NCBI GenBank assembly: GCA_031368035.1
Contig: JANLQT010000359.1
Location: 1-33,466, forward strand
Length of the DNA stretch: 33,466 bases
Direction of reading: 5' to 3'
From: Rhodobacterales bacterium
GTDB taxonomy: Bacteria; Pseudomonadota; Alphaproteobacteria; Rhodobacterales; Rhodobacteraceae
Part shown: positions 1 to 33,466 of the stretch, one piece after another
Layout: each line of letters opens with the position of its first letter
Numbering within the stretch: position 1 is the first letter of the stretch
The notes under the pieces: model-generated
Told to the model about the DNA's origin: nothing
What the model saw: the letters and a program-made list of their open reading frames with translations, nothing else
The model's database searches: none
Translations under genes and position numbers: made by a program

Positions 1-1033
1 GGCTTTGGCTAAACTGGTCGAAACCGTTCTGTCCAAGGGCCCGAATGGTGAGGACCCTTCGTCCGCCTCGTCCGTCACGCTGACCGATGACGAACTGGCC
101 AAGATCAAGGCGATGAACGCGACCGCCGCCATCGTCATGCACTACGGCGGAAATGACTGGAGCCGGGCGCAGATCAACGGGTTGCAGACCCAGTTCGCCG
201 CGATGGGGATCAAAGTGATCGCCGTCACCGATGCTGGCTTCAAACCCGAAAAGCAGGTGTCGGACATCGAGACGATCATGGCGCAAAAGCCGTCGATCAT
301 GATCTCGATCCCGACCGATCCGACAGCGACCGCCGCCGCCTACAAGGCCGTCGCCGATGCTGGCGTGAAGATCGTGTTCATGGACAACGTGGCCGCCGGG
401 ATGACGGCGGGCAAGGATTACGTCTCGGTCGTGTCCGCCGACAACTACGGCAACGGCGTGGCTGCGGCGCATCTGATGGCCAAGGCGTTGGATGGCAAGG
501 GCAATATCGGGTTGGTGTTTCACGCCGCCGATTTCTTCGTGACCAAGCAGCGCTACGACGCCTTCAAGACCACGATCACCACGGACTATCCTGATATCAA
601 GATCGTGGACGAACAGGGCATCGGCGGCCCGGACTTTTCGGGCGATGCTGAAAAGGCGGCTGGTGCCATGCTGACCTCTCACCCGGAAATTCAGGGCATC
701 TGGGCGGTTTGGGACGTGCCTGCCGAGGGGGTGATTTCTGCCGCGCGCAACGCTGGCCGCGATGATCTGATCATCACGACCTGCGATCTGGGCGAGAATG
801 TCGCGATTTCGATGGCACAAAACGGCTTTGTCAAAGGTCTTGGCGCGCAGCGACCCTATGACGCGGGCGTGGTTGAGGCGATGCTGGCGGGCTACGGCTT
901 GCTGGGCAAGGCAGCTCCGGCCTTTGTGGCCCTGCCTGCGCTGCCGGTCAGCCATGCCAACCTGCTGGAGGCCTGGAAGCAGGTCTATTCGACCGAGGCA
1001 ACCGACAACGTCAAATCCTCGATGGTCAACTAA
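1..1033 (+). CDS. Sugar ABC transporter substrate-binding protein (RbsB-like), 5'-truncated by the window edge
   Basis: The frame is open to the window edge and no signal peptide is visible. It has periplasmic binding protein type I features (DNYGNG, WAVWDVPAEG) and precedes an ABC ATPase and permease. Confidence 0.9.
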   Translation, partial: ALAKLVETVLSKGPNGEDPSSASSVTLTDDELAKIKAMNATAAIVMHYGGNDWSRAQINGLQTQFAAMGIKVIAVTDAGFKPEKQVSDIETIMAQKPSIMISIPTDPTATAAAYKAVADAGVKIVFMDNVAAGMTAGKDYVSVVSADNYGNGVAAAHLMAKALDGKGNIGLVFHAADFFVTKQRYDAFKTTITTDYPDIKIVDEQGIGGPDFSGDAEKAAGAMLTSHPEIQGIWAVWDVPAEGVISAARNAGRDDLIITTCDLGENVAISMAQNGFVKGLGAQRPYDAGVVEAMLAGYGLLGKAAPAFVALPALPVSHANLLEAWKQVYSTEATDNVKSSMVN

Positions 1034-1039
1034 GACCCT

Positions 1040-1067
1040 GCGCGGGCGGATGCTCCCCCGCCCGCGC
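1040..1067 (+). terminator. Intercistronic hairpin after the binding-protein gene (mRNA stabiliser or partial terminator)
   Basis: Perfect 10-bp stem GCGCGGGCGG/CCGCCCGCGC with an 8-nt loop, followed by CCCTTTT. Confidence 0.6.
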
Positions 1068-1084
1068 CCCTTTTCAGGAGAGAG

Positions 1085-2257
1085 ATGATGACCAAAGTGA
1101 TGAACGTCGCCATGATCGGCGGCGGGTTCATGGGCAAGGCCCATGCCATGGCATACGCGGCGATGCCGATGTTCTTCTGGCCCGCACCCGCCATTCCGCA
1201 CCGCAAAGTTGTGGTGGATGTGACAGACGGGGCCGCCGAAACAGCCCGCCAGCGCTTCGGCTTTGACGAGGCGTCGTCAGACTGGCGGGCTGTGGTGGCC
1301 CGACCTGATATCGACGTGGTGGACATCTGCACCCCCAACAATGTCCACGCCGAGATTGCGATTGCCGCAGCCGCTGCCGGCAAGCACATCATCTGCGAAA
1401 AGCCCCTTGCCCGCACGGTGGAAGAAGCCCGCGCCATGGCTGCGGCGGTGCGCAAAGCCGGGGTGATCCACATGGTCGCCTTCAACTATCGCCGGACGCC
1501 CGCGGTGGCGCTGGCCAAGAAATACATCGACGAAGGGCGGATCGGCCGCATCCTGAACTTTCGTGGCACCTATCTGCAAGACTGGTCAGCGGATGAGAAT
1601 GGCCCACTGTCCTGGCGCTTTCAGAAGAAGATTGCGGGATCAGGTTCGGTCGGTGACATTGGCACCCATGTGGTTGACCTGGCGCATTATCTGGCTGGCC
1701 CCATCGCCGCCGTGAACGCGCTGACGCGCACCTATGTCAAGACCCGGCCCATCCAGCAAGGCGGGGTCGACAAGCTTGGCGCGTCCGAGAAATCGGCGGG
1801 TGCCGAACGGGCCGAGGTGGATGTGGATGACGAAGTCGTCTCGATGCTGAAATTCGAAAGCGGTGCCATCGGCTCGCTGGAGGCCACTCGCAACGCCTGG
1901 GGACGCAACAACTTCATCACGCTGGAGATTCACGGCACCAAAGGCTCCATCGCATTCAACTATGAACGCCGGGACGAGTTGCAGGTGATGTTTGCCGATG
2001 ATCCGGCAGATGCACGCGGCTTCCGCACAGTTTATACTGGCCCTGCCCATCCCTATGGCCAAGGCCTTTGGCCGATCCCCGGCCTTGGCATCGGCTATTC
2101 CGAAACCAAGATCGTCGAATGTCACGACTTCTTCAGCGCCATCGTCTCAGGCAAGCAACCCAGCCCCAACTTCGATGACGGGCTGGCCTGCGAGTTGGTG
2201 GCCGACGCGCTGTTGCGGTCTGGCGAAACCGGGCTGTGGGAGAGCGTGGGCAAATGA
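1085..2257 (+). CDS. lgdA: Levoglucosan dehydrogenase-like Gfo/Idh/MocA NAD-dependent oxidoreductase
   Basis: Has GGGFMGKAH, CEKP and GDIGTH motifs. The segments AYAAMPMFFWPAPA, AFNYRRTPAVALAKKYI, YLQDWSAD and GFRTVYTGPAHPYG..LWPIP match the characterised Pseudarthrobacter levoglucosan dehydrogenase as I recall it. 390 aa; RBS CAGGAG. Confidence 0.85.
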   Translation: MMTKVMNVAMIGGGFMGKAHAMAYAAMPMFFWPAPAIPHRKVVVDVTDGAAETARQRFGFDEASSDWRAVVARPDIDVVDICTPNNVHAEIAIAAAAAGKHIICEKPLARTVEEARAMAAAVRKAGVIHMVAFNYRRTPAVALAKKYIDEGRIGRILNFRGTYLQDWSADENGPLSWRFQKKIAGSGSVGDIGTHVVDLAHYLAGPIAAVNALTRTYVKTRPIQQGGVDKLGASEKSAGAERAEVDVDDEVVSMLKFESGAIGSLEATRNAWGRNNFITLEIHGTKGSIAFNYERRDELQVMFADDPADARGFRTVYTGPAHPYGQGLWPIPGLGIGYSETKIVECHDFFSAIVSGKQPSPNFDDGLACELVADALLRSGETGLWESVGK

Positions 2258-3828
2258 CCTCTGCTGTCGTCATGAAGGGGATTTCCAAGGCTTTTGGCGG
2301 TGTCAAAGCCCTGGACAACGTGGATTTCGAGGTTCGCCCAGGTGAAGTTCACGCCCTTCTTGGCGGCAACGGTGCGGGAAAGTCCACCATTCTCAAGGTC
2401 TTGAACGGCGTCCACAAGCCGGACGCCGGATCGATTGTGGTCGGGGGCACGCCCCTGACCACCCACACGCCCGAAGCCTCCCGCGCCGCTGGGATTGCGA
2501 TGAACTTTCAGGAGATGAGCCTGATCCCCACGTTGACCGTGGCGCAGAACATTTTCCTTACCCGCGAAGCGCGCACCGCGCGCGGGTTTCTGGACGATGC
2601 CGCTTGCGAGGCCAAAGCTGCCCAGATTTTCGCCATGCTGGAGGTCAAGGTCGACCCCACGGCCTTGGTGGGCAACCTTGGCGCTGGGCAAAAGCAACTG
2701 ACCGAGATTGCCAAGGCGATCAGCCAGACCTCCAAAGTCCTGATCCTTGATGAACCCTCAACCGCCTTGGCCGTGTCGGACGTGGAGCGTCTTTTCACCT
2801 TCCTGCGCAAACTGAAGTCGCAAGGGGTGGCCATCATCTATGTCAGCCACCGCATGGATGAGATCGCCCGCATCGCCGACCGCGCCACCATCCTGCGCGA
2901 CGGCAAGCATGTCATCACCGCCGCGATGGCCGATCTGCCCATTGACGTGATGATCGAACATATCGTCGGCAAACGCTCAAAGGGGTTGGCCGACGTGCAC
3001 CGGGGTGATGCTTCGCGCGGCGAGGTTTTGCTTGAGGTCCGCAACCTGACCGGCCCGCACAAACCTGACAATGTAAGCTTCACCCTGCACCGGGGCGAGG
3101 TTCTGGGTCTGGCGGGGCTTCTGGGATCTGGCCGTTCGGCACTGGCCCGCGTTATCGCCGGGGTGGAACCCGCCGTGTCGGGCGAGATCCGCATCAAGGG
3201 CCAGCCCGTGGCCATCCGCAAACCTTCTGACGCCATTCGCGCCGGGGTAGCACTGGTCCCCGAAGCGCGGGCCACGCAGGGCATCATTCCCGCCCATTCG
3301 GTGGCCACCAACATGGTACTGGCGGTTCTGGACCGCATTTCTGACAAGGGCGTCGTGGACCGGCAGAAGGCCAAAGCGATCACCGATGACATGATCCAGC
3401 GGCTGTCGATCAAAACCGCCAGCCGGGATCACGCCGTCTCGACGCTTTCAGGCGGCAATCAGCAAAAGGTGGTGATCGGCAAATGGCTGGCAACCGACCC
3501 TGACATTCTGGTGCTGGATGAACCCACCGCTGGCATCGACATCGGCTCAAAGTCGGAAATCATCCGGCTGGTCCGCGACCTTGCCGCGCAGGGCAAGGGG
3601 ATCGTGATGATTTCATCGGAACTTTCGGAACTTCTGACCGCCTGCGATCGCATCCTCGTGATGGCCGACGGCCGCGCGCATCAGATGATCGACCGTGTCA
3701 CGCTGGACGATGTGACCGAGCCTGACGCGGGCCACCGCTTGCAAGCGGCCGAGCGTCAGTTGCAGATCGAAATTCAAAAAGCCCTCGCCGCTGAAATCCC
3801 ACAGACACAGGAGGTGTCCCATGGCTGA
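2254..3828 (+). CDS. Sugar ABC transporter ATP-binding protein (two-domain RbsA/MglA type)
   Basis: Walker A GGNGAGKST, ILDEPS, LSGGNQQKV and LDEPT. ATG at 2254 overlaps the upstream stop (ATGA). Confidence 0.95.
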   Translation: MTSAVVMKGISKAFGGVKALDNVDFEVRPGEVHALLGGNGAGKSTILKVLNGVHKPDAGSIVVGGTPLTTHTPEASRAAGIAMNFQEMSLIPTLTVAQNIFLTREARTARGFLDDAACEAKAAQIFAMLEVKVDPTALVGNLGAGQKQLTEIAKAISQTSKVLILDEPSTALAVSDVERLFTFLRKLKSQGVAIIYVSHRMDEIARIADRATILRDGKHVITAAMADLPIDVMIEHIVGKRSKGLADVHRGDASRGEVLLEVRNLTGPHKPDNVSFTLHRGEVLGLAGLLGSGRSALARVIAGVEPAVSGEIRIKGQPVAIRKPSDAIRAGVALVPEARATQGIIPAHSVATNMVLAVLDRISDKGVVDRQKAKAITDDMIQRLSIKTASRDHAVSTLSGGNQQKVVIGKWLATDPDILVLDEPTAGIDIGSKSEIIRLVRDLAAQGKGIVMISSELSELLTACDRILVMADGRAHQMIDRVTLDDVTEPDAGHRLQAAERQLQIEIQKALAAEIPQTQEVSHG

Positions 3829-4777
3829 CGCAGTCCCCTCGCCGATGGGCGGTTTCTTTACCAACTGGCGGCAGAACATCATCTACATCGGCTTTGTGCT
3901 GATCTTCGTGGTCTTCGCCCTGACGCTGAGCCAGAAGGGGTTTCTGAACCCGACCAACCTTCTGAACATCATCCGCCAAACCGCCATGATCGCCGTCATG
4001 GCGGTGGCGATGACCTTTGTTCTGGCCTCGGGTGAGATTGATCTGTCCATCGGCGCGGTGGCGGGTTTGGCAACCGTGACCGTCGCAATGGTGATTGCTG
4101 TGGCGGGGCCGGTGGCGGGCGTGCTGGCCGGGATTGCCACGGGCATAGCCGTGGGCTGCTTCAACGGGTTTCTCACCACACGTGTGGGTATCCCGTCGTT
4201 CCTGACCACGCTGGCCATGATGGGCATCGCCAAGGGTGTCGCCATGTGGATATCAGCCACCGCCGCCGTGCCGATCCTGTCGCCGAACTATTCCTGGGCG
4301 TTCGGTGGCGGCTCCATCGGTCCGATCCCGGTTCTGCTGTTCTGGATGCTGGTCGTCGGTGCCGTCGGCCACTTCGTCCTGCGCCGCACCGGCTTTGGCC
4401 GCAGGGTTCTGGCCACCGGAGGCGGAGAAACCGCAGCGCGCTATTCGGGCATCGACACCGCGAACATCAAGTTCAAGGTGCTGGTACTGTCCTCTACCGC
4501 CGCCGCCCTTGCGGGGATGCTCTACGCCGGACGCCTGCAATCGGGCCGCTTCCAATTGGGTGAGGGCGACGAGTTGTCCGTCATCGCCGCAGCGGTGCTT
4601 GGTGGCACCAGCCTGTTCGGCGGCAAGGGCACCGTTGTCGGCACCATCGTCGGTGCCCTGATGATCGGCCTGATCAACAACGGCCTGATCCTGATGGGGC
4701 TGGAGTTCAGCCAGCAACTGATCGCACGCGGCGCCATCATCATCCTCGCCGTCGCCCTGAGCCAGAAAAGGGTCTGA
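3821..4777 (+). CDS. Sugar ABC transporter permease (RbsC-like)
   Basis: Hydrophobic; GEIDLSIG, IPSFLTTL and IAAAVLGGTSLFGGKG motifs; RBS GGAGG. Confidence 0.95.
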   Translation: MADAVPSPMGGFFTNWRQNIIYIGFVLIFVVFALTLSQKGFLNPTNLLNIIRQTAMIAVMAVAMTFVLASGEIDLSIGAVAGLATVTVAMVIAVAGPVAGVLAGIATGIAVGCFNGFLTTRVGIPSFLTTLAMMGIAKGVAMWISATAAVPILSPNYSWAFGGGSIGPIPVLLFWMLVVGAVGHFVLRRTGFGRRVLATGGGETAARYSGIDTANIKFKVLVLSSTAAALAGMLYAGRLQSGRFQLGEGDELSVIAAAVLGGTSLFGGKGTVVGTIVGALMIGLINNGLILMGLEFSQQLIARGAIIILAVALSQKRV

Positions 4778-4778
4778 G

Positions 4779-5075
4779 ATGTACACGATCACCGGCACCG
4801 TCACCGCCCGCCCGGAAACCCGTGTAGAGTTGCAAGAGTTGCTGATGGCACAAGTGGCCCCGACCCGTGCAGAACCCGGCTGCATCAACTACGACTTCCA
4901 CGTCGATGCCGCCGACCCTTGCATCTTTGTCTTTTACGAAAATTGGACCAGCCGGGCCGCGTTGGACACCCATCTTGCGATGCCTCACCTCCAGCCGCTG
5001 TTCTCGCAGCTTGACCGACTTTTGGCCCTACCAGTGGACATCCGACCACTGGCAATGCTCAGCATGCCCGCATGA
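4779..5075 (+). CDS. ABM-family (putative quinol monooxygenase, YgiN/LsrG-like) protein
   Basis: 98 aa with TRAEPGCINYDFH...FVFYENW.S..ALD.HL..PH, typical of the ABM domain; starts 1 nt after the permease stop. Confidence 0.88.
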   Translation: MYTITGTVTARPETRVELQELLMAQVAPTRAEPGCINYDFHVDAADPCIFVFYENWTSRAALDTHLAMPHLQPLFSQLDRLLALPVDIRPLAMLSMPA

Positions 5076-5076
5076 C

Positions 5077-5107
5077 AGGGGGCCGGGCGGTTTCGTTCCG
5101 GTCCCCT
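5077..5107 (+). terminator. GC-rich hairpin at the end of the first operon
   Basis: AGGGGGCCGG...CCGGTCCCCT stem (one G-U pair) immediately after the stop codon; weak U-tail. Confidence 0.45.
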
Positions 5108-5447
5108 TGCCATTGTGCAAAGCAGAATTCACTGCGCAGCCAATTCAACACTGAGTTAGGCAATTTTGCGCTACTCAACCTCACGAGAGATCGGCCCTTG
5201 GCCCCTTTGATCAGGCAAGATCTGTCGATTTCAGCCGTAGAGTTCACGTCACGAATACCAAGAAGTTCGCCCTCTGAGTGACAGCAACGGGCCGACGTTG
5301 ACCTGGATTTCCGTTCGAGTGACCGGGGCCGAAAGCTTGGAAGCTCTAAATCGACACACGGACCAAAAGCGCCGGAGTCGGGATCGATCGGGCGTCCGCA
5401 CCGCGCCCTGGTTGCTCAGAGAACGTGCTGAGACAGAGTGTCCGCTA

Positions 5448-6938
5448 TCAATGCACCGCCGCATACATGATCTTCTGCTCTGTCGCCTCGGACGGGGTGA
5501 ATTCCTCGACGATCCGGCCCTGTCGCGCCACCAGGATGCGGTCGGACAGGTTCAGGATTTCCGGCAGATAGGACGAGATCACCATCACCGCCAGCCCGTC
5601 ATCGGCAAGATTTTGGATCAACTGGTGAATCTCGGCAATCGCCCCCACATCGACCCCGCGCGTGGGTTCGTCGAAGATCACCATACGCGGCTTTTGCACA
5701 AGGGATTTGGCAATGACCACCTTTTGCTGATTGCCACCCGACAGTTCGATCACCCGCGCGTCGGCGTTTATGGTCCTGATGTTCAGCTTGCCGCGCCACG
5801 CCTCGGCGAGGGTCGCCATTTCGGCATGGCTGACAATCGGCGGGCCTGCTGCCGCGAGCCTTCCAAGGTGCAGGTTCTGCGCGATCGACATCTGGTCGAA
5901 GAAGCCTTCCAGCTTGCGGTCTTCGGTCACATAGACCACGCCGTCCAACACGGCATGACGGGGCAGGCGGTAGGTGACGGGACGGTCCATCAGCCGCACC
6001 TCGCCGCCGTTGAAGAAGTTGCGCTTCAAGACGCCGGCAACGATCTTGGCGGCCTCGGTCCGGCCCGAGCCGATCAGGCCGAAGACCCCGGTGACCTGGC
6101 CCGCATAGATGGTGAACGAGGTGTTGCGCACCATCGCGCCCATCGACAGGTTCTGCACCGACAGCACCTTGGCCCCTGCCGCGCGCACGCGGCCCGCGTG
6201 GCGTTGATACAGCGCGCCTGACAGGGTGCGCCCGACCATGGCCTGGATGACCTTGTCCCGGTCAAAGGCGCGGGCCTGATCGGTCACCACCAGTTCACCG
6301 TCGCGCAGGATGGTGATGCGGTCGGCGATCAACAGCGCCTCTTCGATGGCATGGCTGATGAACACGATCGCTACGCCGTCCTGTTTCAGGCGCTGCACGA
6401 GGGCGAAGAAATAGCGCTTTTCCTCGGGCGTCAGGGTCGCGGTCGGTTCGTCGAAGATGATCAGCCGGGCCTTTTGCAACACGGCGCGGGCGATTTCGAC
6501 CATCTGTTTTTGCGCGGCGCCAAGGCCCGAGACCATGGCCAGGGGATCGACGTTGAAGTTCAAGGTTTGCAGGAATTGCTGGGCAGCAATCGTCAGGCCG
6601 CGCAGGCGGTTGTAGCATTTCTCGTTCCCAAGATAAAGGTTCTGCGCCACGGTCATTGACGGCACGAGGCTGGTTTCCTGAAACACCATCGCCACGCCAT
6701 GCGCCAGCGCCTCGGACGGAGAGCGGAAGACGGCCTCGTGTCCGTCGATCTTCAAGCTGCCGGAACTGGGGCTGGTGACCCCGGCGATGATCTTGGTCAG
6801 CGTGGATTTGCCCGCGCCGTTTTCGCCCAGAAGCGCGTGGATTTCGGCAGGCATCACGGTGAAGGTCACGTTCTTCACCGCCGGAACGCCGCGATATTCC
6901 TTGGTGATGGCGGTCATTTCGACCAGGGGCGGGGTCAT
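5448..6938 (-). CDS. Sugar-type ABC transporter ATP-binding protein
   Basis: GENGAGKST, IFDEPT and LSGGNQQKVV. Start MTPPLVEM at 6938 overlaps the upstream stop (ATGA). Confidence 0.95.
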   Translation of the reverse strand: MTPPLVEMTAITKEYRGVPAVKNVTFTVMPAEIHALLGENGAGKSTLTKIIAGVTSPSSGSLKIDGHEAVFRSPSEALAHGVAMVFQETSLVPSMTVAQNLYLGNEKCYNRLRGLTIAAQQFLQTLNFNVDPLAMVSGLGAAQKQMVEIARAVLQKARLIIFDEPTATLTPEEKRYFFALVQRLKQDGVAIVFISHAIEEALLIADRITILRDGELVVTDQARAFDRDKVIQAMVGRTLSGALYQRHAGRVRAAGAKVLSVQNLSMGAMVRNTSFTIYAGQVTGVFGLIGSGRTEAAKIVAGVLKRNFFNGGEVRLMDRPVTYRLPRHAVLDGVVYVTEDRKLEGFFDQMSIAQNLHLGRLAAAGPPIVSHAEMATLAEAWRGKLNIRTINADARVIELSGGNQQKVVIAKSLVQKPRMVIFDEPTRGVDVGAIAEIHQLIQNLADDGLAVMVISSYLPEILNLSDRILVARQGRIVEEFTPSEATEQKIMYAAVH

Positions 6939-7981
6939 GGCTGCACCTCGGTCAGGGACAGGATCGCGTGGCCGCCCTTGCTGGTCACCAGAACCCGGTC
7001 GCCAAAGTGCAAGGCCGAGGTGACGCCGTGGAAACGGCCATCGGCGCGGCTGTGATAGCTGGCGATGGGCCGGAAATCGGCGTCCAGCCGCACCAGAAGG
7101 CCATAGGACCGCGTCGGCGCCCAGGGCTTGATGATGCCATGGGTGCGGATGGCGCCGCCTTGCAGGGGTTCGTTGAAATCCACAGCAGGAGACAGAGAGG
7201 GGGCGATCCAGTGGCCTGGGTCCACCTCGCGCATCATGCGGGTGCGGTAGGCAGGTTCGCGCAGGACCAGTTCGATCAGTTGGTTTCTCGGGGCGAAGAC
7301 CGGCAGCCACCAGCCACCGGGGGCGGGGGACAGGCGCGCAGGATAGCCGGGCAGGTCGGTGATCAGGGGGGTGCCCGATTGGGTCAGGCGGTGCTTCCAA
7401 GCCTCGACTACCACGACCCGCTCGCCTGCGAGCGCCGCTCCGATGGGCCAGGACAGGCCATCCGCCAGCTTTTGCAGGGTGCCGTCCGCGACCGACAACG
7501 CCCAGACCGAGCCGGAGGTCCCGGCTTGCAGCAGATCGCGCTTCCAGTCGGCGGTGGGGTTTTGGGCAGAGCCGATGCAGACGATCAGGCGGCCCGCGCC
7601 GCCGGGGGCCAAAGCGGTGATGCAGGCGCCGGGGGCCTTGACGGTGCGGTCGGTCTCGCCGGTCAGGATCAGGCTGCCGTCGGCCAGCCCGATTGCCAGA
7701 GTGGCGTCAATCACCGCCATGGCCGTCACCTCGGCGGGGCAGCGCCGCCATTCGGCGGCGACCCCAGTGGCGGGGTCCAGCGCGTGAAGGACAGCACCGG
7801 ACGAGAACAGCACCTGGCCCCGGAACAGGACCAGATTGTCTGGGGCGGCGATTCGGGCCACTACCGTAGCGTCCTCTAGCAGGGTATTCGGCCGCAGCGC
7901 CCCGTCCATCGGCGGCACGGTGGCGGCAAAGGCGCCGCGACCGCGGAACCGGTCAATGCGGCTGGTAAGCCAGGCCATCAT
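6935..7981 (-). CDS. Strictosidine-synthase-like beta-propeller protein with degenerate metal ligands
   Basis: Motifs LADGLSWPIG, VVEAWKHRL, LITDLPGYPARL and HGVTSA parallel the SSL domain of the upstream fusion. ATGA-coupled on both sides. Confidence 0.8.
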   Translation of the reverse strand: MMAWLTSRIDRFRGRGAFAATVPPMDGALRPNTLLEDATVVARIAAPDNLVLFRGQVLFSSGAVLHALDPATGVAAEWRRCPAEVTAMAVIDATLAIGLADGSLILTGETDRTVKAPGACITALAPGGAGRLIVCIGSAQNPTADWKRDLLQAGTSGSVWALSVADGTLQKLADGLSWPIGAALAGERVVVVEAWKHRLTQSGTPLITDLPGYPARLSPAPGGWWLPVFAPRNQLIELVLREPAYRTRMMREVDPGHWIAPSLSPAVDFNEPLQGGAIRTHGIIKPWAPTRSYGLLVRLDADFRPIASYHSRADGRFHGVTSALHFGDRVLVTSKGGHAILSLTEVQP

Positions 7982-10098
7982 GGCCGCGCGCCCCAATAGG
8001 CGCGCGGACCGGTCCAGTCCGGGTCGGCGCCGGGGATCTTGTAGCGGCCGATCCGGTTGTTGAAGATGCCGCCGAGGTAAAGGTAGCCCTTGTGCTCGCG
8101 GATCGAGGTGACCTGCGGGTGCTTTTCGCCCACGCCGTCCCACAGCGACTGAAGGATGGTGCCGGACAGGTCGAACTTGATGACGCCGCCGGTGTTCATG
8201 TTGGGATAGAGCCATTCGTCGCGGGCGATCTGCATCACCATGTGCTTGCGGAATTTCGGCATCCGCTGCGCCAGGTCAAAGGCGGGGGCGCGCATGCCGA
8301 TGATGCCGCACCAGAAATTGCCGTCCGAGGCGAGGTTGATGTTGTCGGGATAGCCCGGCAGGTCCGGGATGACCGCTTCCACCCGGCCCTTGTTCGGCCC
8401 GTCATAGTAGAACCGGCTGATCCGGCAGCCCCAGGTTTCGGCGAACAGGAAGGACTGGCTATCGGGCACCATGCAGATGCCGTTGGGAAACTGGCGGCCC
8501 GACAGCACGGTCTTGGACGAGCCGTCGCGAGGGTCATAGCAGATGATCCGCCCGTTGCCGCGCCCCTCCAGCGCGTCGATGATCCAGTCGTGCATCTCAT
8601 ACCGGATCGTCGCTTCGGAGAAGAACACCCGGCCATCGGGGGCGATGTCCAGATCGTCGGCCAGCCGCATCCGGCTGTCATCGACGATGGACAGCCAGGA
8701 GCGGGTGGTTTCGTCCGACAGCTTGATGACCTCGCGCGCCTTGGTGACTTTATACAGGCCCATGCCGCCCACGCAGACCAGAAGGCTGCCCTCGCGGTCA
8801 AAGGCCATCCCAAGGGTCGAGCCGCCGATATGGACAAAGACCTCGCGCTGTTTGTGGTCGGGGGCGAGGAAGCGGATGATGTCGCCGTCGCGGCTGCCGC
8901 AGTACAGGTTGCCGTCCTCGTCCAGGATCACATCTTCCGGCCCGTCCACCTCGCCCACGCCGATGGGTTCGGCATCAGACAGAAGATTGTTGATCGCATA
9001 GGGCGAGGTGGGCGCTCGGCTGACCTTTTGCAGGGGTGGTAGGGCGAAATAGGTGGGCGAGACATAGGACCGCGCCAGCAGTTTCGCGCGGTTCTTCAAC
9101 CAGCGCACGTCGATGGCGACAGCGATCAGCAGGATTGACCCCAGCACCAGCGACGAGGCACCCGACCGCAGGCCCAGCCGGATCAGCGAGTTGGTGATGA
9201 TGACGACGATCACCACGCCCAGCACCGTCTTGAACACCGATCCGCGCCCACCGCCAAGGCTGGTGCCGCCCAGCACGACTGCGGTCAGGATGGTGATTTC
9301 CAGGCCAAGGCCGGTGTCATTGCCAAGGCTGGCCAGACGCGCGGCGTAAAACACCCCCGCCGCCGCCGTCAGAACTCCGGACGCGACATAGGTCAGGCAG
9401 ACGGTGCGCCGCACGTCGATCCCGGCATTGTGCGCCGCCCGGCGCGAGCCGCCGACCGCCAGCACATGCCAGCCCGGCCGCAGACGGGTCAGGGTGAAAT
9501 GCGCCACCAGCGCCAGCGCCATGGCGTCAAGGAAGCTGGGCGCAATGCCGAAGACCGTCTTGAAGGACAGAAAGTCCCAGACCGGGCTTTTGATCTGCAC
9601 CGAGGAGATTTGTTTGGACCAGGACAGCAGCAGCGTGTCGGTGATCGAGCGAACGATGATCAGCATCACCAGCGTGGTCAGAAACGCCCGCAGCCGCAGA
9701 TAGCCGATCAGCAGCCCGTTCACGAGGCCGATCAGACCCCCGCCCGCGACCACCACCAGCGCCGCCGCCCACCACGGCAGGCCCACCACGCCGCCCAGTG
9801 CCAGCATCGACAGGTTCGCCAGCGCAAACACCGATCCCACCGACAAATCGATCCCGCCCGCCATCACCACGATGGTCAGACCCAGCGCCACCAGCAGATA
9901 TTCGCCGCCGGTCCTGGTCATACCGCTCATGCTGCCGGCGCTGAACATGCTGGGCAGGATGGTGCCGAACACGGCAAGGGCGATCAGTAGGAATAGCACC
10001 GGGATCGCGTTATCGACCCAAGGTTTGGACAGGATCTCGCCCACAACCTTGTCCGGAACAAGTCGGTAGCGCCAGCGGGTGAAGACGTCGCTTGCCAT
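7978..10098 (-). CDS. ABC permease fused to a C-terminal strictosidine-synthase-like / SMP-30-gluconolactonase beta-propeller
   Basis: The N-terminal ~335 aa is an RbsC-like permease (GGIDLSVG, AVVLGGTSLGGGRG). The C-terminal domain has GPEDV, LADDLDI, FPNGI, AETW and LPGYPDNI. Start 10098 was chosen by alignment to the paralogue at 33263 (alternative 10110). Confidence 0.92.
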   Translation of the reverse strand: MASDVFTRWRYRLVPDKVVGEILSKPWVDNAIPVLFLLIALAVFGTILPSMFSAGSMSGMTRTGGEYLLVALGLTIVVMAGGIDLSVGSVFALANLSMLALGGVVGLPWWAAALVVVAGGGLIGLVNGLLIGYLRLRAFLTTLVMLIIVRSITDTLLLSWSKQISSVQIKSPVWDFLSFKTVFGIAPSFLDAMALALVAHFTLTRLRPGWHVLAVGGSRRAAHNAGIDVRRTVCLTYVASGVLTAAAGVFYAARLASLGNDTGLGLEITILTAVVLGGTSLGGGRGSVFKTVLGVVIVVIITNSLIRLGLRSGASSLVLGSILLIAVAIDVRWLKNRAKLLARSYVSPTYFALPPLQKVSRAPTSPYAINNLLSDAEPIGVGEVDGPEDVILDEDGNLYCGSRDGDIIRFLAPDHKQREVFVHIGGSTLGMAFDREGSLLVCVGGMGLYKVTKAREVIKLSDETTRSWLSIVDDSRMRLADDLDIAPDGRVFFSEATIRYEMHDWIIDALEGRGNGRIICYDPRDGSSKTVLSGRQFPNGICMVPDSQSFLFAETWGCRISRFYYDGPNKGRVEAVIPDLPGYPDNINLASDGNFWCGIIGMRAPAFDLAQRMPKFRKHMVMQIARDEWLYPNMNTGGVIKFDLSGTILQSLWDGVGEKHPQVTSIREHKGYLYLGGIFNNRIGRYKIPGADPDWTGPRAYWGARP

Positions 10099-10139
10099 GC
10101 CGGTTTCCATTGGGGGGATGGATGGGAAAAGGGGGGTGT

Positions 10140-10165
10140 GCCGGGCAGGCCTGAACCTGCCCGGC
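10140..10165 (-). terminator. Intercistronic hairpin downstream of the binding-protein gene
   Basis: Perfect 10-bp stem GCCGGGCAGG/CCTGCCCGGC with a 6-nt loop. Confidence 0.55.
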
Positions 10166-10180
10166 TGGATAAAGGGCCGA

Positions 10181-11191
10181 TCAGCCGCCGGATTTGCCGA
10201 TCTCGTCCAGGGTCCAGCAGGACGCGGGCGTCATGTTGTCCTTGGTCACTTCCACCAACGGGCTGAGCAGCGCGAAGGGCGCCGAGCCCGCGGGCAGTTT
10301 GGTCTGCAGCAGCATCTTGATCGCATCGTTCAGATCGCGCGACTGCCCGGCCACGTTGTAGCTGTGATAGACGGCGAATTCGCCCGATTCCACCTTGGCG
10401 CAGCCAGCGTCGCGGCTGCCGCCGCCCGAGGTGGCCAGCACGACCTTGCCTTGTAGTCCGGCCTCGCGGATGGCGCCCGCGGTGCCGGTGTCGGCCACGT
10501 CCCAGAAGCCAGCGATGCCGCAGAGGTCGGGGTTTTGCTGCAGCACGGTGGCGGTGATCGCAAAGGCCTTGGTGGCGTCCCAGTCCGCAGCTTGGCTGGA
10601 CACGATCTTGACCTCGGGATGCTTGGCGATCAGGTCCTCGATCCCCTGTTTCATCAGGATCGAGGCGGGCGCTGCCGTAGCGCCTTCCACCACCGCGATC
10701 TTGCCCGAGGTGCCCGCGCCGCATTTGTCGACGAGTGCCTGCGCGGTCACGGTGCCGATGTTGTACCAGTCAGGCCCGACATAGGCGTCCGACTTGGTCT
10801 CGACGCTTTGCTGCACCTGAATGACCGGGATGCCGGCCGCTGCGGCCTGTTGCACCAGACGGTTGTAGGACTGGCTGTCGTTGTTCTGGATGATCAGCAG
10901 ATCGGGATGTTCTTCAATCAGCGAGGTGATGGCCTGGATGCCGCTTTCCACGCTCCAGTTCGGGTCGCGAACGATGATCTCGTAACCCAGCTCGTTCGCC
11001 TGGCGCTGCATGCCGGCCAGCCAGCCCTGCGTCAGGTCAAAGCCCATCGAGATCGGCACGAAGCCGACCTTCTTGCCCTTCAGCGCGTCGTAATAGCCGG
11101 GCGCCACGCTGTCTTGCGCAAGGGCCAGACCCGGCGCCAGCGTCAGGGCCACACAAATCAGCCCTGTCTTCAACTTCGTCTTGAAATCCAT
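10181..11191 (-). CDS. Sugar-type ABC transporter substrate-binding protein
   Basis: Signal peptide (…APGLALA-QD), RbsB-like motifs (DAYVGPD, QAADWD); RBS GGGAGG. Confidence 0.92.
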   Translation of the reverse strand: MDFKTKLKTGLICVALTLAPGLALAQDSVAPGYYDALKGKKVGFVPISMGFDLTQGWLAGMQRQANELGYEIIVRDPNWSVESGIQAITSLIEEHPDLLIIQNNDSQSYNRLVQQAAAAGIPVIQVQQSVETKSDAYVGPDWYNIGTVTAQALVDKCGAGTSGKIAVVEGATAAPASILMKQGIEDLIAKHPEVKIVSSQAADWDATKAFAITATVLQQNPDLCGIAGFWDVADTGTAGAIREAGLQGKVVLATSGGGSRDAGCAKVESGEFAVYHSYNVAGQSRDLNDAIKMLLQTKLPAGSAPFALLSPLVEVTKDNMTPASCWTLDEIGKSGG

Positions 11192-11265
11192 CAGGTTTCC
11201 TCCCTCGATTGATCGTCATTGTGAGCGGTCAGCCCGCCCGGTTGCCCCCCTTTGCGTTTCGGGGG

Positions 11266-12249
11266 TTAGATATCGCCTTGTTGCGCCGTCTGTTCGTCGC
11301 GCGGGTTGATCAGGGTATCCAGAACCAGCGCCAGCAGCAGGATCAGCGCCTTGATGACGTTCTGGGCGGTATAGGTCAGGTTCAGCATGGTCATGCCGTT
11401 CAGCATGATGCCGATCAGCAGGGTGCCCACCACGACGCTGAGGATGCCGCCGCGCCCGCCGGACAGCGATATGCCGCCCAGAACGACGACAAGGATCACG
11501 TCATAGACCAGCGTGCCCGACACAATCCGCGTGTTCATGCTGGTGACCAGCATGGTCATGAGCATCCCCGCGAGCAGGCCGATCAGCGCCGAGATGACAT
11601 ATTGCAGCACCATCATCACCCGTACCGGCACGCCGGCGGTGCGGGCCGCGACCGGGTTGTCGCCCATCGCATAGATGAACCGCCCATCGCGCAGATAGCG
11701 CAGCGCGACATGGGCCAGAACGGCGCATCCTAGGAAGGCAATCACCGGCACCGGCAACCCCAGCGGACGGGCCGCGACCATATCGGCCAGCCAGCGCCAG
11801 TTTTCCGGCACATGGTTCACGTCGGATTCGACCAGAAAGAACTTGCCGAAGCCGTAAACCGTCACCCCCATCGCCAAGGTCGCAAAGATCGCCGGAATCT
11901 CGACATAGGCCACCAGAATGCCGTTGATGATGCCGACCAGAACGCTGAACCCTATCGCCAGCGGCAGGGCCTGTGCGAGCGGGGCACCGGCATTCAGTTG
12001 CACCAGCATCCAGGCGATCGCCACCGACATCGAGGCGACGATCGACAGGTCGATGCCGCGCCCCAAAATGGTGATCGCCATGCCGATGCCAAGAATGCCC
12101 AGCACCGACACGCTTTGCACCATCGACACGATGTTGCCCGCCGACAGGAATCCCGGGATCAGTACGCAGAAGATGCCAAAGACCACGACAGCAATCACGA
12201 AGATGATCTCTTCCTGACCAAACCGCCTGCGGCTGCTTCCCCCGGACAT
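11266..12249 (-). CDS. ABC transporter permease (RbsC-like)
   Basis: GRGIDLS, IPAIFATL and VVLGGISLSGGRG. Start MSGGSS at 12249 has an AGGGAGG RBS. Confidence 0.93.
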   Translation of the reverse strand: MSGGSSRRRFGQEEIIFVIAVVVFGIFCVLIPGFLSAGNIVSMVQSVSVLGILGIGMAITILGRGIDLSIVASMSVAIAWMLVQLNAGAPLAQALPLAIGFSVLVGIINGILVAYVEIPAIFATLAMGVTVYGFGKFFLVESDVNHVPENWRWLADMVAARPLGLPVPVIAFLGCAVLAHVALRYLRDGRFIYAMGDNPVAARTAGVPVRVMMVLQYVISALIGLLAGMLMTMLVTSMNTRIVSGTLVYDVILVVVLGGISLSGGRGGILSVVVGTLLIGIMLNGMTMLNLTYTAQNVIKALILLLALVLDTLINPRDEQTAQQGDI

Positions 12250-12302
12250 CTGCGTCGTCCCCTCCCTGGTCCAACTGGCTTGACTCGCGCCCAGATTCGA
12301 TG

Positions 12303-12324
12303 AAACTGAGCGAGCGCTCGTTTT
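12303..12324. promoter_or_regulatory. Palindromic operator, likely TetR-type
   Basis: AAActGAGCGagCGCTCgtTTT dyad between the divergent transporter operon and tetR; overlaps the predicted transcription start. Confidence 0.6.
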
Positions 12325-12353
12325 TTTGTAACCCCCCATTCGGATTCTGTCAA
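12325..12353 (-). promoter_or_regulatory. Sigma70-type promoter of the transporter operon
   Basis: The minus strand reads TTGACA-N17-TACAAA. Confidence 0.6.
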
Positions 12354-12386
12354 TTCAGCTAAATGGGTCACAGGACGGAGGCAGGC

Positions 12387-13088
12387 TTGGACGCGACGAC
12401 ACCGACAGTGCTGCAATTGCGCCCGCGCGAGCTGACCTCACACGTGCTGTGTGCTGTCATTTTCAGGCAGTTCAGCGCGTCGATCCGCGTGCAGAAAGAG
12501 CATGTGGCCGTGCCCAATCTGGAAAAGATCATCCTGGCCGCGTTGGACATCGGCCGGCGCAAAGGGTTCCATTCGACGACGACGCGCGATCTGGCCGAGG
12601 CGAGCGGGCTGAGCATGGGGGCGATCTACAGCTATGTGCAAAGCAAGGAGACGCTGCTGCGGATGATTCTGGCCGGGGTCGATCATGCCGTCGAAAGCGC
12701 CATCGTGCCCTTTGACGTGGGCGAGCAAAGCGATCCGGCCTTGCGCTTGCACGGGTTGATCAGGCGGCATATCGAAGTGTCCGATATCCTGCAGCGCTGG
12801 TTCGCCTTTGCCTTTCTGGAAGTGAAGGCGTTTGACAAGGACGCCCGCGACATGGTCCTGCAAGCGGAGCTGCGCAACGAAAGGCTGATGGCCGATGCGA
12901 TTTCTGACGGGATCGCGCGGGGCATATTCATCGACCTGCCGCCGCTGGCGCTGGCTGGGATGATCATGCCCCTGCTGCAGGACTGGTACATCAAGCGCTG
13001 GAAATTCCGCAAACGCGGCATGACCGGCGCGGCCTATGTCCAAGCGGTGAACGAGTTCGTGGACCGGGCCATTGCGCGCGCCGTTTGA
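12387..13088 (+). CDS. TetR/AcrR family regulator with N-terminal extension
   Basis: HTH KGFHSTTTRDLAEASGLSMGAIYSYVQSKE. TTG start at 12387 follows GGAGG (alternative ATG 12363). Confidence 0.9.
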   Translation: MDATTPTVLQLRPRELTSHVLCAVIFRQFSASIRVQKEHVAVPNLEKIILAALDIGRRKGFHSTTTRDLAEASGLSMGAIYSYVQSKETLLRMILAGVDHAVESAIVPFDVGEQSDPALRLHGLIRRHIEVSDILQRWFAFAFLEVKAFDKDARDMVLQAELRNERLMADAISDGIARGIFIDLPPLALAGMIMPLLQDWYIKRWKFRKRGMTGAAYVQAVNEFVDRAIARAV

Positions 13089-13142
13089 CAGTCTCGACAA
13101 CGTCGATTTCGCACCTGTGTCTTGATGCCTCAGCAGGCCGGC

Positions 13143-13185
13143 TTCAGAGATGCTACGCACTGGAATAATTTGCTACCGGTCAGTG
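13143..13185 (+). promoter_or_regulatory. Candidate promoter of the second tetR with two degenerate TAC-N6-GTA boxes
   Basis: TTCAGA-N17-TAATTT. Boxes TACGCACTGGAA (13154-13165) and TACCGGTCAGTG (13174-13185) are 8 nt apart. Confidence 0.35.
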
Positions 13186-13220
13186 TCTTGTGGTAGCGTC
13201 ATGCTCAGCAAGGACGACCG

Positions 13221-13853
13221 ATGTCAAAAGCGCGAACCACCTCCAGGGCTGCATCTGTCTGGGACGAGGTGGCCGAGTTGAAACGAGAGAAGATCCTGCA
13301 AAGCGCGGTCGATCTTTTCTACACCAAAGGCTATCTGCCGACAACGATGGACGCCATCGCCGAAAGCATTGGCGCAACGAAGCCCTTTGTCTACTATCAC
13401 TTTGAAAACAAAGCGGAACTTCTGTCGGAAATCGCTCGCCGCACCCTGCGTGAATGGATGGGCGTGACGACACGGGTCATCGAGCAATCGCTGGCTCCGA
13501 CCGAGGCTTTGTCGCTTGCGACGCATCAGTTCACGATGATCGTCTTGGACATGTACAAGCTGGTATCGATCTACTTCCGCGAGCAGCTAAACCTGCCAAA
13601 GGAAGTCGCCGAAGAAATCGCCAAGATGCGCCGGGACATCGACACCCAGGTGCGCATGATCCTGTCTGATGGCAAGAAAAGCGGCGCCTTTGAATTCGAT
13701 GATCTGGCCGTTGCAAGCCAGGTGGTGACCGGGATGGTCAGTTTCGCTTTCGCCTGGTACCGCGAACCTTCTCGGCTGTCGAAGGAGGCGATTTGCAGCC
13801 AGATGGTCTCGCACGTGCTCCGCAGTGTCGGGGCACGAACGCAAGAAAGGTAA
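13221..13853 (+). CDS. TetR family regulator (KstR2-like C-terminal domain)
   Basis: KILQSAVDLFYTKGY.PTTMDAIAESIGATKPFVYYHFENKAELL; C-terminal G...GAF...WYR pattern; RBS AAGGA. Confidence 0.92.
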   Translation: MSKARTTSRAASVWDEVAELKREKILQSAVDLFYTKGYLPTTMDAIAESIGATKPFVYYHFENKAELLSEIARRTLREWMGVTTRVIEQSLAPTEALSLATHQFTMIVLDMYKLVSIYFREQLNLPKEVAEEIAKMRRDIDTQVRMILSDGKKSGAFEFDDLAVASQVVTGMVSFAFAWYREPSRLSKEAICSQMVSHVLRSVGARTQER

Positions 13854-14225
13854 CGGGCCGGTCACGGGTTCGGGCCGCCGTTTTCGTCCCATGTTTTCCT
13901 TTCGGCGGGCATGTCCGGCAGCGACCTTTCGCGCCACTTCAAAGCGGGATGCGGTTCGATTGTTGCAAAGGCCAGGTGAGGCCATGCGTCCTGTTGCGCC
14001 TGATTCGAAGGCCGGATTTTCTTCCAGGCGAGCCAGCCCATAGTGTTTCCAGAGTGGCCTGCGTTTTTCCGAAAGTCTGGACCTGAAGAGGTATGGCTGA
14101 ATTGCGCCGAAAAGCGCTATTCTGCTGATCAATCCCGTTGCAGTTCAGCTTTACAATTCTTAGCGTAATCCGGTTGGGCCAATTGCTTACTTGCGCCACG
14201 ACCATCACTTTGGGAGGATATTCGC

Positions 14226-14864
14226 TTGCTCACAGTTCATCACCTTGGAATTTCTCAATCTGAAAGAATCGTCTGGCTCTGCGAGGAGCTTGAAATTCCT
14301 TACGAGTTTATCCGCTATGAGCGCACCGCGATCAACCTGACGCCTCCGGCATACCGTGCCTTGCATCCCAGTGGCACGGCGCCGGTGATCACGGATGGCA
14401 AAGTGACGTTGGCCGAATCTGGGGCGATCATGGAATACATCATCGCCAAATACGGACGGGGGCGCTTCGCCGTTGGGCCAGAAAGCGCTGATTTTGCTAA
14501 CTATCTATACTGGATGCACTACGCGAATGGGTCCTTCATGGCGGGGGGTATCTTGACCTTTTCCCTCGGTGTGATGAATGTTGATCCCGCCAACGAGACG
14601 GTGCGCGACATCAACACACGCTATGCCCGCGGCTTTGACATGGTCGAGAAGCGCTTGGTCGAATCGCCCTTTCTTGCGGGTGAGCAATTCACGGCGGCTG
14701 ACATCATCATGGCCTTCCCATTGACAACGATGCGGCTGTTCACGCCGCTCGACCTTGCCAACTATCCCAGCATCCGCGCCTACCTTCAGAGAATCGGTGG
14801 GCGTCCGGCATTCCAGCGCATGGTTGCCAAAATCGCCCCCGACCCGGCACCGCCACTGGTCTGA
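14226..14864 (+). CDS. Glutathione S-transferase (GTT1-like)
   Basis: SQSERIVWLCEEL, HPSGTAPVI, LAESGAI and FTAADI motifs; TTG start after GGGAGG. Confidence 0.92.
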   Translation: MLTVHHLGISQSERIVWLCEELEIPYEFIRYERTAINLTPPAYRALHPSGTAPVITDGKVTLAESGAIMEYIIAKYGRGRFAVGPESADFANYLYWMHYANGSFMAGGILTFSLGVMNVDPANETVRDINTRYARGFDMVEKRLVESPFLAGEQFTAADIIMAFPLTTMRLFTPLDLANYPSIRAYLQRIGGRPAFQRMVAKIAPDPAPPLV

Positions 14865-14900
14865 GGGGCTGAATCCCTTCGCGCAGTGTTGTCCAAAGAA

Positions 14901-14948
14901 ATGGCGCATCAAATGGTATTTTTAAACCAAATTGATGCGTTATTTTTT
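14901..14948 (+). terminator. AT-rich hairpin plus T-run between convergent genes
   Basis: ATGGCGCATCAAATGGT...ACCAAATTGATGCGTTAT imperfect inverted repeat followed by TTTTT. Confidence 0.55.
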
Positions 14949-14984
14949 AGCTAAAGCAATCAGATTTTCGAACGTCAGGCCCTT

Positions 14985-16049
14985 TTACGGCAAAGTCGGA
15001 TCAAGGATCAGCTTGCCAAAGACCTTGCGCTGCCGCAGCAGGTCCTGCGCCTTGCTGACCTCGGCCAGTGAGAAAGTTTCCTGCACCACCTGCCGAAGAT
15101 TGCCCTGTCCGGCCATGCGCATCACGTCGAGGAAATCGCGCCTTGTGCCGCCGAAGGACCCTATCAGGGTCTGTTCCTTGACGAACAGGTGCCACAGGTT
15201 GAAGCCGACCATGAAGCCCGTGTGCCCGCCGCAGGTCACAAGGCGGCCGCCGCGCGACAGCGCCTTGAGGCTGCCAGCCCAGGTCGCTTCGCCGACATGT
15301 TCGAACACGATGTCCACACCGCGCCCTTGGGTGAAGCGGCGCACCTGGTCGGGCCAGGTTGGGTCGTTGTGATCGACTGCGAAATCGGCACCGATGTCCA
15401 GCGTGCGGCGCACCTTGTCCGCGCCGCCTGCCGTCGCAATCACCCGGGCGCCGGCGGCTTTGGCGATCTGGATGCCCAGAACGCCGATGCCTGAACCGCC
15501 CGCGATAATCAGCACATCCTCGCCCAGCACCACCTTGGCGCGGCCGCGCAGCATGTGCCAGGCGGTTGGTCCGGTGACCGCCACCGCTGCGGCGGCGGCA
15601 TAGTCCAGACTGTCCGGCAGCTTCAGCAGTTGTCGCGCCGGTGCCACCGCATATTCGGCATAGCCGCCATCGGTTTGCACGCCGAACACCTGGCTGCTCC
15701 GGCACATATTGGTCTCACCGCGCACGCAATTCTCGCAGTGGCGGCAGGCGATGATCGGATCGACCACGACGCGCGCACCCACCTGCCAGTCGGTGACGTC
15801 CGGCCCCAGGGCCACGATATCCCCGGCAACCTCGGTTCCCGAGATATGGGGCAGGGGCACGTCCTGCGGGGTCTGGCCATCCGCGGTCAAAAGGTCCACC
15901 TGATTGAGCCCGCAGGCCCGCACGCGGATCAGAACCTCGCCCGCACCGGGGGAAGGGATCGGCACATCCCGGTCCAGTCGCAATTCGGCCTGACCGTTCG
16001 CGCCTTTGTGCAGCCGCGCCGCGCGCATCGCGCCGGAGGCATGGGTCAT
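14985..16049 (-). CDS. Zinc-binding medium-chain dehydrogenase/reductase (quinone/enoyl reductase-like)
   Basis: PSPGAGEVLIRV, PHISGTEVAG, structural Zn site CRHCENC...C, AGGSGIG and GKLIL. ATGA-coupled start at 16049. Confidence 0.9.
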   Translation of the reverse strand: MTHASGAMRAARLHKGANGQAELRLDRDVPIPSPGAGEVLIRVRACGLNQVDLLTADGQTPQDVPLPHISGTEVAGDIVALGPDVTDWQVGARVVVDPIIACRHCENCVRGETNMCRSSQVFGVQTDGGYAEYAVAPARQLLKLPDSLDYAAAAAVAVTGPTAWHMLRGRAKVVLGEDVLIIAGGSGIGVLGIQIAKAAGARVIATAGGADKVRRTLDIGADFAVDHNDPTWPDQVRRFTQGRGVDIVFEHVGEATWAGSLKALSRGGRLVTCGGHTGFMVGFNLWHLFVKEQTLIGSFGGTRRDFLDVMRMAGQGNLRQVVQETFSLAEVSKAQDLLRQRKVFGKLILDPTLP

Positions 16050-16861
16050 TTCCGGCCCTCTTTCAGGGATTTGAGATAGGAGGCCTTCTTCGCCTTGAAC
16101 GCGTCCGACTGGAAGGTCAGGCCATTGGCCACGGCTTCCATCCCGAGCTGGCTGCGCAAATCGCTGCGTTCGCCATTGCGAAGGATCAGTTTCATCATGC
16201 GCAAGGCATCGGACCCCATCCCGTCGATCTGGGCGGCAAGGGCGTCCATGCGGGCGGACAGCGTGGCGGGATCGTCCACCAGTTCGTTGACCAGCCCCCA
16301 GACCAGCGCGGTTTCGGCATCGATCTTCTGGCCCAGCACTGCCATCTGCATCGCGCGCGAAGGGCCGATCACCCGTTGGGCCAGCCAACTCAGCCCGAAA
16401 TCCTGAATGACGTCCAGCATCAACGGCACCATCCAGAATCGGGCGGCCCGGACGCTGACCCGCATGTCGCAGGCCATCGCCAGGCCCAATCCGCCGCCGC
16501 CGCAGGCATGGCCGTTGATTGCGGCGATGGTGATGGCATCCTGTTCGAAAAGCGCGGTGATGACGCGGTGCTGCGCGTTCAAAAGCCGGGTGCCGGAAAA
16601 CACCGAAGGGTCCTCGACATGTTCCATGAAAAACGGCGTGTCCAGATCGACCCCGGCCGAGAACAGCCGCCCCGAGCCTTGCAGGAACAGCGCGTTCAGC
16701 CCGTCCCGCGCCCGGACCCGGTCCAGTGCGTCCAGGAGTTCCTCCAGCATCTGGGGGTTCAGCGCGTTCAGCCGATCCGGCCTGTTCAGGGTCAGGCGGG
16801 CGATCCGGCCTTCGAATGTCAGTGTCACGGTCCCGTAGTCGGGGATATCGCCTTGTGCCAT
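16046..16861 (-). CDS. Enoyl-CoA hydratase/isomerase family protein (PaaG-like isomerase type)
   Basis: LNRPDRLNALN, FSAGVDL and IAAINGHACGGG. Start MAQGDI at 16861 has an AGGGAAGG RBS. Confidence 0.88.
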   Translation of the reverse strand: MAQGDIPDYGTVTLTFEGRIARLTLNRPDRLNALNPQMLEELLDALDRVRARDGLNALFLQGSGRLFSAGVDLDTPFFMEHVEDPSVFSGTRLLNAQHRVITALFEQDAITIAAINGHACGGGGLGLAMACDMRVSVRAARFWMVPLMLDVIQDFGLSWLAQRVIGPSRAMQMAVLGQKIDAETALVWGLVNELVDDPATLSARMDALAAQIDGMGSDALRMMKLILRNGERSDLRSQLGMEAVANGLTFQSDAFKAKKASYLKSLKEGRK

Positions 16862-16901
16862 TTGCCTTCCCTGTACCTTGATACCAGTGGGAGTAAAATT
16901 A

Positions 16902-16941
16902 TACTGGTTAGTATGATCGCGTTTGACACCGGTTATGTCAA
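16902..16941 (-). promoter_or_regulatory. Internal promoter/operator region
   Basis: AT-rich 96-nt gap containing the TACTGGTTAGTA dyad (16902-16913) and TTGACA-N7-TGTCAA (16923-16941). Confidence 0.5.
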
Positions 16942-16957
16942 GAGTCAAAGCCAGTCG

Positions 16958-17728
16958 TCACTCGCCCTTGAACACCGCGTTCCGCTTTTCAAGAAAGGCG
17001 GCCATGCCTTCCTGCTGGTCGGGGCTGCCGAACAGGCTGTGGAACACCCGGCGTTCGAACAGCAAGCCCTCGGCCAGCGAGCCTTCCTCGGCCCGGCTGA
17101 TCGCCTCGCGGATCAGCCGGACGGCGGGGCGGGAATAGGCGGCGATGGTGCGGGCGGCCTCCATCGCCTGGACCAGCACGTCGGCATCGGGGACGACGCG
17201 GGCGACAAGGCCGGCCTGCAAGGCTTCGGCGGCGTCCATCATCCGGCCGGTCAAATGCAGGTCCATGGCGCGGGCGCGGCCGATCAGGCGGGTCATGCGC
17301 TGGGTGCCGCCGATGCCGGCGATGACGCCCAGCTTGACCTCGGGCTGGCCGAACTTGGCAGAGGTCCCGGCAATGGCGAAATCGCACATCATCATCAGCT
17401 CGCAGCCGCCGCCAAGCGCATAGCCGTTGACGGCGGCGATCTTGGGTTTGCGCGAGCGGGCGAAGGCCTCCCATTCGGCGAAGACATCCTGCGCGGCCAT
17501 CTGCTGCGCCGTCAACCCGGCCATTTCGGATATGTCGGCACCCGCCGCAAAAGCGCGCTCGTTGCCGGTGATCACCAGGCAGCCGATTTCGGGATCATCG
17601 TCCAGCGCGCGGACCGCTGCAACCATCTCGCTCGCCATGTCCGCATTCAGCGCGTTAAGCTGTTTGGGGCGGTTCAGCCGGATCAGCGCGACCGCACCGT
17701 CTCGGGTGACCTCGATGACTTGGGTCAT
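16958..17728 (-). CDS. Enoyl-CoA hydratase (crotonase, PaaF/ECHS1-like)
   Basis: AFAAGADI, GGGCEL and FGQPEVKLG (both catalytic Glu present). Start 17728 is ATGA-coupled to mmsB. Confidence 0.93.
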   Translation of the reverse strand: MTQVIEVTRDGAVALIRLNRPKQLNALNADMASEMVAAVRALDDDPEIGCLVITGNERAFAAGADISEMAGLTAQQMAAQDVFAEWEAFARSRKPKIAAVNGYALGGGCELMMMCDFAIAGTSAKFGQPEVKLGVIAGIGGTQRMTRLIGRARAMDLHLTGRMMDAAEALQAGLVARVVPDADVLVQAMEAARTIAAYSRPAVRLIREAISRAEEGSLAEGLLFERRVFHSLFGSPDQQEGMAAFLEKRNAVFKGE

Positions 17729-18597
17729 GCCCGCCCCCGCTTTTCGAACCGGGGCAGCATGGCCGAGAAATCCATGCCGCGCCCGCCTTCGGTCTCGACG
17801 AAGGCGCGGTAAAGCTGCGTGGCAAGGTGCCCCATCGGCGTGTCGGCATCCGCGCCTTCGGCGGCCAGTTGCGACAGGGTCAGATCCTTCAGCATCAGTT
17901 CCGCCGCAAAGCCAGGCTTGTAGCCGTTGTCGGCGGGAGATTTCGGGCCAACGCCGGGGGCAGGGCAATAGGCGTTCATCGTCCAGCTGTAGCCCGACGA
18001 GGTCGAAACCACATCGAACATCTTCTGCCGGTCCAGCCCCAGCTTGTCGGCCAGCGCGAATGCCTCGCAGGTGGCGATCATGGTGACGCCGAGGATCATG
18101 TTGTTGCAGATCTTGGCCGCTTGCCCCGCGCCCGAGGTGCCGCAATGCACGGCCTTTTGGCCCATGACGGCAAACAGCGGTTGCACCTTGGCAAAGGCGT
18201 CTTCCGTCCCGCCGACCATGAAGGTCAGCGTGCCCGCCGTGGCCCCGCCGATGCCGCCTGACACCGGCGCATCCAGTGCCAGAAGCCCGGCCGCCCCCGC
18301 CAGTTCGGCAACGGCGCGGGCGCTTTCCACATCCACGGTGGAGCAATCGCACAGGACCGCGCCTGTCTGCATCGCCGGGATCACCTCAGCCGCGACGCTG
18401 CGCAGGATCGCGCCGTTCGGCAGCATGGTGATGATGACCTCGGCGCCGATCGCCGCTTCAGCAGCGGAGGCGACGCGCGTGACGCCATCGGGCATGGGGG
18501 CGACCAGATCGAAGCCTTTGACTGCATGTCCCGCCTTGGCAAGATTGGCGGCCATCGGGCCCCCCATGTTGCCCAGACCGATGAAACCGATGTTCAT
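17725..18597 (-). CDS. mmsB: 3-hydroxyisobutyrate dehydrogenase
   Basis: IGFIGLGNMGGPMA, DAPVSGG...A..GTLTFMVGG, AKICNNMILG, YCPAPGV and GFAAELMLKDL. Confidence 0.93.
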   Translation of the reverse strand: MNIGFIGLGNMGGPMAANLAKAGHAVKGFDLVAPMPDGVTRVASAAEAAIGAEVIITMLPNGAILRSVAAEVIPAMQTGAVLCDCSTVDVESARAVAELAGAAGLLALDAPVSGGIGGATAGTLTFMVGGTEDAFAKVQPLFAVMGQKAVHCGTSGAGQAAKICNNMILGVTMIATCEAFALADKLGLDRQKMFDVVSTSSGYSWTMNAYCPAPGVGPKSPADNGYKPGFAAELMLKDLTLSQLAAEGADADTPMGHLATQLYRAFVETEGGRGMDFSAMLPRFEKRGRA

Positions 18598-18615
18598 GTT
18601 GTTCCCTTTCAGACC

Positions 18616-19650
18616 TCAGGCCGTCGCAAACAGCGAGGGCAATGGCAGCAGACCGGCGATCAGCGCGCTGGCATCCACGGCCGCCAGCGTGGCCGGTTGC
18701 CATTTGGGGTCGCGGTCCTTGTCGATCACCGCCGCCCGGATGCCTTCGTAGAAATCATCGCCCTGCAAGATCAGAGCATTGGCGGAAAATTCGCGGTCAA
18801 GGCAGGTTTCAAGATCGGGCGAGCGCGCCCCGGCCCGGAGCAGGTGCAGCGCAAGGACCAGGCTGGTAGGCGAGTTGCGGGACAGGGCTACCAGCGTTTC
18901 GGCGGCAAAGGCGGACCCGTCGGCCTGCAAGGTGGCCATGATCGCTGCCATGTCGTCGCCCGCAAAGGCGGCCTCGATCAGCCCGGCATGGTCCAGCAGC
19001 CGCGAGGGGCCGGGGTCCGCCGCATGGGCTTTGATCGCGGCATTCGGCGCTTGGCCCGCGACCAGATCGGCCAGCAGCGCCGGGACGACGGCGGCGGGCA
19101 CCATCGCGTCGGCCAGCCCGGCCGCAATCGCGTCGGCAGCGCCGATGGTCGCCCCGGTCAGGCCGATCCACAGGCCAAGACCGTGCGGCGCCCGGGGCAG
19201 CGCCCAGGTTGCGCCGACATCGGGGAAATAGCCGATGGTGACCTCGGGCGTGGCGAACTTCACCCGCTCGGTCATGATGCGGTGGCGGCCATGGATGCAC
19301 AGGCCGACGCCGCCGCCCATGCAGATGCCGTGCATCACCGCGATCCAGGGTTTGGACAGGCGGTGGATGCGCGCGTCCAGCCGGTATTCCTCGGCCCAGA
19401 AGGTCATCGGCTGGTTCGGGTCAGTCCGCCCGCTGGTCCAGATCGTCTTCAGATCGCCCCCGGCGCAAAGGGCGCGGTCGCCCTCGCCGGTCAGCGCGAT
19501 GGCGCGGACGGCAGGGTCCGCCTCCAGCCGGTCCAGACCGGCCCAGATCAACCGCACCATGTCGAGGTTCAGGCTGTTCAGCGCCTCGGGTCGGTTCAGG
19601 TGAACCCGGCCAAGCGCGCCTTCGACTGTGATCAGGACGGGAGCGGTCAT
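18616..19650 (-). CDS. 3-hydroxyisobutyryl-CoA hydrolase-like crotonase-family protein
   Basis: LCAGGDL, EEYRLD, GICMGGGVG, PEVTIGYFPDVG and DFYEGIRAAVIDKDRDPKW. Confidence 0.9.
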   Translation of the reverse strand: MTAPVLITVEGALGRVHLNRPEALNSLNLDMVRLIWAGLDRLEADPAVRAIALTGEGDRALCAGGDLKTIWTSGRTDPNQPMTFWAEEYRLDARIHRLSKPWIAVMHGICMGGGVGLCIHGRHRIMTERVKFATPEVTIGYFPDVGATWALPRAPHGLGLWIGLTGATIGAADAIAAGLADAMVPAAVVPALLADLVAGQAPNAAIKAHAADPGPSRLLDHAGLIEAAFAGDDMAAIMATLQADGSAFAAETLVALSRNSPTSLVLALHLLRAGARSPDLETCLDREFSANALILQGDDFYEGIRAAVIDKDRDPKWQPATLAAVDASALIAGLLPLPSLFATA

Positions 19651-20789
19651 TTCGGCTCGACCAGGGAACGCGCAACGATCAGGCGCATGATTTCGTTGGT
19701 GCCTTCCAGGATCTGATGCACGCGCAGATCGCGCACGATCTTTTCGATGCCGTAGTCCGCCAGATAGCCATAGCCGCCATGCAGTTGCAGCGCCTCGTTG
19801 GCGATGTCAAAGCCGGTGTCGGTGACAAAGCGTTTGGCGGCGGCGCAGAGCACGGTCGCATCGGGGGCTTTAGCGTCCAAGGCAACTGCGGCGCGCCACA
19901 GAAAGCTGCGCGCGGCCTCCAGCCTTATCTTCATATCGGCGAGGCGAAATTGCAGCGCCTGCATCTCGGTCAGGCGTTTGCCGAAAGCCTTGCGCTCGGC
20001 CATATAGGCCAGCGTCTTGGTCAAGGCCGCCCCGGCCCCACCCAGCGAGCAGGCCGCGATGTTCAGCCGCCCGCCATCAAGGCCCGCCATGGCGATGGCG
20101 AACCCCTGATCTTCAGCGCCCAGCAAGGCCTCCGGCCCAAGCCGCACGCCGTCCATCAGCACCGAGCGGGTGGGCTGCGCGTTCCACCCCATCTTGCGCT
20201 CATTGGCACCGAACGACAGGCCCGGCGCATCGGCTGGTACAAGGAAACAAGAAATCCCCTTGGCCCCCGGACCGCCCGTGCGCGCCATCACCAGATAGAC
20301 CGCCGACGACCCCGCGCCCGAGATGAACTGCTTTTGCCCAGTCAGGCGCCAGCCATCGCCCTCCCGCTCGGCCCTGGTGGTCAGGGCGGCGGCATCGGAT
20401 CCCACGCCCGGCTCGGTCAGGCAATAGGACGCGCGGTGTTGCAGGGTGACCAGGTCGGGGCACCATTTGAGGCGCTGCGCTTCCGAACCAAATCGGTCGA
20501 TCATCCAGACGCACATGTTGTGGATCGAGATATAGGCAGAAATCGTCGGGCACGCCTCGGCCAGTGCCTCGAAGATCAGGACGGCATCTAGGCGGCCAAG
20601 ACCGGTGCCGCCGACATCCTCGCGCGTGTAGATGCCACCCAGACCCAAGTCTCCGGCTTCGGCCAACACATCCACCGGAAAATGCTTGTCGGCATCCCAT
20701 TTGACGGCATGGGGCGCGATGCGGTCGGCGGCAAAGCTGCGCGTCATCTCGAGGATGGCGTCCTGGTCCGGGGTCAGCTCGAAGTTCAT
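19647..20789 (-). CDS. Isobutyryl-CoA dehydrogenase-like acyl-CoA dehydrogenase (ACAD8 type)
   Basis: YISIHNM, SYCLTEPG.GSDAA, KMGWNAQPT, GLDGGRLNIA and RVHQILEGTNEIM. Confidence 0.9.
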   Translation of the reverse strand: MNFELTPDQDAILEMTRSFAADRIAPHAVKWDADKHFPVDVLAEAGDLGLGGIYTREDVGGTGLGRLDAVLIFEALAEACPTISAYISIHNMCVWMIDRFGSEAQRLKWCPDLVTLQHRASYCLTEPGVGSDAAALTTRAEREGDGWRLTGQKQFISGAGSSAVYLVMARTGGPGAKGISCFLVPADAPGLSFGANERKMGWNAQPTRSVLMDGVRLGPEALLGAEDQGFAIAMAGLDGGRLNIAACSLGGAGAALTKTLAYMAERKAFGKRLTEMQALQFRLADMKIRLEAARSFLWRAAVALDAKAPDATVLCAAAKRFVTDTGFDIANEALQLHGGYGYLADYGIEKIVRDLRVHQILEGTNEIMRLIVARSLVEPK

Positions 20790-20798
20790 CGCGGCCCC

Positions 20799-21980
20799 CT
20801 AGACCCGCTCGATGGCGAGCGCGATGCCCTGACCGCCGCCGATGCACATGGTTATCAGACCAAAGCGCCCGCCGGTGCGGTGCAGGTGATGGATCGCCTT
20901 GACCGTCAGGATCGCGCCAGTTGCGCCGACCGGGTGGCCAAGCGCGATGGCGCCGCCGTCGGGGTTCACCTTGGCCGGATCAAGGTCCAGTTCGCGGTTC
21001 ACCGCCAGAGCCTGCGCTGCGAAGGCTTCGTTGGATTCGATGACGTCAAAATCCGAAATCTGCATGCCGGATCGCGCCAGAAGCGCCCGGATCGCCGGCA
21101 CCGGGCCGATGCCCATGATGCCGGGGTCCACCCCAGCATGGGCATAGGCGACGATCCGCGCCTGGGGATTGGCGCCGCTGGCCTTCACCTGCGCGCCAGA
21201 GGCAAGGACAAGCGCTGCCGCGCCATCATTGATGCCGGACGAATTGCCCGCCGTGACACTTCCGTCCTTCCTGAAGGCGGCGCGCAGGCTGGCGAGTGTT
21301 TCCGCAGTCGTGTCTGGCCTCGGATGCTCGTCGGTGTCGATGGTCATCACGCGGCGCCCGGACGTCACCTCGACCGGAAGAATCTGCGCCTTGAAATGCC
21401 CGGCGGCCATCGCGGCGGCGGTGCGGCGTTGGCTTTCCAGCGCGAAGGCGTCCTGATCCTGACGCGAAATGCCATATTTGAGCGCGACATTTTCCGCCGT
21501 GTTGCCCATGATGCCATGGCCGAACGGATCGGTCAGGACCCCGGCCAGACCGTCGATCAGCCCCGCATCACCCATCTTCTGGCCAAAACGCCCGACTTGC
21601 AGGTAATGGGGCGCGCGGCTCATCACTTCGGCCCCGCCAGCCAGCGCGACGGTTGTATCGCCCAGCATGATCATCTGCGCGGCGGAAATGATCGCCTGCA
21701 CCCCGCTGCCGCACAGCCGGTTCAGCGTCAGAGCGGGCACGTCTTTGGGGATGCCTGCATTCATCGCGGCAATCCGTGCCAGATAGGCATCCTTCGGCCC
21801 GGTCGGGATCACGTTGCCGAACACCACATGACCGATCTGATCGGGCGCCACCCCCGCCCGCGTCATCGCTTTGGCGGCGACCAGACTGCCAAGCTCGTTC
21901 GCCTCCTTGGCCATCAGGCTGCCGCCGAACGTGCCGATGGCGGTGCGGACGGAGGAAAGGATATAGACGGTTTCGGTCAT
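20799..21980 (-). CDS. bktB: Beta-ketothiolase (BktB-like acetyl-CoA C-acyltransferase)
   Basis: [26 protein letters not shown] and MCIGGG catalytic motifs. The symbol is a family-level assignment. Confidence 0.85.
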
Positions 21981-22019
21981 GGCTTTGCTCCTTCAAGGGA
22001 CTTTGCGCCCGTCGCCGAT

Positions 22020-23585
22020 TCATCCGCGCGGGTTCGCTGCGGCATGATCGGCACGCAACTGATACTTCATGATCTTCCCGATCGAAGTTTTGGGAAGCGC
22101 ATCGCGGTATTCGAACAGGGTCGGCACCTTGAACTTTGCCAGCGAGCGGGCGCACCAGTCCATCAACTCTTGATCCGCAGCGGTCATCCCGGCACGCAGG
22201 ACCACGACCGCCTTGACCGCCTCGTCCCGCAAGGGATCGAAGACGCCGATCACCGCACAGTCCGCCACCGCCGGATGGTCGGCCAGGACGCGTTCAACCT
22301 CTCCCGCCGCGATATTTTCTCCGGCGCGCTTGATCACGTCTTTTGATCGGTCCAGGAAATGCAGATAGCCACCCTCATCAAACCAGCCGTTGTCGCCGGT
22401 GACCAGCCAGCCGTCCTGCATGGCGGCGTGGCTGGCTGCTTCGTTGCGGTAATAGCCCATGAAGATCGGCGCGCCGCGCACGACGATGCCGCCGCTTTGC
22501 CCGGCTGGCAGGTCAACGCCTGCGTCATCCACCACGCGGATCTGGCGGCCAAGCACGGGCAGGCCGATGCAATGCCGCTTGGCCGTGCCATGCAGGACCG
22601 GGTTTGCGGAGCAGACGCCGAAGGTTTCGGACAGGCCGTAGCCTTCGATCAGCCGCACGCCGAAGCGGTCCTCGAACGCCGTCCATTCGTCATCCGAGGT
22701 TGGCAGGGCATAGAACGCGGTCCGGATGTCATGCCGGGCATCGGTGTCCTGCGGCGGCTGTACCAGCAGCGTGCGCAGGATCATCGGCACGATGCTGATG
22801 AAAGTGCAGCGATGCCGTCGGACTTGCGACCAATAGCGGCGCGCGCTGTAGGACTGCAGCAAAACCACAGTGCCGCCGACGGTCAGGGTCGGGATCACGC
22901 CGACGAACTGGCCGTTGACGTGGAACAACGGCAGGACCACGCAAGTTCGCTCGTGCTGGGTCAGGCCGAAATGCTGTGCCAGAGCGATGCCTTGGGTCAC
23001 GCTGCCATGATGGCCAAGCACGGCACCCTTTGGACGCGAGGTCGTGCCAGAGGTGTAGATGATCTGCGACGCATCGGCCCCCGTAACCGGGGCCGGGTGC
23101 CAGTCCGCCGCGCCGGTGGCGTCCACTGTGGCCGACAGGTTGAAACCTTGCTCGGGCGTGGCGGTCCGGGCCAGGATCTTGATGGTGACGGCGGGGCAGG
23201 TCGTCTCGATCTGGCGGTATTTCGGCAGGAAGCCCGGCTCGGTGATCAGGCCGGCACAGTCGGAATCTTGCAGAAGATAGGCCAGTTCATCGGGCGAATA
23301 GAGCACGTTGACTGGCACCATCACCGCGCCGATCTGGTTGATCGCGAACCAGGATTGCAGGAATTCCGGGCAGTTGGACAGCATCACGGCGATGGTCTGC
23401 CCGGGCCCGAGGCCGGCCGCCGCCAGATGATTGGCCAGCCGGTTCACCTTGTCGGCGAACGCGCCATAGGTCAGTTCGGTGACGCGTCCATCGTCGTCTT
23501 CATGGATCACAAACACCTTGTCCGGGTGCTTTTCGACCTGCAGCCGCAGCAGCGACGGAACGGTTTGCGTGCCAGCGATGTCCAT
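22020..23585 (-). CDS. CaiC-like acyl-CoA ligase
   Basis: YTSGTTSRPKG, EGYGLSET, TGD, KRAGENI and LPKTSIGK. The N-terminus MDIAG… resembles E. coli CaiC. Confidence 0.92.
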   Translation of the reverse strand: MDIAGTQTVPSLLRLQVEKHPDKVFVIHEDDDGRVTELTYGAFADKVNRLANHLAAAGLGPGQTIAVMLSNCPEFLQSWFAINQIGAVMVPVNVLYSPDELAYLLQDSDCAGLITEPGFLPKYRQIETTCPAVTIKILARTATPEQGFNLSATVDATGAADWHPAPVTGADASQIIYTSGTTSRPKGAVLGHHGSVTQGIALAQHFGLTQHERTCVVLPLFHVNGQFVGVIPTLTVGGTVVLLQSYSARRYWSQVRRHRCTFISIVPMILRTLLVQPPQDTDARHDIRTAFYALPTSDDEWTAFEDRFGVRLIEGYGLSETFGVCSANPVLHGTAKRHCIGLPVLGRQIRVVDDAGVDLPAGQSGGIVVRGAPIFMGYYRNEAASHAAMQDGWLVTGDNGWFDEGGYLHFLDRSKDVIKRAGENIAAGEVERVLADHPAVADCAVIGVFDPLRDEAVKAVVVLRAGMTAADQELMDWCARSLAKFKVPTLFEYRDALPKTSIGKIMKYQLRADHAAANPRG

Positions 23586-23624
23586 CAGCCTGCCGTCCCG
23601 CAGCGCGCTCGTCTGGACCTGTTG

Positions 23625-23984
23625 TCATCCATTCCGCACCTCCCCCTCGATCACCGTCTCGGCGCGCTGGTTCACGCAGCGGAAGTCGAACCCGTCGCCT
23701 TGCGAGGCCGTGACCACGATGCCAATCGTATCGCCGGGATGGGCCGGGCGCAGATACCGCAGTTTCATCCGGCTGTTTGGCAGCATCACCGGCAGGCCCG
23801 AGTTCGCCTGAACCAGCCGGAAGATCGGCTCCATCGGGATGCAGCCATGTGCAATCGTCGCCCCGAACGGCGTTGCCGTCGCAAAGGTCGGGTCCACATG
23901 CACCGGATTGAAATCGCCCGAGATCGCGGCATAGGCGTCGATCAGGGCTTGGGTGATCGTGATGGTCGGGGCCTTATCGGTCAT
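23625..23984 (-). CDS. MaoC-family (R)-specific enoyl-CoA hydratase/dehydratase
   Basis: SGDFNPVHVD...FGATIAHG hydratase-2 motif; start 23984 is ATGA-coupled. Confidence 0.9.
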   Translation of the reverse strand: MTDKAPTITITQALIDAYAAISGDFNPVHVDPTFATATPFGATIAHGCIPMEPIFRLVQANSGLPVMLPNSRMKLRYLRPAHPGDTIGIVVTASQGDGFDFRCVNQRAETVIEGEVRNG

Positions 23985-24406
23985 CGGGCGCCCCCGGGGA
24001 TTATTGCGGTGAAACGGACGCAGCAGACCTGTTCTTGCCGCGTATTGGTGGTGACCATCTGATAGGTCAGAAAGCGGCGGCCCTTGCGCTCGAACCGGTC
24101 GGTGATGGTCAGCGCCGTGGTCAGAAAGTCGCCTGCGCGGGCCGGCACGCCATAGGTGTTCTCGTCGCCGACGCGGATGACTCCGGGCGGGAACACCTGC
24201 GCCTCCCACCCCAGCCGCAAGCCGAAGGCGAGGCTCATCGAAGTCGGGGCAACCGCGCCGCCCGGGGCATCCGCGCGAAAGGCCGGGTCGTCATAGCCCA
24301 GCAGCGCGCAGAAGCCGTCGATATCGGTCTGGGTCAGATGGGTCTGGCCCCGGCAAATCTCGCGCCCCGGTTCGGCCCCGTCAAAGGTTGTCAGCGGATT
24401 GGTCAT
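23981..24406 (-). CDS. Hot-dog fold protein (MaoC-like partner subunit)
   Basis: FC..LG.DDP.F...VAP, P.RAGD.L...TITD..ERKGR.F pattern. It lacks the complete D-x4-H motif and is ATGA-coupled on both sides. Confidence 0.8.
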   Translation of the reverse strand: MTNPLTTFDGAEPGREICRGQTHLTQTDIDGFCALLGYDDPAFRADAPGGAVAPTSMSLAFGLRLGWEAQVFPPGVIRVGDENTYGVPARAGDFLTTALTITDRFERKGRRFLTYQMVTTNTRQEQVCCVRFTAIIPGGAR

Positions 24407-25659
24407 CGCAGGCTCGCCAGCATGGTGGCGGGTTTTTCCAGCAGCGCGCGCAGTTCATTGCGGAAGGCGCCAGCGACGGCGCCGTCGATCAGGCGGTGGT
24501 CGAAGGTCATGCTGAGCATCATCATCGGGCGGATCACGATCTGGCCGCCGCGCACCACCACCTCGTCGGTGATGGCGCCGATGCCGAGGATGGCCGATTG
24601 CGGGGGGTTCAGCAGCGGCGTTTCGAAATCGCCGCCGTAAGAGCCGAAGTTGGACAGGGTGAACGTGCCGCCCTGCAAATCCTCGCGGCTCAGATGGCCG
24701 GCCCGGGCGCGGGCGGCCAGATCAAGGCGCGCATGGGCGATTTCGACCAGCGATTTCTGGTCGGCGTCCTGAATGACCGGCACGATCAGCCCGTCGTCGA
24801 GGGCCACGGCCAGACCGATGTTCACCCCGGCCCAGGTGACAATCTCGTCCCCGATGATCGAGGCGTTGATCTGGGGCATTCGCGCCAGCACCACCGCACA
24901 GGCCTTCAGGATGATATCGGTGAACGACACCCTTACGCCGAGGTCCGCTTCATTCGCCACGCAAGCGGCCCGCAGCGCAACCACCTCGGCCATGTCCACG
25001 CGCCCGAAGGCCGTCATCTGCGCGGTGGTAGTCAAGCTTTGCAGCATGTTCCGCGCAATGGTCTTGCGAAGTCCGGCCAGCGGGCGGCGCGACGCTTCAC
25101 CGGGGGCGGCCAGCACGGGTTCTGCCCTTGCCACGGGCCTTGCCACGGGCCTTGCCGCGGGCCTTGCCGCGGGCGCCTGGTCGCGCCGCGCGATCTCGGC
25201 ATCGACGTCGCGGCGCAGGATGGCGCCGTATGCGCCGGTTCCAGTCAGTGCTGCCGGGTCAATCCCGGCGCCCGTCGCAGTGCGCCGCGCCAGGGGTGAG
25301 ACGCGAAGGCGCTGGCCGTGTTCCGGGGCCGCAGGGGCCAGCAGCGGCCTTTCAGCTATCGGCGTGGCTGCCGCGACCGGCGGGTCGGCAGTCGGTGCTG
25401 CGCTGGCGGCAAGGGCGGCGTCTTTCGTCTCGTAAAGCCCGCCGATCACGCTGCCGATCACTTGCGGCGAGTCGATCTCGGCAAATCGGTGAAGGTAGCC
25501 TGCGCCATCGGATTCGATTTCGGAGGTGATCTTGTCGGTCTCGATGGCGAACAGGATATCGCCGCTCTCGACCCGATCGCCATCGGCCTTGTGCCATTCG
25601 ATCAAGGTGCAATCGGTCATCGTCAGGCCGAGTTTGGGGATTGCGATCAGATGGGTCAT
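24403..25659 (-). CDS. Dihydrolipoamide acyltransferase (E2) of a 2-oxoacid/acetoin dehydrogenase
   Basis: Single lipoyl domain IETDKIT, subunit-binding SPLARR..GID..L.GTG and catalytic FDHRLIDG. Confidence 0.94.
   Translation of the reverse strand: MTHLIAIPKLGLTMTDCTLIEWHKADGDRVESGDILFAIETDKITSEIESDGAGYLHRFAEIDSPQVIGSVIGGLYETKDAALAASAAPTADPPVAAATPIAERPLLAPAAPEHGQRLRVSPLARRTATGAGIDPAALTGTGAYGAILRRDVDAEIARRDQAPAARPAARPVARPVARAEPVLAAPGEASRRPLAGLRKTIARNMLQSLTTTAQMTAFGRVDMAEVVALRAACVANEADLGVRVSFTDIILKACAVVLARMPQINASIIGDEIVTWAGVNIGLAVALDDGLIVPVIQDADQKSLVEIAHARLDLAARARAGHLSREDLQGGTFTLSNFGSYGGDFETPLLNPPQSAILGIGAITDEVVVRGGQIVIRPMMMLSMTFDHRLIDGAVAGAFRNELRALLEKPATMLASLR
25126..25173. repeat. 12-bp tandem repeat x4 in the E2 linker
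   Basis: CCTTGCCACGGG x2 then CCTTGCCGCGGG x2; encodes PAAR-PAAR-PVAR-PVAR. Confidence 0.9.
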
Positions 25660-25669
25660 GGTGTGCTCC

Positions 25670-26647
25670 TCACGCCATCAGATCGCGCACCGCCGCCACG
25701 ATCGAGGTCGTGTCGGGGTTCAGGAACTGGTCGAACTGCCGGCCGAACGGCGCCGGGGTGAAGGGCGGCGACAGGCGACGGACCGGCTGGTCCAGATCGA
25801 AGAACGCACGCTCGCCAATTTCGGCGGCGACTTCCGAGCCGAAGCCGAAATTCTTGTGCGACGAGGTGACGACAAGGCAGCGGCTGGTCTTTTGCACCGA
25901 GGCGGTGATGGTTTCGAAGTCCAAAGGAGAAATCGTGCGTGGGTCGATGACTTCCACGCTGATGCCGTCCTTGGCCAAAAGGTCCGCCGCCACCAGCGCC
26001 CGCGCCACCATCAGGCCCGAGGCCACCACGGTCACATCGGTTCCTGCACGCTTGATGTCGGCCTTGCCGATGGGGATCAGGAAATCCTCGTCGTCCTCGA
26101 TCTCTTCTTTCAGCCGATGCAGGGCGATATGTTCGATGAAGATGACCGGATTGTCGTCGCGGATCGCCGACTTCAAAAGTCCTTTGGCATCGCGCGGGGT
26201 CGAGGGCATGACCACTTTCAGCCCGGGAATATGCGCCACGATCGCCTCCCACGCCTGCGAATGATGCGGTCCGATGCCCATTTCCACCGCTGAACTGGTG
26301 CGGATCACCAGCGGCACCTTGAACATGCCGTCATAGATGTAATGCGTCTTGGCGGCCTGATTGGCGATCTGGTCAAGGCAGAGGCCGAGGAAGTCGATGA
26401 ACATGATCTCGACAATCGGGCGACGGCCGGCCATCGCCGCGCCGACACCAAGGCCGACGATGATCTCTTCGCTGATCGGCGTGTCGCGCACGCGCATCGG
26501 GCCGAACGCGTCCAGAAGGCCGCGCGAGGCGCCGAATGCCCCGCCCGCAGCGGCCACGTCTTCGCCGATCAGGAAGACCTTGTCGTCGCGGGCCATTTCC
26601 TCGCGCATCGCGTCGATGATCGCCCAGCAGTAGGTTTTGGTCGGCAT
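25670..26647 (-). CDS. TPP-dependent dehydrogenase E1 beta subunit (AcoB/PdhB-like)
   Basis: IGEDV, RVRDTPISE, EIMFIDF, HHSQ and EVIDPRTISPLD. Confidence 0.94.
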   Translation of the reverse strand: MPTKTYCWAIIDAMREEMARDDKVFLIGEDVAAAGGAFGASRGLLDAFGPMRVRDTPISEEIIVGLGVGAAMAGRRPIVEIMFIDFLGLCLDQIANQAAKTHYIYDGMFKVPLVIRTSSAVEMGIGPHHSQAWEAIVAHIPGLKVVMPSTPRDAKGLLKSAIRDDNPVIFIEHIALHRLKEEIEDDEDFLIPIGKADIKRAGTDVTVVASGLMVARALVAADLLAKDGISVEVIDPRTISPLDFETITASVQKTSRCLVVTSSHKNFGFGSEVAAEIGERAFFDLDQPVRRLSPPFTPAPFGRQFDQFLNPDTTSIVAAVRDLMA

Positions 26648-26666
26648 GGGATGTCCTTGACGTAGC

Positions 26667-27620
26667 TTAGGCGGCGAAGACTTTCAGCAGGGCGGAGGCG
26701 GGTGGGGGCAAGGGGCTGCCCAGCGCGAAGGTCACGGCCTCGGCCACTTCTGCGGCGACGGCGGCTTCCAGCGTAGTAAGGCGATCCGCTTCGACGCCGG
26801 TCGCTTCCAGCAGATGCTTGCGATAGCGGGCGACGGGGCAGCGGGCCTTCCAGGCGGCCTCTTCCTCGCGGCTGCGGTATTTGCGCGGATCGCCTTCGAA
26901 ATGCCCGCCCCAGCGATAGGTTTTCAGCTCCAGCAGGGTGGGGCCTTCTCCCGCGCGCGCGCGATCTGTAGCGCGGCCCGCGGCGGCGCGCACCGCCAGC
27001 ACGTCATTGCCATCCACGATCTCGGACGCCACGCCATAGCCGGTGGCGCGGGCCGCAACATCGGGTTGACCGACGGTCTGGGAAAAGGGCGTCATTTCGG
27101 CGTAAAGGTTGTTCTCGCAGACCATGATAAGCGGCAGCTTCCAGGCGGCAGCGATGTTCAGCGTCTCGCCGAACGCGCCGTTGTTGGACGCGCCTTCACC
27201 GAAGAACACGGCGGCCACCGCCCCTTTGCCGTCCATCTGCGCCGCAAGTGCCGCCCCCGCGCCGATGGGCATGCCTGCCCCCACGATGCCGTTGCCGCCG
27301 AGGATGCCCAGGGCCGGATCGGCGGCATGCATCTCGCCGCCCCGACCGCCGCAGATGCCGGTCTCTTTGCCCAGCATTTCCGCGATCATCGGTTTCAGCG
27401 CCATACCCTTGGCCAGGTAATGCCCGCGTCCCCGGTGGTTCGAGACGATGTAGTCGCTGTCGTTCAGTCCGGCGCAGATGCCGACGGCGCAGGCCTCTTG
27501 TCCCAGATACGAGTGGATGTAGCCGGGGAACAGGTTCTTGGCGAACAGATCGTTCAACTGGGTCTCGCATTCGCGGATGACCAGCATGCTTCGGTAAAGG
27601 GTGATCGGGTCCTGGGTCAT
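26667..27620 (-). CDS. TPP-dependent dehydrogenase E1 alpha subunit (AcoA/PdhA-like)
   Basis: HSYLGQEA, HRGRGH, GRGGEMH, GEGA...ENN and YRWGGHFEGDP. Start MTQDP at 27620. Confidence 0.94.
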   Translation of the reverse strand: MTQDPITLYRSMLVIRECETQLNDLFAKNLFPGYIHSYLGQEACAVGICAGLNDSDYIVSNHRGRGHYLAKGMALKPMIAEMLGKETGICGGRGGEMHAADPALGILGGNGIVGAGMPIGAGAALAAQMDGKGAVAAVFFGEGASNNGAFGETLNIAAAWKLPLIMVCENNLYAEMTPFSQTVGQPDVAARATGYGVASEIVDGNDVLAVRAAAGRATDRARAGEGPTLLELKTYRWGGHFEGDPRKYRSREEEAAWKARCPVARYRKHLLEATGVEADRLTTLEAAVAAEVAEAVTFALGSPLPPPASALLKVFAA

Positions 27621-27627
27621 GTTCGCC

Positions 27628-28791
27628 TCAATAGGATTTCGGCAAGCCAAGCCCGACCTGGGCGATATAGTTCTTGCCCATCTCGTTGGTGATGGGCGCG
27701 AAGATCAGCTGGCGTATGTCACGGTAATACCGCTGCATGTTGTATTCCATCGCAAAGCCGTATCCCGCCAGAACCCGCATACCCCGATCCGTGGTGCGGA
27801 ACGCGGCTTCCGAGGCGAAGTATTTCGCCATCGACGCGGGCAAGGAGCAGTCCTGTCCGTTGTCTTGCATCCAGGATGCCTTGTAGGTCATCAGCCGCGC
27901 CAGTTCGATTTCGGTCAGGCTGTCGGCCAGCGGGTGTTGCACGGCCTGAAACGCCCCGATGGGCTTGCCGAAAGCGCTGCGTTCCTTGGCATATTGCACG
28001 GCGTCGTCCAGCGCGCCTTGCCCAAGACCGACGCAGACGGCAGCGACGAAGATGCGTTCATTGTTCAGCGTGTCGATGATGGCATGCCAGCCCCGCCCTT
28101 CGGTGCCGACCACCGAGGATTTCGGCACGCGGACATCCTTGTAGCTGACCTCGTAGCTGTGCAGGAATTTCGAGCCCAGCTTTTCGATCTTGCGATAGGT
28201 GATGCCGGGCGTGTCCTTCGGGATCAGGAACACCGTCAGCCCGTGCGACAGCTTGTCTGGGTTGCGCGAGGTGCGCGCGACGACGAACAGGAACGACGCG
28301 ATGTTCAGGCCAGTCGTCCAGATCTTGGCGCCATTGATGATGTAGTCATCGCCGTCCGCCACCGCCTTGGTCTTCATCGCGCCAAGAATATCCGTGCCGC
28401 CATCCGGCTCGGTCATAGACAAAGCGAAATGCACCTCGCCGGCGGCGATTCTGGGCAGGAATTCCTGCTTTTGCGCGTCGCTGCCATGGCGTTCGATCGT
28501 CACCGCGCCAAACGAGATATCCAGCCCATAGGCCAGCGCCACGGTCGAGGAGTGCCGCGCGAGTTCTTCCAGCACGATGGTTTCCTCGACCACGCCGCCG
28601 CCGGTGCCGCCAAATTGTTCGGGAACCGAGGCGCCCATCAGGCCGATCTTGGCCATCTTGTCCAGAAGTCCGTCGGGGAAGCTGCCTTTTGCATCCCATT
28701 CCGACACGGCGTCCTTGGGCATTTCCCGTTCGACGAACTTGCGCACCAGATCGCGCAGGGCGAGCTGATCCTCGGTGAAATCGAAGTTCAT
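27628..28791 (-). CDS. Acyl-CoA dehydrogenase
   Basis: SMTEPDGGTD, INGAKIWTT, LNNERI, R.AFGKPIGAFQAVQH and GYG. Start 28791 follows GGGAGG. Confidence 0.94.
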   Translation of the reverse strand: MNFDFTEDQLALRDLVRKFVEREMPKDAVSEWDAKGSFPDGLLDKMAKIGLMGASVPEQFGGTGGGVVEETIVLEELARHSSTVALAYGLDISFGAVTIERHGSDAQKQEFLPRIAAGEVHFALSMTEPDGGTDILGAMKTKAVADGDDYIINGAKIWTTGLNIASFLFVVARTSRNPDKLSHGLTVFLIPKDTPGITYRKIEKLGSKFLHSYEVSYKDVRVPKSSVVGTEGRGWHAIIDTLNNERIFVAAVCVGLGQGALDDAVQYAKERSAFGKPIGAFQAVQHPLADSLTEIELARLMTYKASWMQDNGQDCSLPASMAKYFASEAAFRTTDRGMRVLAGYGFAMEYNMQRYYRDIRQLIFAPITNEMGKNYIAQVGLGLPKSY

Positions 28792-28890
28792 GACCATCCT
28801 CCCATTCTTTTGCGGGTACACGTCCCTTGGCGGGCTCATGTCCACACGACCCAACGTTCCAGACGCCGGGGGCACTCGAAACGCTTTTTG

Positions 28891-28931
28891 TACCTATAGG
28901 TATCTAGCCATACTAATGGGTAACTTGTCAA
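28891..28931 (-). promoter_or_regulatory. Leftward promoter with two TAC-N6-GTA operator boxes
   Basis: Minus strand: TTGACA-AGT-TACCCATTAGTA-TGGCTAGA-TACCTATAGGTA. Confidence 0.7.
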
Positions 28932-29147
28932 CTGTCCGTCGCCCCTTGAGGTGAGGCGGATGACCAGATTCAGAAATCCTGGGCAGGCACTTCCGCCCCA
29001 GACGGCGACGCTGCAGCCGATCGCGGCGGTTCGACAAAAGCACAGGTGACGGCCCAGAAGCGGCAATCCGCGCTGGCAGACCGCAACGGCCCCGCCTGTC
29101 ATTGTCCGACATCAATCCGGCTGCGCCAAGAATTCGACAGCAAATGA

Positions 29148-29188
29148 TTGACAACATACTAATTAGTAGGCTTAGATACCTTAAGGTA
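29148..29188 (+). promoter_or_regulatory. Rightward promoter with two TAC-N6-GTA operator boxes
   Basis: TTGACA-ACA-TACTAATTAGTA-GGCTTAGA-TACCTTAAGGTA; both boxes are perfect 12-bp palindromes. Confidence 0.7.
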
Positions 29189-29308
29189 AAAATGGCATTT
29201 GCAGCCGTTTTCGGCCCGTCCGCAGCCAACTGCAGGGCTGCGGAGCGATGCCGCGTAGGCTCTTGGGTTCAAGTTGAGGCGGACCCCCGGAGGACTTGGA
29301 GGACGGCC

Positions 29309-29506
29309 GTGAGCTTCAGATTCGCCAAGAATCATTTAGCGTTGCCCGACGTGGCGCGGACCTTTGTGGAGGGGGAAGTGGTCAAGCGTATGTTTGCCGC
29401 GCGGCAGGCGAAAGTCGCCTTGTTGGACGGCTTTCCAGTCGAAAGCGCCTGGGGCAGCGCAGCGCGAAAGATCTGGATCCCGCACTTCGGACTGCCTATC
29501 GCATGA
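29309..29506 (+). pseudogene. Truncated acyl-CoA dehydrogenase remnant (65-codon ORF)
   Basis: GGAGG-N6-GTG start. MSFRFAKNHLALPDVARTFVEGEVVK… aligns ungapped to the N-terminus of the 28791 dehydrogenase (17 of 41 identical by hand). Its stop overlaps the ligase ATG. Confidence 0.65.
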
Positions 29507-31113
29507 CTGCGCCAATGGACATCGCTTCCGCAGAAACACTTACCGCCCCGCCGTCCGTCGAGCGGGTCTTTCACTACCTTCTTGAAGACCGTGCTGCCGC
29601 CATCGCGCAGAAGCCCTGCCTTGTGATGGGCGAGCGCAGCCTGACCTGGGCAGAGGTGAATAGAGAGGGGAACCGCTGGGCCAATGGCCTTGCAGCCGCC
29701 GGGATCGGCAAAGGCGACCGCGTGCTGCTGATGATCCCCTCGGGGATCGAGCATGTGCTGATCTGGCTTGGCCTGTGCAAGCTGGGCGCGATCATGGTGC
29801 CGGTCAACGAGGCCTACAAGGGGGCGATGCTGCGCCATCAGGTCAATGATTCCGAAGCTGGTCTCGCCATCGTGGCCGAGCGGCACCTGGACGCCTGGAT
29901 CGACCTTGCCTCCGACCTGCCGCACCTGCGCAACATCGCCGTGTCAGGCGGCGCTGCGCGGCACTCATTCCCTCAAATCCCCTGGGCCTGGTCCGACGCC
30001 GCCGACCTGCACAGCGCCGATCCCGCGCCGCTGCCGCGCATCGTCTCGGGCTTTGACCCGATGGCAATCTTTTATACTTCGGGCACCACCGGCCCGTCCA
30101 AGGGTGTGCTGTATTCCCATGCCCAAGCCTGGGCATCGGCCGAGGTTCCGGCGGATTGGTGCGCGCCCGAGGACGTCTTTTACATGTTCCTGCCGATGTT
30201 CCATGTCGGCCTCGCCCAGATGTTCGGCCTTGTCCTTCTGTCGGGCGCGACGATGGTGGTGCGCGAGAAGTTCAGCACCAGCAGCTTCTGGCCAGACGTG
30301 CGCCGCCATGGCGTGACCATGACGATCCTGCTTGCGACCATGCCGAACTTTCTGATGTCGCGCGCCGCCGAGGCAAGCGACCGGGATCACCCGCTGCGCA
30401 AGGTCATCATCATCCCGCTGCCCGCAGACCTTGACGGGTTCAAGGCCCGCTTTGGCGTCGAGGTTGCGACCTGGTTCAACATGACCGAGGTCAGCGTGCC
30501 TCTGCACTCGAACGGGTTCACCCTTGCCAATGCCACCTCTGCCGGCCGCCCGCGCCGCGGTGTCACCGCCCGCATCGTGGACGAATTTGACGAACCCTTG
30601 CCGCCGGGGCGGACCGGCGAGCTGGTTGTTCGTGCTGACCGACCCTGGGATTTCTGTCTTGGCTACTGGAAGAACCCCGCAAAGACCGTCGAAAGCTGGC
30701 GCAATCTGTGGTTCCACACCGGCGATGTGTTCCGCAACGATGAAGGCGGGAATTACTATTTCGTGGACCGCCTCAAGGACGCGATCCGGCGGCGGGGCGA
30801 GAACATCTCGTCCTTCGAGGTGGAGCGCGAGATCGACAGCCATCCCGCCGTGCTGGAATCTGCCGCCGTCGCGGTGCCGTCCAGCATGGGCGAGGATGAG
30901 ATCAAGGTCGTGGCCGCGCTGAAACCGGGCGCTACGCTGCTGCCTGCAGAGCTGCACGCCTACCTTGCCGCGCGCCTGCCGGCCTATATGGTGCCGCTTT
31001 TCGTCGAGATCGCAGGCGGGGAACTTCCGAAAACTCCTACCGGGAAGATCCTCAAGACCGCACTTCGCGACTCGGGCACCGCCGCTGCCTGGACTTCGGG
31101 AGGGCGGCCATGA
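29503..31113 (+). CDS. CaiC-like acyl-CoA ligase (second)
   Basis: YTSGTTGPSKG, FNMTE, HTGD, RRRGENISSFEVE and LPKTPTGKI. Start at 29503 or 29515. Confidence 0.92.
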   Translation: MTAPMDIASAETLTAPPSVERVFHYLLEDRAAAIAQKPCLVMGERSLTWAEVNREGNRWANGLAAAGIGKGDRVLLMIPSGIEHVLIWLGLCKLGAIMVPVNEAYKGAMLRHQVNDSEAGLAIVAERHLDAWIDLASDLPHLRNIAVSGGAARHSFPQIPWAWSDAADLHSADPAPLPRIVSGFDPMAIFYTSGTTGPSKGVLYSHAQAWASAEVPADWCAPEDVFYMFLPMFHVGLAQMFGLVLLSGATMVVREKFSTSSFWPDVRRHGVTMTILLATMPNFLMSRAAEASDRDHPLRKVIIIPLPADLDGFKARFGVEVATWFNMTEVSVPLHSNGFTLANATSAGRPRRGVTARIVDEFDEPLPPGRTGELVVRADRPWDFCLGYWKNPAKTVESWRNLWFHTGDVFRNDEGGNYYFVDRLKDAIRRRGENISSFEVEREIDSHPAVLESAAVAVPSSMGEDEIKVVAALKPGATLLPAELHAYLAARLPAYMVPLFVEIAGGELPKTPTGKILKTALRDSGTAAAWTSGGRP

Positions 31114-32087
31114 GCGGTCGTCGGTCGAGAATCAGTCAGGCGCGGATCGTCTTGGGCATCGCTGTCGTCGCCTTCATCGCGTTTTCCATTCTCGTACCGG
31201 GCTTCCTTTCGGCCGGCAACGTGTCGCGGCTTCTGCAAAACGTATCCATCCTTGGCATCCTTGCGATGGGCATGGCGCTGTCCATCATCGGGCGCGGCAT
31301 TGATCTGTCCGTGGTGGCCTCGATGGCGGTTTCGGTCGCCTGGATGCTGGCCGAGATGAACGCGGGCGCGTCGTTTCTCCATGCCTTCGGCTTCGCCCTT
31401 CTGTTCAGCATCGCGGTCGGCCTGCTCAACGGCGTCCTGATCGCCTATGTCGAGGTGCCGCCGATCTTTGCCACCCTTGCCATGGGCACCGCGATCTACG
31501 GCTTCGGTCGCGTGTTCCTGCTTGCGTCGGATGTGAACTACCTGCCCAAAGACTGGCAGTGGATGAACACGCTGGCGACCGCCGCGCCCCTTGGCGTGCC
31601 GGTCTCGGTGCTTTGCTTCGCCGCCGTCTGCGCCGTCGGGCATCTGTTTCTGCGGCGGGCGCGAGAGGGCCGCTACATCTACATGATGGGCGACAATCCG
31701 CAGGCGTCGCGCATCACGGGCGTTCCGGTACGGCTGATGATCGTCGCGCAATATGTCCTGACCTCGCTGGTGGCGCTGGTGGCGGGACTGCTGATGGCGG
31801 CACTGGTCGCCACGATGAACACCCGCATCGTCGGGTCCACCTACGTCTACGACATCATCCTTGTGGCGGTCCTTGGCGGCATCAGCCTTAGCGGCGGGCG
31901 GGGCGGGGCGGGAAGCGTGATTGTCGGCACCCTACTTATCGGCATCCTGCTCAACGGGATGACGATGATGAACCTTGGTTACACGACCCAGAACGTCATC
32001 AAGGCGCTGATCCTGCTTGCCGCGCTGACCATCGATTCCGTCGTGAACCCAAGGGACGAGCAGACATCCCAACAAGGGGACATCTAA
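31110..32087 (+). CDS. ABC transporter permease (paralogue of 11266-12249)
   Basis: GRGIDLS, PPIFATL, VLGGISLSGGRG and C-terminal NPRDEQTSQQGDI; ATGA-coupled to the ligase. Confidence 0.93.
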   Translation: MSGRRSRISQARIVLGIAVVAFIAFSILVPGFLSAGNVSRLLQNVSILGILAMGMALSIIGRGIDLSVVASMAVSVAWMLAEMNAGASFLHAFGFALLFSIAVGLLNGVLIAYVEVPPIFATLAMGTAIYGFGRVFLLASDVNYLPKDWQWMNTLATAAPLGVPVSVLCFAAVCAVGHLFLRRAREGRYIYMMGDNPQASRITGVPVRLMIVAQYVLTSLVALVAGLLMAALVATMNTRIVGSTYVYDIILVAVLGGISLSGGRGGAGSVIVGTLLIGILLNGMTMMNLGYTTQNVIKALILLAALTIDSVVNPRDEQTSQQGDI

Positions 32088-32155
32088 GACCGGACGCCGC
32101 CCCAAATTCGCAGCGCCCGCCCGTGACTCGCAACTAAACCAGGGAGGAACTGACT

Positions 32156-33190
32156 TTGACTATCATCACACGCACACGCACACTCGCCTCGGCCGCGGCC
32201 CTTTGCCTTGCCGTGTTTTCCGGCACCGCCGCCCCGATCGCCGCGCAGGACGTCTCACCCAGCGCGGGCTTTTACGACGCGCTGAAGGGAAAGAAGATCG
32301 GCTTCGTGCCGATTGCCATGGGCTTCAACGAAACCCAGGCCTGGCGCACCGCGATGGAGCGGCAGGCGGCAGCGCTCGGCTACGAAATCATCGTACGCGA
32401 CCCGAACTGGAGCATTGAAGCCGGTATTCAGGCGATCAACTCCTTGATCGAGGAAAAGCCCGACGTGCTGATCATCGAGAACATCGACAACCGGTCCTAC
32501 AATCGCCTCGTGCAGAAATCGATCGCAGCCGGCATCCTGACCGTGCAGACCCAGCAGCGCTCTGAAGTCGCAAGCGACGCCTATATGGGGCCGGACTGGA
32601 ACGAGATGGGCCGCAATGCCGTCGATGGCATCGTCCAGGCTTGCGGCAAGGACAGCGGCAGGAACGGCAAGGTCGCGATCATCCAGGGCGCGCTGACCGC
32701 CCCGGCGAGCCTCTTGCAGATGCAGGGGATCGAAGAGGCGCTGAAGGCGCATCCTGATATCACCATCGTCTCGAACCAGGCGGCGGATTGGGATGCGACC
32801 AAGGCCTACCAGATCGCCTCGACTGTTCTGAAGCAGGAACCGGATATCTGCGGCATCGCCGGGTTCTGGGACGTGGCCGACGCCGGCATCGCCTCGGCGG
32901 TCAAGGAAGCGGGCCTGCAAGGCAAGGTCGCGGTCATCACCTCGGGCAGCGGCGCAAAGGAATCGGCTTGCGACAAGATCGCGGCGGGCGATTTCACCTT
33001 CTACACCAGCTACAACACGGCCGGTCAGGGCCGCGATCTGAACGCGATCATCCGCACGCTGCTGCAGACGCGTCCGACGCCGGGCAGCAAGCCCTTCGAC
33101 CTTGTCAGCCCGCTGATCCGCATCACGAAAGAGACGATGACGCCGTCCTCGTGCTGGACGCTGGACGAGTTGAAGCAGATCGGCGGCTAA
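32156..33190 (+). CDS. ABC substrate-binding protein (paralogue of 10181-11191)
   Basis: Signal peptide; YDALKGKK.GFVPI.MGF, CGIAGFWDVAD and CWTLDE; TTG start after GGGAGG. Confidence 0.92.
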   Translation: MTIITRTRTLASAAALCLAVFSGTAAPIAAQDVSPSAGFYDALKGKKIGFVPIAMGFNETQAWRTAMERQAAALGYEIIVRDPNWSIEAGIQAINSLIEEKPDVLIIENIDNRSYNRLVQKSIAAGILTVQTQQRSEVASDAYMGPDWNEMGRNAVDGIVQACGKDSGRNGKVAIIQGALTAPASLLQMQGIEEALKAHPDITIVSNQAADWDATKAYQIASTVLKQEPDICGIAGFWDVADAGIASAVKEAGLQGKVAVITSGSGAKESACDKIAAGDFTFYTSYNTAGQGRDLNAIIRTLLQTRPTPGSKPFDLVSPLIRITKETMTPSSCWTLDELKQIGG

Positions 33191-33206
33191 GCCGGACTAT
33201 GACTGC

Positions 33207-33228
33207 GGGCGGCCCGCCAGGGCCGCCC
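33207..33228 (+). terminator. Intercistronic hairpin after the binding-protein gene
   Basis: Perfect 9-bp stem GGGCGGCCC/GGGCCGCCC with a GCCA loop, followed by TTT. Confidence 0.55.
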
Positions 33229-33262
33229 TTTCATCCCATTATTCCTCCAATCGAGCGAGCCC

Positions 33263-33466
33263 ATGAACCGCGACGTCCTGGTGCGCTGGCGCTACCGACT
33301 GATCCCCAACAACGTTCTGGGAGAGATTCTCTCCAAGACGTGGATCGACAACGCCGTTCCCGTTCTGATGCTCGCGGTCCTGCTTGCGGTCTTCGGCACA
33401 CTGGTGCCGAACTTGCTGAGTTTCGGAAACCTCAGCGATCTTTCCCAGACGGTCGGGGAATACCTG
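33263..33466 (+). CDS. N-terminus of a second permease, paralogue of the permease::SSL fusion, truncated by the window edge
   Basis: MNRDVLVRWRYRLIPNNVLGEILSKTWIDNAVPVL aligns with MASDVFTRWRYRLVPDKVVGEILSKPWVDNAIPVL. It is absent from the ORF track because there is no stop in the window. Confidence 0.88.
   Translation, partial: MNRDVLVRWRYRLIPNNVLGEILSKTWIDNAVPVLMLAVLLAVFGTLVPNLLSFGNLSDLSQTVGEYL

Follow-up and report, generated by a model that had tools for sequence, protein, structure and literature searches.

A candidate island for lactone catabolism: two diverged ribose-type importers with fused propellers around an acyl-CoA gene core in a Rhodobacterales bacterium

An importer cassette with two propellers

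The CUT2 importers (TC 3.A.1.2), of which RbsABC, AraFGH, AlsABC, and LsrACDB are examples, combine a PF13407 binding protein, two PF02653 permeases, and an ATPase with twin ABC domains. The same set, within one operon, is found in the window analyzed here, a 33,466-nucleotide stretch that is the entire contig C159 of a Rhodobacterales genome. Unlike the CUT2 importers, one permease carries a fused propeller enzyme, a degenerate second propeller is a fixed fifth gene, and every named NCBIfam model scores below its cut-off, including, for the ATPase, all the named sugar-ATPase models. The left cassette (5448-12249, minus strand) encodes, in order of transcription, a permease (11266-12249, PF02653), a binding protein (10181-11191, PF13407), a permease fused to a six-bladed strictosidine-synthase-like (SSL) propeller (7978-10110, PF02653 plus PF20067/PF03088/PF08450), a second propeller that is an SSL homologue lacking metal ligands (6935-7981), and an RbsA-type ATPase with two PF00005 domains (5448-6938). 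A hairpin lies 3' of the binding-protein gene (10140-10165, minus strand, arms 10140-10149/10156-10165; z -3.5, with 0/200 shuffles as good), and an Rfam scan of the whole window gave no matches. Just to the left of the block, positions 1-5075 hold a levoglucosan cluster, which was rejected as a member of the system because it does not adjoin the block in the genomes G010 and G012.

The right cassette, on the plus strand, follows an acyl-CoA ligase gene (29503-31113) whose stop codon overlaps the start of the right permease (31110-32087, from Pfam and alignment to the left copy) in the motif ATGA at 31110-31113. After the permease come the binding protein (32156-33190), a hairpin 3' of its gene (33207-33228, plus strand, arms 33207-33215/33220-33228; z -2.2, with 4/200 shuffles as good), and the first part of the permease-propeller fusion (33263-33466), which runs off the contig. 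The reverse strand of contig C764 (locus L001) overlaps the last 15 bases of the window in frame and supplies the remainder of the fusion (72% identical to the left copy), together with a second propeller (57%) and an ATPase (75%), so that the rightward extension suggested by the sequence-only reading completes the copy and shows the propeller genes whose absence would have spoken against that reading. That reading had also described permease, binding protein, and permease fusion in two inverted copies, each with a hairpin after the binding-protein gene, the right one coupled to the ligase; all of this was borne out. Left and right permeases are identical at 200/327 positions (61%), and the binding proteins at 191/315 (61%).

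The calcium beta-propeller lactonases (Rpa3624, PON1, DFPase, SMP-30) and SSL proteins such as TGW6 have in common a six-bladed fold and four metal-ligand positions, which in the lactonase Rpa3624 are E15, N123, N172, and D229 (PMC9843451). The fused propeller matches this SSL/PON/DFPase fold (Rpa3624, E 3e-11), the fold matches sharing 13-22% identity with it. The left fusion, with its propeller domain at about residues 345-710, has E392, D485, N543, and D589/N590, residues that are invariant in 84/84 fusions; the first four correspond to the Rpa3624 ligands, a correspondence read from motifs and not from superposition. In the second propeller, which aligns to the fusion with an hhalign probability of 99.75%, N543 is mostly replaced by A (35/81), D589 by G, A, or S, and N590 by R (76/81), so that the metal ligands of the lactonases are absent. 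This pattern of ligands kept in every fusion and lost in the partner argues for catalysis by the fused propeller. Structure prediction gave a complex of the two propellers with a score of 0.85, against 0.00 for the best control, and passed a mark reached by 116/157 solved pairs and 2/215 mismatched pairs; the runs agreed in at least 58% of contacts and the partner had a pLDDT of at least 86, but the two chains are homologues and the pass may therefore reflect remembered propeller oligomers. The second propeller is thus predicted to be a non-catalytic partner, and the pair is modeled as an active/inactive heterodimer under the transporter. Compared with the known calcium propeller lactonases, the enzyme here is tethered to a permease, would pair with an inactive homologue, and has Asp at the second metal site, where Rpa3624 has Asn.

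Binding pockets and gene neighborhoods across the family

In ribose-type binding proteins, charged residues grip the sugar. By Pfam and by fold, the proteins of this family belong to the ribose-binding class, none of the solved binding proteins being closer than about 26%. However, when the pocket is aligned to 2IOY, one Asp is replaced by N/Q, one Arg by M/L/Q, an Asn by W, and another Asp by G, in each case in 73/73 sequences, and the second Arg is mostly replaced by Q, M, or G. The canonical charged residues are therefore absent, in the left binding protein as in the rest of the family. The right protein differs further at N52, E53, E102, and S257 (left-copy numbering), residues that none of the other sequences in the 73-row alignment has; its two extra glutamates are kept in 4/4 orthologues examined.

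Gene neighborhoods were compared in 80 loci (the best 80 of 198 by likeness to the window), 68 of which show the full five-gene order. A gene for CoA ligase, CoA transferase, or HMG-CoA reductase was found in the flanks of 53/65 long loci (those of at least 14 kb) and of 1/20 control CUT2 importer loci, although a Fisher test of this contrast overstates it, as the loci were chosen by likeness and kin are not independent. Of the 65, twelve show no CoA-activating gene and six no CoA gene of any kind in the DNA read. Among more distant plasmid loci (11 of 15 read), the corresponding counts are 3/11 with a CoA-activating gene and 5/11 with any CoA gene. The earlier proposal that these importers carry CoA-ligase substrates or their precursors is consequently favored by the neighborhoods and by the altered pockets, and weakened by the plasmid loci. 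Sequence comparison makes a sugar cargo improbable and links the cargo to CoA chemistry. A pair of ordinary monosaccharide importers lying near CoA genes by chance would fit the Pfam and fold class and the levoglucosan cluster next door; this explanation is very improbable and largely refuted by the contrast with the controls, the conserved ligase overlap, shared operator sites (see below), the altered pocket, and the different position of the levoglucosan genes in G010 and G012.

Several separate binding-protein clades, taken from a quick tree that carries a long-branch warning, adjoin pathways for lactone-forming hydroxy acids. For example, a degradative HMG-CoA reductase (TIGR00532, above cut-off) is present in 10/80 loci, seven of which also have an HMG-CoA-lyase-family gene, and the reductase gene of Shinella sp. 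HZN7 has a stop codon that overlaps the permease start. Another example is the combination of a kinase (E 3e-14 to the ACAD11 kinase domain) and a ligase in 5/80 loci, accompanied in four of them by an acyl-CoA dehydrogenase, as in the 4-hydroxy-acid route (PMC12440821). Alcohol and aldehyde dehydrogenase genes lie directly downstream in 7/80 loci, and in L053 and L063 this pair adjoins genes of itaconate/methylsuccinate type. Sugar-catabolic genes are sporadic (L056, Pantoea At-9b).

Alternatively, the importers may carry an open-chain ester or conjugate (an acyl-sugar, an acyl-polyol, or similar), from which the propeller would free an acid for CoA ligation. The closest solved relatives of the propeller by sequence are TGW6, the best PDB match (E 2e-17), and strictosidine synthases; TGW6 is described in one source as an IAA-glucose hydrolase (PMC10958001), a role as acyl-glucose ester hydrolase that is disputed in a preprint. 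The sugar-type transporter fold points the same way, as does the fact that a CoA ligase is the commonest downstream neighbor (24/67 cassettes). We consider such a cargo unlikely, however, given a pocket devoid of charged sugar-gripping residues and recurring neighbors that are hydroxy-acid pathways.

The acyl-CoA core, its operators, and its history

The genes between the cassettes agree with their earlier description. Starting from the right, a core acyl-CoA dehydrogenase (27628-28791, minus strand as are all the following except where stated), better conserved than any other core gene (91-96% within the genus), precedes a thiamine-dependent E1 alpha (26667-27620), E1 beta (25670-26647), and E2 (24403-25659) of pyruvate dehydrogenase (PDH) type, below equivalog cut-offs, with E1 alpha scoring 214 bits to PDH and no more than 144 to other 2-oxoacid E1 models. 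An E3 is absent from the block, and an E3-type gene was found in L012 and L139. Next come a MaoC/hotdog-type pair (23625-24406; 23625-23984 by Pfam, 23981-24406 only from its position and likeness), retained by every core locus that is long enough to include both, a CaiC-like core acyl-CoA ligase below cut-off (22020-23585), and a BktB-family thiolase (20799-21980; NF006552 612.7>565). An extra valine-type module of four genes (16958-20789) encodes an acyl-CoA dehydrogenase (19647-20789), a 3-hydroxyisobutyryl-CoA hydrolase (18616-19650; NF004127 378.6>274), a 3-hydroxyisobutyrate dehydrogenase (17725-18597; TIGR01692 364.3>291.6), and an enoyl-CoA hydratase (16958-17728); a second hydrolase-dehydrogenase-hydratase set lies on contig C286 (52-58% to that of the block). 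The series ends with a PaaG-like crotonase-fold protein used as core marker (16046-16861) and an MDR oxidoreductase (14985-16049), likely an enoyl-CoA reductase, whose catalytic-zinc motif appears altered when read by eye. A glutathione S-transferase (GST; 14226-14864, plus strand) is a variable member, present in G012, G009, and G434 and not at that place in G010 and G024. Family models name no substrate for this core: no equivalog cut-off is reached by either ligase, either acyl-CoA dehydrogenase, the PaaG-like protein, the MDR enzyme, E1 alpha, or E2, and PDB matches are generic. No 3-hydroxyacyl-CoA dehydrogenase is recognizable in the block.

The block, of about 32 kb, is contiguous and in the same order in two other genomes (G010:C22 and G012:C2) and in pieces in four more (G024, G005, G009, and G434). 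Core marker and binding protein are carried by the same 7/33 genomes of the genus; a search of 400 genomes of the class found the marker in one more, and no plasmid matched it. These data support inheritance of the block as a unit. In other lineages, the core, devoid of the valine-type module, has TRAP transporters, a PrpD-family gene, or both as neighbors (L135, L136, L139, L142, and L143) with no cassette in the flanking DNA read, and the cassette is therefore seen as a replaceable uptake module. In four of these loci (L135, L139, L142, and L143) an organic-acid (TRAP) transporter accompanies the core, as would be expected if the cassette supplied the same acid from its ester.

The autonomy of the core could also fit a ring acid or heterocycle as cargo (e.g., a cyclic ether acid or a nitrogen-bearing ring) that needs no hydrolysis; the core would open the ring once CoA is attached, and the propellers would act as gate, sensor, or accessory. 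The PaaG-like isomerase, the MaoC pair, and the 2-oxoacid dehydrogenase could open a desaturated ring acid, and the two extra glutamates of the right binding protein may suit a cation. This possibility is nevertheless improbable, because metal ligands kept in every fusion and lost in the partner argue for an enzyme, and because the mevalonate and 4-hydroxy-acid neighborhoods need no ring opening by CoA enzymes.

Two kinds of predicted operator were found. The promoter between the left cassette and TetR1 (12363-13088, plus strand, TetR_N plus TetR_C_24, start codon uncertain) contains the palindrome GAGCG-NN-CGCTC (12308-12319), one of six such sites in the genome, which is kept in G010 and G012, is also found in L002, L133, L007, and L009, and is the predicted TetR1 operator. 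TetR1 homologues (62-64%) adjoin cassettes in L007 and L009. The second regulator, TetR2 (13221-13853, plus strand, TetR_C_24), is DarR-like (E 4e-15), its homologues accompany the core in L135, L137, L139, L142, and L143, and it is predicted to regulate both the core and the right cassette. Sites of the form TACY-N4-RGTA (five observed, 0.05 expected) are located upstream of the PaaG-like/MDR pair (16902-16913, at the same place in G434) and as pairs 20 bp apart in the core promoter (28891-28922) and in the ligase/right-cassette promoter (29157-29188); both pairs are kept in G010, G012, and G024. The operators of AibR and DarR (PMC5389471, PMC10636190) have the core TAC-N6-GTA in common with these sites, without the pairing at 20 bp. 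Right cassette, ligase, and core are thus likely to form one TetR2 regulon, and the left cassette likely answers to TetR1.

The sequence-only reading had taken the whole block as one catabolic system. Co-inheritance and the operators shared by right cassette, ligase, and core sustain that claim, which holds only in part because both the palindrome and the TetR of the left cassette are its own; the cores that lie beside TRAP or PrpD-family genes also qualify it. It is possible, if doubtful, that the left cassette and TetR1 are an independent rider and that the right cassette and ligase alone serve the core. Besides the different palindrome, the DNA read in L007 and L009 shows TetR1 and a left-type cassette but none of the CoA core genes, and 372 non-coding bases and the GST gene separate the TetR genes from the core. 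On the other hand, a left-type cassette (71-76%) directly follows the PaaG-like/MDR pair in L137, a related cassette lies inside the core operon in L015 and in L012 (Aquisediminimonas sediminicola, where core and cassette form a single series of genes), and the same seven genomes of the genus carry both left cassette and core.

As for the origin of the copies, dN between them is 0.20-0.34, against 0.03-0.07 between G010 orthologues of the same genes, dS looks saturated, and the two do not group together in the tree (78% bootstrap). A duplication that was recent, local, and inverted is thereby rejected; the copies are old paralogues, as their divergence had already suggested. Since they do not come out as sisters and the other five two-cassette loci are tandem, the inversion needs no special explanation.

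A proposed route for lactones and comparison with known systems

The reading that we favor, at a probability of roughly 55%, is that of a conserved catabolic island for lactone import, opening on entry, CoA activation, and processing by the acyl-CoA core. The two diverged five-gene importers would take up small lactones, that is, cyclic esters of short and probably branched hydroxy acids, the left cassette carrying a related second cargo. The predicted calcium-dependent propeller, likely at the cytoplasmic end of the permease, would open the ring, and a cargo that enters neutral would, once hydrolyzed, be trapped as an anion. A point against such import is that small lactones may need no transporter to cross membranes. 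The two ligases would then activate the freed acids for the core, in which dehydrogenase, MaoC pair, PaaG-like isomerase, and MDR reductase may remove the hydroxyl group or double bond that blocks beta-oxidation, and the E1/E2 complex may shorten a 2-oxo intermediate by one carbon. The extra valine-type module could serve as the outlet for a branched C4 product (isobutyryl-, methacrylyl-, or 3-hydroxyisobutyryl-CoA). The order of these reactions and the actual compounds are guesses.

More tentatively, and against the odds as we judge them, the family might be an "import-and-open" class of ABC transporters, in which the cargo is handed to a permease-tethered propeller heterodimer and the clades have diversified across lactones, each wired to its hydroxy-acid pathway; the island would combine two such importers, of which one might carry a cationic ring compound, with a hitherto undescribed pathway of beta-oxidation type, with thiamine-dependent decarboxylation, for branched natural lactones. 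Annotation labels these loci as "sugar transporters"; if the proposal is true, a family of at least 198 genome loci scavenges lactones instead, and the neighborhoods suggest mevalonolactone, gamma-lactones, and methyl-butyrolactones as substrates to try. In the island itself, two natural paralogues with differing pockets occur together with a predicted regulon and a core pathway that is uncharacterized.

The literature searches carried out here found no paper describing an ABC importer with a built-in catabolic hydrolase. Among the systems compared, Lsr autoinducer-2 uptake was rejected on scores (LsrA 406.6<586, LsrC 87<388, LsrD 83<500) and for want of a sugar kinase among the ORFs; the cai carnitine system was rejected on its scores (CaiC 454<651, CaiA 213<540); pantoate and furoate routes, considered from general knowledge, were dropped for missing marker genes. 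The lower valine pathway shares with the block its hydrolase (HIBCH) and dehydrogenase (HIBADH), both above cut-off, whereas the block has an extra copy of these genes, an E1 nearer to PDH than to the branched-chain type, and no methylmalonate-semialdehyde dehydrogenase, nor any aldehyde dehydrogenase among its ORFs. In the lva/ACAD10-11 route (PMC12440821), a CoA ligase activates a hydroxy acid on which an acyl-CoA dehydrogenase acts, and the block is similar in this respect; a kinase-type cluster flanks sister cassettes, with ligases 44-46% identical to the right ligase. The lva 4-hydroxy-acid pathway itself was rejected, the LvaA-type kinase being present only beside sister cassettes; the block has no PF01636 and, instead of the kinase, has E1/E2, the MaoC pair, and the PaaG-like and MDR proteins. 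Finally, the itaconate/methylsuccinate cluster of Pseudomonas aeruginosa (PMC9875883) differs in lactonase family and transporter, and none of its core enzymes is in the block; it is alike in joining a lactonase, for 2-hydroxyparaconate, to a CoA pathway for branched acids, and the likeness extends to the PrpD-family gene that accompanies the core in loci devoid of a cassette and to the similar genes that flank sister cassettes.

Completion and age of the paired cassettes

The window is the entire contig C159 of an assembly of 791 contigs, and its genes were called by ORF translation and Pfam. The two diverged, inverted transporter copies described in the sequence-only reading are present, their permeases and their binding proteins each being 61% identical, and no further copy of the cassette exists in this genome. 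The left copy lies on the minus strand and comprises, in this order, a permease (11266-12249), a binding protein (10181-11191), and a further permease that continues into a strictosidine-synthase-like (SSL) propeller (7978-10110); the second propeller (6935-7981) comes next, and the ATPase (5448-6938) is last. On the plus strand, a ligase gene (29503-31113) overlaps the right permease gene (31110-32087) as ATGA, stop on start, which is the coupling that had been proposed; the right binding protein ends at 33190, and the right permease-propeller fusion starts at 33263. The hairpin noticed 3' of each binding-protein gene has been found in both copies. This second fusion runs on into contig C764, which shares 15 bases, in frame, with the window end and completes the right copy with the remaining fusion, a second propeller and an ATPase (72, 57 and 75% identical to the left copy, respectively); the right fusion has all four metal-site motifs. 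A SnoaL-like gene of C764 (L001:592-1110), convergent on the right ATPase and kept at 80-83% in four genomes (G005, G010, G012, and G024), probably belongs to the island. At the other end, a levoglucosan dehydrogenase (NF052479, 717.9 over a cut-off of 650), a CUT2 importer of its own and an ABM-domain gene (2-5075) form a separate cluster, which does not adjoin the block in G010 or G012.

The block has been found in the same order, from the left ATPase to the right ATPase and the SnoaL gene, in G010:C22 and G012:C2, with 68-96% protein identity and different DNA outside it, and in pieces in G024, G005, G009, and G434. Among 33 assemblies of the genus, many of them incomplete, matches to the PaaG-like gene of the core and to the binding protein fall in the same seven genomes, five of which have both binding-protein types. 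In G434, a 1.8-kb contig (L177; G434:C116) matches window 29399-31195 with 99.4% DNA identity, versus about 84% for the remainder of its block, through either mis-binning or recent transfer. Compared with G010, the permeases, binding proteins, fusions and ATPases of the two cassettes have a dN of 0.03-0.07 and a dS of 0.5-0.95, and the second propellers a dN of 0.16-0.23 and a dS of 1.1-1.2; the low dN against higher dS indicates purifying selection on both copies. Between left and right copies, dN amounts to 0.20-0.34. Four concatenated proteins of 21 cassettes gave a tree in which the left copy clusters with L137 and three Hyphomicrobiales cassettes, leaving the right copy outside (78% bootstrap), and the latter joins sphingomonad cassettes weakly (49%). 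Judged by dN and this tree, the two cassettes are old paralogues, as expected from the earlier suggestion that the duplication is not recent. Local duplication as the origin of the pair is rejected on the same dN and on the separation of the copies in the tree.

CoA enzymes beside the cassette and the acyl-CoA core

With the fusion as query, 198 loci were obtained from the genome collection and the best 80 were examined, L002-L006 being close orthologues of the left copy and not independent cases. The complete five-gene order is found in 68 of these 80, and most of the other 12 are short or cut contigs; two cassettes, always in tandem, occur in five other loci of the 80 (L020, L021, L044, L047, and L060), and in four of these a ligase or hydratase gene separates the two. 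Neighbourhoods were counted in the 65 loci of at least 14 kb, the 15 shorter ones being dropped. A CoA ligase, CoA transferase or HMG-CoA reductase is found in 53 of these 65 (from the best 80 of 198) and any CoA enzyme in 59, versus 1 and 3 in a control set of 20 CUT2 loci taken from 12 genomes, in support of the link to CoA ligases proposed for these "sugar" importers. The link becomes weaker with distance from the window: in the 11 plasmid loci read (out of 15), a CoA-activating gene is found in three and any CoA gene in five, and others carry alcohol/aldehyde dehydrogenases beside the cassette. In a quick tree, neighbourhood type largely tracks binding-protein clade. One type is AraC with a ligase; another has a degradative HMG-CoA reductase, joined in 7 of 10 loci by a gene of the HMG-CoA-lyase family; another has alcohol and aldehyde dehydrogenases, two cases adjoining itaconate/methylsuccinate-type genes; another combines a kinase matching ACAD11, a ligase and an acyl-CoA dehydrogenase; and the window's core is a further type. 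Common to these pathways would be a hydroxy acid able to exist as a lactone.

Several loci illustrate this diversity. The Shinella sp. HZN7 plasmid locus (L166) is a minimal unit in which a regulator accompanies a degradative HMG-CoA reductase and the cassette, with stop/start overlap, and is the cleanest test case for mevalonolactone. In Pantoea sp. At-9b (plasmid locus L163), the cassette neighbours are dihydroxyacetone-kinase-, triose-phosphate-isomerase-, TIM-barrel- and phosphogluconate-dehydrogenase-like genes, which we take to be of the apionate type, and a sugar-lactone cargo is possible. In L013, L014, L016, L037, L069, and L164, a kinase, an unknown protein of ~160 aa, a CoA ligase and DUF7064 precede the cassette, mostly also with an acyl-CoA dehydrogenase and MaoC, as a candidate new 4-hydroxy-acid pathway. 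In L031 (14684-17353), a CoA ligase-enoyl-CoA hydratase fusion lies directly 3' of the cassette.

The acyl-CoA dehydrogenase, ligase, E1 alpha, E1 beta, E2, two MaoC-type, PaaG-like and oxidoreductase (MDR) genes of the core recur together in L012, L015, L135, L139, and L142. None of the family models applied to the core names a substrate. The second-best PDB match of the MDR is 5K1S, presumably the enoyl-CoA reductase AibC. The thiolase and valine-type module have been seen only in the window's close relatives, and contig C286 of this genome carries another hydrolase-dehydrogenase-hydratase set; branched C4 acyl-CoA is therefore the likely entry level of the island's product. In the sphingomonad locus L012 (15515-19268), a TonB-dependent receptor and an E3-type gene follow core and cassette. 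In the core loci that have a cassette (this block, L012, L015, L133, and L137), no PrpD gene has been seen. In L135, L136, L139, L142, and L143, the core is accompanied by a PrpD-family gene, and in four of the five by a TRAP transporter, and the DNA fetched around it shows no cassette (L136 and L143 being short contigs). For P. aeruginosa, a PrpD-family protein encoded in one cluster with a lactonase has been proposed to act as a methylsuccinate isomerase (PMC9875883). A third uptake module, a branched-chain-amino-acid-type ABC importer, adjoins the core and a TetR2 homologue in L179 (G208:C14). The uptake modules of the core are interchangeable.

Propellers, binding proteins and the proposed route

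The fused domain has a six-bladed propeller fold, matching strictosidine synthase, TGW6, DFPase, the lactonase Rpa3624 and paraoxonase, and its residues E392, D485, N543, D589, and N590 are invariant in all 84 fusion sequences. In Rpa3624, the catalytic calcium ligands are E15, N123, N172, and D229 (PMC9843451). The second propeller is a homologue of the fused one that lacks its metal-site residues, and neither a signal peptide nor a clear membrane segment has been found in it. A complex of both propellers is predicted with a score of 0.85, versus 0.00 for the best control, contact agreement being at least 58% and partner pLDDT at least 86; the score mark is reached by 116 of 157 solved pairs and 2 of 215 mismatched pairs. 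The predicted interface takes in the invariant second-propeller residues E237, E242, M249, W258, G276, and G282, although known propeller oligomers may be what the score reflects, since the two partners are homologous. The fused propeller would be cytoplasmic, given that a basic stretch follows the last membrane helix and that the topology of RbsC presumably places it on that side.

Both binding proteins have the ribose-binding fold, as ordinary sugar importers would. The charged sugar contacts of this fold, with residue roles as we assume them for ribose-type proteins, are absent from them, and the equivalent D, R, D are retained (by eye) in the levoglucosan binding protein of the window. Ordinary sugar import is very improbable. 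The right binding protein is unlike all 72 other alignment rows at N52, E53, E102, and S257 (left-copy numbering), and its residues there are kept by the orthologues in G005, G010, and G012, which points to a distinct cargo.

In the best reading, to which we give a probability of about 0.55, the cassette would import a lactone, to be hydrolysed at the inner face of the transporter; the freed acid would be activated to its CoA form, the blocking hydroxyl or double bond taken off, the chain shortened by one carbon by E1/E2, and the product would exit through the extra valine-type module. The propeller matches could also accommodate open-chain esters as cargo; the putative lactone-forming acid shared by the neighbourhoods favours lactones, and esters seem unlikely. 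Ring acids, opened after activation, are a further candidate cargo, against which the invariant propeller residues speak; they appear about as unlikely as the esters. Searches of open-access main articles gave no account of an importer of this kind.

Predicted operators of the island

The motif TACY-N4-RGTA occurs five times in the window, versus 0.05 expected: two paired copies, spaced 20 bp, at the core promoter, another pair in front of the ligase and right cassette, and a single site before the PaaG-like/MDR pair. Both pairs are kept in G010, G012, and G024 despite diverged intergenic DNA; such sites are also found around the core in L135, L137, L139, and L142, and not in L012 or L015. A one-mismatch site (13150-13220), perfect in G434, lies upstream of the regulator gene TetR2, which likely autoregulates through it. 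The left-cassette promoter has instead the palindrome GAGCG-NN-CGCTC, which G010 and G012 retain and which recurs in L007 and L009; in these two loci, a homologue of the regulator TetR1 flanks the cassette and no CoA core gene is in view. The proposal of one system would therefore hold for the core, right cassette, ligase and PaaG-like/MDR pair, which share TACY-N4-RGTA, and not for the left promoter; the island would comprise two regulons. Whether the left cassette serves the core is a separate question: its own palindrome would suit independence, its place in the conserved block speaks for a shared role, and independence is possible but rather doubtful. As to known systems, TetR2 resembles DarR, and the window sites have the core TAC-N6-GTA, the same that AibR and DarR operators share (PMC5389471, PMC10636190).

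What the first reader, a model, noticed from the sequence alone, without database searches (positions are those of the whole stretch)
7978..10098. ABC permease fused to an apparently active SSL/lactonase beta-propeller: candidate transport-coupled hydrolysis
Seen: one uninterrupted frame joins an RbsC-like permease to a propeller carrying GPED, ADDLD, FPNG and YPDN. Known: these positions supply the central metal ligands of paraoxonase/SMP-30/SSL hydrolases, and most SSL proteins are predicted hydrolases rather than true strictosidine synthases. Inferred: the importer hydrolyses its cargo (lactone or ester) at the membrane and releases an acid for the CoA ligases nearby. Similar fusions probably exist in databases, but I know of no assigned substrate.
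Basis: partly seen in the sequence, partly recalled or inferred. Interest (0 to 1): 0.8.

Follow-up and report, generated by a model that had tools for sequence, protein, structure and literature searches.

The report
Lactone importer with built-in lactonase pair
One membrane subunit of a bacterial nutrient importer is permanently fused to an enzyme-like propeller domain that keeps a full set of lactonase metal ligands, is predicted to face the cell interior and to pair with a ligand-less copy encoded by the next gene, and likely opens imported lactone rings so the product stays in the cell and is used as food.

Summary
A 706-aa ORF (7978-10098, minus strand) joins an RbsC-like permease to a strictosidine-synthase-like propeller with intact metal ligands (E388, D481, N539, D585/N586). 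The fusion is no accident: 4029 clusters match, and close homologues are fused in 101 of 106 places in one family sample.

The two propellers are predicted to bind (0.89 vs best control 0.01) and to face the cytoplasm. CoA-catabolic genes flank 16 of 35 cassettes versus 4 of 40 ordinary CUT2 loci.

In the one traceable cassette whose fused propeller lost every ligand, an AttM-family lactonase gene follows the ATPase. That supports lactone cargo but argues that hydrolysis by the fusion is not required for transport.

Activity, substrate and coupling are untested. This scan noted the design five times before on other DNA; I found no paper on it.

The parts
7978..10098 (-). Fusion gene, 706 aa: CUT2/RbsC-like permease (res ~1-335, nt ~9094-10098), amphipathic linker helix, six-bladed SSL propeller (res ~347-706, nt 7981-9060)
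8935..8937 (-). E388 (GPED), first metal ligand
   Evidence: E in 112 of 112 rows; aligns to TGW6 E59
8656..8658 (-). D481 (ADDLD), second ligand position
   Evidence: D 102, N 10 of 112; aligns to TGW6 N167
8482..8484 (-). N539 (FPNG), third ligand
   Evidence: 112 of 112; aligns to TGW6 N226
8341..8346 (-). D585-N586 (YPDN), fourth ligand pair
   Evidence: 112 of 112 each
6935..7981 (-). Partner propeller (P0002, 348 aa): SSL homologue without signal peptide. Ligand positions read D/T/variable/A-S-G/R; has a conserved 28-residue insertion; start overlaps the fusion's stop (ATGA). Likely pseudo-enzyme subunit.
   Evidence: predicted to bind the fused propeller
5448..6938 (-). CUT2-type double-NBD ATPase (Walker A GENGAGKS; second site GLIGSGRT)
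10181..11191 (-). Periplasmic binding protein (Peripla_BP_4) lacking the RbsB sugar-binding residues; W57 and W230 invariant
11266..12249 (-). Second, unfused permease ending in the family-specific tail NPRDEQTAQQGDI
12307..12319 (.). Palindromic site (GAGCGCTCGCTCA on minus) just downstream of a TTGACA upstream of the cassette; probable TetR operator
14985..28797 (-). CoA-dependent catabolic cluster between the two cassettes: reductase, enoyl-CoA hydratases, HIBADH, HIB-CoA hydrolase, acyl-CoA dehydrogenases, thiolase, CoA ligase, MaoC pair, E1-alpha/E1-beta/E2
29505..33466 (+). Paralogous cassette B: CoA ligase overlapping permease (31110-32087), SBP (32156-33190) and the first 68 codons of a second fusion (33263-end). 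It continues on contig C764 with partner and ATPase.

Best explanation
This is a five-gene CUT2-type ABC importer whose fused propeller keeps all lactonase metal ligands, is predicted to sit in the cytoplasm bound to a ligand-less partner propeller, and likely hydrolyses an imported neutral lactone to a charged hydroxy-acid that would be trapped and passed to neighbouring catabolic enzymes. Shown by sequence and calls: the fusion, intact ligands, fixed gene order, degenerate partner, non-sugar binding pocket, and the excess of acid-catabolic neighbours. Predicted: cytoplasmic side and propeller heterodimer. Inferred: the partner caps the active site and, perhaps through the conserved tail of the unfused permease, restores two-fold symmetry under the membrane. 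Also inferred: the cargo is a lactone that differs by clade (candidates: mevalonolactone, pantolactone, gamma-lactones, butyrolactone-like), and hydrolysis acts as a local trap rather than a strict step of the transport cycle. For this window's clade the cargo is unidentified; the flanking cluster suggests a branched acyl lactone degraded via CoA thioesters.
For: Ligands: E388, N539, D585, N586 in 112 of 112 rows, D481 D or N; 41 of 42 further full-length copies read EDNDN or ENNDN. Fold: Z 35 to TGW6, about 30 to DFPase and the lactonase Rpa3624, whose Ca ligands are E15, N123, N172, D229, S230 (PMC9843451 passages). Side: ten membrane-embedded helices at pLDDT 84.9 and end-to-end alignment to RbsC. 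K/R means are 4.3 (N-term), 6.3 (coupling loop) and 4.9 (post-TM10 linker) versus 0-1.2 in the alternate loops. The partner has no hydrophobic leader. Partner present in 35 of 35 genome loci, 5 of 5 plasmid loci, 0 of 40 control loci, and at 18 places matching the 18 fusion places in the same 12 of 401 genomes. Complex score 0.89, best of 3 controls 0.01; the mark was reached by 116 of 157 solved and 2 of 215 mismatched pairs; runs share at least 83% of contacts; partner pLDDT at least 89. SBP: no Arg at RbsB R90 or R141 in 40 of 40, N190 is W in 40 of 40, D215 kept in 2 of 40; R141 and D215 matter for ribose (PMC8343135 passages). Neighbours: CoA enzymes 16 of 35 vs 4 of 40, sugar kinases/isomerases 1 of 35 vs 10 of 40; second set 26 of 40 and 0 of 40. 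Degradative HMG-CoA reductase and HMG-CoA lyase pass NCBIfam cut-offs in L071 and have close homologues in 6 and 5 of 102 loci. Natural test: L138 has a complete cassette with ligands AATVG and an AttM-family lactonase (422.9 bits vs cut-off 390) about 58 bp after the ATPase. That gene was found in 1 of 102 cassette loci and 0 of 40 controls. AttM/BlcC cleaves gamma-butyrolactone and AHLs (PMC5924552 passages).
Against: No activity, ligand or phenotype was measured. TGW6 keeps most of the motif yet had no Ca2+ in its crystal (PMC10958001 passages). Six of the ten intact full-length fused representatives among the best 150 hits at 50% clustering have lost two or more ligands (P0126, P0136, P0137, P0140, P0141, P0146). 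Four of them have a second full-length cluster member, so the cassette can persist without this active site. The AttM replacement is n=1. 19 of 35 cassettes have no CoA gene detected, including the whole CMD-linked clade. The enrichment counts kin. The controls were picked by likeness to a sugar-type permease, and 21 of 40 come from three genomes of one genus. The complex is between paralogues and could echo an ancestral homodimer. Interface residues of the fused side are no more conserved than the rest (0.73 vs 0.75; partner 0.66 vs 0.54). Rpa3624 does not hydrolyse mevalonolactone, so that candidate needs a different pocket.
Confidence: 0.62

Rival explanations
1. The propeller pair is mainly a non-catalytic regulatory or structural module of the transporter. 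It binds product or cargo at the old active site and controls the ATPase (trans-inhibition, in the manner of regulatory domains on MetN or MalK, recalled), or is needed for assembly; any hydrolysis is secondary.
For: The partner is ligand-less in all 45 aligned rows yet always present. Complete cassettes with a ligand-less fused propeller exist (L138; P0136-P0146). The unfused permease has a family-specific tail in 34 of 35 loci by pattern and 0 of 40 controls. TGW6 shows that motifs need not bind Ca.
Against: Complete conservation of a full ligand set in 112 of 112 rows across 40-90% identity is more than a scaffold needs. Ligand-less copies sit on long branches (0.77-1.16 vs mostly under 0.45), as expected after loss of a function. 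The traceable one carries a separate lactonase.
Confidence: 0.2
2. The cargo is an acyclic ester or an acyl-sugar (for example a 1-O-acyl-glucose, as reported for TGW6), not a lactone. The fused esterase releases an acid for the CoA ligases plus an alcohol or sugar.
For: The closest solved relative is TGW6, described as an IAA-glucose hydrolase. CoA ligases are the commonest neighbours. N6P propellers include arylesterases.
Against: The SBP lacks the polar sugar-binding set, and sugar kinases are nearly absent nearby (1 of 35, 0 of 40). Several flanking modules act on hydroxy-acids, the products of lactone opening. The substitute gene in L138 is a lactonase. A listing disputes TGW6's auxin role.
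Confidence: 0.12
3. The propeller faces the periplasm like ordinary membrane-anchored SSL proteins and opens lactones before uptake, the binding protein carrying the resulting acid.
For: Stand-alone bacterial SSL homologues begin with a hydrophobic leader (P0161, P0163; L136). Ca2+ is more available outside (own knowledge). Topology predictions for this family vary between programs (PMC3654945 passages).
Against: The post-TM10 linker is K/R-rich like the coupling loop. The partner has no export signal yet is predicted to bind the propeller. The SBP has no conserved pocket Arg for a carboxylate at the RbsB positions.
Confidence: 0.05

Closest known systems
CUT2 family ABC importers, TC 3.A.1.2 (RbsABC, AraFGH, XylFGH, LsrACDB)
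   Same: Peripla_BP_4 binding protein, two BPD_transp_2 permeases, double-NBD ATPase; the TM part aligns to RbsC end to end
   Different: C-terminal propeller fusion, fifth gene, conserved permease tail, no RbsB-type sugar residues. No NCBIfam equivalog cut-off is reached.
N6P superfamily, SSL subgroup: TGW6 (8KG3), strictosidine synthase; metal lactonases Rpa3624, DFPase, Drp35, PON1
   Same: Six-bladed fold (Z 27-35); the four ligand positions are conserved
   Different: Fused to a permease, predicted cytoplasmic, paired with a pseudo-enzyme. At most 25% identity to solved relatives; stand-alone SSLs reach about 33%.
QsdH of Pseudoalteromonas byunsanensis (PMC3466314; abstract and outline seen)
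   Same: A lactonase domain within a transporter polypeptide
   Different: GDSL hydrolase in the periplasmic loop of an RND efflux pump; different fold, direction and side
Peroxisomal ABC transporter Comatose (PMC6642094; search listing and abstract start only)
   Same: ABC transporter that hydrolyses an ester bond of its cargo
   Different: Eukaryotic exporter fold; the thioesterase site lies in the TM helices, not in an appended enzyme
BlcABC/AttKLM gamma-butyrolactone catabolism of Agrobacterium (PMC5924552 passages)
   Same: Lactone opened, hydroxy-acid catabolised; an AttM-family gene follows the ligand-less cassette in L138
   Different: Soluble metallo-beta-lactamase-fold enzyme, not fused to a transporter

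Membership tests
CUT2 ABC importer (TC 3.A.1.2) | RbsC-like 10-TM permease(s) with coupling loop | tested here: met
   PF02653; hhalign to RbsC 306 columns, probability 100; AF2 helices
CUT2 ABC importer (TC 3.A.1.2) | Double-NBD ATPase and Peripla_BP_4 binding protein in the same operon | tested here: met
CUT2 ABC importer (TC 3.A.1.2) | Binding pocket with the polar monosaccharide residues of RbsB (D89, R90, R141, N190, D215) | tested here: not met
   R90 0 of 40, R141 0 of 40, N190 0 of 40, D89 6 of 40, D215 2 of 40. Structurally CUT2, but not a ribose-type sugar carrier.
CUT2 ABC importer (TC 3.A.1.2) | ATP-driven uptake of a defined solute | not testable with these tools
   needs a transport assay
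N6P/SSL metal-dependent hydrolases (fused propeller) | Six-bladed propeller of the SSL subgroup | tested here: met
   PF03088, PF20067, PF08450; Z 35.0, rmsd 2.3, 278 aligned to 8KG3
N6P/SSL metal-dependent hydrolases (fused propeller) | Four conserved metal ligands | tested here: met
N6P/SSL metal-dependent hydrolases (fused propeller) | Bound divalent metal and lactonase or esterase activity | not testable with these tools
   TGW6 shows that motifs alone do not guarantee metal
True strictosidine synthases | Loss of the metal ligands (metal-independent condensation) | tested here: not met
   ligands retained; criterion from PMC4215206 passages
N6P/SSL metal-dependent hydrolases (partner P0002) | Four conserved metal ligands | tested here: not met
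   positions read D 37/45, T 35/45, variable, A/S/G/C 45/45, R 45/45

The most novel reading that the evidence does not exclude
A widespread, undescribed class of ABC importers dedicated to lactones, with a membrane-tethered enzyme/pseudo-enzyme propeller heterodimer under the translocation pathway. It ring-opens cargo as it arrives, so a membrane-permeant neutral solute is converted to a trapped anion: group translocation by hydrolysis on an ABC chassis. Clades are specialised for mevalonolactone, pantolactone, gamma-lactones and butyrolactone-like compounds.
Probability: 0.35. Interest if true: 0.85.

Novelty: new variant of a known kind. Interest (0 to 1): 0.68.

Why it matters
ABC importers are taken to deliver cargo unchanged. 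A conserved importer with a covalently attached catabolic enzyme and a pseudo-enzyme partner would be a new way to solve the leak problem of small neutral solutes. The cassette is common: 71 of 370 genomes in one alphaproteobacterial family sample, up to five copies per genome, plus beta- and gammaproteobacterial plasmids. It is annotated as a ribose permease or gluconolactonase. It would give the bacterial SSL subgroup a physiological role and make lactone uptake directly testable, with clade-specific substrate candidates and a natural ligand-less variant as a control.

Tried and rejected
Single-sequence AF2 model was unusable (pLDDT 40) and was repeated with a 112-row alignment. No solved structure of the permease part was found by sequence, and the fold lists were filled by the propeller, so topology rests on alignment, charge bias and the model. 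No RNA holder was listed; this says nothing on expression. Promoter and terminator scans were at chance level. Two metagenome scans for the context of ligand-less homologues gave nothing usable. Long frames at G1142 and L139 are not new fusions. P0123, a 347-aa propeller-only record with 58% identity, clusters with a 704-aa member, so it is not evidence of a split family. P0144 and P0199 look frameshifted and were left out of the ligand count, as were other partial rows. PDB searches with the CoA ligases named no substrate. The pantoate-pathway search returned two irrelevant papers, and the levulinate-pathway paper was not held, so both pathway readings are recalled leads only. Hicks et al. 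2011 was not held. I saw it only through review passages; it or its supplements may mention ABC-fused SSL proteins. Searches that found no description of this fusion or cassette: (open-access full text only). The careful IQ-TREE run did not finish; trees are the quick tree and FastTree, used only for grouping. One genome (G1422) was not scored.
Full report
Observation. The frame 7978-10098 on the minus strand is open for 706 residues. It carries BPD_transp_2 at 60-326 and SSL_N, Str_synth and SGL matches at 366-601, with GPED, ADDLD, FPNG and YPDN at 386, 480, 537 and 583. An alignment-based AF2 model (pLDDT 84.9, pTM 0.66) shows a helical membrane domain, a long helix 314-345 leaving the membrane, and a propeller. 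Its best structural matches are TGW6 (Z 35.0, rmsd 2.3, 278 residues), strictosidine synthases, DFPase, Rpa3624, Drp35 and PON1.

The fusion is the norm. 4029 clusters matched at E<=1e-50 among 8000 scored. In genome samples, close matches occurred in 11 of 400 other genomes of the order, 11 of 400 of the phylum and 71 of 370 of one other family. Of 36 distinct non-own places have frames of at least 707 aa and one is at a contig start. Of 106 places, 101 have at least 699 aa, four are at contig edges and one is broken together with its partner (L140). Stand-alone SSL proteins are a distant group at about 33% identity. The closest named relatives are Rhodobacterales and other alphaproteobacterial MAGs; plasmid copies reach Paraburkholderia and Pantoea.

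It is one part of a fixed cassette. The order is permease, binding protein, fusion, second propeller, ATPase, in nearly every locus mapped, with ATGA overlaps linking the last three genes here. The second propeller (6935-7981) has no Pfam hit but aligns to the fused one (probability 99.9; the Atlas agrees). At the ligand positions it reads D, T, variable, A/S/G and an invariant R, and it has a conserved 28-residue insertion. It was found in 35 of 35 genome loci, 20 of 22 related loci (two end inside the fusion), 5 of 5 plasmid loci and 0 of 40 control CUT2 loci, and never without the fusion in 401 genomes. The predicted complex scored 0.89 against a best control of 0.01. The mark was reached by 116 of 157 solved and 2 of 215 mismatched pairs, contacts agree at 83% or more, and partner pLDDT is at least 89. 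The interface pairs homologous helices (601-636 with 233-259) and brings the partner's insertion (268-289) against 628-631. Residues 385 and 657-662, which flank ligand positions in sequence, are also in the interface; that the insertion caps the active site is my inference. A pass between paralogues may reflect an ancestral homodimer. The unfused permease ends in NPRDEQTAQQGDI or a close variant (pattern in 34 of 35 loci, 0 of 40 controls); its docking on a propeller is untested.

Side of the membrane. The TM part aligns to RbsC from end to end, ten TMs is the commonest CUT2 topology (PMC3654945 passages), and the N-terminus, coupling loop and post-TM10 linker are the K/R-rich segments. With a signal-less partner, the cytoplasm is the likely side.

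Cargo. The binding protein has replaced the RbsB sugar residues: R90 and R141 in 40 of 40, N190 by an invariant Trp, D215 in 38 of 40. R141 and D215 are documented as important for ribose (PMC8343135 passages); the rest of that residue list is partly recalled. Using E. coli proteins as neutral probes, CoA-catabolic genes lie within the 20-kb region of 16 of 35 cassettes and 4 of 40 control CUT2 loci, and sugar kinases or isomerases in 1 of 35 and 10 of 40. A second set of 40 regions, half picked for low scores and half from the top, gave 26 and 0. Kin are not independent, the controls lean to sugar systems, and 21 of 40 controls come from three genomes. Flanking modules track cassette clades. 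They are: degradative HMG-CoA reductase plus lyase (6 and 5 of 102 loci); SDR, aldehyde dehydrogenase and an isopropylmalate-dehydrogenase-like gene (3; resembles pantoate catabolism, recalled); APH kinase, small protein, CoA ligase and acyl-CoA dehydrogenase (4; resembles the levulinate/4-hydroxyvalerate pathway, recalled); a PRK07529-like CoA ligase (17); and a CMD-family gene (14). In this window two paralogous cassettes (72% identical) flank a 14-kb CoA cluster. Cassette B overlaps a ligase gene, and the ligase-E1-E2-MaoC-hydratase-reductase block, complete or nearly so, also precedes the cassette in sphingomonads and a Steroidobacteraceae MAG. The substrate of this clade is not identified.

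A natural test that cuts both ways. Ligands are intact in 112 of 112 aligned rows and 41 of 42 further copies. But six of the ten intact full-length fused representatives among the best 150 hits at 50% clustering have lost two to five of them (partial and frameshifted rows excluded); these are small clusters on long branches. One could be placed in a genome. L138 has the whole cassette, an ordinary binding pocket, ligands AATVG, and about 58 bp after the ATPase an AttM-family lactonase above the NCBIfam cut-off, followed by a GMC oxidoreductase and a HIBADH-family gene. That lactonase occurs in no other of 102 cassette loci or 40 controls. AttM/BlcC opens gamma-butyrolactone and AHLs (PMC5924552 passages). 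This looks like replacement of the lost function by an unrelated lactonase, the most direct support for lactone cargo, though n=1. It also implies that the transporter can work without catalysis in the fused domain, so I read the fusion as a local trap rather than a strictly coupled step. TGW6, which keeps most of the motif but bound no Ca2+ (PMC10958001 passages), is a further caution.

Comparison and novelty. It works like a CUT2 importer plus an N6P lactonase. It meets the structural tests for both, fails the sugar-pocket test, and is not a strictosidine synthase. Transporter-hydrolase precedents differ in fold, direction and side: QsdH (abstract) and Comatose (listing). Searches found no description of this fusion; Hicks et al. 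2011 could not be read. Five earlier reports of this scan describe the same design on other DNA. My reading and the complex prediction preceded that look-up; the short notes shown did not mention the pocket analysis, the neighbour control, the tail, the ligand-less variants or the AttM replacement. Verdict: real, conserved, apparently unstudied; new variant of a known kind; interest 0.68.

Noticed in passing
window 16902-16913, 28911-28922, 29157-29168: Three intergenic TACTAATTAGTA-like palindromes upstream of the catabolic operons and of cassette B (4 matches at <=3 mismatches vs 0.35 expected; the pattern was taken from one of the sites). They are conserved in L004, L015 and L018. The divergent promoters at 28879-28931 and 29148-29200 are a 53-nt inverted pair. 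Probable TetR regulon.
   Followed up: partly
window 12307-12319: GAGCGCTCGCTCA next to a TTGACA upstream of cassette A, also upstream of the cassette region in L002, L004, L005, L008, L009 and L010, which carry the same TetR gene, and once in unrelated L026.
   Followed up: partly
window 33263-33466 and L001 3740-5671: The second fusion gene is split only by the assembly: the end of C159 and the start of C764 (reverse) overlap by 15 nt. A SnoaL-like gene follows on the opposite strand.
   Followed up: yes
window 16958-20789: An isobutyryl-CoA-type block (acyl-CoA dehydrogenase, HIB-CoA hydrolase, HIBADH, hydratase) lies inside the cluster, hinting at a branched C4 product.
   Followed up: no
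L055, L056, L063, L065, L068, L074-L076, L079, L084, L086, L089, L139, L140: One cassette clade adds a CMD-family gene after the ATPase and showed no CoA genes in most loci.
   Followed up: partly
L058 1204-3195: An extra permease and SBP of the same family follow the ATPase, suggesting a second specificity sharing one ATPase.
   Followed up: no
L072 12962-13783: An AidB-like metallo-lactonase (below cut-off) lies divergently upstream of a cassette with intact ligands.
   Followed up: no
P0261, P0266; P0186, P0209, P0228: Other SSL fusions exist: to an FAA-hydrolase domain, and to an unannotated ~540-aa N-terminal domain.
   Followed up: no
window 1-5075: An ordinary CUT2 operon with a Gfo/Idh/MocA oxidoreductase lies tail to tail with the cassette; its permease was the query for the control set.
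   Followed up: partly
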